The notes under the pieces: model-generated
Told to the model about the DNA's origin: nothing
The model's database searches: none
The model's input: only the letters and a program-made list of their open reading frames with translations
Shown here: piece after piece, positions 1 through 64,000 of the stretch
Layout of the letters: the number at the start of each line of letters is the position of its first letter
Position numbering within the stretch: position 1 is the stretch's first letter
Position numbers and translations under genes: made by a program
Virus record (IMG/VR): IMGVR_UViG_3300030618_000005
Reading direction: 5' to 3' (one strand)
Length of the DNA stretch: 64,000 nucleotides
From: a virus
Lineage: Duplodnaviria > Heunggongvirae > Uroviricota > Caudoviricetes

Positions 1-143
1 AAGACCAGATGATGATCTCGTAGCCCAAGGCTTTGAAAATATCCAACGCGGCCTTCGCACCCGGTTTTACTGCGCCAATCTCGGGGTACGCATGGTCACA
101 CAATGTACCGTCGAAGTCAACGGCGATACGCTTCGGTGCTTTG

Positions 144-1346
144 TTAGGCATAACTCTCCTCTTCCATCACCAGCTTGACGCCGTTGTTGTCGTCATCATC
201 TGGGTCACCCATAACGGGCCGGTTCAACTCTTCACGGTACTCGTCGCGCACCATCTTCCACGCAGCCTGCGACGGGTCTTTGCCATCGTAGGCCATGAAG
301 CAGAGGCCAGAGTACTTGCCGTCCTTCTCGGTTAGGAAGAACTCAGCAACAGACTTGCGACTCTCGTAGTTGCGGATAAGCGCATTGTCTACGATCTTCT
401 TGGTCTGAAGCATGATGCCAGCGTACGCAGTGGTGAAGGTCTTCTGCCACTCCTCAACGAAGCTCACAAGCTCCGGTCGGCCAGCATCCTTCGTCCATGT
501 CTCGATGATATCGTAGTCCCCGTTCGTCAGCGCCTCAAGGATGTTCTTCGGGGTCGCCGCGTGAACAATCTTCTGGAGCTTCAGGAAGGTCTCATGCTTC
601 ACCTTGATCTTCAAAGGCGGAAGGTTGGGCCGCCAGTACGACAGCACGTAGCCCTCCGTGTTCGGTCGATCCTCTACTAGAACCGTGCTCACCGTCTTAG
701 CAAAAATCTCGACGGTCTTTAGTCCGTTCAGGAATGCGTAGTGGTACAGCTCGTTGTAGCTAATCTCTTCGCCGGTCTCGTTGTTGATGAGCGCCAGTAA
801 GACTAGTTGATCTTCGATCTCGTAATGAACCACGTGGCGTTGAACTGCCTGCGCGATCATCTCAAAGACTGGTGTGTAGCCCGCAGGCCACTGGTGGTTC
901 TTGCAGTGCTTACTGAACCAGTACGTCGCCCACTTGGAGTGGTCAGACGTGAATGATCCTTTGGACGCGACACCGAAGAACGTATCGTTCCCTACCTTGT
1001 ACTCGTAGAAGATACCGAGTGACCCATCCAGCTTGTCGAAGACAGCAGGGTGTTGGTCCGGCAGATTGGTGAACAGAGTCTCAGGCCGGTCCAGCGTGTC
1101 GATGTTGAAGAACTTCTCGAACGGACGAGAGATGATGACACCCTTGTCGTCCACGATGAGACCACGGCACTTGATGGTGATGTCGTCCCAGACGTTATCA
1201 AAGGTCGCCTGCTTGCTATAGCAGAGGATCGACAACGGAAGCTCAGGGTGAGCGCGACGGGTAACTAGACCCTCCGCGATATACTGCTCAAGCTTGTCTA
1301 CGTCGAGGTAGTCTTTTAGCAACATTACTTCAGCTCCTTGGTCCAC
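144..1346 (-). CDS. rnlA: ATP-dependent RNA ligase, T4 RnlA (Rnl1)-like
   Basis: Motif I KLDGSL, CRGLIV..SRPFEKFFNID block, EGYV and LKIKVK motifs align by eye to T4 Rnl1. Confidence 0.75.
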   Translation of the reverse strand: MDQGAEVMLLKDYLDVDKLEQYIAEGLVTRRAHPELPLSILCYSKQATFDNVWDDITIKCRGLIVDDKGVIISRPFEKFFNIDTLDRPETLFTNLPDQHPAVFDKLDGSLGIFYEYKVGNDTFFGVASKGSFTSDHSKWATYWFSKHCKNHQWPAGYTPVFEMIAQAVQRHVVHYEIEDQLVLLALINNETGEEISYNELYHYAFLNGLKTVEIFAKTVSTVLVEDRPNTEGYVLSYWRPNLPPLKIKVKHETFLKLQKIVHAATPKNILEALTNGDYDIIETWTKDAGRPELVSFVEEWQKTFTTAYAGIMLQTKKIVDNALIRNYESRKSVAEFFLTEKDGKYSGLCFMAYDGKDPSQAAWKMVRDEYREELNRPVMGDPDDDDNNGVKLVMEEESYA

Positions 1347-1756
1347 ACACTACTGGTTATCTTGCGCCCCATTGCAGCAGCGGCCTTCTCCATCGGCTCG
1401 TTACCGTGAACGACTAGACCACAGACCTTCTTGCCGCCGTGCTTCAAAGTCGCTTTCTCAAACTTCTTCCACATGGCCTTGTAGATACCACGCCCGCGAT
1501 ACGCCTTGTTGACCCAGCCGAGTTGAACCCAGCCTGAATCGTCATCCTCATCGAAGAAGTACTGGAGGATTCCAACTACCTTACCCTTGTCTTCCACGTA
1601 GAAGCACGCCTGATCCCCACGGATGGGTGACCACATACCGCCTACTGCACCGATCTCGATCATATCTGGCACAGCTTCAAGAAACGCAGTCTTGATGACC
1701 TGCGTGTTCTTGGCTGCGTCAATGTGCTTCACGACGATCTTTTTCTTCTTCGCCAT
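1325..1756 (-). CDS. GNAT family N-acetyltransferase
   Basis: RGRGIYKAM acetyl-CoA binding motif; 143 aa. Confidence 0.6.
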   Translation of the reverse strand: MAKKKKIVVKHIDAAKNTQVIKTAFLEAVPDMIEIGAVGGMWSPIRGDQACFYVEDKGKVVGILQYFFDEDDDSGWVQLGWVNKAYRGRGIYKAMWKKFEKATLKHGGKKVCGLVVHGNEPMEKAAAAMGRKITSSVWTKELK

Positions 1757-1763
1757 AGCTCTC

Positions 1764-1979
1764 CTAAAAGCGGACCCATCTGAGTTCGGTCGCCCCTCTC
1801 AACGCATCTTCCCACATTTCATCGTCAAGAAAGTCCCATGCTGCTTCGAGGTCATCCTTACCTTCAGTGAAGTACTTCACTGGAACTCCTAGCATTCCTC
1901 TAAGGGTCGTCCCATCGATAGGCTGGATAGTTTTTCCGATAAGAGACTGCGGAAAGGTTATGTGCTTCAGAATGTCCAT
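1764..1979 (-). CDS. hypothetical protein
   Basis: ORF in gene array, coding-like composition. Confidence 0.3.
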   Translation of the reverse strand: MDILKHITFPQSLIGKTIQPIDGTTLRGMLGVPVKYFTEGKDDLEAAWDFLDDEMWEDALRGATELRWVRF

Positions 1980-2141
1980 AGTGCCCCCTGAGTATCATTT
2001 GTGACTGCCACTGGCCATCCCGCTTTGGGGTATGCACGAGTTCGAGTCGTGAACAACTACTAAGACTACTAGATGCATCCCTCGTCTTTTCGATGCGGCC
2101 GAGTACCGTGTACACGCCCTCGGCCTTGCCACGAATGAAGA

Positions 2142-3044
2142 TTAGAAGGTGATGTCGCCGTTTGCTTCCTCGACGTACTCTGCATCAATGATGGTAGAGG
2201 TTGTCGAAGTCACAGCGGAGTCGATATCAGTCTGGGTGGAGGCCACAGCCTGCTTCGTCTCACCTTCAAGAGCCTGCTGCTCGAACTGTAACGCACGCGC
2301 AGTCTGCTGCTCTTGGAACTTTTCAAACACTACACCGAAGGCCGCCTGCTCATCAGCGGTACTCGCCTGAAAGTCATCGAACTCCAGAATGTAGTAAGCG
2401 TACTTTCCGTCCTGCACCTTCTTCGTACTGATACGGAAGTTCACGTCGTAGATGTTGGGGTTGATCTTCTTGGCTGCCGCGATCATCGCCAGCTTACGCG
2501 CAAGGTTCTTCATACCCTTCTCAAACGGCTGCTTGCTCTTCGAACGAATGTACAGTTGCAGAGGCATCTGGTACACAGTGTCGATCAGTGTGGCGTAGTA
2601 GAACGCATCACAAGGAGGGATGTCGTCCTTGGTCGTGGGAATGTTCTTGTCTTTCTTCGCACGGAAGGCCGACCAGTCCTGCTTGGGACAAGTCTTACAG
2701 GTCATCGCCTGAGGGTACTTCGCACGCTTGTCTGGCTCAATCATGTCGAGCGAGAAGCAATGCAGGTTCTCGGGTATACGGTTCAGCTCACCGACATTGC
2801 CGACGTAGTAAGAACGTCGTTCCTGCGGCTCTGCGAGGAGGGTTACGCGCATCGTCTCGAACTCGTCACCGGTCTCTGGGATGATAAGGTTGCCCTTCTT
2901 CCCATCGCCTTGACTAGACGGCTGCACTATGCTAAGGGTTGCGGGCTTGAGGTCAAACAGCTTGCTCTTCCCGAAGAACTGCGCCCCGGTGGGTACGCTA
3001 AGGGCCGCAGACTCCTGCCCTACAATCGCTAACTCGTTGCTCAA
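2142..3044 (-). CDS. hypothetical protein; possible gp32-like zinc ssDNA-binding protein
   Basis: 300 aa, His then Cys..CxxC cluster, acidic C-terminal tail; weak. Confidence 0.3.
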   Translation of the reverse strand: MSNELAIVGQESAALSVPTGAQFFGKSKLFDLKPATLSIVQPSSQGDGKKGNLIIPETGDEFETMRVTLLAEPQERRSYYVGNVGELNRIPENLHCFSLDMIEPDKRAKYPQAMTCKTCPKQDWSAFRAKKDKNIPTTKDDIPPCDAFYYATLIDTVYQMPLQLYIRSKSKQPFEKGMKNLARKLAMIAAAKKINPNIYDVNFRISTKKVQDGKYAYYILEFDDFQASTADEQAAFGVVFEKFQEQQTARALQFEQQALEGETKQAVASTQTDIDSAVTSTTSTIIDAEYVEEANGDITF

Positions 3045-3123
3045 ATGAATCCTTGGTGCCTACTTCTTGGAAGCCCTACGGTGTTCTGTGCTCCCTCACT
3101 TCACTTACTAATGTAACACGTAT

Positions 3124-3438
3124 CTATACGTTTGTCAAATCCGCGTGCAACGGTTGATACATGAAGAACTGAACCTTTTTAGACTCATCGACCGGTGGTA
3201 GGTCGCGCAACTCTGATACTCTCATGAAGGGTGTCTGCGCCTTCAGGTTGGCAATGAACTTCTTGTTGTAGTAGATTGCCGTGAGCGCCTGTGGGTTGCT
3301 CAAGTTGCTGGCAGGAGAATAACCTCCTGTGACCGCTTTGACCACAGGGTTAGCAACGAATATGCTAGGAAGCACCGGCATGATTACCGGGGCCGCCGCC
3401 CATGCTGCAATGCCTTTTAGAAAGCCACGTCTATTCAT
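3124..3438 (-). CDS. Tat-signal protein carrying a copy of the major capsid N-terminus
   Basis: N-terminal MNRRGFLKG plus hydrophobic h-region; C-terminal 65 aa align with MCP residues 1-65 (KKF..NLKAQTPF..SE..LP..MY.PL). Confidence 0.55.
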   Translation of the reverse strand: MNRRGFLKGIAAWAAAPVIMPVLPSIFVANPVVKAVTGGYSPASNLSNPQALTAIYYNKKFIANLKAQTPFMRVSELRDLPPVDESKKVQFFMYQPLHADLTNV

Positions 3439-3778
3439 GATGCTCTACGCTCACTGGAGGGATAAAGCGCCGGGTCACTCCCGGCATCCCAGACCGAACC
3501 TCTACCCAGCCCTCAGGCGGGTCTCCGAAGTCTGACTCCCAGAGGTAGTCGGCCCACTGACCAATGGTGGCCTTCATGACCGACTCAGACACGATCTGAT
3601 CCATAGCTTGTCGGTAGACTTGTGCAGGCGTGCCGGGGAACCGGAACGGTAGACGAGGGTCGCCTAACGGAACCCATGTGAAAAGCGTTGGGTGCCATGA
3701 CTGGCCCGGTCGCTCCATCAGCACTTCGCCCTGCTCTGGTTCGTAAGGCGGGACTACAGGGTATCGAATCTCACTCAC
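3431..3778 (-). CDS. hypothetical protein
   Basis: ORF coupled to flanking genes. Confidence 0.4.
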   Translation of the reverse strand: MSEIRYPVVPPYEPEQGEVLMERPGQSWHPTLFTWVPLGDPRLPFRFPGTPAQVYRQAMDQIVSESVMKATIGQWADYLWESDFGDPPEGWVEVRSGMPGVTRRFIPPVSVEHHE

Positions 3779-5285
3779 TATCGGCTCCCTTCGTCAGGTG
3801 GTGCCACGGGTACACATCCAGTTGCCAACACGTCGGACTGTAGCACCTCGGCGCTCCGTGGTTCCCGTCGCAGGTCACCATTGGTGTCCACGGGTCCGAA
3901 GCTACACACGAGGTCAGCTTCTTGCCAGTGCCTATACCACTCGTCGTCGCCCCATTCGTTGAGGCTGGTTTGTCCTTGCATGGTTCCTCGTCTCTGAACT
4001 TCCGGCCCAGCACGTCCATCAGGCTGGCCACGTTCTTAGGTTCGATAAGTTCGCCATCTACGTCGCGCTTGTACCCCAGAGCTTTGTAGCTCAGGTCTAT
4101 CGGATGCTTGGACGCGAACAGATCATTACAGGCTTTGCATCCCTTCCCATCGTTGCAGGTCGGTTTGCGGCTGCCCTTGTAGTTCTTGAATGCCTTGCAT
4201 TCGAGCTGTAGGGCCTCTTCCTGCTCTTGCTTCTTCTTTGCCTTGGCCTCGGCCTTCGCCAGTGCCTCCGATTCGTCCTTGGCCTTCTTAGCGGCTTGCT
4301 TCTCCGCTTTGATGGCGTCCCTCAAAGACTGTTTTCGTTCTTGGATGCGGGACTCGATCTTGCGGACTCGACGAACAAGGTCAAGAGCATCAATAAATCC
4401 ACCAAAGTCATCCACGAAGTTATGCGATTCAAGGTGCCATGTTTCAAATTCGCCGTCGTCTTTACCCAGTCGGATGATCCATCGATCCTCAACCACCTCG
4501 CCGGTCTCTTCTTCATAGGCCGCCTCATAAGCCGCTGTCTGTAGCAAGTACTCCAAGTACAGGTAGTTCGATGTCTTCCAGTCCGCTACCGTCAGCCGGT
4601 CCTTGAACGGATGGGGGCAGCATCGCGGGTTGTCGCACGAGTCCACTTCACACAAACCGTCCAGTGTACCGGCATACTTGTGCTTGCGACTGTAAATCTT
4701 TCGCTCGGTGAATCTCCACCGGACGTTGTGCTTCTGCATCCAGTCGAGCGCGGCCTTGGTTGCGTTCAGCGCCCGCTCATCGAGCTTGGCACGCTTCCAG
4801 CCCATGTGATCCTTCACCGCCTGCGTAAACAATGCGTATGCTTCGGTGTCCATCACCTCGGCAGACTTCAGCTCCTTCTGCCAAATCTTCAGCTTGATGT
4901 ACTGCTCGATCCAGTCATGCGCGGAGTGACCGATAGCACCGGCCTCTTCAAGCTTCTCCTTGTGGGCACCCTTAGCGTCCAAGACCCACTTCTCAAGGTC
5001 CGGCACAGGGATGACGTGGCATGGGGGAAAGCCCACTACTGATCCCGGCACATCCTTCAGGAGCTTTTGGGCCATCATCTTGCAACCCCACGGCACGAGT
5101 GCAGCGGACTTGTCGATGATGTGGCAGACGGTCGTAACACCGTCCTGTGGTTCCAGCTCCCCGGTTTCTGTTTCAAGCAGGTAGACGTGGGCATCCACAT
5201 CGTACCTGATAGTCACCTCGCCATTGTAAAACTTATACTCTTCGGTGATGCCACCAAACTGTTTGATGAATCCTTCTAAAGCCAC
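3771..5285 (-). CDS. PD-(D/E)XK (RecB/Cas4-like) nuclease with Cys-rich C-terminal region
   Basis: VADWKTS..Y..QTAAYEAAY nuclease motifs; internal GRKFRDEE motif. Confidence 0.55.
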   Translation of the reverse strand: MALEGFIKQFGGITEEYKFYNGEVTIRYDVDAHVYLLETETGELEPQDGVTTVCHIIDKSAALVPWGCKMMAQKLLKDVPGSVVGFPPCHVIPVPDLEKWVLDAKGAHKEKLEEAGAIGHSAHDWIEQYIKLKIWQKELKSAEVMDTEAYALFTQAVKDHMGWKRAKLDERALNATKAALDWMQKHNVRWRFTERKIYSRKHKYAGTLDGLCEVDSCDNPRCCPHPFKDRLTVADWKTSNYLYLEYLLQTAAYEAAYEEETGEVVEDRWIIRLGKDDGEFETWHLESHNFVDDFGGFIDALDLVRRVRKIESRIQERKQSLRDAIKAEKQAAKKAKDESEALAKAEAKAKKKQEQEEALQLECKAFKNYKGSRKPTCNDGKGCKACNDLFASKHPIDLSYKALGYKRDVDGELIEPKNVASLMDVLGRKFRDEEPCKDKPASTNGATTSGIGTGKKLTSCVASDPWTPMVTCDGNHGAPRCYSPTCWQLDVYPWHHLTKGADSE

Positions 5286-5309
5286 TCGTCCCTTACGTCA
5301 ACTCACCAG

Positions 5310-5516
5310 TTAGATCAATGCCCGCATGGGCACGTTCTCCTCTGGGTGGCTATGGTTCTGTTGCCAGTCCACAACCGCTTTCGCGCAACTCACTTTTGAG
5401 AAGCCGATGAGACCGTCCTCACCGAAGTAGGTGAAGCCGTCTTGATTCTGCACACATTCTGTTACTATGCCGGTGGTAGGCTTTGACCTTTTCACCGGCC
5501 CTAAGATTGAATCCAT
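5310..5516 (-). CDS. hypothetical protein
   Basis: small ORF in array. Confidence 0.3.
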   Translation of the reverse strand: MDSILGPVKRSKPTTGIVTECVQNQDGFTYFGEDGLIGFSKVSCAKAVVDWQQNHSHPEENVPMRALI

Positions 5517-5518
5517 GA

Positions 5519-5719
5519 TTACTCCTCGAACGGGATACCAAACAACACGTGCTCGAACAGCGTGCCAAGGGTCAGCTCGTGAACGTGGTTGATGACACTC
5601 GTGTGCATCTGCTGCTCCACGAAGTACGTGACGACTACCAGACCGGCGAGTATCAGAACCTTGCGAGTCAGGTAGTGCTGCCAGTGAATCCGAGGTGGCC
5701 TTACATGCGGAAAGTGCAT
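5519..5719 (-). CDS. small membrane protein
   Basis: hydrophobic segment LILAGLVVVTYF. Confidence 0.3.
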   Translation of the reverse strand: MHFPHVRPPRIHWQHYLTRKVLILAGLVVVTYFVEQQMHTSVINHVHELTLGTLFEHVLFGIPFEE

Positions 5720-5720
5720 A

Positions 5721-6965
5721 CTATCTCCTTTTCGTTAGAAGTGCGCCTTGGAACTGAGCCATCGTATCGCCTTCTGGCCGCCCCTTGACAAAAGAGGTCG
5801 CCTGTGCTAGGGAATCCTCCGGGTAAAAGCGTTGGTACAGCTTGATCTTCTGATCGTCGGTCGCTTGACCAAGGTGCAGAAGTACATCGATCCGACCGGG
5901 CCTAATCAACGCCGGGTCCAGATTGTCGAGATGGTTCGTGGTCATGATGTAGATCACGCCGCTAGGGGCATGAAAGCCATCGAGAACATTCAGTAACCCA
6001 GATAGTGTAACACCAAACAGCTTCTCGTGTCCATCACTATCTTCAACTTTGTTCGGGTGGGGTCCGGGTGTTACGCCTTCCTTCCACTCCTGATCCCTTG
6101 GGCCGTCATTAGTGGCCTTGCGTTTCTTGCCAGCACCAGATGCGTCGATGTCCTCGAACATGATGATCGAACCTTCGGGCACAGTGCTTATCGCAGTCTT
6201 CAATCCCTTGTCACTCAGGTCACCAAGGTTCATCAGGTAAATGTCCCGGCTCAGTTGGTACGCTAACCCTGACGCCAAGGATGTCTTGCCGGTCCCCGGA
6301 GGCCCATAGAAGGCGTAGCCACGATGGTAAGGGATACCCAGCTCCCTATAGCGTTCCTTGTCGCCTAGGAACTCGTTTACGTCTTGCAGCAGTTTCTCCT
6401 TCTCCTGCCCGTCGAGCACCACGGACTCAAACGTACGCGGCGAATAGCTCCTCAGCTTTATCCAGTACTCGTCCCACACATACAGCTTGCTCTCACTACG
6501 CTCAGCCTCTTTGTGAATCTCGATGATCTCGGTAACGAACTGCTTGATGCGTTCCTGCCTGCGGCCAATCGTGCTGAAGGAGATTGTCTCACTCCTCTTC
6601 GCGTCCCAGCCGCCCTTCTTATCCTCGCTCCGCGTGTAGTTCAGCCAGAATGGTAGACGCTTGTGCCAGAAGAAGTGCTCCCCCGGCGCGGGCATCAGAG
6701 AGATGAGCTTGCCACGGATGGTCGAGTCAAGATCGACGCGGCGTACACGCGGCATGAATTTCTGCTTGGTGATCCACTCCTTCACCCAAAGAAAGGAAGG
6801 GTCGTCGTCCTTCACTGTTACGCTTACGAGTACTTGTCGTTTGAACCAGAGCCAAATCATCTGCGGCACTGATTTCATGTAGGCCATCACACCACCCATA
6901 ACTAGAAGCATTGCTCCACTGGCGGTAAACTGATTCAACATCTCAGGTGGTAGCCCTATGAGCAT
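5721..6965 (-). CDS. BCS1-like AAA+ ATPase with N-terminal transmembrane segment
   Basis: Walker A GPPGTGKTS, Walker B IIMFEDIDAS, GVTLSGLLNVLDG, PALIRPGRID; N-terminal TM. Confidence 0.75.
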   Translation of the reverse strand: MLIGLPPEMLNQFTASGAMLLVMGGVMAYMKSVPQMIWLWFKRQVLVSVTVKDDDPSFLWVKEWITKQKFMPRVRRVDLDSTIRGKLISLMPAPGEHFFWHKRLPFWLNYTRSEDKKGGWDAKRSETISFSTIGRRQERIKQFVTEIIEIHKEAERSESKLYVWDEYWIKLRSYSPRTFESVVLDGQEKEKLLQDVNEFLGDKERYRELGIPYHRGYAFYGPPGTGKTSLASGLAYQLSRDIYLMNLGDLSDKGLKTAISTVPEGSIIMFEDIDASGAGKKRKATNDGPRDQEWKEGVTPGPHPNKVEDSDGHEKLFGVTLSGLLNVLDGFHAPSGVIYIMTTNHLDNLDPALIRPGRIDVLLHLGQATDDQKIKLYQRFYPEDSLAQATSFVKGRPEGDTMAQFQGALLTKRR

Positions 6966-6993
6966 CTAGTCCTCGTCCTCTCTAAGCTTACTG

Positions 6994-7206
6994 TCATATC
7001 TCGATATCTCCCAGCGTAACGGTTACGCTCCTCGGCTGCACGGTAGCGTTGCAAGTCTTCCACGGCTTGACTCGGACGGTGGACGACGATAGGCTCTCAA
7101 CGTAGCCGTGTCGCCAGCCCTCATCATAGTACCGCACGAAGGAATCGGCCACGAGTAAACACGCTTTGCGGATATCAAATGGCCGTTTCCATCTGCGGGG
7201 TTTCAC
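6994..7206 (-). CDS. hypothetical protein
   Basis: ORF in array. Confidence 0.3.
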   Translation of the reverse strand: MKPRRWKRPFDIRKACLLVADSFVRYYDEGWRHGYVESLSSSTVRVKPWKTCNATVQPRSVTVTLGDIEI

Positions 7207-7670
7207 TATACTACCGTCCTGTTCTTCTTGTTGAAGCGATTCTCCAGCCGGTTGAGGTTCACATCGCCCCGTTGAACGACTGTACGCTTCTCAGTACCGT
7301 TAGGTTGAACCCTAACACGGACCACAGTGGCGGGTCCATTCTTAGGATAGGTCTTGAATCCATCCTTCGACTTCTGCTTGGCCTTGAACGCGGCCTGAGC
7401 CTTCTGCTTTGCTGCTTGAATCGCCGCCTTGTCCGGCCCTAGGTAGTAGTGCGGGAACTGCGGGGTGTGGCTGAAGTGACCACCGCGCTCATGAGTCTTC
7501 TGGGCGAAGCGCCAACCTTTGAGCCATAGATCACGCTGCGGGTTGGTAGTGTACGGAACGTCGATGCGTTGCGGTTTGTGGTCTGCTCCAAAGTATCCAG
7601 TGCTGTAAGCACCATAGTATGCGTCGTAACCGGCCTTGAGTGCGCCGAGTGAAGCCTTCTTGTTTGACAA
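7206..7670 (-). CDS. ribosome modulation factor (Rmf)-like domain protein with basic C-terminal extension
   Basis: GYDAYYGAY..VPYTTNPQRDLWLKGWRFA matches Rmf core GYQAG..CPYQTLNQRSQWLGGWREA. Confidence 0.5.
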   Translation of the reverse strand: MSNKKASLGALKAGYDAYYGAYSTGYFGADHKPQRIDVPYTTNPQRDLWLKGWRFAQKTHERGGHFSHTPQFPHYYLGPDKAAIQAAKQKAQAAFKAKQKSKDGFKTYPKNGPATVVRVRVQPNGTEKRTVVQRGDVNLNRLENRFNKKNRTVV

Positions 7671-7882
7671 ACGGGTGATTCCTAATACAGTGTCGTGCGA
7701 CCATCCGGGTGGTTCCCCAGACCGTGATGGGTGAAGCGGTACTTCTTTACAGTACTACAGTCGGCTCTTCCTGTCAAGCCATCTTTGTCTCAACGTGTAA
7801 CCAGCTACTACAACGAGCACGACAGCAATACCCACAAGATAAATGCGGCCAGCTCGGATTATAAAGTCCATGATGATCTCCC

Positions 7883-8185
7883 TCATTCGATCACCACCCC
7901 CGTGACGGCGTACTGCTCATAGGACAGCTCTATGTCGAGGTTATGAAGGTACATATCAGAGCACTGGTCACGGCCCTGAAGCACGAGAGGTTGGAACCGA
8001 TGCTCCTTGTCCTTCTCGATCTGGTGCGCCCGCTTGTCCTTACCAAGAAGATACGCTGTACGGGCCAACGATGTTTGCAGACGGGATAGATGATCCCTGC
8101 AAGACTCCTCCGATGGCGTCGACGGCTTCGGTACTGGCAGGCGTGTCTGACTTGACAGTAGAACTAGCAATAGTATTATCTTCAT
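7883..8185 (-). CDS. secreted hypothetical protein
   Basis: Internal ATG with GGAGG RBS; signal peptide MKIILLLVLLSS. Confidence 0.4.
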   Translation of the reverse strand: MKIILLLVLLSSQTRLPVPKPSTPSEESCRDHLSRLQTSLARTAYLLGKDKRAHQIEKDKEHRFQPLVLQGRDQCSDMYLHNLDIELSYEQYAVTGVVIE

Positions 8186-8256
8186 CTCTAAACTTCCTCC
8201 CTTGGGTTTCAATTTGCAGTTTGGCTTGTTATTCAGTGTGTCCGTGCAGAGATTTC

Positions 8257-8568
8257 CTATGCAGTTAGCGTAGTGCCCACCTTGGCCCTGCAAACATGAG
8301 AATCCGGCATACCTAGTCCGCAAGCAGGGCATTCTCTAAGCGGTCGAAGCCCACCCTTGGTCTGATTTTCTGGAAACATGAAGGCGTCTACATCTTCTCC
8401 GCATACTTCGTAGATTTCATCGATCTGCCCCTGTGTATAGTTTTGAAATTCGATGCGGATAGATTCGCCAGCCCCTAGTGCGTCCAGAAGAGCATCATAG
8501 ACAGGTGCATGATTGCAGTCAGTCAGTCCGCACCATTCACATCGAATCCACATCCCCTCACTCATCAC
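8257..8568 (-). CDS. Cys-rich hypothetical protein
   Basis: CEWCGLTDC..C..C pattern. Confidence 0.4.
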   Translation of the reverse strand: MMSEGMWIRCEWCGLTDCNHAPVYDALLDALGAGESIRIEFQNYTQGQIDEIYEVCGEDVDAFMFPENQTKGGLRPLRECPACGLGMPDSHVCRAKVGTTLTA

Positions 8569-9121
8569 GGAACCTCCTGCCTACATGCTCGGGTTTTACT
8601 ACCACAACCTTATGCTTCGCTTGGGCCTCACGCATCTGTAATAACACAGCTTCTTTCTCAGCCAGCTTCGCATTCTGTCTTCGCTTCTTTTCTAACTTCA
8701 GCTTCTCCTGATTCTTTTCGTAGATATTCAGGGAGTCCCTGAGCTTGTTGCGCTTGTTCTGCAACTCGGTCATCTCTACGCTCAGTGCATCCATTTTCTC
8801 ATTCGCAGTCTTCAGGTTGCGCTCAGTCATAAAGAGCGCGTTCATCAGGTGCGAGTCTTCCATCTCGGAGAGTAGTACCTTCTTACCCTCCTTGGTCGTC
8901 CAGTATAGCGCACCCACAGACATCATCGATGGTAGCGGGCCACCCGTGTACGGGTCCACTTTCGGGGGCATGTACTTCGCTACCGACGCCTTCGCCTCAG
9001 CAACAGTGCCGGTTCCCACCACGAGGTAGCCGTCCTCATCGTAGACGTTGATTCCCCCGAATGAGTCCTTCTTCATTGTGAACTTGCTAGGCGTACCGGG
9101 TACGCCGGGGAGAACGCCCAT
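8558..9121 (-). CDS. coiled-coil protein ending in GRRFRDE
   Basis: K/E-rich heptads; shared C-terminal motif. Confidence 0.5.
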   Translation of the reverse strand: MGVLPGVPGTPSKFTMKKDSFGGINVYDEDGYLVVGTGTVAEAKASVAKYMPPKVDPYTGGPLPSMMSVGALYWTTKEGKKVLLSEMEDSHLMNALFMTERNLKTANEKMDALSVEMTELQNKRNKLRDSLNIYEKNQEKLKLEKKRRQNAKLAEKEAVLLQMREAQAKHKVVVVKPEHVGRRFRDE

Positions 9122-9732
9122 TAGCAGCGAACTCCTATCAGCTCCAAGTCCTCGCGTAGGCGATCAGATGTCATCGGCTGGTCGTACTGGGACAGGTCCA
9201 GCTTGTCCAGTGAGAAGTCGTTAGAGTATACGATGGAATTGTACTCGCGGTTCGGCTCTCCTTCAAAGATGAACCACGCAGCCGGTTTGCCCTTTGGGAC
9301 ATAGACCGAGTGGAGAGCCTGCGCAGCGAGGTGAGTGGGTTCCAAGAGACGCCTCGCCCTGAGCCTCAGAGGTAGGTAGGCGCGATCCAAGGGCGCAAAG
9401 CCACCCCTACCATCCTTCTCAAGGATCGGTGACGCATAGCTAAAGCTCTGCATGGGTACTGTGCTGACGAGAGGATCACTCTGGCCCATGGCTGCCTCGA
9501 CGTTATATAGCTCACCTAACACTGGCATGAGTGTGACATCCGTACGATGCCGGTGAAGGGCAATCGAGAAGGTTACACCAAATGTGCCGGGGTTGTTACG
9601 CCACAGCTCATGTTCAGGGCGGGCGATGAACATGCGGACCATCCCCGGCCCTTCTTTGATGAGTAAGGAGTCCATGCCCTTGCAGTGGCAGTTGACGAGA
9701 GACTTGGAGAGTATTGCGCTCGATGGATTCAC
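9121..9732 (-). CDS. hypothetical protein
   Basis: 203 aa ORF. Confidence 0.4.
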   Translation of the reverse strand: MNPSSAILSKSLVNCHCKGMDSLLIKEGPGMVRMFIARPEHELWRNNPGTFGVTFSIALHRHRTDVTLMPVLGELYNVEAAMGQSDPLVSTVPMQSFSYASPILEKDGRGGFAPLDRAYLPLRLRARRLLEPTHLAAQALHSVYVPKGKPAAWFIFEGEPNREYNSIVYSNDFSLDKLDLSQYDQPMTSDRLREDLELIGVRC

Positions 9733-10272
9733 TTATGCCTCGATTCCTAGATGGGAGTTGATTGCATCTGAAGCAGTATCGTCAGACACTCTCAGGTAGT
9801 AGCCAGTCGAGGACAAGCTCTTGTGGCCAAGTCTTTGTTTAGCGTTCTCAATACCGGACCCAATGACGAGCATGGCAATCGAGTGCTTCAGCGTGTGCGT
9901 GTGCGCGAACCGTGGGTTGATACCAGCCCGCAGTGCAGCGGCTTTGAATACTTTGCGAACCCAGTCACGACCGATGGGCAGCAGCAGCTCATCGTCCGCG
10001 ATCTCCAACCGTTCGAGCATTGCGTACTCGTCCAGCTCCGGGTCAGGATGCTTCTGCCACCGTTGCGAGGTAGCCAGCGATCCCTTCAGGCGCTTACAGT
10101 CCACGTATCCGTGGCGAAGGTCGCGCCCTTTGATACCAGTGATCTCGGAGGCCCGCAAGCCATGCCAGAAACCGATGAGGTAGGCCAGCTTGAACCTCTC
10201 ACCCTTCTCGCTCTCGATCTCCCTGAGTACCGCCTTCACTTGGTCAATCTTTAGATACTTCATTCCGTTCAC
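9733..10272 (-). CDS. small tyrosine recombinase (catalytic domain only)
   Basis: RASE, HTLKHS, LGHKSLSSTGYY (R..H-x-x-R..Y) in 179 aa. Confidence 0.6.
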   Translation of the reverse strand: MNGMKYLKIDQVKAVLREIESEKGERFKLAYLIGFWHGLRASEITGIKGRDLRHGYVDCKRLKGSLATSQRWQKHPDPELDEYAMLERLEIADDELLLPIGRDWVRKVFKAAALRAGINPRFAHTHTLKHSIAMLVIGSGIENAKQRLGHKSLSSTGYYLRVSDDTASDAINSHLGIEA

Positions 10273-10299
10273 CTCAAGTACAGACTAGCAAACGATGAT

Positions 10300-10821
10300 C
10301 TACTTGTCAATGCCTAAATACGCAGCATCTTCCTGTGTGTAATAAAGCAAGTTGTTGCCCTTCCTCTGGATAAAGACACCGGGTAGGTTCTTTAGCTTAG
10401 CACGCACCTCGGGGTGTACCCCCGGACTGTACCCCATAGCTGCGAGTACCTCTACCGTGTTCATTCCCGGTGTCTCGTCGATTGCGTGGAGTGCCCGATA
10501 GTCGGCCCAGAGTTCCTTTGGTTTCTCAAATGCTTCCCTGACCTTGAGAAGCCTGCGCTCTTCCTTGGTAAACACTGGAGGGTCGTCAGCCACCATTGGT
10601 GGGAGGGCGACGAAGTACCGTACTGCCGGACCATGACCCCCTCTGGGTTGCCGCCTTGATTCTTTGAAGTCCTTGCCGTTTACCAGTATCCTCCACACTA
10701 CGCTGCGTGGTATAGATGTATCTTTGACCACTTGGTCTATGGATACCTCACCATGTTCCTTGGTGTAGTTGTATACGGTCGTGTAACGTTCGTAGCCGAG
10801 TACATTACCTCTGAATGCCAT
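10300..10821 (-). CDS. putative wHTH DNA-binding protein
   Basis: IPRSVVWRIL helix-like segment; adjacent to recombinase. Confidence 0.35.
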   Translation of the reverse strand: MAFRGNVLGYERYTTVYNYTKEHGEVSIDQVVKDTSIPRSVVWRILVNGKDFKESRRQPRGGHGPAVRYFVALPPMVADDPPVFTKEERRLLKVREAFEKPKELWADYRALHAIDETPGMNTVEVLAAMGYSPGVHPEVRAKLKNLPGVFIQRKGNNLLYYTQEDAAYLGIDK

Positions 10822-10830
10822 TATTTTCTC

Positions 10831-11100
10831 CTAGAAGAAAGGACTCGGGATGCAATCCTTGTACTTGATGTTGTAGCAGCCCTGACCCTGAAGCTGGCTG
10901 TACATATCGGTGAACTGCGTATTCAATGCGTCTACCCGTGCATCACAAACCGTTGGGTTATGCGGATCATGCGGAGCACACTTGACATAGAACTTAGCTT
11001 CTACTTCTGCCCCATCTTCAGGGCGGTTGAAGAAGAACGTCCCGGCGCACACGCGCTCGGTCTGTTCTGGTTCATGGTACTCGATCTCGATCTCAACCAT
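10831..11100 (-). CDS. hypothetical protein
   Basis: ORF in array. Confidence 0.35.
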   Translation of the reverse strand: MVEIEIEYHEPEQTERVCAGTFFFNRPEDGAEVEAKFYVKCAPHDPHNPTVCDARVDALNTQFTDMYSQLQGQGCYNIKYKDCIPSPFF

Positions 11101-11353
11101 TTTTCCTCTCCTGTGCTTCTACTCTCTTGTCGTGACCTACGTGCCAATACATGCAGTGGTCACACTTGTAAGGTCTCAGGGGGTGCTCTGGATCGGTGTC
11201 GTTCCCCGTGTCTATGATCGACTGTATCACACTCTGCGCCTTCTCGGGTGTGCCGTACTTCTTTTTCTTGATGCACGATCTCATCACTTTCGAGTATGCT
11301 GGTCGCGGACTGGGCACTGTGTTATGCACCATCCGTTTCGTAATGTATCCCAT
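11093..11353 (-). CDS. hypothetical protein (possible zinc-binding)
   Basis: CDHCMYWH motif. Confidence 0.35.
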   Translation of the reverse strand: MGYITKRMVHNTVPSPRPAYSKVMRSCIKKKKYGTPEKAQSVIQSIIDTGNDTDPEHPLRPYKCDHCMYWHVGHDKRVEAQERKNG

Positions 11354-11419
11354 AGGCCCTCCGGTTGAAGTAAAAGAATGGGCCGTCGTCCTGACCGGCC
11401 CGGAGGTAGTGCTACCTTG

Positions 11420-11971
11420 TTAGACTTCGGTCTTCTTGGACTTGCGCACTTTAGGTGCAGTGTACTCCTTGATGAAGGCCATGATGCGGTCGTGACCCGC
11501 CTTCGCTCGGCCCTTGGGAGTCTTCGCTTTGTTGTACCGGATTTTGAACTCATATGGCCACTCGTCCGGATGCCCGAAGAGTGCGCGGGCTTGTCGGCGG
11601 TCAAGTCCAAGACCGTTGCGTGCGTTGATGAGGAAGGTGTTATCCTCGAACCCTCCCTGCTGCACACCGGCCTTGACAATCGCAAGATATTGTTCAGGAG
11701 TCTCGAACAGGCAGGCGTACCATCCAGCGAAGCAGAGGATAGTGCCACAGTCTCCATTCTCCTGTCCCTTCTTGGCGGCGTCGATCACTGCATTATAGTT
11801 AGCTCCATAGCGTTCCGAGAAGGCATCAGTGGCGCTTGTGCCTGAAGGGATGAGCGAACAGAACCGCTCTTGCGCGTAAAGGTTTGCGTGTGCGACTACC
11901 ATCTGCGCGATGACCGTAAGCTTGGCGATGGTGGGAAGGCTGAGGTAGTTCTTGGTCGAATCGAAAATCAT
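11420..11971 (-). CDS. hypothetical protein
   Basis: 183 aa ORF. Confidence 0.4.
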   Translation of the reverse strand: MIFDSTKNYLSLPTIAKLTVIAQMVVAHANLYAQERFCSLIPSGTSATDAFSERYGANYNAVIDAAKKGQENGDCGTILCFAGWYACLFETPEQYLAIVKAGVQQGGFEDNTFLINARNGLGLDRRQARALFGHPDEWPYEFKIRYNKAKTPKGRAKAGHDRIMAFIKEYTAPKVRKSKKTEV

Positions 11972-12096
11972 GGTGTCCTCCTAGGACGAATAGGTGAGTC
12001 TTGCGTGAAGGTTGAGGTTGGTCGTACTCTGCAATGCACCAGATGCGCTGAAGACTACGGCCAACCGGCCCGTGCCACCACTACTAGCTTACGAGG

Positions 12097-12777
12097 TTAC
12101 GAGGTTACCGTTGCCCTCATGCGCCGGTAGATCGTTGTGGCTCCCCCCAAGAGTCCAGTGCCTAAGAGCAGCAGGCTGCTGGGTTCAGGGGTAGGTGCCA
12201 GCGGTGTCGTTGGTCCAGTACCGTTCGAGGTGAACTGGAGGAAGTCTTGCGCTGTGCCGCCCTCGCTCTGCGTACCGGGTACGGCGGTGTACAAGGTGAA
12301 CTGCTGGAGGAACGCCTGCGTCACGTCGCCGCTCAGAGCCAGCGTTTCGTCTTGGAAGAGCAGCGGGTCATCTGCGTTGAAGTTCCAGCCCAGTGTCTCG
12401 GCGCTGTTCACGTCCGTCAAGGCCCAGATATCGAGCTGCGCCGTGGTGTCAGAGATAACTCCGGTCTGCGCCTGATAGAGCAGGAGGGCACTGGTTACGT
12501 CGTCCCCATTCGGCGGGTGGGCTGCGCTGAGATTCTGCGGAGTTGCCTGCCATGACTCACCCACGTAGATTTCGCGGTCGGCATCGAGGCAGAAGGCGGA
12601 GATGTCGCTCTTGTTGGAGTCGTACAGGCTATAAGGCCCGACGTAGACTGCGCCGGTTGGGTTGACAACATTGCCGGGGCTTACGAGGGAGAGGGTGTCG
12701 GCGTGCGCGGTCAGTGACAAGGCCGCGAGGATAAGTGCGGCTACCACTGGGATGTACTGCTTGAAGGTGATTCGCAT
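12097..12777 (-). CDS. secreted PEP-CTERM sorting-domain protein
   Basis: N-terminal signal peptide; C-terminal PEPSSLLLLGTGLLGGATTIYRRMRA (exosortase target). Confidence 0.65.
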   Translation of the reverse strand: MRITFKQYIPVVAALILAALSLTAHADTLSLVSPGNVVNPTGAVYVGPYSLYDSNKSDISAFCLDADREIYVGESWQATPQNLSAAHPPNGDDVTSALLLYQAQTGVISDTTAQLDIWALTDVNSAETLGWNFNADDPLLFQDETLALSGDVTQAFLQQFTLYTAVPGTQSEGGTAQDFLQFTSNGTGPTTPLAPTPEPSSLLLLGTGLLGGATTIYRRMRATVTS

Positions 12778-12871
12778 TGGTCACTGCTCCTGTACTTCTG
12801 GGTTAGAGGTGCGCTGTAGGTTAGGGGGCCGGTATCATCCTGTGACCCGACCCCGTGTTGGAGTGCTCGAT

Positions 12872-13816
12872 CTATGCCGCGACTGGTTCCTCCTCGTCGC
12901 GGAACTTGCGGCCAGTGGACTGGTACACGAGGCCATCCAGCGCCTCACCAATGGACTCCACACCCTTCAACAGGTCGGCCTTGAACTTGTCGCTGCTCTT
13001 CAACGTCTTCGCACTCTGCCCCTCGATCAGGCCGCGAAGCTTGGCAACCTGCTCCTCCAGCTCGGTATCGCTGGTGATGTTGCGCATGTCGAAGGTTGAG
13101 ATGAACTCCTGAATGTTCTGGATGGCTGACTCGCGGAGGATGGGCATCTTGCCTTCGCCGTCCGGGGTAAGCTTCGACTTGAGGTGCATGACAGCTTCGA
13201 GAAGGTTCTCGCGCATCATGATCGTGATCTCTTCACCCACGGCCTGAATCTGCTTTTGTGCCTTGGCCGCCTCAGCTTCGAACAACTCAGGGTTGATGTC
13301 CTTCAGGTTCAGAGGCACGCCGAAGGTCAGGTAGTCCCACTCGAAGGTGAAGTAGCTGGAGACCAGATCAACCGGGGGATACTCGGAGGCCACGGCCAGA
13401 CTGCCCAGCGACTCTTTGGACGCCTCGACGAGGCCGGGGTACGCGGCGACGAACTTGGCCACGAGGTCTTTACGCTCTGCCGCGTGCTCTGTGAGACGCT
13501 GCTGAACCTCAGGGACCACACCCACGGGCACCATGAGGATGCCGATGTCCTTGTACGGCAGGGCCGTGTTGTTCAGCCACTTGCGCAGAATGCTGTCGTG
13601 CTTGCGAATCTTCTCAAGCTCGTCCGATTCGAGGAGGGTCTTCGATACCTTCAGCAGGGATACGTCGGCGTCAGTGCTGAGGACCGATGCACCGGCCACG
13701 TTGCGGGTGTTGCCCAGACGACCGTACTTGACTTTGAGGAGAACAGTCTTGGACACGATCTCGGTGAGGTCTTTGGAGGAGTGGTTGACTTTCTCTGTGT
13801 CGATTGCGAATGCCAT
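12872..13816 (-). CDS. hypothetical protein ending in GRKFRDEEEPVAA
   Basis: 314 aa; shared C-terminal motif. Confidence 0.5.
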   Translation of the reverse strand: MAFAIDTEKVNHSSKDLTEIVSKTVLLKVKYGRLGNTRNVAGASVLSTDADVSLLKVSKTLLESDELEKIRKHDSILRKWLNNTALPYKDIGILMVPVGVVPEVQQRLTEHAAERKDLVAKFVAAYPGLVEASKESLGSLAVASEYPPVDLVSSYFTFEWDYLTFGVPLNLKDINPELFEAEAAKAQKQIQAVGEEITIMMRENLLEAVMHLKSKLTPDGEGKMPILRESAIQNIQEFISTFDMRNITSDTELEEQVAKLRGLIEGQSAKTLKSSDKFKADLLKGVESIGEALDGLVYQSTGRKFRDEEEPVAA

Positions 13817-13891
13817 ATAGGTGAAGCTCCTTGGTGTTGCGAAATGTGGTACTCGTTCAAGATACCGAAGTGCCCGGTGCGTGTCAAGCTT

Positions 13892-14107
13892 TTATTTCAG
13901 GGTTTCTTTGATACTGATCTGGACATCTCCGTCGTCTACCCAGACCACGAGCAGCTTACTGCCGATTACATACATCCTGAGGTACTGTTTCCTGAGCCTC
14001 CAGTGCCAGTAGGCGGCCCTGATGCCTATATTGCCGTACCAGAGGGCCAGAATTACCCAGCAGAGGCAGGAAGAGGCGAATACGGGGTCACTAAACGAAT
14101 GTGTCAT
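13892..14107 (-). CDS. small membrane protein
   Basis: hydrophobic LCWVILALW. Confidence 0.25.
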   Translation of the reverse strand: MTHSFSDPVFASSCLCWVILALWYGNIGIRAAYWHWRLRKQYLRMYVIGSKLLVVWVDDGDVQISIKETLK

Positions 14108-14423
14108 TGAGGAACCTCACTTCCTCGTCGATAGCGTCCTGTCGATCTTCATAGGTGCCGGGGAGAATGGGACCACCGATGGGTGCAAGGTTGATGCGCC
14201 AGTCGCATGGCCACATCCGAGTGAACTCCGCTAGACTGGACTGACGGGAGCAGACCGAACGAAGACCGTGAAACATCACGCGCAAGAGAGGGTTAGCCGG
14301 TTCTACGTGCGATGCACGCTTCACTACCGTCTCCGGTGTGATGAAGGGCTTACTGTGCTCATCGACGAGAAACTTGATCTCGCCGTCTTCGTCTACTGTG
14401 ATGGTCACGGTCTTGTCGGTCAT
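14091..14423 (-). CDS. DUF2997-like small protein (paralog)
   Basis: Internal start MTDKTVTITVDEDGEIKFLVDEH resembles 14794..14976; upstream N-terminal extension is frame junk. Confidence 0.4.
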   Translation of the reverse strand: MTDKTVTITVDEDGEIKFLVDEHSKPFITPETVVKRASHVEPANPLLRVMFHGLRSVCSRQSSLAEFTRMWPCDWRINLAPIGGPILPGTYEDRQDAIDEEVRFLNDTFV

Positions 14424-14424
14424 C

Positions 14425-14742
14425 TTATTTGCCCGCCTTCTTCGTCCGCGACTTCGAGCGACGGTGCTGCTTCGCGGGCTTCTGGTTGGGCTTGCCGGGG
14501 TGCTTCTCGTGCCACAGCTTGCGGACAAGGGCCTCGACGGTTGCACGGTCAGCGGGGTCAAGCTCCATCGCACGCGGGTGATTGATTTCCTCCGCGATGG
14601 AGGCAAGGATGGCGGCCTGAAGCCGGGGCTTCTTGGCGGCGTTCTGAAGCTTCTTGACTTGGTTCGGATCAACCACCTGATCGATGGTTAGCTTGGGCAG
14701 GTATCCGATACGGCGGAGACGACGGGCGAGTGATACTGGCAT
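14425..14742 (-). CDS. basic hypothetical protein
   Basis: K/R-rich tail; start/stop overlap with next gene. Confidence 0.4.
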   Translation of the reverse strand: MPVSLARRLRRIGYLPKLTIDQVVDPNQVKKLQNAAKKPRLQAAILASIAEEINHPRAMELDPADRATVEALVRKLWHEKHPGKPNQKPAKQHRRSKSRTKKAGK

Positions 14743-14793
14743 GGTCTAGTCCTTTGCAGGTTAGGTTGGTTCAGAGTGAGGTTGAAGTGTGCC

Positions 14794-14976
14794 TTACTTA
14801 GCGCACACTGTTGTGGTTGTCGTCGTCCGGTACTCAGGCTTTTTCTGCCGGTGAGTGACCTTAGAACCTTTGGTGAGGGTGTCCATCACTGCTGCACATC
14901 CTACACCCTTGAAGCCGTCGAGTTCAACACTAATCTCGCCGTTCTCATCGATTTCAATCGTGGCAAACTTTGCCAT
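14794..14976 (-). CDS. DUF2997-like protein
   Basis: MAKFATIEIDENGEISVELDGFKGVGC motif, recalled from memory of the family. Confidence 0.45.
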   Translation of the reverse strand: MAKFATIEIDENGEISVELDGFKGVGCAAVMDTLTKGSKVTHRQKKPEYRTTTTTTVCAK

Positions 14977-14988
14977 GTCGCGGCCTCC

Positions 14989-15444
14989 TTAGGCGATTGC
15001 GTACTTGTACTGGGTGACTTTCTTGCCGTTGCGCTCGACCTGCTTATTCACCACAAGCTTGTAGCCAGCTTTCTTGGCGTTGGCGAAGACGAACTGCTTC
15101 GAGTACTCCTGCTTCACACTCTTGAGCCAGCCTGCGTTGTGCCGGGTAGAGTCGAAGTCGGAGATGATGGCAGAGTAGGTGCCGTCCGCATTACGGGTGA
15201 ACCCGATGTCGTTTGACGAAGAGCCTACCTGCTTGCGGCGGATGATGATGTCGGCCTTCATCGCTTTGGCGGGGTTGGTGGTATGGCCTACGCCATCCAG
15301 TGTGCGGTAGTCCCCTTGGTAGCCGACGAGGGGCTGAGGATTGCCGATGTGGTCTTCCACCTCGGTGTACCCCATCTCGAACAACGCGGCCAGCAATACC
15401 TTGCCATCGTTGAAAGTTGTTGCGGCTGTTGCGTACTCACTCAT
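14989..15444 (-). CDS. DUF1257-like protein
   Basis: N-terminus and size fit DUF1257 (from memory); adjacent to DUF2997-like gene as in cellular pairs. Confidence 0.45.
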   Translation of the reverse strand: MSEYATAATTFNDGKVLLAALFEMGYTEVEDHIGNPQPLVGYQGDYRTLDGVGHTTNPAKAMKADIIIRRKQVGSSSNDIGFTRNADGTYSAIISDFDSTRHNAGWLKSVKQEYSKQFVFANAKKAGYKLVVNKQVERNGKKVTQYKYAIA

Positions 15445-15532
15445 GCTGCTCTCCTTGGTAGTGCGTATTCAGTACATCATACTGCGGGGTGCATGTCAAC
15501 GCCTAAAATGACATGCAACCCAACTAGTTAGC

Positions 15533-15994
15533 CTACACCTCGACCGTGACTTTCAGTGCCTTGCCGCCCACGCTTACACGCTTGCGGCCACCTAGTTTCT
15601 GCGCCTTGTCTGCTTCCTCTTCCGTGGGGTGGCCGTAGGCTTCTAGGTTGTTCCCACTGCCGTAGATGTTGAAGTACACGTCCTTGGTCTCGACCTTCAT
15701 GAACAGGTCACGAGAGTCCCACGTCCTATTTTCGTAGGCGTCAGCCCTCCCTTCGATAGTACGCTGGATAAGGGTATTATAACCTCTATCCTCCAGAACT
15801 CCTGCCAAAGGAAACTTCCCGGCGTTCTTGAAGATCGTAAGCTGTGTGACTTCCTTACCCTCACCTGTGACCACCGGTTTACCGGCTAGTGCTGCTGTGA
15901 GGTCAAACGGCGTCATGCCTTCTGGCAATGGCCCGGATGATTGAGATGTAAAGCTCACGCTCTTGCTGATAGGATCGCTTATGTCTGGCTGCAT
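15533..15994 (-). CDS. hypothetical protein
   Basis: 153 aa ORF. Confidence 0.4.
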   Translation of the reverse strand: MQPDISDPISKSVSFTSQSSGPLPEGMTPFDLTAALAGKPVVTGEGKEVTQLTIFKNAGKFPLAGVLEDRGYNTLIQRTIEGRADAYENRTWDSRDLFMKVETKDVYFNIYGSGNNLEAYGHPTEEEADKAQKLGGRKRVSVGGKALKVTVEV

Positions 15995-16013
15995 GGTGTC
16001 CTCCTTGGACGGG

Positions 16014-16220
16014 TTAGAGATTCAGGCTGGTGATGGTTGAGTCGATGGCCTTTTGCTCACGGTTCTTACGCCACGAGTTGAAACGTTGAAGGAACTCTGG
16101 GCCGCCACTAATAGCGTACCACAAGTAAAAGAACGTTATTATGGGACCGACAACGAAGTAGAAGAGACCCCAGCCTATCGCCACGTGCATGAGGTCTCGT
16201 AGTGTGATGGCGTGGCCCAT
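16014..16220 (-). CDS. small membrane protein
   Basis: two hydrophobic helices. Confidence 0.35.
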   Translation of the reverse strand: MGHAITLRDLMHVAIGWGLFYFVVGPIITFFYLWYAISGGPEFLQRFNSWRKNREQKAIDSTITSLNL

Positions 16221-17797
16221 TAGTCCCTGATCTTTCTACCTGAACCCGCGAAGACGGGGCCGGTGATGTCGCTGTTATCCTTACGCGTGGTCTCATCGTG
16301 GTAGTAGGTGCCCACCTTGGATGCACTCAGATAGCGTCCAGATGCCTCTAGGCGCGTCTTCTCAAGTGTGGCGGCGTCAGAGATGGCTGACGGTACGATG
16401 TACGTTGCAGCCTTCGCCAGTGTCCAGTTGAGCATGTCTGCCTTCTTGCAGCAGTCACGAATCTCAGCGCCCGTCCAGTTCTCGCTCGGTGGGTTCGGTT
16501 CGTCGTTGACGAGTCCGTGGTTGCGGCGTTGGATGGCCCAGATTTCATCGCGCTCTGACGCATTCGGAGAGTCAAAGAAGAACTTGACGAGAGAGAAGCG
16601 GCGGCGAAGCTCAGGCGGTAGGTTGGCGATGCCGTTGCAGGTAGCGATGCAGAGCACGTTGCCACTGCTGATGGCGTCGATGGTCTTGGTCGCGGTGCGC
16701 AGGTTGTGGCCAGAGTTACCGACGTGCATGTCTTGCATGGCGGCGATGTCGAAGACGATGACGGGCTTGTTGTAGGTGGCTCCCAGACTCTTGGCCAGTT
16801 GCGACTTGGACACGCCGGGGATGCCGATGCTCAGCGCACCATTGACGCCCTTGTCTTCCATCCACGAGAGGATGATACCGTTCATTTCCGTCTTGGTGCC
16901 CGACGAGTCCGTACCGTTACCGGCCATCTGCTTCTCGATCTCGTCGATGAAGAGGATGACTTCAGGCGCGTTCTTGCCGGTCATGACGGCCCGGTAGAAC
17001 TCTTTGGCACTCTCGATGCCTCCGATGTCATCCAGCGTCTCCTTGCCCTTGTAGACGGTCAGGCCGGGGGTAGCGTTGATGATCTGGCGCTTGCGCTCCC
17101 AGAGGTCGGTGATGCTGAGGGTGCCTTTACGGATGGACTCCTTCTCCTTGCCCGGTATCTTCTCAGTGGTCAGGCACATCGCGGTCGCCTGATCTGCACT
17201 GAAGGACGAGAGACCGATGAGCGCGTCGACTGCCGACTTCTCGATGTCGGTGGTCAGAGATGCCTCGGCGTTCGCGCTCTTGAACGTATTGCGTACGATC
17301 ACCGCAAGCTCTTCACGTGTGGGCAGTGGTTCATCAAGCACAAGCACGTCCGTCTGAAGCTCGATGGGCAGAGTCGCGCCGGGTGTGCTGACGAGCACGA
17401 GCATGTTACCCACGTTCTTGTAGATGTCTCGCAGGTTCCACACGGCCTGTACGTTGGTGGGGTCACCCCAGAGCAGATGCGCGTTAGAGATAAACACGAT
17501 CATGTCGCTGACGCCATCCGTCTCCAGAGCCTTCAGTGTCTCAGGCAACTGTACCGTCTCAGGTGTCTCAAGTCCGGCCTTCGCCATGAGTGTGGCGTAT
17601 GCTTCCTTGCTGGCCTTGGTGTTGTTCATTGGCAGGAGACCGTGGACAGAATCCCAGATGAGCATAGGCGTGCTATCGAGGGTGCCGTTCAGTGCTGCAC
17701 TGATATTGCGGGTGAGTCCCTTGGCATCGAACGTACGCATGTTGATGATGGGAGTGGAGACGCGGCGGGCGGCCTTGAACTGTTGGATGAAATCCAT
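16220..17797 (-). CDS. AAA+ ATPase-like protein with rearranged, degenerate motifs; ends GRKIRD
   Basis: ILFIDEIEK..MEDKG (Walker B region), GIPGVSKSQLAKSLG (degenerate Walker A), IATCN, LPPELRRRF. Confidence 0.5.
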   Translation of the reverse strand: MDFIQQFKAARRVSTPIINMRTFDAKGLTRNISAALNGTLDSTPMLIWDSVHGLLPMNNTKASKEAYATLMAKAGLETPETVQLPETLKALETDGVSDMIVFISNAHLLWGDPTNVQAVWNLRDIYKNVGNMLVLVSTPGATLPIELQTDVLVLDEPLPTREELAVIVRNTFKSANAEASLTTDIEKSAVDALIGLSSFSADQATAMCLTTEKIPGKEKESIRKGTLSITDLWERKRQIINATPGLTVYKGKETLDDIGGIESAKEFYRAVMTGKNAPEVILFIDEIEKQMAGNGTDSSGTKTEMNGIILSWMEDKGVNGALSIGIPGVSKSQLAKSLGATYNKPVIVFDIAAMQDMHVGNSGHNLRTATKTIDAISSGNVLCIATCNGIANLPPELRRRFSLVKFFFDSPNASERDEIWAIQRRNHGLVNDEPNPPSENWTGAEIRDCCKKADMLNWTLAKAATYIVPSAISDAATLEKTRLEASGRYLSASKVGTYYHDETTRKDNSDITGPVFAGSGRKIRD

Positions 17798-17838
17798 AAT
17801 GGGTGAGGCTCCTTTTCAGGTACGGTTGAGTTACTTTC

Positions 17839-18024
17839 CTAAGGATACAGAACGATCTCTTCGGTGTCAACAAAATAATCAGGCCCAGCTTCGGCCACAT
17901 CTCGGAACTTTTGTTCCACCTCTTGAGGTGTAGAGCGTAACAGGCTTACGATCACGCGCTGTGCATCCAGCAGCTTATCAGTATACCCGTCACGCGCTAC
18001 TGCCTCGGCCCACACGCTGCTCAT
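17839..18024 (-). CDS. hypothetical protein
   Basis: small ORF. Confidence 0.3.
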   Translation of the reverse strand: MSSVWAEAVARDGYTDKLLDAQRVIVSLLRSTPQEVEQKFRDVAEAGPDYFVDTEEIVLYP

Positions 18025-18587
18025 GGTGCTGTGGTGTTTGGGTTTTCACCCTTGGGGAACCACCCGTTAGCACGAAGGTTGTAGGCTGTGATGTACTTCA
18101 GGCCCGTGCTGCCGTCCTTCTTGTGCAAACGCACGATGTACTCGCCCACCTCAGGTGCTCTCGATCTGCGCTGGTTCGCTGGGAGTATGCTGCTCTGAGT
18201 GACGGCCTCAAGCACGCCGGACTCTGACGGTGTTGCCAGTACCCACGTACGCGGTCCGTATACGCTGCGGTATACTTGGGCCGGGTCTTGCCCTAAGTAC
18301 TTGCGCTGTGTCGTCCACCGCTGAAAGATTGTGCCCAGAGGTGCCGGTGCGCCTGCGCCCTCGATTGCGGCGGCCTCTTCAGCCTGTATACGTGCGACCA
18401 TGGCCACGTTGACCTGCTCCCATAGGTGGTTGATCGTAGGCCCATAGATGCGCTCAAGCTCTGCGTCTATGATGCGCCGGGACACATCCATTAGCTTGGT
18501 GCGTACCTTGTCACGGGCCTGCATTGCTGCCCACTTCATCGTCTCGCGCTGTGCCTCTGCGCGTCTAAGCTCTTCATTCCGTGGCAT
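18021..18587 (-). CDS. hypothetical protein
   Basis: Start moved to internal ATG (MPRNEELRR) to avoid overlap. Confidence 0.4.
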   Translation of the reverse strand: MPRNEELRRAEAQRETMKWAAMQARDKVRTKLMDVSRRIIDAELERIYGPTINHLWEQVNVAMVARIQAEEAAAIEGAGAPAPLGTIFQRWTTQRKYLGQDPAQVYRSVYGPRTWVLATPSESGVLEAVTQSSILPANQRRSRAPEVGEYIVRLHKKDGSTGLKYITAYNLRANGWFPKGENPNTTAP

Positions 18588-18588
18588 A

Positions 18589-18969
18589 TTAGCTCCTCGC
18601 TGGTATTCCCTTGCGTGAAAGTGTAATCTCCGCTGTTGCGTATCCACCGCTCATATTGCCCGGGGGTGGATACCCTACTTTGGTGATGTTGTAAATGACT
18701 TCGCCGTCGTCCATAGTGCGCTCCCATAGCTGGTAGCCGTGCAGTAGTGCCCGCGTGTCGCTAACTCGATTCCATAGGCCCGGTACTAGCTGATAGCCTA
18801 AGAACGTGGCCAGCATCCTGAGGTACTGCTCTGCATCTGTGACGGTGCCCAGCTCTGTCGCGGGCTGCGTCGGAGCGTGCAGGGACATCTCGCCGTCATT
18901 GAAGATGGCCAGTTGCGCCTGACCGTTCGTTACTACAAATTCATGCGCTGTGCTTCTGACAGTCCCCAC
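18589..18969 (-). CDS. hypothetical protein
   Basis: ORF in array. Confidence 0.4.
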   Translation of the reverse strand: MGTVRSTAHEFVVTNGQAQLAIFNDGEMSLHAPTQPATELGTVTDAEQYLRMLATFLGYQLVPGLWNRVSDTRALLHGYQLWERTMDDGEVIYNITKVGYPPPGNMSGGYATAEITLSRKGIPARS

Positions 18970-19250
18970 TATATCAGCTCACTTTCTACCGGGGTGCGTG
19001 TGACGAGCACGGCCTTCTGGTTGTTGAGTGCTTTGATGAACTCCGCGATGTTGCGCACGTACCCGATGCGCGTGTTGTGATACGGGCCTTCTGGTACCAG
19101 TATCTCGATCACCAGACTATTCTCGCTGGTGCCATCCCAGACGCCCGACGCGCTGAAGATGGTGTAGGCGCTGAAGTAGTGACCCACCTCGACCTTGATC
19201 CGGTCAAGGTTCAAGTCTTCCGTCCATATTCTTACTAGTGTGCCGTTCAT
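18969..19250 (-). CDS. hypothetical protein
   Basis: ORF in array. Confidence 0.4.
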   Translation of the reverse strand: MNGTLVRIWTEDLNLDRIKVEVGHYFSAYTIFSASGVWDGTSENSLVIEILVPEGPYHNTRIGYVRNIAEFIKALNNQKAVLVTRTPVESELI

Positions 19251-19324
19251 ACCGCTCCTTTGTGATGCTGGGATAAGCTTACATTATGACGGCCCCTGTT
19301 GTCAAGGGCCGCCAGCATCTAAGT

Positions 19325-19636
19325 TTATACCACTGTTTCGTGTGACTGATTCACTGCCACGCCCGCTATTTCGTAGCGTTCGATGCGGCACTCTTCGCCA
19401 TCGCTCAGGTACATGCCAAACACTGCGTTACCTAGTGCGCTGGGATTGCACCCGAACCCGCCAGCGGCAAGGAACCGTCTATCTAGCATCTGCTGATATG
19501 CCGGTGCCAATGCTGCCTTGCGCACCACCACTACTTTGCCCGCGTAGTGTTCTGAACTGCTGCCGGGGACTACCGCGTTTATTTCGGCCTGCTCTGGTGT
19601 ATCCTCTGTCACTGTTTGCTTCTTGGTACGTGCCAT
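19325..19636 (-). CDS. hypothetical protein
   Basis: CAGCGC repeats upstream. Confidence 0.4.
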   Translation of the reverse strand: MARTKKQTVTEDTPEQAEINAVVPGSSSEHYAGKVVVVRKAALAPAYQQMLDRRFLAAGGFGCNPSALGNAVFGMYLSDGEECRIERYEIAGVAVNQSHETVV

Positions 19637-19694
19637 ACTGGTCTCGATTCCGCGCTGTGTGCGCTGGTTATGGTGCGCTGAGGGTACCGCACCC

Positions 19695-20120
19695 CTATAC
19701 TAGCGGGTGCGCCTTGACGAAGTCATGCTGCTCCTTCTCTTCGCCGTAGCTGCTGTAGTCGTCTTCCTCCCTGAACGTCTCCTTCTCCGCTTCCTCCTGA
19801 GTGAACTCGTTACGGTGGAGATACGAACGGCCAAACTCTGCCAGTGCCACGGCATAGGCGGCCTTTGCCTCAGTGCATTTGACGCACGCGGCGATTACTT
19901 CGCTGCTATCGTAACGGTGCTCTTCACACTCTTCAGTCGTGTTGTAATCGAACTGCGATTGAAACGCATCGCACCCGCTACAGGAACCGTACGAACCGTG
20001 AACCCAATACGCTTTACCCTCAAAGCGTACAGATGCCCACCAGTCCCCCTGATAGCTGCCAAACGTCTCGTACTCCACAACTTCCGCTCCTGCTGCTTCC
20101 ATCGCTGACTTGTAACCCAT
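19695..20120 (-). CDS. hypothetical Cys-rich acidic protein
   Basis: Preceded by 19-bp motif plus AGGAGG. Confidence 0.4.
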   Translation of the reverse strand: MGYKSAMEAAGAEVVEYETFGSYQGDWWASVRFEGKAYWVHGSYGSCSGCDAFQSQFDYNTTEECEEHRYDSSEVIAACVKCTEAKAAYAVALAEFGRSYLHRNEFTQEEAEKETFREEDDYSSYGEEKEQHDFVKAHPLV

Positions 20121-20128
20121 ACATCCTC

Positions 20129-20148
20129 CTTTGCGCTGGTGTCGCGCT
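20129..20148 (-). promoter_or_regulatory. conserved 19-bp element CAGCGCGACACCAGCGCAA (copy 1)
   Basis: Perfect copy abutting the RBS of the 19695..20120 gene. Confidence 0.5.
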
Positions 20149-20200
20149 GATACTCCTGATTATACCACACTGCAAAGCTGCCCGGTGGGTTACCCCTAGG

Positions 20201-20395
20201 CTAAAGGGTATAGAGGAACCTGGGTACCGTGCGGGCAGCATTCCACTTGTTGATAAGCTGGTGTGCCTCAAGTTGTGCCATCCCACCTAACAGAGATGGG
20301 AATAGGCCCGCCTGTAGATAATGGTCTTCGCTGAATGCCACGATTGACACGCGGCCTGTCTGTAGATTCTGCCGTTTGAAGGTCTTATACCGCAT
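20201..20395 (-). CDS. hypothetical protein
   Basis: Preceded by 19-bp motif plus RBS. Confidence 0.35.
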   Translation of the reverse strand: MRYKTFKRQNLQTGRVSIVAFSEDHYLQAGLFPSLLGGMAQLEAHQLINKWNAARTVPRFLYTL

Positions 20396-20412
20396 CTGTA
20401 AAGCTCCTTTTG

Positions 20413-20431
20413 TTGCGCTGGTGTCGCGCTG
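20413..20431 (-). promoter_or_regulatory. conserved 19-bp element (copy 2)
   Basis: Abuts RBS of 20201..20395. Confidence 0.5.
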
Positions 20432-20656
20432 TTAGTTGCACGTTGATTGTAACACTTCGCTACCGTCCGCACGTTCGCAGAGGTACGGAGTGCAAAGATA
20501 TTGTTTCTTAGCTGCTATCCCTAGCAGCTTAGCGCCTTTGGTTTGCGCCTCAAACATGGTACTTGCGTAGACTTCGCATCTACCCTTTGGGGATGTAACG
20601 ATATACCCACAAAGGCCCGCATCCAAAGGCCCGCGTATTGCTTTGATATCCAACAT
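20432..20656 (-). CDS. hypothetical protein
   Basis: Internal ATG (MLDIKAIRG) preceded by 19-bp motif plus RBS. Confidence 0.35.
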   Translation of the reverse strand: MLDIKAIRGPLDAGLCGYIVTSPKGRCEVYASTMFEAQTKGAKLLGIAAKKQYLCTPYLCERADGSEVLQSTCN

Positions 20657-20670
20657 GGTAACACTCTCCT

Positions 20671-20689
20671 TTGCGCTGGTGTCGCGCTG
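20671..20689 (-). promoter_or_regulatory. conserved 19-bp element (copy 3)
   Basis: Abuts RBS of 20432..20656. Confidence 0.5.
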
Positions 20690-20793
20690 GTAGTTGCCGT
20701 TATCGGCAGCTTTACCATCTCCTTGTGACGTACGCAATACAGCCAACAAATACGGCCACGATAACGAAGTCTATCCACTGAATCGGACTCATA

Positions 20794-21435
20794 TTATTCT
20801 CCTTTGCCACGCACTACAATCCAACAAATAGCCTGTAACTCCGCTGGTTCGAATCCCAACTTTGCAGCTACATTCTGGTACGCCTTTTCAAGCGTATCGT
20901 ATGCGTAACCCGGACGCGTAGCAGCTTGCACAAGTCGCGCTGTTTCCTCTGCTATTTGTTCGTCTGTTGCGCCTTTGGGTAATCGGGCCTTGCATCCTGC
21001 TGCACGTGCGGCCCAAACGTCACAAGTGACGCGCTGTAAGTCTCCGCATAGGTTGGCATAGAATCGTGTAACCTTCGGACCTGAGACGCGCTGTAAACTA
21101 TCCCCATTAGCGATATCCCACGCCTTGTCTATGTTTCGATTTAGGCCCGCCATCACGGGGACAATGCGCGAACCAGAGTCAAAGGCCCGCGCAATCTTGC
21201 GTACTCCTATCAAGTTTTCTTGCCACGTGCAACGTGGAGATAATACCGCGCATATAGCAGCGGCCCGTTCCATCCCCCAAAGGCTAACGTACTGCGACAA
21301 TTGCGCTTTTGCATAGGGATACCACGCCTTACCCTCTACAATCTGCGATGCGTTCGCACGGGCAAAGGTGGCCAGTATATGCCGTTCATACTTTTGTTGC
21401 AGCTTGAGATACTTGAGGTGCGTTTTAGATGCCAT
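20794..21435 (-). CDS. hypothetical protein
   Basis: ORF; start uncertain (GTG 21474 or ATG 21435). Confidence 0.4.
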   Translation of the reverse strand: MASKTHLKYLKLQQKYERHILATFARANASQIVEGKAWYPYAKAQLSQYVSLWGMERAAAICAVLSPRCTWQENLIGVRKIARAFDSGSRIVPVMAGLNRNIDKAWDIANGDSLQRVSGPKVTRFYANLCGDLQRVTCDVWAARAAGCKARLPKGATDEQIAEETARLVQAATRPGYAYDTLEKAYQNVAAKLGFEPAELQAICWIVVRGKGE

Positions 21436-21625
21436 CACACACCAACCTTTTTTACGAGTCCACTTCCGCCACACTTAGAGCACGTGTTACTAGACTCCTT
21501 CAAACTACTACCGTACCCGTTACAGTGCGGGCACTGGCTGTATCCATACTTTTGAGGGTCTAGCATAATTTTTATGTCTAACATAGAATCATGCATTGTT
21601 GCGTCTCCTTTAGCCTATATGCTCC

Positions 21626-21657
21626 TTTGAGGGTACCGGATGAATGATACCCTCAAA
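21626..21657. other. perfect 10-bp inverted repeat TTTGAGGGTA..TACCCTCAAA, 12-nt loop
   Basis: Intergenic; no U-tract on either side. Confidence 0.4.
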
Positions 21658-21693
21658 GCAACATGCGGGCCTTTGTAGCGGCCCGCTATGCCG

Positions 21694-22215
21694 TTAGTAG
21701 CGTACGACTAGGTTAGCAAGGTTAGGCGCAAACTCAGGCAAGGCCAACAATTCGGGGTAATTCTCCACCAGATACCCCACAACAAAGGCCCTTTGGTCTG
21801 CCGGAAAATCATTGTGCTGAATGAAAAACTCACCTTGCCCGATTACTTCAGCCACAATCAACGCAATCCACCGCGCTTTGTCATACAAAGACGGCCCGTC
21901 TAACGCGAGTACCTGAGTAGCTTGCAAGGATGCGGCCCGTTTCTCACCCTCAAACGTAAAATCCGCATTGGCTAGAATGTGGCAAGCATCATGCCATGCA
22001 CGAAATTGCCAATTTGTAACGGGTGAACCAAAGATGGTTTTATCAGAGTGATTTACATTGATTTTGATGCGGCCCGTTGCCTCAAAGTCGCTCTTCATCT
22101 CTGCGAAGTCTGCGTAATCAGACGCAGTATAGGAGATGGCCTTAGGTGCGAGTAAAGAAACGATGTAGTCGAAGGTTGGATCAATTCCGCCAATTGCTAC
22201 GCCTGTATCGAACAT
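21694..22215 (-). CDS. hypothetical protein
   Basis: 173 aa ORF. Confidence 0.4.
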   Translation of the reverse strand: MFDTGVAIGGIDPTFDYIVSLLAPKAISYTASDYADFAEMKSDFEATGRIKINVNHSDKTIFGSPVTNWQFRAWHDACHILANADFTFEGEKRAASLQATQVLALDGPSLYDKARWIALIVAEVIGQGEFFIQHNDFPADQRAFVVGYLVENYPELLALPEFAPNLANLVVRY

Positions 22216-22281
22216 TGTGTTACTCCTTTGGGTGAAATACGGTACTCGTTTAGACTACGTGAATAGGAAAAACGTGTCAAG

Positions 22282-22926
22282 CTACCTTTTGCGATAGATG
22301 AAAATTGTTACCATACGAGTTACTTTCGTTGACGTGTACGTGTCATAATCCGCCGCTACCGTCCAACCATCCAAGGGAAGATTGCGCGTAATGGCCTTGA
22401 TTTTAGCGCGTATTTGTCTATCAGTTGCGGCCTTAGACTCACCCACATACACGCGATTGTAAATTAAATTCATGGCCAACATCGTGCTCTTTTTTCCATT
22501 GCGAAGGAAACTCGCAAGGTTCGAAAGAATCACAGTATCACGCGCAACTAACTCCATCGTGTTAGTCGTGTCAAGGTAGAAAAGGCCCTTGTGGAATGGT
22601 GCGAGTTTGGCAAACGTGGCGAATCCATCGCCCTTATAAAACAGAGTACCGGGGTGATGCTTATTCACGGCCCGTTCGATGTTTTGCCAGTTTACAGCAA
22701 CAAAGCGATTGCCGAAATAGTGTGACCATTGCGCAATATCATTGGACGGGTGAGTTTTGCCGTTATCTACGCACGATGCAAGCGTAATGCATACATCGTC
22801 TGTATTGCGGGCCGCCAAACGTTGACGTGTTTTGTCGATTACTAGATTGCGGTACATCGATAGGACGCGGGCACGATGTTCGAATTTCACCAGATTGTTA
22901 TAACCGTGATTCTTATCAATTCGCAT
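22282..22926 (-). CDS. hypothetical protein (possible P-loop)
   Basis: ASCVDNGKT P-loop-like segment; weak. Confidence 0.35.
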   Translation of the reverse strand: MRIDKNHGYNNLVKFEHRARVLSMYRNLVIDKTRQRLAARNTDDVCITLASCVDNGKTHPSNDIAQWSHYFGNRFVAVNWQNIERAVNKHHPGTLFYKGDGFATFAKLAPFHKGLFYLDTTNTMELVARDTVILSNLASFLRNGKKSTMLAMNLIYNRVYVGESKAATDRQIRAKIKAITRNLPLDGWTVAADYDTYTSTKVTRMVTIFIYRKR

Positions 22927-22985
22927 GTTGCACTCCTATATGAATTTGACTACTTAGATAGTCTAATCGAAACGAGAGAAACGTG

Positions 22986-23222
22986 TCAAGCTTTTTTGTC
23001 AGTTGCACGTGAACCGATGAAGTTAGACTCAGGGCACGCGGCCCGCCGTCTCTCGTTCATCGCGTCCACAAAGGCCCGTGATGCATCTATCTGAGGTGCA
23101 AGCGTATCAGGTACGGGCCTAGGGTTAGGCGCATCATTGAAATACCGCACGATTGACGCAAGGATAAAAGCGAAGTTGGTGAAAATCACAAGGCCCGTAA
23201 CGGTATGCATTGGACTATTCAC
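22986..23222 (-). CDS. small membrane protein
   Basis: hydrophobic N-terminus. Confidence 0.3.
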   Translation of the reverse strand: MNSPMHTVTGLVIFTNFAFILASIVRYFNDAPNPRPVPDTLAPQIDASRAFVDAMNERRRAACPESNFIGSRATDKKA

Positions 23223-23382
23223 CCACGTAAACTAGTTCGTTTGCTGAAGTAATAGGGAGAATCGGCCCAACCTTGCCCGCCGATTGCATGATTGATAGGC
23301 CCGCCTTTTCAAGCAATCGGCCATTGGGTGAGATGCGGAAATAATCGCCTGTGCGGAGAGATGCGAAAGGTACTTGAGTCAT
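23209..23382 (-). CDS. small hypothetical protein (57 aa)
   Basis: Hand-translated; preceded by conserved leader AAGGAGCTTACGCAATG. Confidence 0.3.
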
Positions 23383-23405
23383 TGCGTAAGCTCCTTTATC
23401 TAGGG

Positions 23406-23540
23406 TTAGTAACGTTCAATCGAAACAACATGGTTATCGTCCATAAGGTCAGACGCGATGCGGTTGGCAACGGCGAGAGAATCAGCCCAATACTCATGCA
23501 ACTCTTCGCTATACCAGTAGTGAAATTCAACCTTATACAT
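23406..23540 (-). CDS. small hypothetical protein (44 aa)
   Basis: Internal ATG with same conserved leader. Confidence 0.3.
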   Translation of the reverse strand: MYKVEFHYWYSEELHEYWADSLAVANRIASDLMDDNHVVSIERY

Positions 23541-23585
23541 TGCGTAAGCTCCTTGTGAAGTTTGATTGCAGAGACAGAATAGCAC

Positions 23586-23609
23586 GGGGGACTGTGGAAA
23601 ACATCCCCC
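23586..23609 (-). terminator. hairpin GGGGGA..TCCCCC after 23617..23991
   Basis: 6-bp GC stem plus 12-nt loop, U-rich-ish tail. Confidence 0.3.
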
Positions 23610-23616
23610 ATTCGGG

Positions 23617-23991
23617 TTACTTCTCTTTTTTGCCGTATACCGCATCTAACAGACAAGTTTGCGCCTTGTCTATGTAATCGCGGGCCTTGTTTGCACTAAC
23701 CCATCCCGCTGTTTCAGCGTCGCACGCGCTATTAGGCGCATTTAGGATATCCCCCCATATCGATGTTAGTTCATCATTGGCAACGGTTAGGGGATTCTCA
23801 GGGATACGTGTATCAACGTACTCCTTACGGTATGACTCCGCCTCTAAGGTTGTCCCAAAGTCGTGGCCAACCTGAAACGGCTTATCTTGTTTGATGGCCT
23901 TGCGAATCCCGCGATTTAGTTCTCTTTTGTTGCGTACGGGATACGTTGTGCCGATACCGGGGGAGTGAAAAACTGTAATCGAATAGGCCAT
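23617..23991 (-). CDS. hypothetical protein
   Basis: Same conserved leader at start. Confidence 0.4.
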   Translation of the reverse strand: MAYSITVFHSPGIGTTYPVRNKRELNRGIRKAIKQDKPFQVGHDFGTTLEAESYRKEYVDTRIPENPLTVANDELTSIWGDILNAPNSACDAETAGWVSANKARDYIDKAQTCLLDAVYGKKEK

Positions 23992-24615
23992 TGCGTAAGC
24001 TCCTTATGAATTGACTACTCGATAAGCCTATCATGAGACGGCCCGCGTGCAACATCTATTTTTAGATTTGTTTATCCCACGTTTGGGTGAGCATCTGAGA
24101 TTTAGCGCGTATCAATATATAGAGCAAAATCGTGCGAATGCCTAGCAATTACAAGGCCAAACGAGTTTTCCTACCACATTTGAAAACTGTGGAAAACGCA
24201 TTAGACGGCCTACACGCGGCCCGCGTTTCGTCAAGCTAGGGTAAGACGTTCGATTTTTCCGATAGCGTGGCGGGCCTGCTAGGTGGCAAGGATTCAATTT
24301 CACTTTCGCCTTTTGTTCGCCCTAAAAGAGCATAAAAAGCGAAGATGCGGCCCGTAACTCCTTTAGAATTGCATACGCACCTATTAGCGTCTCAATTCAT
24401 CTTTTTTCATCTCAAATGCAGACTTTGGCCCGTCACGTGCTGCCAGCAAGTCGAGTGCCAAACACCGGGCAGTTGTCAAGTTTTATGTCAGAAAAATGCG
24501 GCGATATCCTAACGTCCAATTGCGTACTGTATACGCCTATAGACCAAAGGCCCGCCGCATTGCGAAGCTTGAGACGCTATAGAGCATAGGCGAATGACAA
24601 TCGCTAATCTTCATT

Positions 24616-24827
24616 TGTCTATCTCCAGATGAACGGCCCATCATTGTCTGTCTATCCCTGAATGAACAAAGCCTATCGTCTATCCTGATACACGTATCCA
24701 CAATCTTTCACCTATGCGGTATCAGTTGCCAATATGATATTAGGCCCATCATGCGACCAAGGAGACATAGAGAGATGAGACCAACACAAGGAGACAACCA
24801 AGGCCACCTAAGGCCCGTCTATCTCCA
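24616..24827. repeat. iteron-like direct repeats GTCTATCYCC (at least 4) and CAAGGAGACA (2)
   Basis: Read directly in an ORF-free region. Confidence 0.5.
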
Positions 24828-24996
24828 TAGGCCAATGCCTCTAATCCCCTATAAGACAATCAAAGCCATAGCGCCTTTGTATTGCTTGCCTATGCTCTTC
24901 TATCGCGTCTCTAAGGCGTATCAAATACGCAAGCTTTTGTATCAGTTAGGCGATAGGCCACGCTATTCCGCCACTCGCACGCACGGCCCGCCAGAC

Positions 24997-25010
24997 ACGT
25001 ATTTATACGT
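24997..25010. promoter_or_regulatory. 14-bp palindrome ACGTATTTATACGT
   Basis: Inverse-oriented copies at 25601 and 25666. Confidence 0.4.
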
Positions 25011-25600
25011 TTGTCTGCAATTCCCCATAATGCAGACTGCATAGATAAGACTAATTATTTCAACAACTTACGATACCCTGATCGTGTAAGTCGTTTGGTA
25101 TGTTAGGGGTATGGCCAGTTGTTCATGTGATGCGTGTCAGTGTAGCCGTAAGTCGTTGATAACACAGGGGATAGGGTGTCAAACCAACCCTCTCGACAGG
25201 CCATGCCGGGGAGTCCGCCCGGTACCGGCACGCCAGCTCAAGCTGGTGCGGCCAGAGCCACTAGCAAACCCTTGTCAGTACAAGGGCCTACCTCCTGCCA
25301 CCTCCCCAGCCGACCTACAGCAACACCCCTCAACCAATCGGTTGAATAGGTACCCTTATAGGGGGTCATATCCGGCTACAGGGTGGTAGGGAGGTATGAG
25401 ACGCTAATAGGATGCCTCGTCCTGAGGCTGGCATGGGGGTACACGGGGCTGATGAGTATAGGGAGGTAGGATGGTACCATTTCGGATAGCAAAAAGCACC
25501 TAGGGCATCCTGACACAGTGTCCCCAGAAAGGGGGTGTCTCAAGAACCTAGGTGCTTCGCTTGGGGCATATCGCCCAGAACGCCGTAGTCTAGCCACGGG

Positions 25601-25613
25601 CGTATAAATACGT
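25601..25613. promoter_or_regulatory. palindrome CGTATAAATACGT (copy 2)
   Basis: Repeated 65 bp downstream in a tandem ~67-bp unit. Confidence 0.4.
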
Positions 25614-25665
25614 CTTACAGCTCTCCTCCGCCCAGAGGACAGCAGGCGTATTCAATCTTGGTCAG

Positions 25666-25678
25666 CGTATAAATACGT
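25666..25678. promoter_or_regulatory. palindrome CGTATAAATACGT (copy 3)
   Basis: Tandem with copy 2; both followed by a CCCAGAGG box. Confidence 0.4.
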
Positions 25679-25693
25679 TTGTACGTTTCTGTT

Positions 25694-25903
25694 CTACTTC
25701 TCCCAGAGGTCGAAGGTCTCGTTCAGTCTCTTGGCGATGCTCTGCTTGGTGGCTACCACGGCTGACTGAGCCACTCGTTGTGGGCCGATAATCTCCAACA
25801 TTTCAAGGGTTGCCGGGGGTATGGGTCCGGGTACTTCCAGCTCGGACTCTACGACGGCCAGTGCGATCTCTCGGGCCTTAGCTACGGTGATCTCTCTGCT
25901 CAT
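25694..25903 (-). CDS. hypothetical protein
   Basis: ORF in array. Confidence 0.35.
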   Translation of the reverse strand: MSREITVAKAREIALAVVESELEVPGPIPPATLEMLEIIGPQRVAQSAVVATKQSIAKRLNETFDLWEK

Positions 25904-26094
25904 AGTTCTCCTTTCGGTAGGGCTTTAGAAAAGGCTTCCGGCCAGTCGTAGCGTTCCCTCATCTGGTCGGCGGTCGGGGTGATCCTGAAGGCGGATTGGA
26001 AGAGGGGTGACTTGGCGGTCGGTCGCGGCGGCCAGTCGTTCAGGGTCTCGGCTATGTCAGGAGTGAGGCACTTACTGGGGCACTTGGCACTCAT
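25900..26094 (-). CDS. hypothetical protein
   Basis: ORF in array. Confidence 0.3.
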   Translation of the reverse strand: MSAKCPSKCLTPDIAETLNDWPPRPTAKSPLFQSAFRITPTADQMRERYDWPEAFSKALPKGEL

Positions 26095-26447
26095 AACCCG
26101 GCACCGTCCGGCTGCTCCTTGGAGTTGTATCGATCAATCTCTGCCTCTGGTAGACCAATGCCCCTGTACTTGTTCTCCCGGCTGAAGGGTGGCTTCTTGC
26201 CGCCGTAGGGGTTGGTGTACATATAAGGCCACTTGGCTGCAACCTTAGTCCTGCCGGGGATCGGATCGGACCATGATAGTGCTACGGTGAATCCTAGGTC
26301 AGACAGGAGCTTGTACCGGTCCATGGCAGTGAACAGGCCTACGTCCATAGCCTTGGTGCTGCGTGCCCACGTAGGAAATTTTCGGTGGCCTGCCCAGTAC
26401 CATACGGTGAACCGTTGGCCCAGTACCTTTGCTCCTGTCTGAGTCAT
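26091..26447 (-). CDS. hypothetical protein
   Basis: Internal start MTQTGAKV; upstream extension is frame junk. Confidence 0.4.
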   Translation of the reverse strand: MTQTGAKVLGQRFTVWYWAGHRKFPTWARSTKAMDVGLFTAMDRYKLLSDLGFTVALSWSDPIPGRTKVAAKWPYMYTNPYGGKKPPFSRENKYRGIGLPEAEIDRYNSKEQPDGAGL

Positions 26448-26448
26448 C

Positions 26449-26670
26449 TCAGTACTTCTCCTCGGCCTGAGCCATCTGTTTGAACTTGTTGGGTGTGTCG
26501 GTGAGGGCGTTGGGTTCGTACCCGGAGTGCATCCCACAGACCTTGCAGTAAGAGAACATGTGGGCACGTCCCTCTTCAGTTCCCCATACGCGGACTTGGA
26601 TGTCCTTGGGCAGGCAGTCCGGGCGGCAGTGACGCGCACCCGGATTCGCGGCTTTGGTCTTTTCGAACAA
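26449..26670 (-). CDS. zinc-ribbon hypothetical protein
   Basis: TTG start coupled to upstream stop; HCRPDC..CKVCG. Confidence 0.35.
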   Translation of the reverse strand: MFEKTKAANPGARHCRPDCLPKDIQVRVWGTEEGRAHMFSYCKVCGMHSGYEPNALTDTPNKFKQMAQAEEKY

Positions 26671-26671
26671 G

Positions 26672-27220
26672 TTAGTAGAGTCCCGAGTTGTCGCCGTTGT
26701 CCGTGTCGGTGGTACCGAAGTGGGGGTTGCCGTCGTCGGAGAAGGCGTCGTGAGCTGCTTGGTCGGCGTCTTCGAGTCCTTGGCGGTAGGCCGCGTTGAT
26801 GCGTACATCCGACTCAGGCACGTAGATCAGGTCGCCGTCTTCGTCCTCGTCGAGAACGTAGTTGTTCACGTCGGCGTAGATGCCAAGCTGCTCTTCGGTC
26901 GAGGACGCGATGGAGTCCAAGGTGTCTGCTACTTCGGCCACGTGCTGAGCGATATGCTCGGCTCCGTCGAGTGTGGCGTGTACCTGTGCGTGGAGAAGTT
27001 CCAGCTCGGTCTCCTTCAGCTCGTTCGACTTGGCCAACTGCGCGGCGAGTTCAAACAAAGCACCGACCTGAGCTGCGGCGATGTAGCCCTCACGGTCTTC
27101 GGAGGCTCTAACGTTGGTGACAGTGATGAAGGTGTTCTGCATTTCCATTACTTCTGCTGATGTACGCAAGGTGATCTCTTTTCTGGCCGGTGGCCTACTT
27201 CTGGTTTCTGCTACGCTCAT
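26672..27220 (-). CDS. acidic hypothetical protein
   Basis: D/E-rich C-terminus. Confidence 0.4.
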   Translation of the reverse strand: MSVAETRSRPPARKEITLRTSAEVMEMQNTFITVTNVRASEDREGYIAAAQVGALFELAAQLAKSNELKETELELLHAQVHATLDGAEHIAQHVAEVADTLDSIASSTEEQLGIYADVNNYVLDEDEDGDLIYVPESDVRINAAYRQGLEDADQAAHDAFSDDGNPHFGTTDTDNGDNSGLY

Positions 27221-27551
27221 GGTGACGGAAGATGATCTCCGCAGTTCTTGCTAAGATAGCTACCGGCCTCGTACCTTCGGCATCCCAGCTCTGGTCCTTC
27301 CAGCCTTCCGAGAAGCCTTCGACAGGGCAATTGCCACCGCTTGTTTTTGTGGCTTCCCGGCTGCCTTCTCGGTCTTTATATTCGATGATATGGTGGATTG
27401 TGATGTTCCGGTCTTTAGTGGCATCGCCCTTCTCCTGTTGTTGCGCATCCTCGCGCAAAATCTTACTGAGTACTATGGAGCTGGAAGCCGGAATGAATCC
27501 ATTGGTCCGTACAGCCTCCAGAAGCTCTCGGTGCTTTTCACTCATTCCCAT
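27195..27551 (-). CDS. hypothetical protein
   Basis: ORF in array. Confidence 0.4.
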   Translation of the reverse strand: MGMSEKHRELLEAVRTNGFIPASSSIVLSKILREDAQQQEKGDATKDRNITIHHIIEYKDREGSREATKTSGGNCPVEGFSEGWKDQSWDAEGTRPVAILARTAEIIFRHHERSRNQK

Positions 27552-27566
27552 TTCTGAATAGTACTC

Positions 27567-27911
27567 CTATTCGTCCAATCCGTCAAGCTCTCTGTTTACC
27601 TGCTCGTTGTTGAACTTGGTGTACACCTTCTGGCCGTCGAACTCGACCACATTGTCCTCGAAGGGACTCTCCGCGCCGGGGCCGTAGATGGAAGGACCGA
27701 ATACGTGCATAAGTTGGTACAGGGACATCTCGTGGTAGCCGTCCGAGTCCGGCACTATGACCTGCAACGGATGGCGCTGCTTTATGCTAGGCGCTTTCTG
27801 TTTCAGAGCTTGGTAGCCCTGTTGCAGGTACCTGTAATAGATTTCCAGACCAATCGTGTTGAGACGGACGCGCACGTAGTCATTGGTGTTGTACTTGTGA
27901 TACTCAGGCAT
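27567..27911 (-). CDS. hypothetical protein
   Basis: ORF in array. Confidence 0.4.
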   Translation of the reverse strand: MPEYHKYNTNDYVRVRLNTIGLEIYYRYLQQGYQALKQKAPSIKQRHPLQVIVPDSDGYHEMSLYQLMHVFGPSIYGPGAESPFEDNVVEFDGQKVYTKFNNEQVNRELDGLDE

Positions 27912-28137
27912 CTAAGATGCTCCTCTTTACCAGTGTGGGTTTGTGGAGAGGGCGGGCATCCTCGACACCCGCCTCTTCCATTTGTTTTGCCCAACGCTTC
28001 TCAGCGTCCTGCCAGCAGTACACAGGAGACTTGATGAGGACGAACGCGTCGGTGTACGCGACTACCTGCTTACAATCCACGCAGCGTAGCTCACGCGAAG
28101 GCTCAGCTACAAAGTCGTCCTCGATCTCCTGTCCCAT
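27904..28137 (-). CDS. hypothetical protein (possible zinc-binding)
   Basis: CVDCK..YCW. Confidence 0.35.
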   Translation of the reverse strand: MGQEIEDDFVAEPSRELRCVDCKQVVAYTDAFVLIKSPVYCWQDAEKRWAKQMEEAGVEDARPLHKPTLVKRSILDA

Positions 28138-28138
28138 A

Positions 28139-28420
28139 TTACTTGCCGACCTTTGTCGTGGCCAACAGGCCCAGTGCGCCGGTCAGGGCGATCTTCCCCA
28201 GCGCCTCGCGGATGCCCGCAAGCTGCTCGGCTACGACGAGGGTGGCGAGAATCTGCCGACCAACACGCCCTTCGAGGGTTTCGTCCTCGTCTGCAATGAA
28301 GCCTTTGGACTCTGCCGTCGCGTGCTGCAACGTCACTTCATGGCGGCCCAGTGCGCGTACATCTTCCACGCTACGTGCCTTCGGTCCTACTGCTCCTGTT
28401 GCGCTCTGCTCGTTCATCAT
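28139..28420 (-). CDS. hypothetical protein
   Basis: Internal start MMNEQSATG. Confidence 0.35.
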   Translation of the reverse strand: MMNEQSATGAVGPKARSVEDVRALGRHEVTLQHATAESKGFIADEDETLEGRVGRQILATLVVAEQLAGIREALGKIALTGALGLLATTKVGK

Positions 28421-28446
28421 AGCTCCTTGTTCACGTTCGTGAATGG

Positions 28447-28680
28447 TTAGATTTCGTGGTAGGCGAAAACTTCGTCTCTCTTCGCCGCGTCGTAGCCCCT
28501 GATCCATACAGAGGCCATTCCTTCGCGTTCCTTGGTACCTAGGCGCTGCCGGACGACCGTTGCCGGGGGAATCTTAGTCCAGCCACGTTGGAACGCCGCA
28601 TAGCCCAATTCCCAGACTTCGTTGTCCGAAGGCTCAGACAGGTTAGTACTCGTCGTCGATGTCGGAGTCGTCAAGATCAT
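28447..28680 (-). CDS. hypothetical protein
   Basis: C-terminal 65 aa look coding; start uncertain; N-terminal T-rich part is the alternate frame of the acidic gene. Confidence 0.3.
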   Translation of the reverse strand: MILTTPTSTTSTNLSEPSDNEVWELGYAAFQRGWTKIPPATVVRQRLGTKEREGMASVWIRGYDAAKRDEVFAYHEI

Positions 28681-28948
28681 CCTCGTCTTCATCGTCCCAG
28701 AAGTCATCGTCGTCGTCGTCGTAGAAGTCGTCATCCTCGTCTTCGTCGTCCTCATCGCAATCGTGGATGTAGTCGTCGTCGAGACTGTCATCGTCTTCGA
28801 CAATGATGTCGTTCTTCTCGTCGAAGTCATCATCGGGTAAGGGTGTCACACCGGCCAGCATCGCCGGGGTAGGGGTGCGATCAATCGACTCTTCGAACAT
28901 CAAACCTGCCATAAGACTCCTAGGTGAAAATTTTGGGTTGTGCTGCAT
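28643..28948 (-). CDS. extremely acidic protein (D/E tract)
   Basis: C-terminal ~65 aa almost entirely Asp/Glu. Confidence 0.45.
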   Translation of the reverse strand: MQHNPKFSPRSLMAGLMFEESIDRTPTPAMLAGVTPLPDDDFDEKNDIIVEDDDSLDDDYIHDCDEDDEDEDDDFYDDDDDDFWDDEDEDDLDDSDIDDEY

Positions 28949-28992
28949 GGACGCTTAGTACACAGTACACGGTCGTGCGGTGAATGTCAAGC

Positions 28993-29247
28993 CTATTCGT
29001 CGCGGAATCTGCGGTGATTAGAACTGACGCGGGCCTCGACTACGGGTATGGCCTTGGTCCTCTCCAACCCCGGTATGGGTAGATCGTAGATCGACTGCAT
29101 CTTGGACGTGTACTCCTTCACGCCCGCCATCGGGTCGTATGCGAGGAAGAAGTCGCTTGCATCTCCCCAATGTCCGTAGCTCTTCGGTGGCATCTGCTTC
29201 TCCTTGATTCTCTTCTCGCGTGCTAGACTAAGCTCAGTCGGCCTCAC
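28993..29247 (-). CDS. hypothetical protein ending in HRRFRDE
   Basis: Shared C-terminal motif. Confidence 0.45.
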   Translation of the reverse strand: MRPTELSLAREKRIKEKQMPPKSYGHWGDASDFFLAYDPMAGVKEYTSKMQSIYDLPIPGLERTKAIPVVEARVSSNHRRFRDE

Positions 29248-30496
29248 GGAACTTCCTACCTTCCCCGCTCGGCGCGGCGGCTACGAGGTGCTGGTGATAT
29301 GTACAGAAGCGTACCACATCCTCCCCGGTCGCGTCAAACTCTTCGAGCTGGGCGACGGCTATAGGAGTAGTGACATCGAGCTTTGTGTCAGGACACTGGT
29401 CGCAGAAGAAGGTGTACGTGGTACGCTTCGACGGAGAGTACGCGATCTTGCCCCTGAATGTCACATGCATGTTACCCATCGCGCCTAGCTTCATGATGAA
29501 CCGTTGACCGGCCTGCGATCCAAAATCCCCGCGATCCTTGACGTACTTGGCTGCCTCAGGCTTTAGAGCTTTGAGCTGCGCAGCAGAGGGGCCATCTCCC
29601 CAATCAGCGTCCTCTATACCCTCAAAGTTAGGTGGCACGAGTATATACTTAGGTTCCAAGGGCATGACCGACTTGCCCTGTAACGACTGGACAGCCTGCT
29701 TGATGCCCGCGACCGTCAGCACAGTACCGTCGTTCTTAGTGATCGTTCCGGTGTTCTGGATGACGCCACCATACTTCTTTATGTACTCCAGCTTTTGTTT
29801 CTCTTCGCTGGCCAGCTTCTCCTTCTCCTGCGTAGCCTGAAAGGACTTGAGCTTCATCCAGTACTGCTCGACTAGGTACTTGGCGTTGGGAGCGTTCTCT
29901 GCTATCGCCTTGTCCATCTCCTTCTTGTCTTTGTCGAGTTGGTCCGCGAGGAGTTTGCTGGTATTGACGTTGAGAGGGGAGCTGTACTTGCTCTGAATGC
30001 CGTTGTCGAACCCGGCTATGCTACTTGTGTCCACCAGTGTAGACAAACTGTTGTCAACGATGCCCGCGCCTATCGCAGACAGTGCTGCACTGCCACCTAG
30101 CAGACCACTGTAGGCACCACTGAGCTGTTGGGCCAAGCTCGTCTGCTGCTGAAGTACTTGAAACGCGCTGTCGGGTAATTTGGGCGCATTCATTATCGCT
30201 AGATGCTTCTCCCAGTTGTTCACGATCTGCATGACGATCTCAGCAATGGTATTCACAACCTGTTCGGGATGGCTAAGTGCGAGGTCGTAATTGTTGATCG
30301 TCGCGTGACCGATAACCAACGGATTGGTTGGGTCAGAGATATTGGCCTTCGTTACACGGATCGTTGTCGTCGGCTCTGCGACGTTGGGCGTGATCGTGTA
30401 TTCGTATCCGTTCTTCGGCAATAAAAGACCGGCCAGTTTATCAGACTGGTCGGCCCATTTTTTCACGAAGGTGTAGTCAGCAAGAGCCTGTGCCAC
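29234..30496 (-). CDS. hypothetical protein ending in GRKFREAD
   Basis: 420 aa; shared C-terminal motif. Confidence 0.5.
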   Translation of the reverse strand: MAQALADYTFVKKWADQSDKLAGLLLPKNGYEYTITPNVAEPTTTIRVTKANISDPTNPLVIGHATINNYDLALSHPEQVVNTIAEIVMQIVNNWEKHLAIMNAPKLPDSAFQVLQQQTSLAQQLSGAYSGLLGGSAALSAIGAGIVDNSLSTLVDTSSIAGFDNGIQSKYSSPLNVNTSKLLADQLDKDKKEMDKAIAENAPNAKYLVEQYWMKLKSFQATQEKEKLASEEKQKLEYIKKYGGVIQNTGTITKNDGTVLTVAGIKQAVQSLQGKSVMPLEPKYILVPPNFEGIEDADWGDGPSAAQLKALKPEAAKYVKDRGDFGSQAGQRFIMKLGAMGNMHVTFRGKIAYSPSKRTTYTFFCDQCPDTKLDVTTPIAVAQLEEFDATGEDVVRFCTYHQHLVAAAPSGEGRKFREAD

Positions 30497-30497
30497 G

Positions 30498-31091
30498 TTA
30501 CCTCTTTAGGTTGTACTCGGCTAGACGAAGGCGTTCCCGCTCAATTCGTGCGTTGTTCTTGCGCTCCATGAGAGCGTACACAGTGTCCAGTGATACCGGG
30601 GTGAAGTTGTTGGCATCGACGCCTACATCCATCGACAGAAGGTCCGGCGCGTATGCAAGCTCACCGTGCGAATGTCCGTAGAGCTGGATCGATCCCTTAT
30701 GAGAATCCCTCCAGACGCGGCCCGCGTAGTGATCGAGCACGATGCGCTTCTGACTGATGGGCCTCAGGAACACGCGCTCTTCTACTGACTCGAACAACCG
30801 TGCGATGAAGGCGTTAGATTCCAACAGCTCTTCGTGGTTGCCCTTGACGTATCGATGCGCCCCATTCAACCGGCTCATGATGTACTCTGCCTTATCGTAG
30901 CCCAGAGTTCTCCAGAACATATCGCCAAGGTGCCAAACGGTGTCGCCATCTTTCACGACATCGTTGTGGCGCTCGATCAATCCCTCGGTCATACCGTCGA
31001 GAGAAGTCCAAGGGCGTGCCTTCTCCACACGCCCCCAGCCTAGCATCGCATTCTCGTGCCCGTGGTGCTCGTCTGCGGTAAAGAAGTCCAT
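30498..31091 (-). CDS. calcineurin-like metallophosphoesterase
   Basis: TADEHHGH, HLGDMFWR, GNHEE, GHSH motifs. Confidence 0.7.
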   Translation of the reverse strand: MDFFTADEHHGHENAMLGWGRVEKARPWTSLDGMTEGLIERHNDVVKDGDTVWHLGDMFWRTLGYDKAEYIMSRLNGAHRYVKGNHEELLESNAFIARLFESVEERVFLRPISQKRIVLDHYAGRVWRDSHKGSIQLYGHSHGELAYAPDLLSMDVGVDANNFTPVSLDTVYALMERKNNARIERERLRLAEYNLKR

Positions 31092-31450
31092 TACGCTGCC
31101 GCCGAGTTCTCAGCTACGATCTCGTGCAGCCGTGTGGTTGCCGCTTCACCTTCGTACGAGTAGCCTCCGAAGTTCTTCATCGCCAGTGCGGTGATGCTGG
31201 TCTCTTCGAGTTCCCACTGATCCTCAAGGCCGTAACAAGAGCAGTGGCCGCCGTTGACTTCGAAGAACTTGCCGTCCTTGCGAACAAGGACGAAAGCCTC
31301 TCCGTCGTAGCTGCCGTAGCCGTACCACGCCATCAGAATCTCGCCACCTTCAAGGGCTGACGCATCCACGTTGAAGTTGCTCAGTACGTCTTCCTTGCTG
31401 GAAAAATCACCGATGTAGTTCTTGTCCTGTACTGCGGTCTCTTCAGACAT
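31091..31450 (-). CDS. hypothetical protein
   Basis: ORF in array. Confidence 0.4.
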   Translation of the reverse strand: MSEETAVQDKNYIGDFSSKEDVLSNFNVDASALEGGEILMAWYGYGSYDGEAFVLVRKDGKFFEVNGGHCSCYGLEDQWELEETSITALAMKNFGGYSYEGEAATTRLHEIVAENSAAA

Positions 31451-31579
31451 TTGTAGCTCCTTGTGTTACTAAATTTGACTCATGCTCACGTGTGAAATGG
31501 ACGGGTGGCATTGCGACCCTGCTAGGGTATCCACCTATGTGACGGCTGTGTCCACCTTTAGGGTGGCCGCCCATCTCGA

Positions 31580-32398
31580 TTACTTGCCTTCTAGGATCAA
31601 CGGCACCTTAGCGTCGTTGAAGATACAGCGGGAGTTAGGGTTGGCGCAAGCATTAGCCTGCATCTTGACGCGCTCCAGTTGGATGAACTGATCGGGCGAG
31701 AGGCCCATCTGGTTTCGGTAAGCGTTGTCAGCTTCAGCGCGGGAAAGCTCGGCGGCTTTACGTGAGTCCTCAGCCAGTTTGCGCTGCGCCTCGGTGTTGA
31801 CGCGCTGCTCTTGCGCAGCAGTCTCTACACGCTGGTGCTTGATGAGGTCAGGTGGGTTGGCCTTGCCGATGGTCACGCGGACCACATGCACGGGAATCTT
31901 GGTGGCCACAATGTAGTCACTCAGGTTCTTCGTGACCTCCTGCTCGATCACCTCGATGGCTGACGACTTGATGGCAGTCTCGTTAGAGTCGTACTTCTTG
32001 GCCGACTGGCGCACGTAGTTCTGGAACTGGCGCTGGATGTTGTTGGGGTACCACGCCTCACCAAAGTTCTTGATGAGCTTCACAGAGTCATCAACTTGGA
32101 CGATGAGCTGTGGATCGAACTCCAAAGGCACGCCGTCGCTGGACATCAAGTCCTTCAGGTCTTCCGTGACTGCGATGGGCTGCATGTTGACAAAGATGGC
32201 TGAGGTGGTGGGCGCTGTGAACGTCAGGCCGGTCTTCACAGGCGTATCATCTACACCGCCGTGTCCGAAGATCAGTGGCTTCTCGACGAGTACGGCTTCA
32301 AAGCCGTTGTTTGGGGACACAGTATTACATCCCAGAGTCGCCAGAGTTACCAACGAGGCCAGTACCAGAATTGCTAACAGAATATATCCGCGCTTCAT
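31580..32398 (-). CDS. lipoprotein with coiled-coil (SPFH/band-7-like?)
   Basis: Lipobox LATLGC; C-terminal AAQEQR..AEL coiled coil. Confidence 0.4.
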   Translation of the reverse strand: MKRGYILLAILVLASLVTLATLGCNTVSPNNGFEAVLVEKPLIFGHGGVDDTPVKTGLTFTAPTTSAIFVNMQPIAVTEDLKDLMSSDGVPLEFDPQLIVQVDDSVKLIKNFGEAWYPNNIQRQFQNYVRQSAKKYDSNETAIKSSAIEVIEQEVTKNLSDYIVATKIPVHVVRVTIGKANPPDLIKHQRVETAAQEQRVNTEAQRKLAEDSRKAAELSRAEADNAYRNQMGLSPDQFIQLERVKMQANACANPNSRCIFNDAKVPLILEGK

Positions 32399-32433
32399 AA
32401 ATCTCCCTGTGTTACCGGTTTAGTTACAGAACT

Positions 32434-32509
32434 TGGTTGCGGGAGATGGATTTGAACCACCGACCTTCGGATTATGAGTCCGCTGCTCTACCAACTGAGC
32501 TATCCCGCC
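32434..32509 (-). tRNA. tRNA with anticodon CAU (Met or Ile2)
   Basis: Hand-folded cloverleaf: D-arm, T-loop GGTTCAAATCC, encoded CCA; G1:A72 and G27:A43 mismatches noted. Confidence 0.75.
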
Positions 32510-32715
32510 AAACGCATCTTGTTTTCGTATTGTAAACCTGATGCTTCAAAAAGTCAACAACTTCACGCAAGCTGTCAGCTCCCCATTCTGTCTTTTATTT
32601 GGATGGCTCATGAAGACGGGGATAAGAACGTTGAGCCAGCTTGAAATGGTCGGGGAGACAGGACTCGCTCTTACGAGGTATACCTGCACTATACCGGCCC
32701 CCATGGGCCGTGCGT

Positions 32716-33117
32716 CTATTTGCGCCACTCCCCGGCTTGTCGAGTAAGTAAGTCTTCCTCTTCCATGTGACAATTAGCACACAGTAGATCACACTTATCC
32801 AACTCTGTCTTGACGGTCTCCCAAGGCTTAGTGTATGCCCTGCAAAGATCAAAGTTTTTGCTGGCAGGACTAAGGTGATGAAATCCTAAAGCCCTGATGC
32901 ATCTATCGTAACCACAGGCGACACATTTGCCACCCTTATACTCAACCATACGCCGTTTGATCTCATTCCTACGTCTATTGGCATTGCAGGAATTGCAAAT
33001 ATGTCGTTTGTGCCCCTTAGCACGGTCGTACACATACTCTCGACCACAGTTGCATTTGGTTGTGAGAGAAGGAGTTGAACCTTCAACCTCTCGCTTATCG
33101 AGCGATTGCTCTGCCAT
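32716..33117 (-). CDS. HNH endonuclease
   Basis: GFHHL..N..CANCH plus CxxC pairs; N-terminal 20 codons overlap the tRNA-like gene, so true start uncertain. Confidence 0.55.
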   Translation of the reverse strand: MAEQSLDKREVEGSTPSLTTKCNCGREYVYDRAKGHKRHICNSCNANRRRNEIKRRMVEYKGGKCVACGYDRCIRALGFHHLSPASKNFDLCRAYTKPWETVKTELDKCDLLCANCHMEEEDLLTRQAGEWRK

Positions 33118-33131
33118 TGAGCTACCTCACA
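33057..33131 (-). tRNA. tRNA-like gene, anticodon GAU (Ile-like), atypical
   Basis: Acceptor, D and T arms fold and CCA is encoded; C33 and A27:G43 mismatch. Confidence 0.45.
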
Positions 33132-33264
33132 ACAATCTAAAAGCCGTACGCCTTGAGCGCTCGACGTTTGTAGAAGAACTGATACACTCGATACGCGAGG
33201 TATCCCAGCGCCAGCGCCGTAACAGATGCGCCAACCAGAAGGAAGAAGAATGCGAGTAACAGAA

Positions 33265-33543
33265 TCAGGAGAGCCATTTACCGTCGTCTTTCTTTTTCTT
33301 GCTGCGTACCTTATCGATCTCGTCGATAACGGAACCCACTATTGCGAAGATCAACGCTGCCAGAATAAACAGCAACGACAGTGCCACCAGTACCGATATC
33401 GGTCCCCACAGGGGTATGAACACAATCCACCATGAATGCGGGAAGAACCCAGCAAGTTTAGCGACGACAAAAATCAAGGTCAAAATAGAGAAGAACGGAA
33501 ACGAACTCTTGCCGCCTTTTACCAACTGCTCTTGTCCAGACAT
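33265..33543 (-). CDS. membrane protein (3 TM)
   Basis: hydrophobic helices; AAGGAG RBS. Confidence 0.45.
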   Translation of the reverse strand: MSGQEQLVKGGKSSFPFFSILTLIFVVAKLAGFFPHSWWIVFIPLWGPISVLVALSLLFILAALIFAIVGSVIDEIDKVRSKKKKDDGKWLS

Positions 33544-33564
33544 ACATCTCCTTTATAAACCCTC

Positions 33565-33965
33565 GCCAGTGACAACCCCAATCACCCGCCGACCGACCCC
33601 ATGAAAATCCATTCGTCAGCCTTCCCACGTAAATGTTTAGACTGGGGGATCGCTCCCCCTTCTGTTGCTAGGCCCGTCAAGAGGCCCCAGCGGTTATTAG
33701 GCCGCAAGTAGCTGTGCTGCAACAACGCTCTTGCGAACGCTGAAACGGACACGGCTGTGGCTGACACTTTCGGTGACAGTTCTTTTTTTCCAGCAGTCAA
33801 GGTCGCTAGGCACCTGCACAGTCCACTCTTCTATCTGTATCCGTCGAAGCCGTGACATCCCCGTATGCGGTACGCTTACGAGATTGTTTTGGTGGAGATG
33901 GCGAGAGTCGAACTCGCGTCCGTCTACCGACTTTGGAGCTTCATACCATGCGTAACTTTTTGAAT
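33565..33965 (-). ncRNA. ssrA: circularly permuted (two-piece) tmRNA-like gene
   Basis: See first finding: E. coli-like 3-prime T-arm/acceptor with encoded CCA, GGGGAUG 5-prime end with G3:U70, tag frame ..AAQLLAA-UAA-UAA. Confidence 0.6.
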
Positions 33966-33993
33966 TGTATCAAACTTGATCGGTCTTGTCAAC
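33964..33993 (-). promoter_or_regulatory. sigma70-like promoter TTGACA-17-TACAAT for the tmRNA acceptor piece
   Basis: Consensus hexamers with 17-bp spacer, read on minus strand. Confidence 0.5.
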
Positions 33994-34323
33994 CTTCGGT
34001 TTGCAGAAACCTCTATAGTCTCTGGGGTATCCCTTACCTGCGTTGTGTTCGACTGTTTTCAGTGTACAGTACTCGGATAGTTCTGTCAAGCACTTTGGAT
34101 CGAAAACTGTTTCGGGTCCGGGGTGGAACGTGTACTTCCGCCAGTGTGGGAACCACTTGATGATTCCCAGTGCAGCGCCGGTCTTAGACATCACGTCAAA
34201 GACGTGGGTAGTGCCGCCTTTACGGGCCTTCCCCACATCCTTGAACAGGAGATATTCGCCGCGCTCCCATAGACTGTCCATTCGCTCGATCAATATGTCA
34301 CCACGTAGACGATGGCTGCACAC
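33970..34323 (-). CDS. hypothetical protein
   Basis: ORF; start probably internal (MDSLWERG). Confidence 0.35.
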   Translation of the reverse strand: MCSHRLRGDILIERMDSLWERGEYLLFKDVGKARKGGTTHVFDVMSKTGAALGIIKWFPHWRKYTFHPGPETVFDPKCLTELSEYCTLKTVEHNAGKGYPRDYRGFCKPKVDKTDQV

Positions 34324-34438
34324 AGTAGCCAGTAGACCGTCTGCTTCCAGTTCTTATCTGAAGCGTACACTGCCGCTGCTGCGAAGTCAAGTGCGATCAT
34401 GACGTTCGGTATAAGGTGCGGATTGATATGAGGCATCT

Positions 34439-37135
34439 TCATTTTTTCCAACACTCCGCGATGTTCGAATCGAACTCCATGACCACTGCTGTCATCTTCA
34501 CCGCTGCGGCCCGCTTGAATGCGTCACCGATCAGCTTTGCTACCTCAGTGGCTTTGTGCTTAGGACATTGTACCACAAGCTCGTCATGCACCATCTTGAT
34601 GAGACGCGCACGGAAGGTGGGAAGAGTATGCCACAGGTACGGCACTCCGTCCTTGTCGAACCCACAACCGCCCGCCAGCTTGATGATCGTGGCGTTCGTA
34701 CCCTGAATGGCGTGGTTCTTTCCTTGGCGCTCGATAGAGCCTGACATCGCGCCCATTGCCTTACCGATCTCTTTCTGAGTCGGCTGGTTGTGCTCGATGA
34801 ACCACAGCTCTTCTTTGTCCGGCTTGCGGTTGTTGTTCTTGACGAAGAGGTCGTACTTCAATTGTGCCTCTTCAGGTGACAATCTCAGCTTCTCTTCGTT
34901 GTCAACCTTCGCCTTCTCCTTCGCACGATCCCACGTGGGGTCTGGGAAGAGACGACGCCGACCGTACATATCGAACGAGCGTTTCTTCATGTAGGCATTC
35001 TTGCCAGACTGCTCAAGGTATGCCCAGATGCGCGGGAACTTCTTGGAGTGCAGCTCCATCAGCTCAGCGGCCTTCTCGACCGTCTTGCCGATTGATTGCG
35101 CGAGTTTGCTTGGGCCGCCGCCGTACGCCAGCAGGAAGTTCGTGCTCTTGTTTTCGTTCCTCAGCTCAGCGTGTCCTTTGCATTTGCACTTCTGCCGCGC
35201 CGGTTCGCCGTTCTCTTTTTTCGCATAGTACTTGCAGCCGGGTTCAGTAAGGACTACCCAGCCCTGCTCGTGCAGAATCTCAGTGCCTACAGAGTGAACG
35301 TCCTCGCCGCGACCGAAAGCACCGATCCACACCGGGTCTTGTGCCAGCTCCGCGATGATACGAAGCTCCGCGCCGGACATATCGGCGGTGATGATTACAT
35401 ACTCTTCTGCGTGGGTGTTACAAAGCTCTCCGCAGGCGGAGCACCTAAATCCGGGCACAGAGAAGTCCGCAACATAGATGCCCTCACGAGGAGGCGCGTC
35501 AGCATTGCAGCAATCAGAAACACGTATGGACTCGTTAGGAGGATCAGCAATAAAACAGGAGCGAACTGCTTCGTCCTGCGGTAGGTTCTGGCCATTAGGT
35601 TTCTCCGATGAGGAACGCCCAGTCTCAGCATCGTACTGGTTGTAGACGCAATGCAGACGCCCGTCGCCGGGGTGCAACCACCCTTCCTCTTTGCATGGCT
35701 TGCCCGTCCACTCTGTAGCCCACTGGTATCCGTACGTCCCGATCTCCTTGGAAAGAGTGTGAAGCTTACGGATTGAACCGCAGATAGCGAAACCCTTGGC
35801 CTCATACTTCGCCAGTGTGTCATCGTCGCACTTCTTCATCGACTTGAGGCCCTTGATCTCTTGTAGGGCCGCTAATAGCTGGGAATCGCTACTGTAGTTG
35901 ATGAGTGCTGCGCCTTCGCACTTGGCGGCGAGGTTTTTGATCTTCGTCCGCTTCTTTTTCATGTCGCTGTGCTCGGTCTTCAGCGTCTCCTTCAAGTCCT
36001 TACGCTGTTGCTCAAGCAGAGCCTTTTGCATTTCGAGGTGCGCCATCGCCGCAGTGTCGCCCGCCTTCTTGTAGACCGCGATCTGTTTCTTCAGCTCCAG
36101 CTCAGCCGGGGAGACGACGTTGAACGCCTTCCACTGCGCTTCCTTCGCATCGATCTCAGCATCAGTATTTATGTCGTACTTGCTGCCGACGAGAGGGATG
36201 AAGTACGGGTCGAGCGAGTCGCTATAGAGCGCGGTCAGCTCGGCTATCTTGCCGTCGATACGCTTGCGCCACTTCTCCTTGTCCATGCGCTCACCGTGGA
36301 TGTGCATGTCCTCGAACATGCCGATGGCGTCATTCTCGATCTGGACAATCTCGTTGAGATTGTCGCCCATGACGATAGGCTCGTTGCTGGAGTTCTTAGG
36401 CTCAAGGTTCTCCATGAACTTGGCCATCGGGCTGCCCTTCTCTTTGAGAGTCTTCAGGCGAATGCCGGACGCGACGACCTTCTGGGCCATCATGATGTTC
36501 AGTGGGAACCGCGTATCGAGTGCGGCGTATTTGATCTGACCCGGCTCAAGCACTGCGTCGAGAGTGAACGATTCCTGATACTGTTTGTCCACAGTCTTTC
36601 GGAAGTAACGCTCCATCATCTCGTTCATGGAGTAGTAGCCGTAGTCCTTCATCGAGTGCGCCCCGGCCCAGATGCACTTCTCCGCCATCGAGCAATCGTA
36701 GTAGTTGTACGTGCGCAGGCCGAAGTTCCAGTAGAAGGTCATGTACTCGAAGCCGAGATTCACGCCGACCTTCAGGAAGTTTCGAGAGCACAACACAGGC
36801 TCCAATATGAGCATCAACTCTTTGAGCTTTGGAGGAAGGTTCGCGCCGTACTGACCTTGGCATGAGAAGAGTAGGTTCGGATCGTTGTCGCAGAAGGGCA
36901 AGAGGTCGATCACGTACTGCTCGACGTTGTTACCAAACTGGACAGTACGGCAGCGCCGGAAGAAGTAGTCCTTCAACGGGGTCGTTTCAACGTCCCATCC
37001 GAGTACACCTTTGTCGTTCGCTTGGACACGCGCAAAGAAATCCTGAAGAGAAGCAAGCTCTTCGAGGCTCTGGATGAAAGTAACTTTGAGTGGGGGCGTG
37101 AGTGTTTCTATGTCAATCGGGGTGATTGGCTGCAA
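34439..37135 (-). CDS. family A DNA polymerase with 3-5 exonuclease domain and Cys-rich insertion
   Basis: Exo VLGWDVETT; YNQ..TGRSSS..PNGQNLP; DMSGAELRIIA; NKSTNFLLAYGGG; HDELVVQ. Confidence 0.9.
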   Translation of the reverse strand: MQPITPIDIETLTPPLKVTFIQSLEELASLQDFFARVQANDKGVLGWDVETTPLKDYFFRRCRTVQFGNNVEQYVIDLLPFCDNDPNLLFSCQGQYGANLPPKLKELMLILEPVLCSRNFLKVGVNLGFEYMTFYWNFGLRTYNYYDCSMAEKCIWAGAHSMKDYGYYSMNEMMERYFRKTVDKQYQESFTLDAVLEPGQIKYAALDTRFPLNIMMAQKVVASGIRLKTLKEKGSPMAKFMENLEPKNSSNEPIVMGDNLNEIVQIENDAIGMFEDMHIHGERMDKEKWRKRIDGKIAELTALYSDSLDPYFIPLVGSKYDINTDAEIDAKEAQWKAFNVVSPAELELKKQIAVYKKAGDTAAMAHLEMQKALLEQQRKDLKETLKTEHSDMKKKRTKIKNLAAKCEGAALINYSSDSQLLAALQEIKGLKSMKKCDDDTLAKYEAKGFAICGSIRKLHTLSKEIGTYGYQWATEWTGKPCKEEGWLHPGDGRLHCVYNQYDAETGRSSSEKPNGQNLPQDEAVRSCFIADPPNESIRVSDCCNADAPPREGIYVADFSVPGFRCSACGELCNTHAEEYVIITADMSGAELRIIAELAQDPVWIGAFGRGEDVHSVGTEILHEQGWVVLTEPGCKYYAKKENGEPARQKCKCKGHAELRNENKSTNFLLAYGGGPSKLAQSIGKTVEKAAELMELHSKKFPRIWAYLEQSGKNAYMKKRSFDMYGRRRLFPDPTWDRAKEKAKVDNEEKLRLSPEEAQLKYDLFVKNNNRKPDKEELWFIEHNQPTQKEIGKAMGAMSGSIERQGKNHAIQGTNATIIKLAGGCGFDKDGVPYLWHTLPTFRARLIKMVHDELVVQCPKHKATEVAKLIGDAFKRAAAVKMTAVVMEFDSNIAECWKK

Positions 37136-37248
37136 TTCTTCAATTCAGTTCACATCGCTCCTACCGGTCCCGTTCAGAAAAAGTGGTATAGTTTTTCTAA
37201 ATCCCTGCCGGTGATCTTTGCGACTGTTCATAGTGTAGCAAACAACCA

Positions 37249-37277
37249 TTGACTTGTCAAGCGGTCTGTGATACATT
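37249..37277 (+). promoter_or_regulatory. sigma70-like promoter TTGACT-17-TACATT, predicted start at the rnh ATG
   Basis: Hexamers read directly; -10 ends 6 nt before ATG 37284. Confidence 0.45.
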
Positions 37278-37283
37278 AGACTC

Positions 37284-37763
37284 ATGGCACATTTCGTCTT
37301 ACACTTCGATGGGTCTTGCTGGCCCAACCCCGGTGGCACCGCCGCGTGGGGCTTCGTACTCAAAGAGTTCAACCGCGCCGACGCGCTCCCTCGCCTGATC
37401 TTCAAGAACTCAGGCGTAACTGGTACGAATCCAGTGATGAGCAACAACGTCGCTGAGTTCGACGCGCTCTATTACGGCCTCGAATACCTGTCAGCGCATC
37501 TTGAGCAGCGTGTCAAGTCCGGCAGTGTGGAACCAGATACGTTGACAGTGTACGGCGACTCACAGCTCGTTGTCAACATGATGAGCGGCATCTGGAGTCC
37601 GAAGAAGGACAAGCTCTACTACCCATTCTGGCGTAAGGCGTTCAACGCGCACGCCGATCTGGAAGTCCTGAAGGGTCTCTCCATCGACTACACGTGGATT
37701 CCGCGAGAGCAGAATACCGAGTGCGACGATCTGTCCAAAGAACACAATCACGCACCTCTTTGA
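37284..37763 (+). CDS. rnh: ribonuclease H
   Basis: DGSC..NPG, YGDSQLVV, W..R..N..AD motifs. Confidence 0.8.
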   Translation: MAHFVLHFDGSCWPNPGGTAAWGFVLKEFNRADALPRLIFKNSGVTGTNPVMSNNVAEFDALYYGLEYLSAHLEQRVKSGSVEPDTLTVYGDSQLVVNMMSGIWSPKKDKLYYPFWRKAFNAHADLEVLKGLSIDYTWIPREQNTECDDLSKEHNHAPL

Positions 37764-37784
37764 TTCTAAAGGGAATAAAAGGGG

Positions 37785-37813
37785 TTGACAGATAGTCATC
37801 CACATGCTACACT
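37785..37813 (+). promoter_or_regulatory. strong sigma70-like promoter TTGACA-17-TACACT
   Basis: Consensus hexamers; near-identical -10 context to promoter at 38282. Confidence 0.55.
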
Positions 37814-38281
37814 AGTATTTGTTTCAATCGACGGGAGACAACCGTCAAGACAGCATCACGTACGAACAACGCAACAGGGTTCTGCTAACAAGCAGTTTTC
37901 TAGGGAACGGGTGGGTAGTATCCCACATTTCATGATGATTCGCATGATCTTACCGGCATAACGTCCTAGTCTTCACAAGTCCTTACAAACAAAAACCTTA
38001 GCACAGCGCACATCCAGACAGCGTACTAATGACTCAATTCGAAGTTTGAGGGGGTCAAGCAGGGGACTGGGTGTGGTTTTAGGCATGGAATACCAACTGA
38101 TTGTCCACAAAGCTTCATTGGAAATCGCCACAGTGTCTAGTAGAGGTGCAATAGCACAGACCAGATGGTGATAGATGGAGTAAGGACAGGGGATATGCCG
38201 GAGGTGTACCCACTAAAGTCAAGCATTACAACACAGAAGATTTATTCACCTGTAGAATCAATGACTTGAGACACCCACGTA

Positions 38282-38309
38282 TTGACTTTCGAAAAAAGGG
38301 TGCTACACT
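38282..38309 (+). promoter_or_regulatory. sigma70-like promoter TTGACT-16-TACACT
   Basis: Shares gcTACACTgGTATT with 37785 promoter. Confidence 0.55.
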
Positions 38310-38446
38310 GGTATTAGACAGTTGAGGGAAAGAAGCCCTCCAAGAGTCACGAGATAGGCGAGTGGGCCTCCTCCTAGGAGCTGTAAAGCCCTACCCACCG
38401 CCGTTATTTGAAAGCGTATCAAGTACGTGAGGAGCAAGGAGATACA

Positions 38447-38947
38447 ATGCCACAGGCACCCGCAGCAGGAAACACCGTCGCAAGTCTAAGACCAGTACCC
38501 GTCCAGCACGCGATCAAACTTCCCGTTGCTCAACAGACCGTAGCGCAGAAGGTCGAAGCAGAAGTCAAGCACGTCGGTCAGGTAGTCGAGACCGCAGTAC
38601 AGCACGTCATCCACCCTACCGCAGAAGTGGCAAAGGTTGAGACTGAAGCCAAGGCTGATGCAGCCAAGGTCGAAGCTGATGTGAAGACTGAGGCCGTGAA
38701 GGTTGAAGCCGCAGTAGCAGCGCCGGTCACCGCAGTGAAGACTGTTGTCCAGCATGTTGAGGCCGCATCCAAGACTGACCTAGAGGCACTCATTGCCCGC
38801 GTCAAGGCTCTTGAGACCGCCGCAGCAAAGCCGGTTGCAGCCGTCAAGACCGCAGTATCTAGCGTGTCTGCTGACGTTGAAGCTCGTGTTGCTGACATCG
38901 AAGCGAAGATCGCTAATTACAATACTCGTTCTGGGCAGAAAATCTAA
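38447..38947 (+). CDS. Ala/Val/Glu-rich amphipathic-repeat protein
   Basis: AGGAG RBS plus ATG 38447; repeated VEAxVK/AKVEA units. Confidence 0.45.
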   Translation: MPQAPAAGNTVASLRPVPVQHAIKLPVAQQTVAQKVEAEVKHVGQVVETAVQHVIHPTAEVAKVETEAKADAAKVEADVKTEAVKVEAAVAAPVTAVKTVVQHVEAASKTDLEALIARVKALETAAAKPVAAVKTAVSSVSADVEARVADIEAKIANYNTRSGQKI

Positions 38948-38953
38948 GCTCAT

Positions 38954-39077
38954 TTGCGGGTAGCTCAGCGGTAGAGCATTCGGCTGTGCGAGATGTGGAA
39001 CGCCACGCTCCAGTGCAACTCTGGAATCTCGAAAAGTAACCGAACGGTCGCTGGTTCGATCCCAGCCCCGTGAGCCA
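38954..39077 (+). tRNA. atypical tRNA-like gene with 49-nt structured insertion in anticodon arm
   Basis: Canonical acceptor, D-arm, T-arm and encoded CCA; anticodon stem TTCGG/CCGAA encloses a 56-nt three-way junction. Confidence 0.45.
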
Positions 39078-39221
39078 TTTTCTAACACGTCTGTCGGTAC
39101 GCGCTCCGCGCAACCGTCCATCCCCGCCTGCGATGTAAAAATCGGGCACACATTCGCGCTACGGCGCTAACCCCCGGCTTCGCGGTCGCAAGACTCCTCC
39201 GGGGAGACATTAGATTCAAGT

Positions 39222-39296
39222 GGGCGTGTAGCTCAGCGGGAGAGCAACTGCTTTGCAAGCAGAAGGTCAAGGGTTCAATCCCCTTCTTGTCCACCA
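39222..39296 (+). tRNA. tRNA-Ala (UGC)
   Basis: G3:U70, anticodon loop TTTGCAA, canonical D and T arms, encoded CCA. Confidence 0.8.
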
Positions 39297-39346
39297 TATT
39301 AGCGTAGCCGTCGTCCTACGGGACGCCTAATAGAGCTACCATACCG

Positions 39347-39871
39347 GTGAATGCCGGTACCTTTCTAGGGGCCAACAACGCGATGTCGAATCGAGTAAAA
39401 CTCAAAAAGAGCCAGCTCGATTATTTCCGCAAGCTGGCTCGTAAGTCCGACAAAGAGATCATGGCCTACCTCGTTGGTGAGGTGAAAGCCAAAGACTTGA
39501 TTGTCATTGATAGCTTCGAGTACACCAAGGATTACCACACGCAGACAGAGCAGCAGGTCTCGTGGTACGTCACGGAGTATAACAAAGTTAGAGAACGTGC
39601 TGAGGAGCGCGGGAAGAGCGTCATTGGTTACATACACACGCACCCACAATGGGACGCGGTGATGTCTCCGGTTGACTATGAAGGATGTGTGCGCGATATG
39701 CACCCGTTGTGCGGGATCACTTCCGTCAACAAGGGCAAGACGCGGACACGCTTCTGGGTCATGGACAGCTCACTTCCCTGTGATGTGATCTATGTCGAAG
39801 AAAAACGAAGTTCTAAAACGAAACGAAGTGGCCCTGAAGCAGCCGAAGCTGGTCAGGATCAGGGACTATAA
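39347..39871 (+). CDS. JAB/MPN (JAMM) metalloprotease domain protein
   Basis: HTHPQWDAVMSPVD = HxHx7Sx2D; upstream Glu; start may be ATG 39383. Confidence 0.65.
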   Translation: MNAGTFLGANNAMSNRVKLKKSQLDYFRKLARKSDKEIMAYLVGEVKAKDLIVIDSFEYTKDYHTQTEQQVSWYVTEYNKVRERAEERGKSVIGYIHTHPQWDAVMSPVDYEGCVRDMHPLCGITSVNKGKTRTRFWVMDSSLPCDVIYVEEKRSSKTKRSGPEAAEAGQDQGL

Positions 39872-40190
39872 CACTGTTCTGGCGACGATCATCAAGGATG
39901 AGCGCCTGAGCGGTAACCGCCGCCTGCTGGCCGCATTGCTGGGCAAGCACTTCTCAATTGGAAACAAGAACGGCAAAGCAGTGCCGATGACCGAACAAGA
40001 GGCCAAGGACAAGGAATTGCTCTACAGCATCCTGTTGACCCAGTTCGGCAACCCTAAAGTCATTCAATGGTTAGACGCCGAAGACACAGAGACACTTCCG
40101 CCACCTACCAAGATCGAGGCTGAGGCTTCGGAGAATATCCGAACCGTCTTCGAAGCACTGCTTGCCCCTTCTAAAAAGGCCGGTGAATAA
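39792..40190 (+). CDS. hypothetical protein
   Basis: ORF overlapping previous gene end. Confidence 0.4.
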   Translation: MSKKNEVLKRNEVALKQPKLVRIRDYNTVLATIIKDERLSGNRRLLAALLGKHFSIGNKNGKAVPMTEQEAKDKELLYSILLTQFGNPKVIQWLDAEDTETLPPPTKIEAEASENIRTVFEALLAPSKKAGE

Positions 40191-40414
40191 TGCAGCCATT
40201 CAAGGTGCTACCCGAGGACGCGAAGAACTTCGCAAAGGTGTGGACGTACAAGGGACTTCAAATCCCTATGGACGATATTCACATGCAGTTCGCCACCGAC
40301 TACGCCAACGTAGTCCTGAACAGTTTTGTGCAGCAGACGCTACAGGCGTCAGCAGCCAAGCAGAAAGCAGCGGAAGAGGCTAAGGCCAAACCACTGGTAG
40401 CACTGACCGACTAA
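40190..40414 (+). CDS. hypothetical protein
   Basis: ATGA-coupled ORF. Confidence 0.4.
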   Translation: MQPFKVLPEDAKNFAKVWTYKGLQIPMDDIHMQFATDYANVVLNSFVQQTLQASAAKQKAAEEAKAKPLVALTD

Positions 40415-40731
40415 TGAACATCGACGTAACGCAAGTACCGGGTTTGAACGGGGTGACTTATGTGCCGTACCAACAGCCAACCGTCTGCCCCGGATGCGGA
40501 CGATGTAATCACTGCGGACGAGCGTATCCAGAAGTTGCGCCAGCGTATCCGTACTATCCGCAACCTCAAATCACGTGGTCGGCCCAAGGCGGTCAGTCCA
40601 CCCTCGCCCAAGGCGGTCAGTCCACCCTCGCCCAAGGCGGTCAGTCCACCCTCGCAAACACGCAAGCGACTGGCGAAGTGTTTTATCGAAGCAGTCAGCA
40701 ACTTTTACAAGGAGATGTAAAGAGTCAGTAG
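40414..40731 (+). CDS. Cys/Pro/Tyr-rich protein with 3x AQGGQSTL tandem repeat
   Basis: CPGCGRCNHCG; 24-bp x3 tandem repeat. Confidence 0.45.
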   Translation: MNIDVTQVPGLNGVTYVPYQQPTVCPGCGRCNHCGRAYPEVAPAYPYYPQPQITWSAQGGQSTLAQGGQSTLAQGGQSTLANTQATGEVFYRSSQQLLQGDVKSQ

Positions 40732-40922
40732 AAGGTAAGAAGCTTGGAGTAGACCACGATCATTCGTGCTGTCCCGGTAAATTTTCATGTGGCAAGTGTG
40801 TGCGAGGTCTGCTTTGCCACAACTGCAACGCAATGCTGGGAATGGCTAAGGACGAACTGTCAAGATTGAAAAGTGGTGTAGAGTATTTGGAGAGATATGC
40901 TATATCAAAGGCCAACATTTAG
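40575..40922 (+). CDS. endonuclease VII-like (His-Me finger) protein
   Basis: DHDHSCCPG..CGKCVRGLLCHNCNAMLG; only in-frame start is GTG 40575, inside the repeat region of the upstream ORF. Confidence 0.5.
   Translation: MVGPRRSVHPRPRRSVHPRPRRSVHPRKHASDWRSVLSKQSATFTRRCKESVEGKKLGVDHDHSCCPGKFSCGKCVRGLLCHNCNAMLGMAKDELSRLKSGVEYLERYAISKANI
40585..40656 (+). repeat. perfect 24-bp tandem repeat x3 (gcccaaggcggtcagtccaccctc)
   Basis: Read directly. Confidence 0.85.
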
Positions 40923-41039
40923 CTGCCCAGCAGCAGGGTTGAAAACGACTGATAAGAATTGGGATCGTGCTTTCTTGAGCGCGGATGAGTTCCGCCAGAA
41001 GTACGGCGAGACCCCGGACGGCCAGAAGGTTACTACAGC

Positions 41040-41516
41040 ATGATCGCGCTCCTGATACTCGTGCTCATTGTGGGCCTTGTCATCAGGACTCACAAACGCA
41101 ACAGGCACCACCGCGACAGAGAACGAACCGTCGCAATTGAAATACTTTGGAGAACAACCATGTCAGCACCTATTGTGAATACTGTAACCATTGTTGCTAC
41201 AAATGATGTCCTTGCCATCGTGCAGGGAGTTCAGGCAAATGGTGAGACTTCCCTCGGAGTCGTAACTGCTGCCTCTTGGAGCATCGACGACGCTGCGGTC
41301 GCAACGCTGGTAGAGAACACTGACTTCAGTGCTACCGTCACCGCCGTAGCCGTTGGTACCGCCAACATCACCGCAACAGCCACGATCACCGATCCAGATG
41401 GCACCGTGCTCAACCTCGTTGGCACTGGCGTCATCACCGTGACCATCAACGCGAAGGGTGTACGCACCGCCTCCGTTGAGATTCTGTTTACGAGCGCCCC
41501 GAGCATCCCAGCCTAA
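41040..41516 (+). CDS. Ig-like (Big_2-type) domain protein with N-terminal TM
   Basis: N-terminal TM; ITATATITDPDGT Ig-like strand; alternative start ATG 41160. Confidence 0.4.
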   Translation: MIALLILVLIVGLVIRTHKRNRHHRDRERTVAIEILWRTTMSAPIVNTVTIVATNDVLAIVQGVQANGETSLGVVTAASWSIDDAAVATLVENTDFSATVTAVAVGTANITATATITDPDGTVLNLVGTGVITVTINAKGVRTASVEILFTSAPSIPA

Positions 41517-41521
41517 TTCAA

Positions 41522-41598
41522 CTGGGTGTAGCTCAGTCTGGTAGAGCTTCCGATCTGGAATCGGAAGGCCGTTCGTTCGAATCGAACCACCCAGACCA
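41522..41598 (+). tRNA. tRNA-Pro (UGG)
   Basis: Perfect acceptor CTGGGTG/CACCCAG, loop TCTGGAA, T-loop TTCGAAT, encoded CCA. Confidence 0.85.
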
Positions 41599-41651
41599 AA
41601 CTGATAGGCCAGCCGAGAGCCATAGAATCTCGGCACACATTAGATTCAAGT

Positions 41652-41736
41652 GCTCCGTTGGCGGAATTGGCAGACGCGCCGGTCTAAGAAGCCGGTGCCT
41701 TCGGGCGTGTGGGTTATACGCCCTCATGGAGTACCA
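41652..41736 (+). tRNA. class II tRNA-Leu-like gene, apparent anticodon AAG, degenerate T-loop
   Basis: D-arm matches E. coli tRNA-Leu; variable arm GCC-UUCG-GGC; T-loop UUAUACG lacks C56. Confidence 0.45.
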
Positions 41737-41860
41737 TATCAGCCGTGAATACTTCCGGCGCAACACTGTGTACGTGGCTACTCTGGGAACCGTAGCAGCA
41801 GCCTGTGAAGCTGTCTTCTGGTGGATTCGACTTCCACCGTACACCCCATTCGGAGGCTGC

Positions 41861-42361
41861 ATGGAAAACGTCATCGGCAGCTTGTACGTCGGTGACGATT
41901 CCGACTACCTCAAGATCAAAGGCAAGGACGGCTGGTCTGTCCTTCGTTGCTGCAAGGAAGGTCCGGGCGGTCATAGAGACACGCTTGGCTATGAATCTCT
42001 CGGAGCACCCAAAGGGGCGCATTACCTGTCAGTGGATCAACCCGGCAGACGGGCACTGAACTTCATTGACCCCCAAGACCCCCACTTCATTCCCAAAGAA
42101 ATGGTGGAGCGCGGTCTTGAGTTCATCGATAAACGATTGGCGGCAGGCGACAAAGTTCTGGTCGCGTGTAACGCGGGTCACTCCCGTGGCCCAACAACGG
42201 CAATGCTCTACCTACGAGCAATAGGTGAACTAGCAGGTAATTTCATTCACTCCGAGAAAATATACCGTACACTGTACGCCAAGTATGACCCCGGCATCGG
42301 TATGCGGCAGTTTGCGAAGACCCATTGGGACTACTTCGCTGAGAAATTACGAAAGGCATAA
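41861..42361 (+). CDS. dual-specificity protein phosphatase
   Basis: VLVACNAGHSRG (CX5R P-loop); start taken at MENVIGSLYVGDD to avoid tRNA overlap. Confidence 0.65.
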   Translation: MENVIGSLYVGDDSDYLKIKGKDGWSVLRCCKEGPGGHRDTLGYESLGAPKGAHYLSVDQPGRRALNFIDPQDPHFIPKEMVERGLEFIDKRLAAGDKVLVACNAGHSRGPTTAMLYLRAIGELAGNFIHSEKIYRTLYAKYDPGIGMRQFAKTHWDYFAEKLRKA

Positions 42362-42363
42362 CG

Positions 42364-42702
42364 ATGGGTTGGAAGCACGCAGTAGCGCACGATATGGCTG
42401 GCGACGGCGACAAGCCAAAGAAAGAGATCAGTCACGTTGTCTCGCGTAAGAGCGCGACACCGGGACACGTAATCCACGAGCATCACCACACTCACCCCAG
42501 CCATCACCCGATGGAAGAGCACGTCACCAAGGGCGACGACGAGTTGGCAGCTCACTCTATGGCCACTATGGGCACGCCGAACCCCGGCGAGGACACGAGC
42601 GATCCCGGCTCACCAGCTAACGCGGCACCCGCCGCAGGCGCAGCAGCTCCCCCAGCAGCAGGCTCAGGAGCACCCGCAGCATCTCCTATGGCAGGCATGT
42701 AA
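42364..42702 (+). CDS. His-rich hypothetical protein
   Basis: HEHHHTHPSHHP. Confidence 0.4.
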   Translation: MGWKHAVAHDMAGDGDKPKKEISHVVSRKSATPGHVIHEHHHTHPSHHPMEEHVTKGDDELAAHSMATMGTPNPGEDTSDPGSPANAAPAAGAAAPPAAGSGAPAASPMAGM

Positions 42703-42911
42703 TGACAGATCACGAAGAGAAACCTATGCACAACGTCTCGTTGCATCGAGCGTTGTCCCATCTGAACAAGGGCGGCCTGCACCGCGCTCTTGGCGTTCCA
42801 GAGGGCAAGACAATTCCGCACGACAAGTTGGAGAGCGCGAAGAACAGCGACAATCCACATACTCGTAAGATGGCACAATTCGCGGAAACAATGAACGGGT
42901 GGCATCACTAA
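42702..42911 (+). CDS. hypothetical protein
   Basis: Internal duplication LHRAL..GLHRAL. Confidence 0.4.
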   Translation: MTDHEEKPMHNVSLHRALSHLNKGGLHRALGVPEGKTIPHDKLESAKNSDNPHTRKMAQFAETMNGWHH

Positions 42912-42938
42912 TCTGATCCTCCCCATGATTGGAGGATC

Positions 42939-44975
42939 ATGAAGCTTCAGAAACTACGAGACCTAATCGCCTCGTGTAAGACGAACCCGAACTATCAGTT
43001 CCGTGAAACAAGTAACGAAGATATCCTCGCGTTGGCCAAGAAGAGCTTTTCGAAGCTCACTGACGGTCAGCGCGAGAAGGTTTATGCGTCATGGAAACGT
43101 GCGCTAGACATGAACAAGGAGGCGCTGGACGACTCAACCGGTGAGCTATTGCTCATCGCTCGATTCATGGCCCAGACCAACCTGTTCTTCATGTGTCACC
43201 TGTTGGAAACCTACAACAAGGTCACCGTGAATACCCACGAAGAAATTTGCAACAAGTTTTTCGTGCAGAAGAACCCGACTTTCGTAACAGTAGAGAAGTT
43301 TGCCAACCAGTATACTGACCTCAAGGATCGAATGTTGCTAGTCCCACGAGGCGGGTTCAAATCTTCTATCGACATTGCAGACGTGGTTCAGTGGGTGAGT
43401 TGCTACCCCGCGATTACCATTCTGATCCTGACGGGTGTGTTCGACCTCGCCAGTGACTTCCTCGGAGAAGTCAAGAACCACTTCACTCTCATAGAGTCGC
43501 AGAAGCTCGACACCAAGACCGGCAAGCCGGTACTCGTGCCCAAGCTCTTCTTCGACGAAGAGACAGAGGAATGGTCTGAAAGCATGTTCCAAACGTTGTT
43601 CCCTGAGCACTGTGTTCCTCCAGCCTCAGGCACTCAGTTCGAGTATCACTCCCCAGCGCAGGGCGATCAGAAAGAGCCAACCGTGAAGGCCGCGTCCATC
43701 GGACAAGCCCTCGTCGGTAAGCACTTTGACGTGATGAAGCTGGACGACGTTATCACGAACGAGAACAGTCAAACCGTTGACCGTTTGAAGAAAATCGCTA
43801 AGCAGATCAGTATTGATCGAGCCATGCTTCACCCTTACGGATTCATGGACGTAATCGGCACGTGGTACGACGAGAAGGACTACTACGGCGAGAAGATCAA
43901 GCAGCAGGAAACGTTCATCAAGGAAGAGGGTCTGTCGAACCTCATCACTGGCAGCGTTGACTCCGGGCGACTGAACATCGAGTACAAGACCAAGACCTAC
44001 CTTCGAGCCGCAATGTGGCTCACCGATCAAGCGATCAAGGAAGGCAAGACCGACGTAGACGCCAAAGGTCCAGACTATGAACTCTGGTTCCCTGAGCGTC
44101 TGCCTTTTAGCTTTTTGTATGATGAGAGAAAGACGGACCCGGAAGGGTTCGCCATCAAGTACCTCAACAACCCGAGAAAGATCAACCGTATCAAGTTCGA
44201 GCGTGCCCTTCTGATGAAGCGCACTATCCCGCACAACATGCTGCCGCCGCAAGGCGTCGTCGTGACGACAGTAGACACAGCGTATTCAACAAAGTCATGG
44301 GCCGATTACACCGTTATCCTGACCACGCTGATATATGGCGGGCGTTTCTACATCCTCAACATGGTGCGCGGACGATTCAACGAGATCGAGCTGCCTGCGG
44401 TTATCGCCAACACAGCGTACAAATGGAAGCCTAAGCGAATCGCCATCGAAGACTCGGTGGGCGTGAAGTGGATGGGACGCGAACTCCGTCGAGAGATGGA
44501 CAAGCTGCAAATCAGCATTCCGATTGAGTACTGCTCTCTGGGCCTCGGCAAGAAGTCTAACTCGAAACAGATGAAAGCCAAGCCGGTACTCCGACTGCTT
44601 GGCGACGAGCGTATGTTCTTCCTCAACTCCTGCGAAGGGTTGAACGAACTCTACAACGAACTCGAAGCCTTCACGGGCACCAGCGACGACACACACGACG
44701 ACATTATCTCCGCACTATCCCTATTGGTTGAGCAGTTCATCTCTTATGCCGATGTGGGATCGAAAGTGGACATGGTGAACTCGCAGTATGTTGCAGATCA
44801 ACAGAACCACGAACGTCATCAACTCGTACACGGTATTGGCAAGTATGCTCACATGAACATAAAGGCCCAGCTCGTGAATGATGACAACCCGGTGACTGCG
44901 TTCCAGATCGACAACAGCCGTATGTTCCGCGATGAGCCAATGGGCACTGACCCGTTTGCCGATCTATTCAACTAA
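42939..44975 (+). CDS. terL: terminase large subunit
   Basis: N-terminal ATPase block LLVPRGGFKSS; RNaseH-like nuclease block VVTTVDTAYST..HDDIISALSL; RMFRDEP near C-terminus. Confidence 0.85.
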   Translation: MKLQKLRDLIASCKTNPNYQFRETSNEDILALAKKSFSKLTDGQREKVYASWKRALDMNKEALDDSTGELLLIARFMAQTNLFFMCHLLETYNKVTVNTHEEICNKFFVQKNPTFVTVEKFANQYTDLKDRMLLVPRGGFKSSIDIADVVQWVSCYPAITILILTGVFDLASDFLGEVKNHFTLIESQKLDTKTGKPVLVPKLFFDEETEEWSESMFQTLFPEHCVPPASGTQFEYHSPAQGDQKEPTVKAASIGQALVGKHFDVMKLDDVITNENSQTVDRLKKIAKQISIDRAMLHPYGFMDVIGTWYDEKDYYGEKIKQQETFIKEEGLSNLITGSVDSGRLNIEYKTKTYLRAAMWLTDQAIKEGKTDVDAKGPDYELWFPERLPFSFLYDERKTDPEGFAIKYLNNPRKINRIKFERALLMKRTIPHNMLPPQGVVVTTVDTAYSTKSWADYTVILTTLIYGGRFYILNMVRGRFNEIELPAVIANTAYKWKPKRIAIEDSVGVKWMGRELRREMDKLQISIPIEYCSLGLGKKSNSKQMKAKPVLRLLGDERMFFLNSCEGLNELYNELEAFTGTSDDTHDDIISALSLLVEQFISYADVGSKVDMVNSQYVADQQNHERHQLVHGIGKYAHMNIKAQLVNDDNPVTAFQIDNSRMFRDEPMGTDPFADLFN

Positions 44976-44983
44976 GGAGAAAC

Positions 44984-47113
44984 ATGGCTGAACTAAATGA
45001 AGCTCCGGGGATAGTCGCGGACGGTGTAGCACGTGAGACGCTTGACCCATTGGACTACGGCAAGGGTGGAACCCTCAAGACCCTAAACGCTGACCTAGCA
45101 CTCGTGCTTGGAAGCGCCAGCAAAGCCGAAGCTTTCATCAGCGAGAAGCAGTGGAACCTCTTGTGGCGTGATGCCGACTTGCTCTACCAGTCGCCGCGCC
45201 CGATGTCAGTGTACGAGAACACATACGTCCTCGAACCTAACGTACAACGATTTACAGTAGCAAAGGTAGTGAACTCTGTCGTACCCTCTCTCTACAAGGG
45301 CCTGTTCTATGCAGACCCTCCGATGGTACTCCGACCGCGCTCAGGCACGAGTCAAGACACCATAGATGCCAAGACCGTGCTCTTCAGCTATTTGCTGAAC
45401 GACTGTGGATTCAAGACCGAAACCAAGTGGGGACTCGAACAGATGGCTTGCCTCGGCACCGGCATCTGGAAGTGGGGAGTTGACTACAAGGAAGTGGTAA
45501 CGTGGGAACGCAAGTCCACTACGACCACGATCACTGGTGGTGTAGGACAGGATCAGGTCACGCAGAAAGTTCCTCTGGATGTACCCCCAGACGTGAAGCG
45601 TAAGTCCCGTGTTGTGCCGCGACCGTTCTTCGAGTCGCGCCCGATCAACAAGGTGTTCGTAGACCCGAAGTGCGATGTCGGGGATATCCGCAAAGCAGAC
45701 TTCGTGATCGACGTTCGCTACATGGACTTCTACCAGCTCAACGATATCCGCGCAGCTCTCGAAGAGCTTCCCGAAGATCACCCGGACAAAGATGGGTGGG
45801 AGTTGCCGAAGTCTGAAGACGAGCTTCGCAAGTGGTGGTTCGCACCATCCGGCACGAACGTAGCACCAGTACTCGCCAGCGACACAATGGCGTACATGCG
45901 CGGTGCAGTTCACCATGCTGAAGAGATGAACATTCAGGTGACCCCTGACATGCTCTTCAAGAAGATGGAAGTGCTTGAGTATTGGGATAGAAACCGCAAG
46001 GTTCTTGTCATCGACCGCAAGAAAGTGATCTTCACCGGACAGAACAAGTTCGGCGTTATCCCGTTCCTCAGTGCAAACTGGTGGAACCGCGCCAAGGCAT
46101 TCTACGGCATGGGCCTCGGCCTTATCGTCGGACAGAATCAGCGCGTCGACCAAGGCACCATCAACGCAATTCTGAAGATGCTGTCGTTCGGGATCAACCC
46201 GATCTATCTTCGCCAGCGCGACACAAACGCGCCGACGCAAATGATACGCACCGGGATCGGTAAGATTCTAACTGTGGACGGTATCGCCAAAGAAGCATAT
46301 CACCTACTCGACACTCCTAAGGTTCCACCAGACATCTGGTCGGCCCTAAGCGAGTCAGAGAAGGCAACCGAGTCCGCATCGGGCGCAGATCAAGCGCTCG
46401 TACAAGGCTCGTCATCCGGCCCCCGTTCTTCTATGGGGCGCACCGCAGGAGGCGCAGGCATCCTCGCAAGTGCAAGCGCGACTCGTCTCGACGGGCCGCT
46501 CGACAACTTCATCGAACAGGTGTTCAGCCCGTTCCTCTACATCCTCGACATGCTCGTCATGCGATACCTATCAGACGCCGAGATTTATGCAGTACTGGGC
46601 GAAGAGATGGGCGACGACTACGAAGTAGACCTTGACCAGTTTCACGCGGCTAAGATCGAGTTCGAAGTACTGGCCGGTGCCGCGCTTGCGGCGAAACGCA
46701 CAATGGCGCAGTCGATGACTCTCATCACACAGATTCTTGAGAACCCCCAGATTGTTGAATCTCTCGCTGACATCAACGAGGAGTACATCAACTGGAAGGA
46801 AATCGTCATGATGTGGATCGAGTCAACGGAGTGGAAGAACAAGAACGACATCATCAAGAAGATGACGCCGGAAATGAAACAGAAGCGTGCCGCTGCATCG
46901 CAGCAGGCGCAGGCCGCGTCCAAAGCCGCCGTTACTGCACAGAGCAACCAACAGAAGTTCCAGCAGAAGCAGCAGCTTGAAGACCAGTCTAACGACAATC
47001 GCATCAAGCGTGACTTGGTACGTGAGTCGTTCAAGGACAACGCTCAGAGTGAAGCGACCGAAGGGTTGCCGAGCACTGGCGGGTTGGAAGGACAACAGCC
47101 TACAGTTGCATAA
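44984..47113 (+). CDS. portal protein (by position and size)
   Basis: 709 aa directly after terL; Q/A-rich C-terminus. Confidence 0.55.
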   Translation: MAELNEAPGIVADGVARETLDPLDYGKGGTLKTLNADLALVLGSASKAEAFISEKQWNLLWRDADLLYQSPRPMSVYENTYVLEPNVQRFTVAKVVNSVVPSLYKGLFYADPPMVLRPRSGTSQDTIDAKTVLFSYLLNDCGFKTETKWGLEQMACLGTGIWKWGVDYKEVVTWERKSTTTTITGGVGQDQVTQKVPLDVPPDVKRKSRVVPRPFFESRPINKVFVDPKCDVGDIRKADFVIDVRYMDFYQLNDIRAALEELPEDHPDKDGWELPKSEDELRKWWFAPSGTNVAPVLASDTMAYMRGAVHHAEEMNIQVTPDMLFKKMEVLEYWDRNRKVLVIDRKKVIFTGQNKFGVIPFLSANWWNRAKAFYGMGLGLIVGQNQRVDQGTINAILKMLSFGINPIYLRQRDTNAPTQMIRTGIGKILTVDGIAKEAYHLLDTPKVPPDIWSALSESEKATESASGADQALVQGSSSGPRSSMGRTAGGAGILASASATRLDGPLDNFIEQVFSPFLYILDMLVMRYLSDAEIYAVLGEEMGDDYEVDLDQFHAAKIEFEVLAGAALAAKRTMAQSMTLITQILENPQIVESLADINEEYINWKEIVMMWIESTEWKNKNDIIKKMTPEMKQKRAAASQQAQAASKAAVTAQSNQQKFQQKQQLEDQSNDNRIKRDLVRESFKDNAQSEATEGLPSTGGLEGQQPTVA

Positions 47114-47149
47114 GACATGGATCGGTGTCTGCTTGGACCAGCAGAGTAA

Positions 47150-47602
47150 ATGGGGGAGCACCCCAACAGCCAAATTCCATATCACTGCCGGGGAGGGCTA
47201 GTGATCGAACGCAGCATTTCAAATTTCGTACCCATCCTTGTGTTAGCACCTCATGAGCAGGCGGAGATTACGCAGACCATTTCTTCTGCTGGCTGGCGAC
47301 ATATACAGCGAATCTTCGATCATGAATGCACCAAGTTCATATTGGATACCATCAATACTCCGTCCGAAGATACAGAGGACGTGATCGAGAAACACCGATG
47401 CGCCAAGGTAGCAGCTCAGCTCTATGAAGGCGGCGTCCAGAGAATCAATAACGAAGTCGGTCAGTACCTCGGCAGCCGCAAGGCCCTCGAAGTGCAGGCT
47501 GACGTAACAGACGGCGTGCTTCAGATGGGGCCGCCAGCAAGTACATCTGACGATCTACTTGAGTCTTCTGAGGAGGGGACGATCTTTGACCACTTTGAGT
47601 AA
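47150..47602 (+). CDS. hypothetical protein
   Basis: ORF. Confidence 0.35.
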   Translation: MGEHPNSQIPYHCRGGLVIERSISNFVPILVLAPHEQAEITQTISSAGWRHIQRIFDHECTKFILDTINTPSEDTEDVIEKHRCAKVAAQLYEGGVQRINNEVGQYLGSRKALEVQADVTDGVLQMGPPASTSDDLLESSEEGTIFDHFE

Positions 47603-48662
47603 CGAACAAGAGAACGGCATTCCTTCGGACCTGCCAGAACTTCGCTTTGAGTATCAGCCGACTGACGAAGACAACCGTCCCATCGGCGGCAAGCAGGTCA
47701 TCAAGTACCGCACGCAGGATGAGCTGAACCATAAGCTCGTCAAGCAGAACACTGAGCTTATCCGAAAACTGCGAACAGAGACTCGCAACAACCGTCTGGG
47801 AATCCTAGACCAGCAGTCTATTGACGAGAGAGCACCGCGCAACGTCGCGGGTGTGCAGTTCAATCCGCGCACGCTAAGCGCCTCAGAGCGCCTAGAACTT
47901 TCCCAGCAGCTCCTAGACCCAGAAACGTTCGACAAGGCCACACAGACCATCGTGGAGGCTTCCTACGGCATCTCTGGCGAAGGTCTGCGCACCGTCATCT
48001 CTGACCTTCAGGGCAAGGTGGACAACGTACAGGCTCAGCGAGAAGTTGACATCTTCAAACGTCGCAATCCCGAGTACGTAATTTGTCCCGAGAACATGCA
48101 GGCCATTATCGGCTGGATGGATCGTTACAACCTCGCGCCGGTCGCAGAGAACTTCGAGAAGGCTTACCTGTTCCTCTTGGATCAGGGCGTATTGGTTACG
48201 TCGTTGGAAGTCGTAGAACTTCCCGTCTCTCCGGTAACACCGCCTAGCAATGTCGTGGGATTCACCGAGCAGCCTCCTGCCGATCCAAACGAGTACGTCG
48301 AACCGGCCCGCGTGGTCGAGACGCTTCCGATTGAGAACCAGCTTCCAGTCGAGCGCGTTGCTCCTACCGAGCACCCGGCATTGGCTACAGAACCGCCTGT
48401 CGCGGCTAAGCCTGTTGCCTCAAGGGTTCCTACCGGCCTGAACAATGGCAACTCCCGCAGTGAGGGCGTAAGTGCTCCTGTAGGAAGTGACATCGTTTAC
48501 GAGTTCAAGCAGTATGACGAGAAGGGAAATCAAGTCGGTCCCACGCGCACCTTCACCGGTATGCGTGCCATCGACGCGATGCCGCCCGACGAGTACAAGC
48601 GCCGTCTGCTGAGCGAGAAGGGATTCGCCGCTAAGGTTGAGAAGTTGATGAAGAAGGGCTAA
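47559..48662 (+). CDS. hypothetical head-module protein (scaffold candidate)
   Basis: Position between portal and capsid; Pro/Glu-rich linker. Confidence 0.35.
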   Translation: MSLLRRGRSLTTLSNEQENGIPSDLPELRFEYQPTDEDNRPIGGKQVIKYRTQDELNHKLVKQNTELIRKLRTETRNNRLGILDQQSIDERAPRNVAGVQFNPRTLSASERLELSQQLLDPETFDKATQTIVEASYGISGEGLRTVISDLQGKVDNVQAQREVDIFKRRNPEYVICPENMQAIIGWMDRYNLAPVAENFEKAYLFLLDQGVLVTSLEVVELPVSPVTPPSNVVGFTEQPPADPNEYVEPARVVETLPIENQLPVERVAPTEHPALATEPPVAAKPVASRVPTGLNNGNSRSEGVSAPVGSDIVYEFKQYDEKGNQVGPTRTFTGMRAIDAMPPDEYKRRLLSEKGFAAKVEKLMKKG

Positions 48663-49084
48663 TGGACATCAGGCTGGCGCTGCAATCTGAGACCGACTAC
48701 CTAGTCGATCAAGTGGAGCGACTGTATCCTGACGACATCTGTCCGAAGCATCAGTTGCGCAAGATACTTGCCTCCAACCCAGCGTGGGTCATCGTAGACA
48801 AACGCATCAAGGCGCACCTTATCTCGGAAGTCTCGAAAGGGACACCATACATCTGGAGTGTTGCAGTAGACCCTGACTATCGCAGACGGGGCGCTGCAAC
48901 AACTCTCCTACAAGAATTTGAGAAGCACTACAAGCAGAGCTACGAAAGTGGCTGGCTGCATTGTAGAGTCGAGAACCCTGCACAGAAGCTTTACTTCGAT
49001 CAGGGCTATCGCATCGCTTCCTTTGAACCAAACATTTACGGAGCACGACAGCATGGCGTGACCATGCGGAAACGCTTCGTCTGA
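48662..49084 (+). CDS. GNAT family acetyltransferase
   Basis: RRRGAATTLL motif A. Confidence 0.55.
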   Translation: MDIRLALQSETDYLVDQVERLYPDDICPKHQLRKILASNPAWVIVDKRIKAHLISEVSKGTPYIWSVAVDPDYRRRGAATTLLQEFEKHYKQSYESGWLHCRVENPAQKLYFDQGYRIASFEPNIYGARQHGVTMRKRFV

Positions 49085-49302
49085 AGTACTGTGTACAGTC
49101 CTGTCGGATTACAGGGAACGATACACCTTAGATATGTGCTGAGGAAAAGCCGGTCAGAGACCTTGACCGCGCAATCGCAAACACTCGTCGGATTACGAGC
49201 AGAGGGATTGTCTTCACATAAAAGGCAGCGACACACTACTCATCATCTCTGGGAGGAGAAGGCGAGAAGTAAGTGATGTCTTTGAAGTAAAGGATAATCA
49301 CA

Positions 49303-50334
49303 ATGGGTTACACTCCTGCTGGAAATCTACAGGGCAACCTTCCTCAGTCCACGGTAAAGTTCTATGACAAGAAGTTCCGTGAAAACCTCAAAGCGCAGAC
49401 CCCGTTCGTAGCTTGCTCCGAGCGTCTGGACCTGCCAACCAAGTCCGGTAACCAGTACGAAATGTTCATGTACGTTCCTCTGGCTGCGAACACCGCGCAG
49501 ACCAACGAAGGAACCGTGGGCAGCTCGATCTCCGTTTCCGTCCTTACCACGACTGCCACCATCGGTGAGTACGCTGACTACGCTAACTTCTCCAGTCTGT
49601 CTCTTGCTACGGCAATCGACAACACTGTTGAGAACGTCGCCCGTGAGCTTGCATACCGTCTTGGCGAGTCTTTGTCTGGTCTCGTCCGTGCAACCGCTGA
49701 CGGCGCAGCCAGCGTTGACTCCAGCGTGCTTGTGCAGCTTGGTGCAACTTCGACCACAGCCTTCACCTCGCTGAGCCTGAACCAGATTCGTAACGCAGTG
49801 CAGTCTCTTGCTGGCCGTTCGGTACGTCCGTTCGACGAAGCAAGCAAGGCATTCTGCGGCGTCATTCACCCGTTCGCATTGGGCGATGTACTTTCGGATG
49901 TCAGCAACAACGCACCTATCGACATCTTGAAGCACACCCCGGTCGGGCTGATGAAGATGGAAGACCTCGTTTCGGTGGACTTGACCGAGATGATCGAACT
50001 TCCGTCCTCGGGCGTTCACTTCTTCCAGAGCAATCAGGTTACCACCACCCCGAACTACAAGGGTGTGACTGGCCTGACGGCGCTTCGTACCTACATCTTT
50101 GGGCGTGATGGCATCTACAGCATCAAGCTTGGAGCACAGGGCGACACCGAGTTCGGAGATGGTGAGTACCAGAACATCAAGTGCAACATTGTGCAGAACG
50201 CTGAGCCAACTGTTGCCGATCCTGAAGGGCTGATCCCCGGCTGGACTTCGTACCGCGTTCACTTCACGACTTCGCTTGGTCCTGACACGACCATCCGTAT
50301 CCGTGAGATTGATGCGGCTTCCGCAATCAGCTAA
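49303..50334 (+). CDS. major capsid protein
   Basis: Position after portal, strong RBS, followed by strong terminator; homologous to ORF 3124..3438. Confidence 0.65.
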   Translation: MGYTPAGNLQGNLPQSTVKFYDKKFRENLKAQTPFVACSERLDLPTKSGNQYEMFMYVPLAANTAQTNEGTVGSSISVSVLTTTATIGEYADYANFSSLSLATAIDNTVENVARELAYRLGESLSGLVRATADGAASVDSSVLVQLGATSTTAFTSLSLNQIRNAVQSLAGRSVRPFDEASKAFCGVIHPFALGDVLSDVSNNAPIDILKHTPVGLMKMEDLVSVDLTEMIELPSSGVHFFQSNQVTTTPNYKGVTGLTALRTYIFGRDGIYSIKLGAQGDTEFGDGEYQNIKCNIVQNAEPTVADPEGLIPGWTSYRVHFTTSLGPDTTIRIREIDAASAIS

Positions 50335-50340
50335 GACACT

Positions 50341-50380
50341 GGCTCCTGAGACTAAAAACCTCGGGAGCCATTTCTTTTTG
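50341..50380 (+). terminator. rho-independent terminator after capsid gene
   Basis: GGCTCC..GGGAGCC stem followed by ATTTCTTTTT. Confidence 0.65.
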
Positions 50381-50412
50381 TATCGGATCACCAATAGAAA
50401 GGAAACATCAAC

Positions 50413-51096
50413 ATGAGTTATCCAGCAGCAACTAGCGGCCTCGGCATCCCAGCGCGAGTCGTAGTTCCCGGCAATGAGTCCCCAATCAGCAATAAGGTCG
50501 GACACAATCAGGTCACCATCTCCATCACTGGAAGCAATGGTTTCCCTGAGACGTTCCAGCTTGACCCGACGCTTGAGGATGCTTCCGGCAACGAAATCAC
50601 CCCCGGCACCGTCTACACCCTGAGTGCAGCGGCGGCCAACGGAGTCTTCACCGGCACCGGCCTACCAGCAACGAACACCCTTGTTGGCAAGTCCGCAGTG
50701 ACCGCAGGCTTCACCAACGCTGTGAACAACGCAGCCGGTATCGTGACCGCGAACACCACGACCAGCATCACCATCGACACAGGCACCACGACTGTCGCTG
50801 AGACCCACGCAGCAACAGCAACCGTACAGGAGACCGGTACCAATGGTTTCACGTACTTTGCTGACGGCGCGGCCTCGCTGACTTCTGGCACTGGCGGCGA
50901 GCTGCCTGCGGGCAGCACAGCCAAGGTTGTTTCCGTTTCCACCACTGGCGTTCTTTCAGCCAACGGCGTGACCGGTGGATCGACCGTCGAAGTATCGTAT
51001 CCGTTTGCTAACGCTGGCGGGACGATTGTCGTGGCTGGAAAGACACTTCCTGCGCAGAAGGTTTACGCGGATGTGGCTGTCAACGTCGTACCGTAA
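50413..51096 (+). CDS. T/G/A-rich virion protein (decoration or fibre candidate)
   Basis: Low-complexity beta-rich; after capsid. Confidence 0.4.
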   Translation: MSYPAATSGLGIPARVVVPGNESPISNKVGHNQVTISITGSNGFPETFQLDPTLEDASGNEITPGTVYTLSAAAANGVFTGTGLPATNTLVGKSAVTAGFTNAVNNAAGIVTANTTTSITIDTGTTTVAETHAATATVQETGTNGFTYFADGAASLTSGTGGELPAGSTAKVVSVSTTGVLSANGVTGGSTVEVSYPFANAGGTIVVAGKTLPAQKVYADVAVNVVP

Positions 51097-51135
51097 TTCA
51101 ACCCAAACAGAAAGGCGGAAGAGGAGCCGCCTATT

Positions 51136-51465
51136 ATGTCCAAAGAAGCGTACATCGATTCGCCCGCTTATGATAGCGCGGCCCGTCGCAACAACCGAGT
51201 GTTGCGTGCAGTAAATACAGTTCTCCGACGCAAGTCGGCTCAGCTTCGAGCAGAAGCAGACGAAGTTATCGCGGAGCTGTTCGACGCTCCAAGCGAAGCA
51301 GAGGTAGCATTGGAAAGACTCTGGAGGGAAGGCGGCTTCAGTAGTGAGCTACGACCAGAGAACTATGAAGAACTAGTTGATTTCGCGCTGAGAGCAATCG
51401 CCTCTTACGACCGCGTGCAAGCCGCAGCTAATTCCGATGCAACTACGAGTTCTACAGGCAACTGA
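51136..51465 (+). CDS. hypothetical protein
   Basis: ORF. Confidence 0.35.
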   Translation: MSKEAYIDSPAYDSAARRNNRVLRAVNTVLRRKSAQLRAEADEVIAELFDAPSEAEVALERLWREGGFSSELRPENYEELVDFALRAIASYDRVQAAANSDATTSSTGN

Positions 51466-51625
51466 GGCAATGGGACGAGGGTGGATTACCCAGTGTCCCT
51501 AGGCAACCTCACGCGCCTATCTCGCAGCTCTTCGACCGGCCAGTTGAAGATGCCGCGACTCTCTCCTACGAGAGTGATCGACTTCGTACGAGAGGGCACA
51601 TTTTGATTCAAGAGGGGAGTCTTGA

Positions 51626-52273
51626 ATGCAACCAGCAGTTACCGGCACGCACACAAGTACAGCAGCGCCTTGGGAGACATACGCAGCAGAGATGTCCACC
51701 AAGATGTCGAAGCAGCTTGAGCTTGCCGTAGAGGAGTACGCCGAGCGCGTATACGATTCGAACTTCGCAAGCAACGAGAACAAAGAAGAGCTTCACCGCC
51801 AGAAAGAGATGAACGACGAACTCTCTGAGCAGTACCAGTGGGCGACGAAAGAGGAGTACGATGACGCGCAAGCGCGTGTCGGAACCCCAATGACGCACAC
51901 AGAGTTTATCAGCCGTCTTCGTAAGGCCGGTGTAGAGTGCCACTACAGACAGCACGTCCACCTAGATAAAGCCGACCTCTATGTCGCGCTCACTCCGGGC
52001 GGAGAGCAGACCGTACAGTGCTGGGTCCAGCAAGGATGGATGCAGGAGCTTTCGGTTCTCAACTTCGATGACCACGGCGTACCACTGGCCGAGCGTCGGC
52101 GCGGGTGGCGCACACCACTTCTTCAACTAATCCTCAAGGGCATCATCACTGAGGAGAAAGCGAATAAGCTCTTCGGTCGGCCTAAGGTCACCGACGCTTA
52201 CCACCGCTACAACGCATCGCTTCAAGCGTTCCGCAACAACGGCAACAAACTCACCCTTCACGGTGAGGAGTAG
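51626..52273 (+). CDS. hypothetical protein
   Basis: ORF. Confidence 0.4.
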   Translation: MQPAVTGTHTSTAAPWETYAAEMSTKMSKQLELAVEEYAERVYDSNFASNENKEELHRQKEMNDELSEQYQWATKEEYDDAQARVGTPMTHTEFISRLRKAGVECHYRQHVHLDKADLYVALTPGGEQTVQCWVQQGWMQELSVLNFDDHGVPLAERRRGWRTPLLQLILKGIITEEKANKLFGRPKVTDAYHRYNASLQAFRNNGNKLTLHGEE

Positions 52274-52296
52274 TACATCCTAAAGGAGGATAGGTT

Positions 52297-52944
52297 TTGA
52301 GCGAACAGGTTTTGAATGACATTCAATTGGAGAGCAAGGCTAAGGCCGAGCAGGTTCTAGCATCTCTCGCACCAAAGGAAAAGGAAGCACCCAAGGCCCC
52401 GGTGAAGTCAGCCGCGACCAAGACTCTCGAAGAGCTTGAGATCGAGAGCAAGCAGCTTGAGCTTGAACTAAAGAAGCTCGAACTTCAGGAGCGCAAAGCT
52501 AACCTCGAAGACATCAATGATCGTCTCGCAGAGCGAGAGCTAAAGCGTGCGAACATTCGCCAAGAGGCGTACACCAAGGGCGCGACCATCGAGTCCACTC
52601 GCAAGAACGAAGCGATGCAACAGAATCGTTGCAACCACCACAAGGGTGGCAACGGAGCTGGCGGCGTCGTCGGCGGAAAGGGTGACTCACCTGACTACGC
52701 AGTACTGATGCACACGTTCGCAAACGGCGACACATGGGTGCGATGCCTGCGCTGTGGTAAGACTTGGAAGCCCCCAGTCAAGTCCGATCACAAGACTCAG
52801 GAATCGTACAACGCAGCTCTTGCAATCTACAAGCAGGCAGTCAACTTCCAAACGAAGAACACTCCTTCAAAGGGCGTGATCTTCCAGTACTCTGACGGTG
52901 GCGAGTTCTACCGTGAGAACACCAAGAACGCAACATTGCGCTAA
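52297..52944 (+). CDS. coiled-coil plus zinc-ribbon protein
   Basis: K/E heptads; CNHH..CLRCG. Confidence 0.4.
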   Translation: MSEQVLNDIQLESKAKAEQVLASLAPKEKEAPKAPVKSAATKTLEELEIESKQLELELKKLELQERKANLEDINDRLAERELKRANIRQEAYTKGATIESTRKNEAMQQNRCNHHKGGNGAGGVVGGKGDSPDYAVLMHTFANGDTWVRCLRCGKTWKPPVKSDHKTQESYNAALAIYKQAVNFQTKNTPSKGVIFQYSDGGEFYRENTKNATLR

Positions 52945-53005
52945 GGCGCAGACTGTGAAAATCAAGCAGGCACCGTGACAGCCGGTTGCTCAATTCGGAG
53001 AACAC

Positions 53006-54112
53006 ATGCCTAATAGCTCGATCACTCTTCAGGAAGTTATGGACGACGCAGCAACTCTTGGAGACGTATCTCCTGCCCTAGCTACAGGCGGTTCTTCCCA
53101 AGGCCCAGCCCTTTCAATTGCAAACGATGTCATGCAGGCGCTCATCAACGGCGGCCCGCTTGCACAGCCGTACAACTGGAAGTGGAATCGTGCCAACCTA
53201 CCTCAGTTCTGCACCATCTCTTATCAGCAGGACTACTTCATCCCCGGACTGGTGAACCTTGGCTGGCTAGAAGCAGCGTGGGCATCGCAGATCAATCAGA
53301 CTTCCATCCCAAAATTCAAACAGCCCGTCGAGGTCAACAAAGACCTCATGGTCACCTATGACCAGACAGGCTACCCGGCTAAAATCTGCTGGCTCCCAAA
53401 TTCCATGCTGGAAACTGGAACGTGGGGACAGACACCTCTCGGCCCGACCACGGACAACCCCTCAGGCGACACTACGTCTCTCGGGCTTGGGCGCGGCGGC
53501 CTTCAGAACCCCGGCCCCGGCGTAATCTATACGTCGCCGTTACTGACGCTGCAAACCCCGACCAACGCAACTACATGCATCACAGACCCGAACGGTAACC
53601 TGTGGGCGCTGACCACCTTTGGAACCTGCGGGAACACGCAACCAGACTGGCCAACTAACCCGGCGTATCCAACGGTCAAGAGTCCAAACATCACGGCAAC
53701 GACCGTGCAAGATGGCACTGTAGTCTGGACGGCAATCAATCCATCAGGTCAGGGCCTACGACTGAACCCCATCCCTCCCCAGAACGGTACTCAGTGGGTC
53801 ATCGTATGCCAAGGACAGAAGAAGGCTCCTCGCTTCTACTCTGTGGGCCAGACATTAGAACCACTCCCTGACGATTTCGAATGGGCCTTCAAACAGGGCT
53901 TCTTCGCAGAGTGCTATCGCCGTAACCCTGATCCCAAGGTCCGAGCGAAGTACACGATGGAGCGTCAGATATGGGAGCAGGCTCTCGACAAGGCAGTACG
54001 TCAGAGCGACCGCGAACAAGACAACTACGGCTTCTACCCCGGCACTTCTGTCATGGATAGTTCATGGGGCACTAACCCAACCTCTCCTGCTAACCCCTAC
54101 GGGCCTTGGTAG
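53006..54112 (+). CDS. structural protein, paralog of 54717..55637
   Basis: Shared W(K/R)WNR..QQDY..LGW N-terminal block; PDW/PTW..DGT.VWT repeat. Confidence 0.45.
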   Translation: MPNSSITLQEVMDDAATLGDVSPALATGGSSQGPALSIANDVMQALINGGPLAQPYNWKWNRANLPQFCTISYQQDYFIPGLVNLGWLEAAWASQINQTSIPKFKQPVEVNKDLMVTYDQTGYPAKICWLPNSMLETGTWGQTPLGPTTDNPSGDTTSLGLGRGGLQNPGPGVIYTSPLLTLQTPTNATTCITDPNGNLWALTTFGTCGNTQPDWPTNPAYPTVKSPNITATTVQDGTVVWTAINPSGQGLRLNPIPPQNGTQWVIVCQGQKKAPRFYSVGQTLEPLPDDFEWAFKQGFFAECYRRNPDPKVRAKYTMERQIWEQALDKAVRQSDREQDNYGFYPGTSVMDSSWGTNPTSPANPYGPW

Positions 54113-54140
54113 GAACTAACTTGAAAGGACTTATAATTAC

Positions 54141-54701
54141 ATGGCAACAGTGTACGATTCGCTAAGAGACGCGCTAGGCAATAGCAACGCCAAGCCTAGC
54201 AAACAAAAGTCGAACGGAGATAATGACTACGACGACAAGGACGCAGGATCAAACGGAAAGCTAGTGGATGGACTCACTGAAATTTCAGCGTCTATAACTG
54301 CATTGTGCCTTCAGGTGGGAGGGTTCAGTAAGAACCTAATGACACCGGCATTCTATGAGAATCATTCTTTTCTGAACCTCATACAGCAGATGCTTATAGA
54401 CCAAAAGTACGCAGTCGATGAGGCTATACGCACACTCTATGGGTGGGCTTTGGTGGACATCAAGGACATAGCTGAAAAGTCAAAGATAGAGTCTCCTGAC
54501 GATGACATGCGCGATCCTGCGGGTATAGTAAAGCACCTCATACCGCAGTTCAAAATACTTGTGTCGTTGTCTCAGACCAATTGGGGTATGGCCATAAAAG
54601 CCAAGAACCCATCTATCGTAGGGTTGAACATAGCCCTCAGCGGCAAGCTTACTCACTTTCTGTGGGAGCTAGAGGCCATAGCACGTAAGGCAAGGGCATA
54701 A
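54141..54701 (+). CDS. hypothetical protein
   Basis: ORF. Confidence 0.4.
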   Translation: MATVYDSLRDALGNSNAKPSKQKSNGDNDYDDKDAGSNGKLVDGLTEISASITALCLQVGGFSKNLMTPAFYENHSFLNLIQQMLIDQKYAVDEAIRTLYGWALVDIKDIAEKSKIESPDDDMRDPAGIVKHLIPQFKILVSLSQTNWGMAIKAKNPSIVGLNIALSGKLTHFLWELEAIARKARA

Positions 54702-54716
54702 AGGGAGTAACGACTG

Positions 54717-55637
54717 ATGTCAGCACCTAGCAGCAGCATCCGACTTCTCGACACTATCGAGTTCGCAAAGAAGCTCAACTTCATGCGCGACAGCGCGACG
54801 GGCAACTTCATCGAACCGGCCAAGACATCGGCCAACATGGTCAAGCAGACAATGCTTGGTGCGCCCTTCATCTGGCGTTGGAACCGCGTGGTCACGGGCT
54901 TCATCGCCGTCGCCAACCAGCAGGACTACACCCTCTTCAACTACACCGCGAGTGCAGCAGTAAAACTCGGATGGTTCACTGTGGATGATGCCGGTAACTC
55001 CCAAGTCTGTACGACAGCGGGTACGACCGGCTCTTCCTCTCCTACGTGGAATCACACAGCCACAGGCACTACGACTGATGGCTCTGTGACGTGGACCAAC
55101 AAGGGCAATATCGGTGATCCACAGGTCGAAGGCGAATACACGATGGCATGGATCGAGAACGGTGCCGTCATGGACACCACCTCGAACGGGCCGATATGGA
55201 AGCAGCTTCAGACCAAGATCGATCTATCAGTAGAAGAGAAGATTGCCCGTCCCACGTACGTGTCGGCGCAGTTCGATGACGGCAACGGTAACCTAACGTT
55301 CCGCCTTATGCCGACACCCGACAAGGCATACCCTGTGACGCTACAGATGCAGGCTAAGCCCTCGCTCTTCACGAAGACAAAGCAGACATGGGCACCGATC
55401 CCCGACGAGTACGCGCATATCTATAACTGGGGTTTCCTCAGCCTGATGTGGCTCTTCGCGGACGATCCTCGCTTCACTACAGCGAACGGTAAGTTCATCA
55501 GCAGTCTGCTGGCTACGAACACTGGCCTAAGCGAGACGCAGCGCAACATCTTCCTTCAGAACTGGTACTCTATCACTGGCCAGCCGCAGGCGGAGCAAAT
55601 CAAGGTCACGCAGGCCGCGCAAGCAATGGGGTCATAA
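54717..55637 (+). CDS. structural protein, paralog of 53006..54112
   Basis: Shared N-terminal block; SPTW..DGSVTWTN repeat. Confidence 0.45.
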   Translation: MSAPSSSIRLLDTIEFAKKLNFMRDSATGNFIEPAKTSANMVKQTMLGAPFIWRWNRVVTGFIAVANQQDYTLFNYTASAAVKLGWFTVDDAGNSQVCTTAGTTGSSSPTWNHTATGTTTDGSVTWTNKGNIGDPQVEGEYTMAWIENGAVMDTTSNGPIWKQLQTKIDLSVEEKIARPTYVSAQFDDGNGNLTFRLMPTPDKAYPVTLQMQAKPSLFTKTKQTWAPIPDEYAHIYNWGFLSLMWLFADDPRFTTANGKFISSLLATNTGLSETQRNIFLQNWYSITGQPQAEQIKVTQAAQAMGS

Positions 55638-55638
55638 C

Positions 55639-55983
55639 ATGCCACGAGTGCCGTTTCCCGTCACCAACTTTACTGATCTTGATGGGTCGCCACTCTCTGA
55701 CGGTTACCTCATCATCCGCGTAACTGAAGACACACAAACCCCGGACGGCGGCCAGCTCTGTGCTGGAGCTGTCGTCCAAGTAGACCTCGACTCAGGCGGC
55801 AACGTAGAAGGCTCCCCAACATTCTGGGGAAACAACGCCATGCTACCCAACACGACGGCCTACCTTCTGAACTCGTACAACGCGGACGGTCAGAAAGTTC
55901 TAACCAATCTCTACATTGTCGTGCAAGGTACCGGCCCGGAAGCGGGCTTCGGTGAAGCCTTCGGCAGTGAGTTTGCATCCTAA
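55639..55983 (+). CDS. tail-module protein, paralog of 57393..57884
   Basis: NVEGSP..W.N..LP.T.Y.....YNADGQ shared. Confidence 0.4.
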   Translation: MPRVPFPVTNFTDLDGSPLSDGYLIIRVTEDTQTPDGGQLCAGAVVQVDLDSGGNVEGSPTFWGNNAMLPNTTAYLLNSYNADGQKVLTNLYIVVQGTGPEAGFGEAFGSEFAS

Positions 55984-55992
55984 GGAGTTTCA

Positions 55993-57384
55993 ATGGCAGT
56001 CGATCTTGGCCCTCGTCTGGGCTTGCTTATCAACGCGGACATCGGGGAAGCGTACTACGACCAGTTCCGACCCTTCCTTCGTGCTATCGATGCCCTCCTT
56101 CTGGGAGCAGTCATCAACACGACCACCACAGCCCCGCCAAGCTCTCCGTCGAACGGGGATGCCTATTTACTCAAGGGAACCCCCTCGGGCGCGTGGACGG
56201 GCCAACACAACGCGATTGCGGTATGGTCTACAGAGATAACCCAGAGCGGAAATAACACCAAGGTGCCGGGGTGGGAGTTTTTCCTTCCCAACGCCGGGTG
56301 GACCGTATGGGATACGGCGACGAGTACCCTACAGGTATTCTCGACCGGCACATGGGTCAACATCCTAGCCAACGTTGCATTGCTCAACGTTGATAATAAC
56401 TGGACAGCCACCCAGACGTTTGAAGACGGATGGACTTCTGCTTCCGACGTTTCAATCTCCACGGCATCGGCGGCGACGAGCAGCGACAACCAGAACTCAC
56501 CTGTGCTTGGACTGACGGGTGCATATTGGAATGGCACTGCATCAGCGCCAGACACTTGGTCTGTACAGGTTCAGCCGGGTACGGGAACCGACCCGACCAG
56601 TACTCTGTTCTTTAGTCACACAGGTTCAACTGGCACAGCTATCGTTCAGTACGCCACTGATGTTTTTGCCCTTGACTTCAACGGCAATAATGGTGACTTC
56701 AACGGTAACGTAAGTTGTGGAAGCCTATTTGCTTCCAATCAGGCGTTCCTCTATAGCAGCAACACAGCGACGGGCAGCAACAACCAGAACGCTGCTCCTC
56801 TGATCTTCCAGAGCAATTACTGGAACGGCTCAGCGAGTGTGCCGGACGACTGGCAGTTCGCCGTAAATCTTGGGACGGGTGCGAATCCCACCTCAACTCT
56901 GATCCTTACGCATACGAATGCATCCGGCTCAGGATTTGAGTTTCAAGTGCCGAACATTAGCGTTCAAGGAAACATCCAAGGCGCGTCCCTTGTGGTCCAA
57001 GGTGGGACACAATTTGATGCGGGGTTCTCCTCGCTAGGCACCTCAGTGCTAACCGCAGTGAGTGCAACCAGCACTAGCGGCAACATGGCGGCCCCTGAGT
57101 TCCGACACGCCAACCAGTATTGGGACGGCAGTGCATCGCAGTCCGACAACTGGAACTGGACATGCACCATCGGCACAGGCACGTCACCGACCACGCAGCT
57201 CACACTGCTTCACAATGGTTCCCCCGGCGATGCTGAGTTCCACGTACCAAACTTGAACCTTGACTCTGCTGTCACAGCGACAACTGCCACCGCAGGTAGT
57301 GAGACGCTTCCCTCCAACCCGCTTGGGTTCTGGGAGACAACGATCAATGGCACCACGGTGAAGATTCCGTACTACGCAGTATAA
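55993..57384 (+). CDS. tail fibre protein
   Basis: T/S/N-rich; conserved C-terminal module ..ETLPSNP....INGTTVKIPYYAV. Confidence 0.5.
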   Translation: MAVDLGPRLGLLINADIGEAYYDQFRPFLRAIDALLLGAVINTTTTAPPSSPSNGDAYLLKGTPSGAWTGQHNAIAVWSTEITQSGNNTKVPGWEFFLPNAGWTVWDTATSTLQVFSTGTWVNILANVALLNVDNNWTATQTFEDGWTSASDVSISTASAATSSDNQNSPVLGLTGAYWNGTASAPDTWSVQVQPGTGTDPTSTLFFSHTGSTGTAIVQYATDVFALDFNGNNGDFNGNVSCGSLFASNQAFLYSSNTATGSNNQNAAPLIFQSNYWNGSASVPDDWQFAVNLGTGANPTSTLILTHTNASGSGFEFQVPNISVQGNIQGASLVVQGGTQFDAGFSSLGTSVLTAVSATSTSGNMAAPEFRHANQYWDGSASQSDNWNWTCTIGTGTSPTTQLTLLHNGSPGDAEFHVPNLNLDSAVTATTATAGSETLPSNPLGFWETTINGTTVKIPYYAV

Positions 57385-57392
57385 GGAGCGAC

Positions 57393-57884
57393 ATGGCATC
57401 ACTCAACGAAATCACAGGCGGAGCTTTTCAGGATGCCTTGGGCAACGCTCTCGCGGGCGGCTCACTCATCTTTGAGTTGAGCCAAGACGCACAGGTCAAC
57501 GACACCACACAAGTCGTGTCCGGTTACAGGGTGACGGTGGACCTCGACGGCAGCGGCAACGTTGTCGCGGGGTCTGAGGTATGGCCGAACGACGTGCTCC
57601 TTCCCGCCAACACGTACTATAACGTGACGGCCTACAACGCGGACGGCCAGCGCGTGTGGGGACCGAACCCACAGCAAGTCATAAGCACGCCGTCCCCATT
57701 CAACATCGGGACTTGGGTGCCGCAGCAGATAGCAGTGCTACCACCAGCGCAGCTCGTCATTGCAGGGACCACACTCGCTACCACAGCAACAGGTGGGGCT
57801 GAGACGCTGCCCGCTAACCCAGTGGCGTTCTTGCCAGTGCTCATCAACGGCACGTCGTACAAGATAGCTCTCTATGCCGTCTAA
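57393..57884 (+). CDS. tail-module protein with the same C-terminal module
   Basis: ..ETLPANP..INGTSYKIALYAV. Confidence 0.45.
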   Translation: MASLNEITGGAFQDALGNALAGGSLIFELSQDAQVNDTTQVVSGYRVTVDLDGSGNVVAGSEVWPNDVLLPANTYYNVTAYNADGQRVWGPNPQQVISTPSPFNIGTWVPQQIAVLPPAQLVIAGTTLATTATGGAETLPANPVAFLPVLINGTSYKIALYAV

Positions 57885-57892
57885 AGGAAACC

Positions 57893-60800
57893 ATGCCTAA
57901 TCTTCTAGGACTCGCGGGCGCACAGCCTCAAAAACAAGTACGCTTCGCGCCGATCTACACCGGTCGTTGGTCCTCAGGTATCTGGACGAACCGAAGTCCT
58001 CTGCGTGATGCAGCGACCACTCGTATCGTAGAGAAGTTCTACGGTGCCAATGGTGACGCTCTGATAGCGGGTGTCAACGTAGAGGTAACTAACAAGCTTA
58101 CCCTAGCCCGTCGCTATGGCAACTCTGTCTACGATAACAACGGATGGAATGACGTAGACAGTTTTTATAACTTCCGTCTCTTCAGCCAGACCGATGAGCA
58201 GATCAAGATTATGGTCGATCAGACCTCGGCTCTCTACTCTTTGTATCAAGGGGTAAAGACCCTTGTATGGACGAAGACCAGCTCTAACGCGGGACAGTCG
58301 TACATGCAGAGCGTAGGGAATACGCTCTACTTCGGCAACGGTATCGATCAGAAGAAATGGCTTCAGACTCTCGTAGTGTGGGCAGCCGACACGAACTGGA
58401 CCGGCAACGGCACCCCGCTCGACACTACCTTCCTCATCGACCCTAATGGCAACATTCAGCAGCTCACGACCGCAGGCATCTCCGGGGGCACCGCGCCCAC
58501 ATGGAACCCGCAGGTACCGGCTGAGGGAAACAACTTTCAGGGAGGTCTCACAACCGATGGTACTACTGTCTGGACTAATCGTGGCAACCCTCTTGAGAAT
58601 TGGGGAATTGTTGCTCCTACGGGCACGCTTACACCCGTGGTTGGATCGTCACGAGTAGCGTGGACAGCCAACACCTCGTACTCTCTTGCTGGCGTAATCA
58701 TCGACACCAACGGTAATCTTCAGCAGGTATCCACAGTCGGTATGTCTGGTACGGCAACTCCGACATGGGCAACCAGTGTTGGGAGCACGACCACGGATGG
58801 TACCGCAGTCTGGACTATGATTCAGACCGCAGCCTCCCTAGTATGGGAAGCTCACACCGCGTACGCTGACGGGCACTTTGTCATCGGTAACGCAGCGGGC
58901 ACGAACAGCCTGTTTCAACTTTCGACTGGGCAGACCGTAAACATCAACAGTGGTAATGTCTCGCAGTACTTGTACAACGCGGGGTCTATCTCCGGTACGA
59001 TTCAGCTCTACAACCCCGTGACCACTGGCAGCGCCATCGCCAGCTCAACCTCGTTGGAAAGCTTGTCGATGACCGGCATCCCGACAGGTTCGGGAGCGCA
59101 GGAGCAGTGGAACAACTTGAACGGCGCGGGCGAGACGACAGGGACTCAGGTTCCTTTCCCATCGATCCAGCATGACTTCCAGTCCATCATCCTTGGCACC
59201 TTCAACGTTCCTGTTGCAGGACAGTACGCTTTCCAGATCACATCACACGATGGCGTTCTCTGGGGCATCGGCGGCGGCGCTGCGCTTATATCAGGCACGA
59301 ATGTCAACCCGATCATCCCTAACCAGACAGTGACCTTGAACATGGGCTATCCTGTGTTCGGCGGTAATAACAACCGCTTCGAGGCGGGTGGGTTCTCCAC
59401 GAATAACTTTGTGGTCAACTTCCCTAGCGCGGGCACCTATGGCTTTGAGATCGATTACGCATACTGGTTCCACTCAGGTATGCAGCTTCAGGTCACGTGC
59501 AACGGCAACCCTATACCCTTCGGCACCCCGACGAGCGGCACGAACGAACCCGCATGGCCAGCATTCAGCACGGCGTTCGCGCCCGCGTATGCTACCGTGG
59601 TTGAATCCTCGGGTCAGTTCACATGGAGCAACATCGGGCCAGTCACAGACTTCGTTTGGACAGCGAAGACGAACTATACGCTTCCAGACACAACCATCAT
59701 CGATCCGGCCAGCAACACAGAAGCTCCTTTCCGTGCGGGCATCACCGGGACGACAGCACCGACATTCAATGCGGCACTCAACGGCTTGACGCTTGATAAT
59801 CCTCCTCTCATCTGGATCAATCAAGGGCCGTCTTCGTCACCACCTCCGGGGTCGCTAAGCACCTTCAATGGCGGCTGGCAGTACGCTATCGCACTTGTCA
59901 ACACGCTGGACAACACGGTATCAAATGCTGGACCGCTGTCAGCGGCCACGGGCAACCACATCGGTTTCGCGGGTGTGACGTTCGCTCCGGGTGCAGGACT
60001 CGACCCATCTATGATTGATCCGCAGGCCGACTTCGTAGCGATCTTCCGAACGACGGATGGACAGAGTACACCCTTCCTTATCCCCGGACCCGGAGACGAG
60101 ACGTACACGGTACCGCTTTCGACCTACCTCACATCGGGGTACGTTGACACGACACCGGACACCGGCTTGAACAACCTTATCTCCGCACCTCTTGAGGGAG
60201 AGAACACGCCGCCAGCATCGGGCGCTATCAACTTGGCGTATCACCTGAATCGCATCTGGTACAGCATAGGCAACATCGTGTACTGGACAGCAGGACCGGA
60301 TACACCGGTCGGCAACGGAGTCAACGGCACACCGCCTTTGAACTTCGACACCTTCCCGTCACTCGTCAAGCGACTCGTTCCTACCACAAGCGGTCTGATG
60401 GTCTTCACGGTCTCGGACGTTTACCTGATCCAAGGAAGCGGCACCTCAACTTCCCCGATCACGAGTGGCATACCGATCATGCAGGGCGTCGGTCTCTTGA
60501 GCTACAACGCTCTCGATATCAACGGTTCCATCATTGGCTTCTTCACGACCGACAGTCAGTTCTGTATCATCGACCCGGCTGCTGGTATCACGTACGCTGC
60601 ATTCCCAATTGGCGATCAGATTCGATTGGACACCGGACAACCGGGCGTCTCGTGGAATCCGGCAAACGTCTACGTGGCATGGCAGGTCACAGGTGAGGAC
60701 CAAGCATGGTACATTGGAGATGGTCAGTTTGGATGGTACCGCCTTATGCCGACACCGGCACCTGAGACGGGCTATACGTGGTGTCCTTTCGCTAACATCG

Positions 60801-61285
60801 TGGGAGGCGTCAAAGCCATACAGAGCATCGAGGTGTCACCCGGCATCCACAATCTGCTCCTTGGACCAACCGGTTCCGGCCCGATACTACACCGCGACCT
60901 GAACGCATACACCGACAACGGCGTAGCGTTTCCGGCCAGTGCAGTCCTCGGCTCCGCAGTCTTGGCGCAGCCCGGACAAATTGCAGAGGTTAGTTTCATA
61001 TCGACGGAAGCAGTGCGAATCGGAACACCGCTCGTACTGGGAGTAATTCTCGATGAGGCAGTCCCGTACTATACAGGGTCTTTCGAAATCTTGAAGCACT
61101 CCGTAAATGATCCTCCGACGTTGGCACCGAGTAAGTCACTCAACGCGCAGAGGTTCTACCTGACGGATGAACAAGAACCAGCGGTATGTCGCCACATGCA
61201 GGTCAATGTGGACTTCGGCGTCCAGTCGGCTGCTAATGAGTTACTCGCTCTGACGATCTATGGAGGGTTCCTACAGGAGGCCTAA
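57893..61285 (+). CDS. large tail fibre/central tail protein (1130 aa) with repeated PTW..DGT.VWT units
   Basis: At least 3 copies of a ~35-aa repeat; size and position. Confidence 0.5.
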   Translation: MPNLLGLAGAQPQKQVRFAPIYTGRWSSGIWTNRSPLRDAATTRIVEKFYGANGDALIAGVNVEVTNKLTLARRYGNSVYDNNGWNDVDSFYNFRLFSQTDEQIKIMVDQTSALYSLYQGVKTLVWTKTSSNAGQSYMQSVGNTLYFGNGIDQKKWLQTLVVWAADTNWTGNGTPLDTTFLIDPNGNIQQLTTAGISGGTAPTWNPQVPAEGNNFQGGLTTDGTTVWTNRGNPLENWGIVAPTGTLTPVVGSSRVAWTANTSYSLAGVIIDTNGNLQQVSTVGMSGTATPTWATSVGSTTTDGTAVWTMIQTAASLVWEAHTAYADGHFVIGNAAGTNSLFQLSTGQTVNINSGNVSQYLYNAGSISGTIQLYNPVTTGSAIASSTSLESLSMTGIPTGSGAQEQWNNLNGAGETTGTQVPFPSIQHDFQSIILGTFNVPVAGQYAFQITSHDGVLWGIGGGAALISGTNVNPIIPNQTVTLNMGYPVFGGNNNRFEAGGFSTNNFVVNFPSAGTYGFEIDYAYWFHSGMQLQVTCNGNPIPFGTPTSGTNEPAWPAFSTAFAPAYATVVESSGQFTWSNIGPVTDFVWTAKTNYTLPDTTIIDPASNTEAPFRAGITGTTAPTFNAALNGLTLDNPPLIWINQGPSSSPPPGSLSTFNGGWQYAIALVNTLDNTVSNAGPLSAATGNHIGFAGVTFAPGAGLDPSMIDPQADFVAIFRTTDGQSTPFLIPGPGDETYTVPLSTYLTSGYVDTTPDTGLNNLISAPLEGENTPPASGAINLAYHLNRIWYSIGNIVYWTAGPDTPVGNGVNGTPPLNFDTFPSLVKRLVPTTSGLMVFTVSDVYLIQGSGTSTSPITSGIPIMQGVGLLSYNALDINGSIIGFFTTDSQFCIIDPAAGITYAAFPIGDQIRLDTGQPGVSWNPANVYVAWQVTGEDQAWYIGDGQFGWYRLMPTPAPETGYTWCPFANIVGGVKAIQSIEVSPGIHNLLLGPTGSGPILHRDLNAYTDNGVAFPASAVLGSAVLAQPGQIAEVSFISTEAVRIGTPLVLGVILDEAVPYYTGSFEILKHSVNDPPTLAPSKSLNAQRFYLTDEQEPAVCRHMQVNVDFGVQSAANELLALTIYGGFLQEA

Positions 61286-61986
61286 TGCCAACGATAGCAG
61301 AAGCAACTAATCGTAACTTGTCCGGTTACACACCGGCTCAGAGACCTGCTAGTCCAGAAGCATCCTTACCTCCCACAACGGGACTCGAACCCGTAATGAG
61401 CACGATGATGCGTTGTCCGTTGCCTCCTATCTTTCAGGCGGCACCGGACAGCCTTCGTCAGTTCTATCAGGGCGGTAAGGTTCCTCAGAATCGATTCCTT
61501 TCACCAGTCGTGAATGGTATATCGGGCGGCAGTAGCGGCGGTAACGCAGTAGTCACAACGGTCGCACAGACGAGCGGGGGAAGCAATCCTCCTCCAGCTC
61601 AGACCGTGGCGAAGAACGTTGCGATCACAACCACAGTGCTAGGACCGGGGGCGCAGTTTCAAGGCACACTCGCGGTCTCGCGCAGCTACCAACTTCTTAG
61701 CGTGTCATCGAGTGTACCGGCGCGTGTGGAACTGTATGGAACGAACTTCCAGCAGATTGCAGACTTGTCTCGCGCACTTGATACGGCACCTCCTGCGGGC
61801 AGCACACAGGGCATCGTGACCGATGTAGCTCTCGACACAGCTCCACTAAGTTGGAGCTTCCAGAATCGCATAGGGGCTAACGGCGACAGCCCGCAAGCAC
61901 CCAACGCTTACATCACCATCACCAACCTGAGCAACGCGGCAGTCCCAGTAACGGTGAACGTGACATACGTTCCAATCGAGGCATAA
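61285..61986 (+). CDS. tail-module protein
   Basis: ATGA-coupled; S/T/G-rich. Confidence 0.4.
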   Translation: MPTIAEATNRNLSGYTPAQRPASPEASLPPTTGLEPVMSTMMRCPLPPIFQAAPDSLRQFYQGGKVPQNRFLSPVVNGISGGSSGGNAVVTTVAQTSGGSNPPPAQTVAKNVAITTTVLGPGAQFQGTLAVSRSYQLLSVSSSVPARVELYGTNFQQIADLSRALDTAPPAGSTQGIVTDVALDTAPLSWSFQNRIGANGDSPQAPNAYITITNLSNAAVPVTVNVTYVPIEA

Positions 61987-62774
61987 TGAATCGTGAAATA
62001 GTAGGCGGCGGGGGCGCAGCGATCTATCCCCTACAGGGCGACGTAGCTTCCACAGCAGGCAGCTCTACAGTCACGGTCCAAGGCATCCAAGGTGTACCGG
62101 TGGATGTCAGCTTCCCCACGGGCGGAGAGGTATTGACCTACGACGCTACTGAAGGGACGTTATCACTGGCAGCGCCAGCGGCGGGCGGCCCCACGTTAGA
62201 AACCAATGGCACACTCAACTCCACACAAACTCTTCTGAACCTTCAGGAGGGAACAAACATCACCCTGACGGAATCAGGCGGCACGGTGACGATCAATGCT
62301 CCGACGCCTACAGGCGCGAGTACGATTATCACTAACTTCCAACCCGGTAGCGTTTTTACCGGAACCGGAGCGGTACAAAACATTATCGGCTTTACCATAG
62401 CGGCTAACACAGTACCGGTAGGCAAAGGATTGGAGTTTGCATTCACAGCCGATGGAAGTACTGGCGCATTCGGTACGAACCTTTGGAACCTTGTTATCAA
62501 CGGAAGTATCAATCTCGGATGGAACGGTATAACTGGTACATCAGGGTATGCCTCCGGCGGATTCCGTATTGTCAACAATAACGGCTCGACAAGCGTGAAC
62601 TCTCTAGTGTCACTTCCCTTGTTCCAGAACACGGTCTCTGGTGGTATTGTAATTCCCGGTCCAGCCCAGACGAGCACCATCGCAACCACATCCGCGATCA
62701 CTGTGACACTCACTTGGAATGGTCCCAACACGATAACTACGCAGATCATACAGGCGTATCTTAGATTCATATAG
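61986..62774 (+). CDS. tail-module protein
   Basis: ATGA-coupled; G/T-rich. Confidence 0.4.
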   Translation: MNREIVGGGGAAIYPLQGDVASTAGSSTVTVQGIQGVPVDVSFPTGGEVLTYDATEGTLSLAAPAAGGPTLETNGTLNSTQTLLNLQEGTNITLTESGGTVTINAPTPTGASTIITNFQPGSVFTGTGAVQNIIGFTIAANTVPVGKGLEFAFTADGSTGAFGTNLWNLVINGSINLGWNGITGTSGYASGGFRIVNNNGSTSVNSLVSLPLFQNTVSGGIVIPGPAQTSTIATTSAITVTLTWNGPNTITTQIIQAYLRFI

Positions 62775-62787
62775 AAAGGATTTCAAA

Positions 62788-63600
62788 ATGGGTAACAACA
62801 TTCTTCAGCCGATCCCTATGACCCTGAATAACTACTTGCTTCAGAACGGTCAGACGGTACTCTCCAACACAGTCCCCGCAGCCCCAGAGGGCGCGACTAA
62901 CGTCACGTGGCAGTTCGACCAATTCGGAAATATCTCTGCTTACACCGAGGGCGGTGGCGGGGGTGGCACTGCGTCGGGACCGGTAAACTCTATTCAGACG
63001 ACTGACGGGGACGGTAACTTTACAGCCGTACCTAACTTACTGGCCGAGCAAATACCGTCGAGTACCTACGCCAGTGTAACGCTTAGTGGCAACAACGCGA
63101 ATGGTTTACGTCAAGGTTTCGTAGCGTCTCCCGCAGACCCTAATTTTTACTTTGATACCCTAAGCGAGGGAAACTTTCAGTTCCGTATCGGTGGCACCAG
63201 TCCTGTCGTTACCATAGCTTCCGGAGCAGTCGAGATATCACAATCGGCCATCACACTGACAGACGCCGGAACTCCTACGTTTGCTGATTCGAACATAGGT
63301 GCTATCTGGTTCTCCCAAGGCAGTAACGCTATAGAGCTTTTTTCATCCTCCAATCTGGGTACAGGGCAGTCGGGCGGGTATCTTGCGTTCAATAGTTCCA
63401 ACGGCGTTGACACACCTACCCAGACGTTCTTCACAAATAGCACAGGGTTTACTCTGAATGTTGGTTTGTTCCTGAACGGTAACTCAACTTCCACTAGTGC
63501 TACGGCGGGTGGTGCGTCTGCTCTACCGGCAACTCCAGCAGGGTACTTGGATATACAGATCAACGGTACGAACGCAAAGATTCCGTACTACGCGAACTAA
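62788..63600 (+). CDS. tail fibre protein with conserved C-terminal module
   Basis: Ends ..ALPATPAGYLDIQINGTNAKIPYYAN; N-terminus paralogous to next gene. Confidence 0.45.
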   Translation: MGNNILQPIPMTLNNYLLQNGQTVLSNTVPAAPEGATNVTWQFDQFGNISAYTEGGGGGGTASGPVNSIQTTDGDGNFTAVPNLLAEQIPSSTYASVTLSGNNANGLRQGFVASPADPNFYFDTLSEGNFQFRIGGTSPVVTIASGAVEISQSAITLTDAGTPTFADSNIGAIWFSQGSNAIELFSSSNLGTGQSGGYLAFNSSNGVDTPTQTFFTNSTGFTLNVGLFLNGNSTSTSATAGGASALPATPAGYLDIQINGTNAKIPYYAN

Positions 63601-63621
63601 GTAAGGCAATCGGAGAATAAA

Positions 63622-64000
63622 ATGGGCGCTCCCCTTCATCAGAACTTCTTTGAGTATCAGCCGACAAAAGACCTAAACCGTCTTCTGCGCGAGTATGGGC
63701 AGACGTGCCTGAGTGATACTCTCCCATCCCCGCCAGAGGGAATGGTCAACATCAACTGGCAGACGGATAGCATGGGCCACATCTCCGCCTATGTAGAACC
63801 GGGCGGAGGCGGGCAGGTCAACATTCTTCCAAAGGGTGAGTGGTCAAGCAGTACCTCTTACGTTCTAAACGATGTCGTATTCTATAACGGCGGAAGCTTT
63901 ATTGCTCTACAGGCCAGCACGGATGAGGTGCCCACTGATACAACTTTTTGGGCACCGTTCGCGGCTCAGGGGCCACAAGGAGAACCGGGCGACGGTGGCG
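63622..64000 (+). CDS. tail fibre paralog, partial (runs off window end)
   Basis: ATG 63622; N-terminus similar to 62788 gene; ends in collagen-like GPQGEPGDGG. Confidence 0.4.
   Translation, partial: MGAPLHQNFFEYQPTKDLNRLLREYGQTCLSDTLPSPPEGMVNINWQTDSMGHISAYVEPGGGGQVNILPKGEWSSSTSYVLNDVVFYNGGSFIALQASTDEVPTDTTFWAPFAAQGPQGEPGDGG

Follow-up and report, generated by a model that had tools for sequence, protein, structure and literature searches.

The locus and its genomic setting

We analysed a stretch of 64 000 nucleotides (the window) from a soil phage of the Caudoviricetes (IMG/VR record IMGVR_UViG_3300030618_000005), in which a small ORF joins a leader of the twin-arginine (Tat) type to a copy of the N-terminal part of the major capsid protein (MCP) encoded in the same genome. 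The features considered are the following.

3124..3438, minus strand: small ORF of leader plus MCP copy, 104 aa and stop (ATG at 3438..3436, TAG at 3126..3124)
3325..3438, minus strand: leader, residues 1-38, Tat-type
3133..3324, minus strand: payload, residues 39-102, copy of MCP residues 2-65
3431..3778, minus strand: p115 gene (115 aa), upstream of the small ORF
3771..5285, minus strand: exonuclease gene, in the run that ends in the small ORF
3110..3138, minus strand: promoter-like site, TTGACA-17-TACATT with an extended -10 TG (consensus match only)
49303..50334, plus strand: major capsid protein, 343 aa, N4-gp56-like HK97 fold (PHROG, NCBIfam and Tunturi_3 matches)
49306..49497, plus strand: MCP residues 2-65, the source type of the copied segment

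The protein product of the small ORF, 104 aa in length, starts with MNRRGFLKGIAAWAAAPVIMPVLPSIFVANPVVKAVTGGYSPASNL. The ORF is the last gene in a run ordered exonuclease, p115, small ORF, and its ATG overlaps the stop codon of p115 by 8 nt (ATGAATAG); given this overlap, the two genes are probably translationally coupled. The promoter-like site overlaps the final codons of the small ORF and would drive the next gene, 2142..3044.

Replication and recombination genes occupy the minus strand of the window up to ~37 kb, and structural genes the plus strand from ~41 kb. Among the latter are the portal gene (44984..47113) and a putative scaffold gene (47559..48662). The small ORF resides within the minus-strand block, in the company of genes for an exonuclease, an RNA ligase and a helicase; an assignment of the gene to the early region, made in an earlier note on this DNA, is reasonable as a conclusion from gene content only. 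The window is identical across 12 kb to an ENA contig of 96 992 bp, and several JGI/ENA contigs are 99.9% identical to it.

The p115 protein is a mosaic of two modules, with a motif FxFPGxPxQVYRQA that is common to p115 and gp50 of Tunturiibacter phage Tunturi_3. It carries a stretch 'KATIGQWADYLW' similar to the E-loop return strand of the MCP, 'ATIGEYADYANF'. The match of p115 to the MCP HMM in a six-frame scan of the window was weak (6.2 bits, E=0.95 in 4932 segments), and the likeness is suggestive only.

A copy of the capsid-protein arm

In a BLASTP comparison with the MCP we observed 32 identities in 64 positions (50%, E=3e-15), with residues 39-100 of the small protein aligned to MCP residues 2-63. 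The Smith-Waterman score of the pair was 133, compared with 28.9 ± 4.6 in 2000 shuffles (maximum 58; z=22). An HMM derived from 13 full-length MCPs gave 56 bits for residues 39-102, aligned to MCP positions 2-65; when all six frames of the window were scanned, its only significant matches were the MCP and the small ORF. The ORF ends 2 residues past the HMM match and 4 past the BLAST alignment. Thus, two claims of the earlier note, that the last ~65 aa copy the MCP N-terminus and that the ORF stops right after the similarity, are borne out.

The junction of leader and payload coincides with the MCP start codon: where the MCP gene reads ATG GGT TAC, the small ORF reads GGA GGT TAT. The copy and the 5′ end of the MCP gene differ with pS of 0.73 and dN of 0.47; as synonymous sites are saturated, the duplication must be old.

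The MCP itself has a match to the major head protein family phrog_1357 (E=1.2e-16) and 95% identity to Tunturi_3 gp6, annotated as 'major head protein'; its score against TIGR04387 (capsid_maj_N4, N4-gp56 family major capsid protein) is 43 bits, below the cutoff of 60. The profile of the MCP family has its best match to gp56 of coliphage N4 (PDB 9E99) at the N-terminus, with profile positions 6-79 aligned to gp56 residues 13-86. The N-arm of N4 gp56 comprises residues 1-46 and mediates contacts between capsomers at the quasi-2-fold axis (PMC11768535). Given the profile match and the extent of the N4 N-arm, the payload is assigned, by its sequence match to N4 gp56, to the N-arm and the first E-loop strand of an N4-type MCP.

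A complete HK97 fold (N-arm, E-loop, spine helix, P-domain and A-domain; ~330-400 aa) is not encoded, as only positions 2-65 of the 336 HMM positions are matched, and a PHROG search with the small ORF gave no match. Compared with an MCP of the N4 gp56 type, the small protein has a payload homologous to residues 2-65 with shared consensus residues, but this payload makes up ~64 of ~340 residues, it lacks the spine helix, the P-domain and the A-domain, it is preceded by an export leader, and the protein could not form a capsomer. Judged from these comparisons, the small ORF is a fragment copy of the MCP and not a capsid protein. In the AlphaFold2 model of the small protein (pLDDT of 61, low confidence) we saw short helices and no compact fold, which would fit an arm that folds only on its partner; the model of the MCP made from 8 sequences had pLDDT of 36.

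The Tat-type leader

The n-region of the leader, MNRRGFLK, carries the twin arginine R3 R4 in a motif that reads N-R-R-G-F-L-K; the consensus S/T-R-R-x-F-L-K motif near the N-terminus is thus represented by M-N-R-R-G-F-L-K. The h-region of 21 aa (GIAAWAAAPVIMPVLPSIFVA) contains three prolines and has a mean Kyte-Doolittle value of 1.83. The c-region NPVVKA provides a basic residue and a possible cleavage site V-K-A|V, read off the sequence, which becomes V-R-V in the ortholog P0002. We found no AxA or signal peptidase site conserved across the family of relatives described below; most members lack a usable AxA, and Pro is frequent at +1.

The small ORF passes the NCBIfam Tat model TIGR01409 by 0.5 bit (17.2 bits against a cutoff of 16.7), and P0002 falls just under this cutoff (16.0). 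Against the Pfam model TAT_signal (PF10518) the small ORF scores 17.9, below the gathering score of 22.7; the same model matches 15 of 20 family members, each below the gathering score. The models UCR_Fe-S_N and TM_PetC match five and two of the 20 members, respectively, all below threshold (for TM_PetC, 25.6 against 37.1). The small ORF itself has no match to the models of Rieske/PetC Tat anchors (PF10399, PF25471) and no Rieske 2Fe-2S domain. Thus, the twin-arginine signal claimed earlier is present as a motif, with HMM scores that are borderline.

The leader shares with Tat signals and with the uncleaved anchors of Rieske/PetC proteins the pattern Z-R-R-x-F-L-K, an h-region of moderate hydrophobicity and a c-region that is basic; a family motif P-(K/T)-Y-F-(F/L)-(A/P)-P-x-G-G resembles 'KYFIPPSGG' of PetC. 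The small protein differs from the Rieske/PetC anchors in having neither a cofactor-binding passenger domain nor a Rieske-type match, and the Rieske-type scores of the family stay below cut-offs. The likeness to Rieske/PetC leaders suggests an uncleaved anchor in some members. Given the invariance of R3 and R4 and the near-invariance of F6, along with the TAT_signal matches and the score above the TIGR01409 cutoff, we counted the leader as being under Tat-type selection. Genuine Tat targeting of the small protein is likely on this evidence.

Selection and orthologs

An identical copy of the small protein was seen on 40 contigs; a separate count gave at least 23 contigs from several metagenomes. 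Its ortholog P0002 (119 aa, 64% identity) is located on a 6-kb contig of L001 in a syntenic position; the gene order there is BCS1-like AAA, exonuclease, small ORFs, P0002 and a 300-aa gene. P0002 keeps MNRRGFLRG and has a 15-aa in-frame insertion in a loop. The dN/dS ratio for this pair (Nei-Gojobori) was 0.24 overall, 0.22 in the leader and 0.26 in the payload. With respect to the P0002 contig, amino acid identity of the small gene is 73% at aligned positions and that of its neighbours is 81-96%, so the small gene evolves faster.

The low dN/dS together with the in-frame indel, the overlap with p115 and the presence of an identical protein across metagenomes indicate that the small ORF is a real gene under purifying selection in both modules. 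The proposition that the gene is something other than a duplication remnant thus gains support, the more so as ~30 homologs keep the design.

Tunturi_3 is the only relative in GenBank and the closest cultured one; at the DNA level only the MCP region matches. This podovirus, with a 97.6-kb genome and a head of 77 nm, has an acidobacterium of Arctic tundra soil as its host (PMC11924767). We found in Tunturi_3 the flanking genes for the RNA ligase, the 300-aa protein and the exonuclease, at 40-57% identity, but no small gene; its slot holds an unrelated Cys-rich ORF of 51 aa. As Tunturi_3 has the flanking genes without it, the small gene is accessory and dispensable. A megablast search of positions 2000..6000 against GenBank phages gave no match, and IMG/VR yielded nothing when scanned with single proteins, either that of the small ORF or that of the 300-aa gene next to it.

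A family of proteins with a leader and capsid pieces

An exhaustive HMMER profile search of 1.84 billion representative proteins produced 73 matches, many of them N-termini of MCPs. About 20 of the 73 were proteins of 95-133 aa whose match began at the RR motif and reached the end of the arm; a second search added ~8 members. The family thus includes ~30 relatives, 85-135 aa long and <50% identical, with the same design of leader and MCP piece; matches to phrog_1357 occur among their payloads. The small protein of the window (P0001) has the RR leader, the MCP-profile match (56 bits) and the length within 85-135 aa by which the family is defined, and aligns end to end with the ~30 relatives. 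Across 20 aligned members, no column is invariant apart from R3, R4 and P81; F6, Y57 and L65 are conserved in at least 90%.

The small proteins and the MCP arms have the same consensus residues, YYDKxFxxNLKAxTPF...LP..G...F.Y. Per-column entropies in the two sets are correlated (Spearman 0.61, p=3e-5), a value that is partly circular as members were found via motif similarity. Given the shared residues and this correlation, the payload appears to be constrained in the way the MCP arm is.

Other MCP segments in permuted order occur in members of the family, sometimes alongside the N-arm. After a scan with the full MCP HMM, we determined bit scores for isolated segments and compared them with 500 shuffles; in none of the 500 did a shuffled sequence reach the real score for any segment tested. 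The E-loop return strand (positions 80-104, 'IGQYADYxNFS') precedes the arm in P0015 (25 bits), P0021 (17 bits) and, weakly, P0016 (8 bits). The strand 'RTYIFGxDG' (positions 251-269) precedes the arm in the L014 protein and in P0060 (~14 bits). In L010 a second leader-bearing gene, situated directly after P0084, matches MCP positions 136-189 with 20 bits, and also positions 157-222 of phrog_1357 (E=6e-4). In L030 and L034, which were outside the shuffle set, positions 84-132 (return strand and spine helix) were matched in two stretches with lower scores, ~11 and 7 bits. This leader, frequently including P-(T/K)-Y-F-F-A-P-I-G-G-W, is also found before many payloads in IMG/VR and JGI contigs that show no match to the MCP.

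In Pfam, PHROG, NCBIfam and PADLOC we found no family that describes proteins of a leader and an MCP piece. In PADLOC-DB there was no match at E<=0.01 for P0001, P0015 and P0082, nor was there one near the small ORF, and the literature searched provided nothing relevant on capsid fragments with a Tat signal or on capsid decoys in phages. A family that puts fragments of the capsid protein behind an export signal is, apparently, undescribed, and its members would seem to form a new class of phage proteins. We are highly confident in the joint statement that the small ORF is a real gene, that it has the leader/capsid-arm architecture and that it belongs to this family.

Payloads and cognate capsid lineages

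Relations between payloads and MCPs were assessed by identity tables and column bootstraps, with the small proteins grouped by leader type, independently of payload. In the cores of the arms, mean identity between small proteins was 0.35, and between small proteins and MCP arms 0.34. Column bootstraps placed the leader-defined group B with the MCP lineage M3 in 493 of 500 cases, and group E with the lineage M2b in 439 of 500; for the leader group of the window itself the association was ambiguous. Three genomes had both genes, and the MCP of the same genome ranked, as the payload match among 30 MCPs, fourth for the window, fifth for L014 and first for L052. Overall, payloads have a tendency to be similar to the MCP lineage of the genome that encodes them. 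The payload of the window, by contrast, scored slightly higher against the MCP lineage of P0007/P0008 (153) than against its own MCP (133).

These identities, together with the association with MCP lineages, point to repeated capture or homogenisation, with selection to resemble the contemporary capsid protein; given the short sequences and the non-independent set of MCPs, this conclusion is suggestive. A single ancient duplication followed by independent divergence is disfavoured, as payloads resemble MCPs about as closely as they resemble one another, and as they track lineages.

Position of the gene across the family

In the window, L009 and L010 the gene is located in the replication module, a few small ORFs downstream of an exonuclease of the PD-(D/E)XK type. 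The L014 gene is squeezed in between those for terminase and portal, and overlaps the end of the former and the start of the latter. In L034 it follows the portal gene, and in L052 ~1 kb separates it from two large downstream ORFs, probable terminase and portal genes to judge from size and order only.

Roles for two neighbours were also considered. One was a role of p115 as a conserved signal-peptide chaperone; its N-module recurs upstream of gp49, a Tat protein of Tunturi_3. This role looks unlikely: in L046 the homolog P0086 precedes a membrane protein that is not of the Tat type, and other family loci have no p115. The nearby BCS1-like AAA translocase was rejected as the dedicated partner of the small protein in general, since none of the other family loci, nor Tunturi_3, contains it.

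The variety of permuted MCP payloads, the occurrence of the leader on unrelated payloads and the location beside terminase and portal in three lineages are observations beyond the earlier note.

Possible function of the small protein

We propose, as a tentative reading to which we would give somewhat under even weight, that the small protein is a Tat-targeted mimic of the MCP arm acting outside the cytoplasm. TatC of the Acidobacteriota host would recognise the leader, and the short, largely unstructured payload would reach the periplasmic face of the inner membrane. The Tat system accepts short, unstructured hydrophilic passengers. The payload could then be set free, or stay attached through an uncleaved signal anchor like that of Rieske proteins. 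Keeping the conserved contact residues of the MCP arm, it may bind the usual partner of the arm as a competitive mimic. The most likely, though speculative, use would be to interfere with related phages, as superinfection exclusion via proteins adapted to binding the inside of the capsid, or to neutralise a host factor of the envelope by which capsid protein is recognised. Superinfection exclusion as the specific outcome is speculative and, in our judgement, quite unlikely.

The position in the replication block (window, L009, L010) was counted in favour of an extracytoplasmic mimic. Counted against it were the position beside terminase and portal in L014, L034 and L052, which would indicate head assembly rather than an early periplasmic role; the borderline Tat scores (TAT_signal below threshold in every member, P0002 under TIGR01409); the slightly better match of the window's payload to the capsid lineage of P0007/P0008 than to its own MCP; and the absence of the gene in Tunturi_3. 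We know of no periplasmic partner for a capsid arm in any phage; capsid proteins are not known to act elsewhere than in the cytoplasm and in the virion.

The nearest functional analogies are found among exclusion proteins and capsid mimics, which have no sequence or architecture in common with the small protein. T4 Imm and Sp, P22 SieA and T5 Llp are envelope-located proteins of superinfection exclusion. The analogy is one of function: they are small, non-essential, patchy in distribution, expressed with early genes and targeted beyond the cytoplasm, features that the small protein would share. They have no sequence similarity to the small protein, and none is known to be built from a capsid fragment or to use a Tat signal. 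In P4 Sid, SaPI CpmB, PICI Ccm and the T4 gp23 Gol/Lit pair a piece related to the MCP, or binding it, is used in conflicts between elements, and the sensing of the Gol segment of gp23 by Lit demonstrates that a short MCP segment can be the recognised entity. Sid, CpmB, Ccm and Gol differ from the small protein in being cytoplasmic, without an export signal, and satellite- or host-encoded; here a phage copies the arm of its own MCP. Finally, the delta domain of HK97-type capsid proteins is, as the leader is, an N-terminal extension before the N-arm, and N-arms that bind scaffold serve as scaffold or inter-capsomer contacts. The delta domain is, however, a coiled-coil scaffold of ~100 residues, compared with a 38-residue RR leader that has no full MCP attached.

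The location beside terminase and portal in three lineages makes a role in head assembly the main rival of the extracytoplasmic mimic, though we consider it unlikely. The arm copy would dock in the cytoplasm on MCP capsomers, on the scaffold or on the portal vertex; for instance, it might occupy the N-arm sites that fall vacant when a penton gives way to the portal, or it might nucleate shell growth or keep it in check. By analogy with the membrane-bound initiation of T4 proheads, the hydrophobic RR leader would tether the complex to the membrane or to the Tat receptor with no export. Such a role agrees with the overlap of the L014 gene with both terminase and portal, with the location after the portal in L034 and with that upstream of the probable terminase and portal ORFs in L052 (inferred from size and order only). 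The retention of contact residues of the MCP arm in the payload is in line with it, as are the contacts that the N-arm makes between capsomers at the quasi-2-fold axis in N4 (PMC11768535), and some members resemble a permuted mini P-domain (E-loop return strand, 'RTYIFG', N-arm and first E-loop strand). Still, the gene of the window, L009 and L010 is situated in the replication/recombination block, on the strand opposite to the structural genes; a simple membrane tether needs no strict invariance of RR; and Tunturi_3, with an MCP 95% identical, builds its capsids without the gene.

It is improbable that the payload binds a cytoplasmic protein that recognises capsids, either a host immune sensor of the MCP or the capsid or scaffold protein of a competitor phage, and that the Tat leader drags this protein to the translocon or out of the cytoplasm and so disarms it ahead of late gene expression. 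The Tat system exports folded complexes in which one partner alone has a signal, and CapRel, Lit and PifA are defence systems that sense the MCP. Both points of background favour such sequestration; so do the placement with genes of the early type, the patchy distribution and the faster evolution (73% against 81-96%), typical of counter-defence and accessory genes, and the fact that the conserved MCP segments differ between members. Against it, no such sensor has been identified, PADLOC gave no match for the protein or its neighbourhood, the mechanism is without known precedent, and members located in head modules fit it poorly.

That the leader is a generic Sec signal or a plain membrane anchor, or that the ORF is a functionless chimeric remnant of a duplicated MCP 5′ end, is very improbable: the PF10518 score below the gathering level, the absence of a conserved cleavage site and the same leader on many unrelated payloads, which could reflect promiscuous capture of fragments, are outweighed by RR followed by F/L in 20 of 20 divergent members, by purifying selection on both modules, by an arm motif kept in ~30 members <50% identical and by a frame intact despite saturation of synonymous sites relative to the MCP.

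Returning to the extracytoplasmic mimic, one could extend it to a modular 'self-display' system, possible but on the doubtful side, in which, in phages with N4-type capsid proteins, a conserved Tat/Rieske-like leader cassette would repeatedly capture pieces of the phage's own MCP (the N-arm, the E-loop return strand, the spine helix, a P-domain strand and an A-domain segment) for export across the inner membrane as self-mimics that settle conflicts between phages or between phage and host; the likeness of payloads to the MCP lineage of the same genome would stem from repeated capture or from later homogenisation. The outcome, no less doubtful, would be kin-specific superinfection exclusion, or the disarming or eviction of capsid-sensing immunity. 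If such a system is real, it would constitute a new class of phage effectors, defined by exported capsid mimicry.

The family implies one of three things: an extracytoplasmic interaction of a capsid segment, a step of head assembly linked to the membrane or to Tat, or neutralisation of factors that recognise the capsid. Any of the three would add an effector class to the biology of conflicts between phages or between phage and host. A protein of 104 aa, with a cultured relative and its host at hand (Tunturi_3 and Tunturiibacter), would also offer a testable handle in the poorly studied phages of Acidobacteriota. Members of the family also represent natural minimal, permuted sub-structures of the HK97 fold.

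Genes surrounding the small ORF

The small ORF (3124..3438, minus strand) combines a Tat-type leader with a copy of residues 2-65 of the major capsid protein (MCP). Its surroundings in the window are listed below.

Features of the window near the small ORF
1325..1756, minus strand: GNAT acetyltransferase gene (Pfam Acetyltransf_1 match)
3326..3348, minus strand: 9-bp stem-loop, exactly at the leader/payload junction of the small ORF
3431..3778, minus strand: p115, a 115-aa gene encoding a two-module mosaic, upstream of and overlapping the small ORF
5721..6965, minus strand: gene for a 414-aa BCS1-like AAA protein with BCS1_N and AAA domains and an N-terminal transmembrane segment

The BCS1_N domain of the 414-aa protein is complete (E=1.9e-24), and the small ORF, with a predicted Tat leader that is Rieske-like, lies 2.3 kb downstream of its gene. 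The sole known role of Bcs1 is to translocate the Rieske protein, already folded, across a membrane; in mitochondria it takes the place of Tat. We observed the BCS1-like gene also in L001, the locus of the syntenic ortholog of the small ORF; it was absent from Tunturi_3 (the closest cultured relative, a Tunturiibacter phage without the small ORF) and from every family locus other than the window and L001.

The N-module motif of p115, FxFPGxPxQVYRQA, was found again in Tunturi_3 gp50, located directly 5′ of gp49 (both genes within L007 42137..42870); gp49 is a protein of 170 aa bearing a canonical Tat signal (ALA|EA). In another contig (L046) a homolog of the N-module precedes a membrane protein of non-Tat type. 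The C-module of p115 begins with ‘ATIGQWADY’, resembling the return strand of the MCP E-loop with a score of only 6.2 bits.

After the stem-loop comes AGGAGG, encoding Gly-Gly of the small ORF. As no in-frame start codon follows at this junction, an internal start in the small ORF is unlikely.

Leaders and payloads in other combinations

Two neighbouring leader-bearing genes, each with a different MCP piece, were observed in L010 (10001..10626).

Leader-bearing genes of L010
P0084, first of the pair: payload is the N-arm
98-aa ORF, next after P0084: payload combines the ‘TYLAGSDA’ strand with MCP positions 136-189

A large set of phage ORFs of 75-180 aa in IMG/VR and JGI contigs (L015-L019, L022-L045, L049-L055) has in common the M(N/D)RRxFLK leader, an h-region rich in Ala and the motif P(T/K)YFFAPIGGW(K/H)S. 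Their C-terminal payloads are unrelated, with MCP-like segments in only a few of them (L030/L034). A possibly MCP-like payload in L038/L039 was noted by eye from a ‘WYCHP’ motif, with no HMM match.

The arm module is reused in further architectures, since four small database proteins (P0045, P0052, P0042, P0073) carry the MCP N-arm motif and have no Tat leader; two of the four have Cys-rich, zinc-ribbon-like insertions, and in one the arm pieces are permuted.

MCP genes of the window and of other phages

For the MCP, identity between the window and Tunturi_3 is 95% at the protein level and 81% at the DNA level (window 48832..50350 versus Tunturi_3 5993..7516). Proteins of their replication modules reach only 40-57% identity, and megablast gave no match outside the MCP region. 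The capsid gene reflects either recent exchange or exceptional constraint. The payload of the small ORF matched another MCP lineage (P0007, P0008) with a higher score than it did the window MCP.

Feature of the window upstream of the MCP gene
48662..49084, plus strand: putative GNAT acetyltransferase gene (assigned solely by homology to Tunturi_3 gp5, annotated as ‘acetyltransferase’)

This gene lies between a putative scaffold gene and the MCP gene, an unusual spot for an enzyme.

In-frame extensions of 45-75 aa, basic at the start and containing a hydrophobic stretch, occur at the N-terminus of several database MCP ORFs (P0005, P0009, P0017, P0018, P0020, P0063, P0074; L014 10805..11020). 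These extensions are probably longest-ORF gene calls across the capsid gene's long 5′ UTR.

In a phage with an SU10-type portal the MCP gene occupies two ORFs, covering HMM positions 1-183 and 183-336 (L011 10001..11654; L012 547..2200). The two ORFs are separated by a gene for an HNH endonuclease (phrog_5046, E=1.5e-22), and the arrangement probably represents an intron or a split gene.

Follow-up and report, generated by a model that had tools for sequence, protein, structure and literature searches.

A short peptide, GR[KR][FI]R[DE] (the G-R-K-F-R-D-E form), is carried on flexible tails by seven otherwise unrelated proteins in the 64,000-nucleotide stretch of viral DNA analysed here (the window), which comes from a relative of the Tunturiibacter phage Tunturi_3. 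The most probable reading, to which we give a probability of roughly 0.55, is that the peptide is a short linear docking motif tethering its carriers to one receptor that travels with a mobile gene cassette. GR[KR][FI]R[DE] is the window-lineage form of an older and wider tail, R-x-hydrophobic-[R/x]-[hydrophobic/acidic]-acidic (also written R-[KRA]-hydrophobic-[R/x]-[hydrophobic/acidic]-acidic), which a preliminary description of this DNA had missed. Almost all homologues of two cassette proteins, an AAA ATPase and a DUF3150-like protein, end in this older tail.

Motif copies in the window

All seven open reading frames and their tails translated as the preliminary description had given them, with six motif copies on the minus strand and the TerL copy on the plus strand. 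GRKIRD (16223-16240) forms the extreme C-terminal tail of the AAA ATPase (16220-17797, minus strand), and the tail of the DUF3150-like protein (12872-13816, minus strand), GRKFRDEEEPVAA, consists of GRKFRDE (12893-12913) followed by EEPVAA and the stop. A 187-aa protein (8558-9121) ends in GRRFRDE (8561-8581), a small orphan protein (28993-29247) in HRRFRDE (28996-29016) and a 420-aa protein (29234-30496) in GRKFRE (29243-29260) followed by AD and the stop. The product of gene 3771-5285, an exonuclease by PHROG match, carries GRKFRDE (3987-4007) 71 aa from the protein end, and TerL (42939-44975) carries SRMFRDE (44916-44936) 12 aa from its end. Apart from the 71 aa of the exonuclease, the distance from motif to C-terminus varied between 0 and 26 aa. 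Mutual comparison of the seven carriers found no similarity beyond the motif, in agreement with the earlier view of them as unrelated. The virus infects a soil bacterium.

Compared to 20,000 residue shuffles of the window's ORF set, the strict motif was observed five times with 0.0045 expected, a count reached in 0/20,000 shuffles, and the looser core R[KRM][FI]R[DE] was observed seven times with 0.083 expected. The approximately 1000-fold enrichment of the strict motif was concentrated at C-termini, where four copies lay within the last 15 aa of proteins compared to 0.00045 expected; both the excess over composition and the C-terminal bias suggested earlier were therefore confirmed. No published description of the motif was found in the literature; the preliminary description had likewise not recognised it as a described family.

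Selection on the peptide

Codons varied between motif copies, with all six Arg codons in use, and selection therefore acts on the peptide and not on the DNA, as had been proposed. The competing idea that a repeated DNA element, or downstream ribosome-binding sites, are read in frame draws on an off-frame look-alike (GGGAGGAAGTTTAGAGATGAA; 8181-8201, minus strand), an eighth copy that reads GRKFRDE in a closed, untranslated frame and is exactly the Shine-Dalgarno sequence plus start codon (ATG at 8185) of gene 7883-8185, the product of which begins with MKIILLLVLLSS, a signal peptide. The copy at 8561-8581 overlaps the Shine-Dalgarno sequence and ATG (8565) of the next gene, and the first Arg was encoded by AGR codons somewhat more often than average (21/41 copies compared to 28% genome-wide). 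However, 31 of the 41 copies contained no Shine-Dalgarno-like pentamer, the flanking DNA was unrelated between copies, some copies are internal or up to 26 aa before the stop, and the peptide remained conserved across orthologues of 36-58% identity. As an explanation of the whole set the DNA-level artefact is refuted and we give it next to no weight; the motif as a DNA repeat was rejected in favour of a peptide-level short linear motif. The 10/41 copies with a pentamer indicate that overlap with the ribosome site of the next gene contributes a little, and this overlap counts against the docking reading. The C-terminal enrichment, unrelated carriers and varied codons together argue for docking.

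The AAA ATPase and the DUF3150-like protein

The first of the two core carriers (16220-17797) is a double-ring (D1-D2) classical AAA ATPase of the Cdc48/p97/Rix7-like type without an N-domain. It matches Pfam AAA, its AF2 model has a pLDDT of 90, and the best Foldseek matches of the model were p97/Cdc48/Rix7/NVL (E about 1e-11). The window has another classical AAA ATPase gene at 5721-6965. The first has more than 1000 homologues, and an R-x-hydrophobic-[RK] ending after a variable linker was present in 105/120 of them, compared to 117 of 2852 other ORFs (4%). The DUF3150-like protein is mostly helical; its homologues in loci L003 and L005 match PF11348 weakly, a plasmid homologue is annotated DUF3150, and the family HMM was found in 135 of 171 ATPase-carrying loci. 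GRKF[RL] was present in 12/12 homologues and R-x-hydrophobic in the tail at 111/117 loci. The expected conservation in orthologues was thus observed for both core carriers, and in TerL for 29/120 homologues. Both tails were disordered in the AF2 models (ATPase residues 504-525, pLDDT <50; DUF3150-like residues 299-314), which favours docking; the same monomer models placed neither tail onto its own body, a prediction that would weigh against it.

The ATPase fold is that of substrate-threading unfoldases, which typically recognise disordered terminal tags, and the tail could instead be a degron or unfoldase tag, read by the phage Cdc48-like ATPase or by a host AAA+ protease, that times the removal or remodelling of its carriers. 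The second AAA ATPase and the many small early-region proteins among the carriers fit such a tag, which we nevertheless consider unlikely. The ATPase itself is tagged in nearly all lineages, removal would also hit TerL and the DUF3150-like protein (plasmid and chromosomal copies included), and a terminal degron would not typically lie at such varying distances from the C-terminus. Nor does the motif resemble ssrA-type tags, of which the phage has an ordinary one, ..AAQLLAA, encoded by its own permuted tmRNA. Cdc48/p97-type and proteasomal AAA proteins likewise combine a double-ring or classical AAA unfoldase with a disordered C-terminal tail, which in their case ends in a conserved docking peptide (HbYX; p97 ..DDLYG, which binds PUB/PUL domains). 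However, HbYX is a strictly terminal hydrophobic-Tyr-X that client proteins do not share, whereas the window tail has no Tyr, varies in its distance from the end and also occurs on non-ATPase proteins.

The cassette and its distribution

The ATPase and DUF3150-like genes belong, together with DUF1257 and DUF2997, to a mobile cassette that spans phages, plasmids and chromosomal islands in at least five phyla. The DUF1257 gene (Ycf35-like; 14989-15444, minus strand; Pfam PF06868, E = 5.6e-12) adjoins the ATPase gene, and the gene of the small DUF2997 protein (14794-14976, minus strand; Pfam PF11211, E = 1.4e-6) adjoins that of DUF1257, in phages and plasmids alike; neither protein has a tail and both are receptor candidates. 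A further conserved cassette protein of approximately 110 aa, beginning MTDKTVTITVDEDGEIKFLV (14091-14423, minus strand), was assigned to no family and differs from the Fer4_12/radical-SAM-like protein at this position in L003-L005.

Distant relatives kept R-x-hydrophobic-x-hydrophobic-acidic on both the ATPase and the DUF3150-like protein (for example GRKIEVE with PDRKIDLDDDE, and SRAISLED with PTRAISFEDE). Cassette tails on plasmids read QRRLRGG.. and KRKIRILPE.. in Ca. Manganitrophus, and GRQIDF and ARKLDI, both terminal, in Paenarthrobacter. The ATPase gene was present in chromosomes or MAGs of Acidobacteriota, Nitrospirota, Armatimonadota and others; in a sample of these loci the tails of both proteins were read in MAGs of Nitrospirales, Armatimonadota, Acidobacteriota and Syntrophomonadaceae, and in Nitrospira moscoviensis the DUF3150 tail only. 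In close relatives a 20-kb locus encoded 5-7 tails, borne by unrelated proteins, and the Tunturi_3 orthologues had degenerate versions of the motif at the same positions. This conservation in homologues, distant relatives and plasmid and chromosomal cassettes further supports docking.

A basic-aromatic tail might also bind nucleic acid directly as a generic DNA or RNA tether, since Arg/Lys and Phe are plausible contacts and several carriers act on DNA. We regard this as very unlikely given the acidic residues that always follow the motif, the second hydrophobic residue of the older forms, the strict sequence conservation with an invariant Arg and fixed register, and the many small carriers with no DNA-related domain.

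A possible receptor within the cassette

We infer that the motif acts by binding, that the receptor is a single one and that it is encoded by the cassette. Tunturi_2 and Tunturi_4, which infect the same host genus and have no cassette, had no such tails. Three cyanobacterial plasmids with AAA, DUF1257 and DUF2997 genes and no DUF3150 gene encode an ATPase without an R-x-hydrophobic tail, which also points to a cassette receptor, in a phyletic test that is thin, consisting of these plasmids and loci with short flanks. The ATPase and DUF3150-like tails would most likely bind the same receptor, which may be the DUF3150-type body, the DUF1257/DUF2997 pair or the AAA ring, and the cassette proteins would thereby assemble into one complex. 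In the Tunturi_3-like lineage more proteins would have acquired the tail and been recruited to this complex, namely the exonuclease, TerL, several small early proteins and the protein encoded beside a metallophosphatase-like gene. Against a cassette receptor, a hub protein with the same tail as its own clients is unusual.

Alternatively, the receptor could be a host hub that is universally conserved (for example the beta clamp, SSB, the ClpX N-domain or RNA polymerase), which we hold to be possible and clearly less probable. DNA enzymes (exonuclease and TerL) are among the carriers, some relatives have a DnaN-type clamp gene of their own close to the cassette, and a hydrophobic-acidic C-terminal tail is conserved on exonuclease homologues of other lineages. 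Some ATPase tails (GRVVRFDEE) also speak for such a hub, as they resemble the ClpX-binding tail LRVVK of SspB. This XB tail (..LRVVK-COOH) tethers SspB to the N-domain of ClpX, an AAA+ machine, and is likewise a basic-hydrophobic peptide at the C-terminus, behind a flexible linker, similar to the GRVVR of these ATPase tails. However, Gly replaces the key Leu, acidic residues follow and the motif is not at the extreme end; ClpX binding would here be hypothetical. The clamp, named earlier as a possible hub, fares poorly. The bacterial beta-clamp binding motif has the consensus Q-phi-x-[LM]-[FL] (PMC11139829), which the window motif does not match, its invariant residue being an Arg, after which come one or two hydrophobic residues and then acidic ones. 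A clamp gene was present at 8/165 loci and absent from the window and from the complete Tunturi_3. The two networks are otherwise alike in their short peptide, its place in disordered and often C-terminal parts of many unrelated proteins, its lineage-specific gain and loss, and a competition of carriers for one hub pocket (a single hub being presumed here). Because cassette and tails occur in at least five phyla, a hub would have to be very conserved to fit, and no such hub is known to have a ligand like this tail. The joint absence of cassette and tail in phages of the same host genus also argues against a host hub.

In the T7 replisome the C-terminal tails of the gp4 helicase and the gp2.5 SSB both bind gp5 polymerase/thioredoxin. 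There, too, at least two phage proteins have similar flexible C-terminal tails (with one phage-encoded partner, as supposed for the window), but in T7 these tails are acidic throughout apart from a terminal aromatic residue and centre on the polymerase, whereas the window motif requires Arg plus a hydrophobic residue, can lie away from the terminus and centres on the AAA ATPase/DUF3150 cassette.

TerL and the proposal of portal docking

The TerL copy near the C-terminus had led to the proposal of portal or prohead docking, to which a capsid-targeting signal may be added. TerL C-termini bind portals in model phages, and encapsulin cargo-loading peptides are a formal analogue, in which a shared short C-terminal peptide addresses unrelated proteins to one destination (as may be the case here). 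Portal docking is rejected as a general role because the ATPase and DUF3150-like tails occur where there is no portal, on plasmids and on chromosomal islands of portal-less chromosomes, and we consider it extremely improbable. Encapsulin peptides target an HK97-fold shell, whereas the core carriers here also occur on plasmids and chromosomes without capsid genes. R-x-[FY]-[RQ] was present in 29/120 TerL homologues, inside a variable C-terminal linker, and the phage of locus L004 has six tailed proteins although the TerL assigned to it (P0146, from a contig of the same length, 92,012 bases) was without the motif. By contrast, a separate extreme C-terminal TerL tail, DPFADLFN (44949-44972, plus strand), is invariant in the family, with DP[LF] within the last 16 aa in 120/120 homologues. 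This tail lies outside the motif network, and its sequence conservation makes DP[LF]xDL[MF] the better candidate for portal docking. The broader proposal of docking to one common partner was strengthened by the disordered tails and by independent gain in unrelated proteins, the signature of such a motif; the portal as that partner was not.

The exonuclease and the small carriers

TerL and the exonuclease gained the motif in variable linkers in this sub-lineage only. The exonuclease copy sits in the linker that joins the exonuclease core to a Cys-rich C-terminal module; at the equivalent point Tunturi_3 gp77 ends in ..VLRRKDVTG, and the Cys-rich gp76 is separate. RKFRD was found in none of 150 representative exonuclease orthologues, which identifies the copy as a lineage-specific gain. 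Exonuclease homologues of other lineages have a different, similar-flavoured tail, F-x-[IL]-P-[ME]-[DE], which could point away from a cassette receptor to a more general hub, possibly of the host.

No homologue of the orphan protein 28993-29247 was found in the loci examined. The 8558-9121 family kept the motif in one relative, the L006 homologue, which ends in GGRKFKEA. Gene 29234-30496 lies downstream of the metallophosphatase-like gene, and its family kept the motif in eight relatives; homologues of its C-terminal domain in L003, L004, L011 (two), L012, L014 and L015 all end in GR[KLR][FI]R.., and its positional analogue in Tunturi_3, gp131, ends in VRKIRLDNE.

Motif occurrence, chance expectation and DNA-level constraints

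The peptide GR[KR][FI]R[DE], or a close variant of it, was found at the C-terminus or in a linker of seven proteins encoded in the window, namely a AAA ATPase (16220-17797), a DUF3150-like protein (12872-13816), an exonuclease (3771-5285), the terminase large subunit TerL (42939-44975) and the products of 8558-9121, 28993-29247 and 29234-30496. All seven ORFs and their tails translated as stated in the preliminary description, with sequences such as GSGRKIRD, QSTGRKFRDEEEP and, in TerL, NSRMFRDEPMG; an ancestral-type example is PDRKIDLDDDE. The carriers are indeed unrelated, similarity among the seven being limited to 6-10 motif residues. A six-frame scan of the window with the core R[KRM]-hydrophobic-R[DE] gave eight sites on the gene strands (seven within genes, one off-frame), two looser matches in short non-genic frames of the plus strand (29432-29446 and 36774-36788) and no further strong members. 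The strict form GR[KR][FI]R[DE] was observed five times against 0.0045 expected from residue shuffles of approximately 20,000 ORF residues, with five matches in 0 of 20,000 shuffles, and four strict copies fell within the last 15 residues of a protein against 0.00045 expected. The motif thus exceeds its compositional expectation and is enriched at C-termini. As the regular expressions were set after seeing the window, independent support comes from conservation in orthologues.

Codons varied between copies, as previously noted, and the DNA around them was unrelated. Across 41 distinct copies from the window and close relatives all six arginine codons were in use and 31 copies contained no Shine-Dalgarno-like pentamer, with AGR codons moderately enriched, so overlap with ribosome-binding sites amounts to a small bias that is insufficient as an explanation. 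The only clear DNA-level look-alike was an untranslated, off-frame GRKFRDE at 8181-8201 (minus strand), which coincides with the Shine-Dalgarno sequence and ATG of a signal-peptide protein starting at 8185. A frameshift reading of this copy is ruled out by in-frame stops and by that start region; the start listed for this ORF, 8332, is probably incorrect. Chance alone would rarely give a strict match in a non-coding frame, and this one is only partly accounted for.

Conservation of the tail on two cassette proteins

Of the more than 1000 homologues of the ATPase, the 120 best included 105 with R-x-hydrophobic-[RK] within the last 14 residues, an ending seen in 4% of 2852 other ORFs from related loci; genes in these loci were greedy ORF picks made in this analysis, and counts across homologues ignore kinship between phylogenetically non-independent sequences. 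GRKF[RL] was kept in all 12 homologues of the DUF3150-like protein, so that the expected conservation in orthologues was found for both proteins. The linker preceding the ATPase tail varied in length and sequence among homologues. The AlphaFold model of the ATPase (pLDDT 90) comprised two AAA domains and a disordered tail (residues 504-525; pLDDT <50), and Foldseek grouped it with p97/Cdc48/Rix7/NVL. The DUF3150-like protein gave a weak AF2 model (pLDDT 64) that was helical with a disordered tail (pLDDT <50), and Foldseek matches to this model were uninformative. Neither tail folded back onto its own protein in the AF2 monomer models.

A single-protein scan of IMG/VR returned no close relatives; an alignment-based scan succeeded, and the ATPase alignment recovered the loci examined here, 80 from IMG/VR and 80 genomic. 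Viral and genomic relatives each number more than 400. In this survey the ATPase and DUF3150-like genes were linked in a cassette with DUF1257 (14989-15444) and DUF2997 (14794-14976). The DUF3150 family was present in 135 of 171 ATPase loci, most misses being loci with short flanks. Distant cassettes carried R-[KRA]-hydrophobic-x-hydrophobic-acidic on both proteins, for example GRKIEVE, ARAIQLEE or SRAISLED for the ATPase and PDRKIDLDDDE, PTRAISFEDE or SRKFRFDEA for the DUF3150 protein. The window motif is a local version of an old tail borne by these two proteins of the cassette. In one Bryobacter-type locus (L110) a 56-aa ORF (8074-8244, plus strand) duplicates the ATPase tail (..PRGRVIRDLGEPFTVMPPSTAEV), and ATPases of its clade have a longer tail with a second conserved element, GPLTVMPPS.

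Plasmids of Ca. Manganitrophus and Paenarthrobacter also carried the cassette with its tails. The ATPase gene was present in chromosomal or MAG sequences from Acidobacteriota, Armatimonadota, Nitrospirota (among them the complete genome of Nitrospira moscoviensis) and other groups, where the tails were checked in a sample of loci. Three cyanobacterial plasmids encoded the AAA ATPase, DUF1257 and DUF2997 with no DUF3150, and there the ATPase ended ..PLQLDIRQ*. Among loci L171-L176, L134 and L145, which include plasmids and chromosomes, the plasmid AAA-DUF1257-DUF2997 modules had defence-island-like neighbours (zeta toxin, RloB, PIN, WYL, Fic), and one on a Pseudanabaena plasmid adjoined GrpE and an Hsp70. 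On Nitrospirota chromosomes the module adjoined what is probably a class II ribonucleotide reductase; in a Nitrospirales MAG (L134) it was also close to a DnaN paralogue.

The window encodes a second classical, single-ring AAA ATPase (5721-6965, minus strand; FtsH/PAN/Cdc48-like AAA domain, phrog_7485), for which neither the tail motif nor a Tunturi_3 homologue was found. The label "Fe-S protein" for 14091-14672 was found to be wrong; a 110-aa protein is encoded at 14091-14423.

Degenerate motifs in a related phage

The window belongs to a phage relative of Tunturiibacter phage Tunturi_3 (PP885686), a 97.6-kb podovirus infecting an acidobacterium; the TerL gene and the portal gene at 44984-47113 were 68% identical in DNA, and 38 of the 114 called window ORFs had Tunturi_3 homologues. 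The exact motif was not found in Tunturi_3, its orthologues showing degenerate versions at the corresponding positions: ..GRIIR* in the ATPase (gp103), ..DRKFHLEGEEF* in the DUF3150-like protein (gp96), ..QRHFRVD.. in TerL, ..LRRKDVTG* in the exonuclease (gp77) and ..VRKIRLDNE* in gp131. No such tails occurred in Tunturi_2 and Tunturi_4, Tunturiibacter phages without the cassette, and the Tunturi virus paper makes no mention of C-terminal motifs. A 28-residue stretch of window ORF 8257-8568 (minus strand) was 93% identical to the end of gp67 of Tunturi_2 (L086 49679-49762), an otherwise unrelated phage, which suggests recent exchange and a common host range.

Lineage-specific spread to other proteins

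Many further unrelated proteins ended in the motif in the clade nearest the window, with seven motif-tailed proteins in locus L003, six each in L004 and L011 and five in L012. The product of 29234-30496 belongs to one such family, in which every relative was tailed; 8558-9121 had one tailed relative. TerL and the exonuclease gained the motif in linkers, in one sub-lineage only; short linear motifs typically arise in disordered linkers in this way.

In TerL the motif occupies the variable stretch that links NPVTAFQxE to the terminus; R-x-F-R was present in 29 of 120 homologues. Portal or prohead docking, the lead idea of the preliminary description, is rejected as the general role, given this scarcity in TerL and the fact that the main carriers are non-packaging proteins that also occur on plasmids. 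A distinct tail at the extreme C-terminus of TerL, DP[LF]xDL[MF] (44949-44972, plus strand), was present in 120 of 120 homologues (P0133-P0252) and is a better candidate for portal docking than the RxFR motif. Telling these two tails apart is relevant to models of terminase-portal docking.

The exonuclease copy is placed between the nuclease core and a Cys-rich module, and the motif was present in 0 of 150 representative orthologues (P0253-P0402). A Cys-rich C-terminal module like the last 70 residues of the window exonuclease occurred in 24 of the 150. Tunturi_3 encodes the Cys-rich module separately, as gp76. Since such modules are common in the family, a recent fusion of the exonuclease with a gp76-like gene is less likely, and the motif simply sits in an inter-domain linker. 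Approximately 16 of the 150 orthologues, from other lineages, ended in a conserved tail of another kind, F-x-[IL]-P-[ME]-[DE] (RKPFAIPMEG*, KPFVIPEE*).

Comparison with known motif classes

Short linear motifs span 3-10 residues with few fixed positions and lie in intrinsically disordered regions. The motif described here spans 6-7 residues with a near-invariant Arg, occurs in disordered tails behind variable linkers, is better conserved in orthologues than the residues flanking it, and was gained independently in unrelated proteins. We interpret it as a hub-docking short linear motif for a putative hub. Its logic resembles that of clamp-binding motifs, of the T7 replisome tails and of the docking tails at the C-termini of Cdc48-type and proteasomal ATPases, but it departs from the sequence definition of each. 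The HbYX docking tail of proteasomal ATPases has hydrophobic-Tyr-X as its final three residues, whereas the ATPase tails here end ..GRKIRD, ..GRVVRFDEE or ..GRRLRAAGE, with no penultimate Tyr. The SspB XB tail that binds the ClpX N-domain is L-[RK]-V-V-K at the extreme C-terminus; GRVVR or GRVLR appears in a subset of ATPase tails only, with Gly in place of Leu and acidic residues following. Tails of the SSB-Ct/T7 type consist of an acidic run with a hydrophobic or aromatic last residue and need no basic residues, whereas the motif has an invariant Arg and acidic or variable last residues. The product of 2142-3044 (minus strand) has an acidic tail with a terminal Phe (..DAEYVEEANGDITF*, ending ..EEANGDITF) that fits the SSB-Ct/T7 gp2.5-type class; its Tunturi_3 orthologue, annotated as a Cas4-domain exonuclease, ends ..DAEYVDTEITL*.

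The beta-clamp binding motif is Q-phi-x-[LM]-[FL] or Q-phi-x-[LM]-x-[FL] (PMC11139829). Tails such as G-R-K-F-R-D-E or R-K-I-D-L-D-D contain neither Gln nor a terminal hydrophobic pair. No phage-encoded clamp was detected by tblastn with relatives' clamps in the window or in complete Tunturi_3, and a clamp gene was present in 8 of 165 loci. An element-encoded clamp was rejected as the partner on these grounds.

The preliminary description did not recognise the motif as a described family, and Pfam, PHROGs, NCBIfam, PADLOC and the searchable literature yielded no account of it or of what the cassette does. PADLOC and NCBIfam gave weak generic AAA matches only (such as IetA/IteA), PHROGs assigned no function to cassette proteins, and PDB sequence searches returned no match for the ATPase, the DUF3150-like protein, 29234-30496 or the exonuclease. 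Literature on DUF3150, DUF1257 and DUF2997 was limited to a note on cyanobacterial gene clusters.

Proposed receptor and role of the motif

The data fit a docking peptide that would tether its carrier proteins to one common receptor. Three observations suggest that this receptor travels with the cassette: the two constant carriers belong to the cassette in at least five phyla and on three types of replicon; the cassette-less phages Tunturi_2 and Tunturi_4 are without tails; and no host-hub ligand known to us resembles the motif, the clamp motif being unmatched and clamp genes rare in the loci. Candidate receptors are the DUF3150-type body, the DUF1257/DUF2997 pair and the AAA ring, and the pattern in cyanobacteria, seen on three plasmids only, hints that the DUF3150-type protein may be the receptor.

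The tail could possibly serve instead as a degron or unfoldase tag, which would suit the unfoldase fold of the ATPase; however, the tag is present on the ATPase itself and its distance from the C-terminus varies. Degrons of the ssrA type have a non-polar extreme C-terminus (..LAA), whereas the motif tails end in acidic residues and the tag of the window's own permuted tmRNA ends ..AAQLLAA.

We give a probability of about three in ten to a broader reading, in which the tail would be the address code of an unrecognised mobile-element machine, composed of a Cdc48-like double-ring AAA ATPase with DUF3150, DUF1257 (Ycf35-like) and DUF2997, that one phage lineage made into a proteome-wide recruitment hub by placing the same tail on a nuclease, the terminase and early proteins. 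If true, DNA processing and packaging would be physically coupled to a protein-remodelling ATPase. Short linear motif networks are well mapped in eukaryotic viruses, and in bacteria are known for few hubs, such as the clamp and SSB; to our knowledge such networks are hardly described within phage proteomes. The present motif is a clean example, a 7-residue peptide linking 5-7 proteins per genome, from the barely studied Acidobacteriota phages with their one cultured member, Tunturi_3. It offers a first functional handle on the widespread cassette, and the motif peptide is a ready bait for the receptor and hence for cassette function.

Other features of the window

A permuted (two-piece) tmRNA gene was detected at 33697-33952 (minus strand; Rfam RF04321, 71 bits against a gathering score of 47). 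Its tag frame in the Rfam alignment ends ..AAQLLAA*; ARAGORN also called a tmRNA at this site, with a differing tag that the Rfam alignment does not support. The window has five or six tRNA genes (Met, Ile, Ala, Pro and Leu, plus an Rfam-only match at 38954-39074). A 226-aa protein (12097-12777, minus strand) carries a C-terminal Pfam PEP-CTERM sorting signal (PEP, a hydrophobic stretch and RRMR), which implies that its product would use the host exosortase pathway. Three tail-fibre-like genes on the plus strand (55993-57384, 57393-57884 and 62788-63600) share a near-identical C-terminal module, ..TTATAGSxTLPxNPxGF....INGTxxKIPYYA, which is a homologous domain and no short motif.

Follow-up and report, generated by a model that had tools for sequence, protein, structure and literature searches.

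A soil-phage protein family that joins a remote Rmf-like helical hairpin to a C-terminal motif resembling that of ribosomal protein bL31

The ribosome modulation factor (Rmf) of Escherichia coli (PF04957, NF011162; PDB 4v8g, 6h4n, and 2jrm) is a 55-aa protein whose contacts have been described for the E. coli 100S ribosome: helix α1 inserts between h28 and h37/h40, with R3, K5, R8, R11, and R15 hydrogen-bonding the 16S rRNA backbone, and the linker together with helix α2 touches the uS7 C-terminal extension and holds the 16S rRNA 3' end in place, its anti-Shine-Dalgarno (anti-SD) stretch included (Beckert et al., bioRxiv 10.1101/382572). Hibernation factors also keep YbeY and RNase R away from the 3' end of 16S rRNA (PMC7913689). 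Small Rmf-like domains are carried by mobile elements as well. These include the Rmf/CrpP family (NF041886) and the integrative and conjugative element (ICE)-associated CrpP family (NF033696), the function of which is disputed; CrpP is a short, single-domain protein belonging to the backbones of Pseudomonas ICEs and plasmids of the pKLC102 type (PMC9495688). Rmf-like hairpins are likewise encoded among the small early genes of phages, such as the two "RMF domain superfamily" proteins, gp60 and gp76, of Agrobacterium phage Milano (PMC6588377), a protein of Caulobacter phage CcrBL9 annotated as "ribosome modulation factor," a 59-aa protein of phage Salva, and phrog_10492, which, like phrog_13106, is weakly matched by E. 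coli Rmf. All these short phage proteins are single-domain and 46 to 78 aa in length, and the phages that encode them infect Proteobacteria. The short Rmf-like proteins of phages and ICEs have thus been annotated previously, but none has been characterized. Phages are also known to encode ribosomal proteins such as bS21, a small basic protein located at the 30S platform/anti-SD region, where it biases translation.

The second described system to which the present locus has to be compared is bL31. The N-terminal domain of this ribosomal protein rests on the 50S subunit's central protuberance, and a flexible linker leads to the C-terminal domain, which binds the 30S head (uS13, uS19, uS14, and h41/h42) within bridge B1b/c. 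This bridge is important in E. coli for the joining of subunits, for initiation, and for fidelity. The K62-R63 bond within the C-terminal motif is shielded by the 30S subunit, and when the eight C-terminal residues are removed, the association of subunits and the formation of 100S particles suffer to the same extent as in the full deletion (PMC9966373; PMC7530986).

The window, that is, the entire 64,000-nt stretch of DNA analyzed here, is a tailed-phage genome with a minus-strand early/replication block and a plus-strand morphogenesis block. The gene under study lies in the former and comprises the following features:

7206–7670, minus strand: Rmf-like gene encoding a 154-aa basic protein (TTG start, 7670–7668; TAG stop, 7208–7206)
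7680–7683, minus strand: AGGA ribosome-binding site of this gene, 9 nt 5' of the TTG, as read from the sequence
7473–7670, minus strand: residues 1–66, Rmf/CrpP-like helix-loop-helix domain (helix 2–24, loop, helix 45–61)
7494–7565, minus strand: residues 36–59 (IDVPYTTNPQRDLWLKGWRFAQKT), the block common to Rmf residues 27–50 (linker and helix α2), from hhalign
7263–7472, minus strand: residues 67–136, basic linker of varying length and composition along the family, predicted to be mostly disordered after one helix
7209–7262, minus strand: residues 137–154 (VNLNRLENRFNKKNRTVV), C-terminal motif conserved throughout the family (family alignments and further members)
7221–7250, minus strand: residues 141–150 (RLENRFNKKN), the core matching the bL31 C-terminal motif GRVDRFNKRF/Y (profile search, hhalign, and permutations)
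6994–7206, minus strand: downstream partner gene, 70 aa, GTG start, overlapping the TAG stop by 1 base (TAGTG, 7204–7208)

The minus-strand open reading frame is a genuine gene. Independent gene calls place a near-identical protein (P0001; 99% identity) on at least 37 metagenome contigs, which reach 97 kb in length, and the TTG is the sole possible start, with no internal Met in the protein and no alternative ATG or GTG. The peptide quoted in an earlier note on this DNA agrees with the translation. With a pI of 10.3 and 29 Lys and Arg residues versus 10 Asp and Glu residues, the product carries the long basic C-terminal extension that the earlier note had described. On its 5' side, the gene is preceded by a 212-nt noncoding gap (7671–7882), unusually long for such a tightly packed block, within which a 38-aa open reading frame was called in one metagenome copy. 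Scanning the surroundings of the gene for promoters and terminators yielded nothing convincing on the minus strand, and the gap showed no sigma-70-like promoter on the coding strand.

To delineate the family, we ran its profile HMM exhaustively over 1.84 billion representative proteins, which produced only 16 matches, 15 of them true relatives of 118–179 aa; the 16th, a 627-aa repeat protein (P0017), was judged spurious. A second, word-indexed search added seven relatives; the family comprises ~25 sequence clusters, all on phage-size contigs and all devoid of precomputed Pfam domains. With a profile of the N-terminal domain alone, word-indexed searching recovered family members only and no bridging sequences. 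Pattern scans detected no relatives among 185,579 species genomes or in IMG/VR and hence no evidence of a host or prophage copy. Neither the window protein nor four of its relatives matched PHROGs, and megablast and tblastn searches against phage records retrieved a single relative, gp82 of Tunturiibacter phage Tunturi_3 (40% identity), annotated as a "hypothetical protein." This is the sole cultured relative: Tunturi_3, a tundra-soil podovirus that infects Acidobacteriota, forms a cultured phage-host pair with Tunturiibacter psychrotolerans X5P2 (PMC11924767). The family is confined to one lineage of soil phages related to Tunturi_3.

The family alignment resolves into three parts, namely, a conserved N-terminal domain (consensus AGYxAxxxAxSxGxFG ... 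NPYxxxPxxxLWxxGWRxA ... G..F), a basic linker rich in Lys, Gln, and Pro that differs in length and sequence among the relatives (pLDDT below 50 at residues 108–134 of the window protein), and a conserved extreme C-terminus (consensus NLxRLxxFNKKxRTxV). At 154 aa and in three parts, the window protein differs from the ~55-aa, single-domain chromosomal Rmf of Gammaproteobacteria, to which a tether and a C-terminal motif have, in effect, been added; it is, moreover, phage-borne, with a host that is probably a member of Acidobacteriota rather than Gammaproteobacteria. The C-terminal extension and the lack of a PHROG match also set the family apart from the short phage RMF proteins, and CrpP has neither the tether nor the bL31-like tail. 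In contrast to phage bS21, a true homolog of a ribosomal protein, the present protein is a chimera-like factor, and Pfam scans of 17 family members revealed no sequence relationship to bS21. The combination of an Rmf-like head, a tether, and a bL31-like tail is an architecture that had not been annotated before.

The relationship of the N-terminal domain to Rmf is remote and emerges from several comparisons, although every individual score lies below the respective curated cut-off. The earlier note had called for a search with the Pfam Rmf model, and this model is indeed the only Pfam match of the window protein, but at 15.5 bits (E = 0.018) versus a cut-off of 27.9 bits for PF04957; the NCBIfam Rmf equivalog NF011162 scored 18.1 bits (E = 0.0018; cut-off, 40 bits) and the Rmf_CrpP_fam NF041886, 16.6 bits (E = 0.0044; cut-off, 28 bits). 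When 17 members were scanned singly, all 17 matched Pfam RMF (best E = 1.3e-4, with none reported above the cut-off), whereas any other Pfam family was matched by one member at most; 8 of the 17 matched NF041886 and 3 matched the CrpP_fam NF033696. RMF chains were the only PDB sequences matched by a four-sequence family profile (2jrm, E = 0.008), and hhalign against 22 genuine Rmf sequences gave a probability of 94.3% (E = 1e-7, 46% identity) over just 24 columns, window residues 36–59 against Rmf 27–50, encompassing the PY..W..GWR.A block; with a domain-only alignment, the probability was 91%. The Rmf linker/helix-2 motif C/x-P-Y-x6-R-x2-W-L-G-G-W-R-x-A is present in the family, with P39, Y40, W49, G52, and W53 invariant or nearly so. 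A tblastn search with E. coli Rmf against phage records returned no match.

Structure prediction points in the same direction. For residues 1–75, AlphaFold2 with 15 family sequences produced a model (pLDDT 83, pTM 0.72) consisting of a helix at 2–24, a loop, and a helix at 45–61, the two-helix hairpin fold of ribosome-bound RMF, and RMF was the top match in the fold comparison, with full coverage and the highest identity. In BFVD, the best fold matches were uncharacterized phage proteins of 51–59 aa, for example, from Stenotrophomonas phage Salva (30% identity, probability 0.97), and an entry from a Caulobacter phage bearing the name "ribosome modulation factor" ranked lower. A Foldseek search with the full-length model (pLDDT 61) hit only ferritins and other long helices at E > 2, which is meaningless, and that model was replaced by the domain-only one. 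The two outcomes that the earlier note had regarded as fatal to its assignment, a lack of HMM support and a predicted fold unlike that of Rmf, thus did not come true. From the profile comparisons and the predicted fold, we accept residues ~1–66 as a putative remote homolog of the Rmf/CrpP superfamily that belongs to neither of the named families.

In the ungapped HMMER register, in which window residue i corresponds to Rmf residue i − 9, R3, K5, R8, R11, and R15 of Rmf are aligned with K12, G14, A17, G20, and T24, so that G, A, G, and T stand in the places of K5, R8, R11, and R15, four of the five basic residues of helix 1; across the family, G14 and A17 are invariant or nearly so, T24 predominates, and position 20 is G, M, or A. 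Judging from these substitutions, the helix-1 surface is remodeled into a face rich in Tyr, Phe, Ala, and Gly, and the portion kept from Rmf is the linker with helix α2. The earlier note had paired GYDAY of the phage protein with GYQAG of Rmf, a register that is off by 11 residues; G25-Y26 is the preferred counterpart of Rmf G16-Y17, in agreement with the HMMER register, and its distance to P39-Y40 equals that between G16-Y17 and P30-Y31 in Rmf. Because it falls below every curated cut-off and has lost four of five helix-1 basic residues, the window protein does not qualify, on sequence grounds, as a member of the Rmf family. The earlier description of an Rmf-like protein therefore stands for a hairpin in the N-terminal ~60 residues, as indicated by HMM, profile-profile, and fold comparisons, but not for family membership.

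The conserved extreme C-terminus leads to a different ribosomal protein. When a profile of its 21 positions was searched against all PDB sequences, the nine best distinct matches were all bL31, both type A and type B, with Bacillus, Staphylococcus, Enterococcus, and Listeria among the sources, at marginal E-values of 0.11–0.5; the alignment places RLNrFNKKy against RVDRFNKKY, residues 55–63 of the 66 in bL31. As a reference set, we then extracted from genomes 80 genuine bL31 genes, of which 78 are distinct, including four from Acidobacteriota that read ...TAGRVDRFNKRYARG... In this set, GR[VI][DE][RK]F[NKRQ][KRQ][RK][FY] is nearly universal, with variants such as RVDRFNKRF, RIEKFNKRY, and RIDKFNKRF, and the family tails include RLEKFNKKH, RIDKFNNKF, RIEKFNNKY, RLDKFNKKH (Tunturi_3), and GRIEKFNNKY. 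The motif common to both groups, G/K-R-[VIL]-[DEN]-[RK]-F-N-[KN]-[KR]-[FYH], is located near the C-terminus after a flexible linker, in bL31 within the segment that forms bridge B1b/c. Comparison of the tail profile with the 78 bL31 sequences in hhalign gave P = 7.8e-6 and a probability of 84% over 10 columns, and the whole-family profile aligned at the same place (P = 5e-4). When the columns of the tail alignment were permuted 400 times, leaving its composition and conservation unchanged, no permutation reached the observed score of 25.4 (mean 8.1, SD 2.2, maximum 19.8).

The agreement is at the level of a motif of 9–10 residues, and the window copy, RLENRFNKKN, represents a subgroup with a one-residue insertion and an Asn in place of the aromatic residue. 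The zinc ribbon/50S-binding N-terminal domain of bL31 (CxxC...C..CHPF in type A) is absent from the family alignment, Ribosomal_L31 (PF01197) was not matched by any of the 17 members scanned against Pfam, nor by 22-aa tail peptides, whose length is insufficient for the HMMER filters, and the family has, in addition, an invariant R-T-x-V end. The tail is therefore best described, from its sequence, as a motif mimic and not as a homolog of the whole of bL31. The match is short, was found post hoc, and has a database-wide E-value of ~0.1; it is nevertheless persuasive because it leads to the same particle as the head, because the motif is a linker-preceded terminal peptide in both proteins, and because it coincides with exactly the segment that docks bL31 on the 30S head. 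Sharing such a tail with a 30S-binding protein strengthens the idea of a ribosomal target.

The genomic context was examined for indications of the host and of functional partners. The annotated features of the window outside the immediate locus are the following:

144–1346, minus strand: Rnl1-type RNA ligase
1325–1756, minus strand: GNAT acetyltransferase, the 3' end of which overlaps the RNA ligase start
5721–6965, minus strand: BCS1-like AAA ATPase (BCS1_N, E = 2e-24, and AAA; phrog_7485, E = 4e-88) with a hydrophobic N-terminus
9733–10272, minus strand: half-size tyrosine-recombinase-family protein, 179 aa, catalytic domain only (Pfam Phage_integrase, E = 1.5e-12)
12097–12777, minus strand: PEP-CTERM protein, with the motif at the C-terminal end (Pfam, E = 1.7e-5)
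31580–32398, minus strand: SPFH/Band 7 (stomatin-like) protein, adjoining the tRNA and tmRNA cluster
33697–33952 (33491–33985 according to ARAGORN), minus strand: permuted (two-piece type) tmRNA, Rfam RF04321
34439–37135, minus strand: family-A DNA polymerase
38954–39077, plus strand: tRNA-Asn(GTT), its anticodon loop carrying a 49-nt intron (Rfam tRNA, 47 bits; ARAGORN -i)
42939–44975, plus strand: terminase
44984–47113, plus strand: SU10-type portal

The earlier note had pointed to a tmRNA, tRNAs, and an RNA ligase, all of which were recovered. The permuted tmRNA scores 71 bits against RF04321 (gathering score, 47) and has the predicted tag peptide GKADEWIFMGSVGG. There are six tRNAs, five ordinary ones and the intron-containing tRNA-Asn(GTT), which default ARAGORN misses and which was found with the Rfam tRNA model and ARAGORN -i. 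The Rnl1-type ligase is paired with the GNAT acetyltransferase, a pair that recurs in related contigs, and Tunturi_3 also encodes an RNA 2'-phosphotransferase; together, the intron-containing tRNA-Asn, the ligase, and the Tunturi_3 phosphotransferase hint at phage-borne tRNA splicing or repair. The PEP-CTERM motif suggests a host with an exosortase system, consistent with Acidobacteriota, and an 83-nt segment (8408–8490), inside or beside a 103-aa Cys-rich open reading frame (8257–8568), is 92.8% identical to Tunturi_1 and Tunturi_2, phages otherwise unrelated to this one in DNA. Given this segment, the gp82 relative in Tunturi_3, and the PEP-CTERM protein, the host is likely to be a member of Acidobacteriota.

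On the 3' side of the Rmf-like gene, a homolog of the partner (67–90 aa; HMM E = 1e-18 to 1e-40) is present in all 11 distinct loci (the window with near-identical copies L002–L005, L006–L010, L012–L014, and Tunturi_3), usually with a 1-nt stop/start overlap; one small open reading frame intervenes in Tunturi_3 and L014. The partner has the motif VxYYDxGWxHGY...R.VKIPL.DVEI, is possibly a small beta-barrel, and had no counterpart in Pfam, among PDB sequences, or in PHROGs. The BCS1-like ATPase, a mitochondrial-type folded-protein translocase module here encoded by a phage, lies two genes 3' of the Rmf-like gene and follows it in the window, L006, L008, and L012 but is absent in L009, L010, L013, L014, and the Tunturi_3 region examined. 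A tyrosine-recombinase-family open reading frame of ~175–186 aa occurs one to seven genes upstream in all loci except the short contigs L005, L007, and L008; this half-size recombinase is conserved in related phages that otherwise look lytic. Because all loci come from one phage lineage, such synteny is weak evidence of functional coupling.

Taken together, the head and the tail indicate that the protein is probably directed to the ribosome. Our tentatively preferred reading, to which we assign somewhat less than an even chance, is that of a bivalent 30S ligand, in which an Rmf-like head and a mimic of the bL31 tail, joined by a tether, would effect a hibernation-like parking of 30S subunits. 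The head would sit in the Rmf pocket beside the 16S 3' end and the anti-SD, the tail would lodge where bL31 docks on the 30S head (uS13/uS19/uS14, h41–h42), and the basic, largely disordered tether of ~45–100 residues would be long enough to connect these two positions on the head and neck of the 30S subunit. As a second anchor, the tail might make up for the avidity lost with the basic contacts of helix 1 and would compete with bL31 for bridge B1b/c. Binding would keep free 30S subunits idle, precluding 50S joining and shielding the 16S 3' end. Such an effect would presumably be dose- or time-limited and hibernation-like, not a total shut-off: Shine-Dalgarno motifs precede 52 of 90 crude gene starts in the phage, compared with 11% of random windows, and because the phage's own genes rely on these sites, total anti-SD shut-off is disfavored. 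Parking and shielding of the 30S subunit agrees with the blocking of YbeY and RNase R by hibernation factors and fits the RNA-repair and ribosome-rescue genes of the phage (RNA ligase, tmRNA, and tRNAs).

The alternative that survives best is a nonribosomal role, which we consider less probable than the bivalent ligand but worth taking seriously. The protein would then be a generic mobile-element hairpin, a nucleic-acid-binding or protein-adaptor factor acting alongside the translationally coupled 70-aa partner and, in part of the phages, alongside the adjacent BCS1-like AAA protein; DNA or RNA could be the ligand of its basic tether, and its C-terminal peptide could serve to dock the partner. 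The invariable presence of the partner gene with its overlapping stop codon would be accounted for in this way, as would the BCS1-like gene that follows in several loci, yet the restriction of these loci to a single lineage and the lack of BCS1 in five of them weaken the case. The occurrence of CrpP relatives in ICE backbones is also compatible with such a role, the claimed enzymatic function of CrpP being described as refuted (PMC9495688, citing Zubyk and Wright 2021). The aromatic, small-residue surface of the remodeled helix 1 and the RTxV end, which has no counterpart in bL31, would suit an adaptor too; however, an adaptor would leave unexplained both the match of the tail to, specifically, the 30S-docking motif of bL31 and the retention of that block of Rmf which grips the 3' end of 16S rRNA.

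That the protein is a canonical Rmf, driving 70S dimerization into 100S ribosomes and a global shutdown of host translation, as the earlier note had envisaged, appears improbable. The Rmf-like fold and motif speak for it, and E. coli RMF binds the heterologous Thermus ribosome (PDB 4v8g), so that the pocket is conserved across phyla. Against it stand the subthreshold scores, the loss of the helix-1 basic residues, and a length three times that of Rmf. Furthermore, 100S formation by Rmf and short HPF is specific to Gammaproteobacteria, and a tail competing with bL31 would, if anything, oppose it, given that few 100S particles are formed in E. coli when bL31 is missing (PMC9966373); the likely host, in contrast, belongs to Acidobacteriota. 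Nothing points to 100S formation by the phage protein, and plain anti-SD shut-off of the host would also strike the phage, the genes of which need the anti-SD. Least probable of all is a chance resemblance, in which an unrelated helical hairpin and a basic tail would owe both similarities to coincidence, considering that RMF is the only Pfam family matched by all 17 members, the only PDB match of the family profile, and the top fold match, that the hhalign probability is 94%, that no tail permutation equaled the observed score, and that both similarities lead to proteins binding the same 30S subunit.

Returning to the bivalent 30S ligand, it is conceivable, although less likely than not, that the protein is a single-polypeptide 30S capture factor, in which the Rmf-derived head would mask the anti-SD and the 16S 3' end while the tail would evict or pre-empt bL31 at bridge B1b/c, thereby parking, protecting, or rerouting subunits in a phylum that lacks Rmf, possibly together with the 70-aa partner. 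If true, such a factor would be of a kind not previously described. Because the family combines the hairpin with another, independent signature of ribosome docking, the bL31 tail motif, it leads to a concrete hypothesis that can be tested; if confirmed, it would represent a new viral route to the small subunit, combining peptide mimicry of an intersubunit bridge with a hibernation-factor fold, and would provide a first functional handle on the mobile-element Rmf/CrpP proteins as a class.
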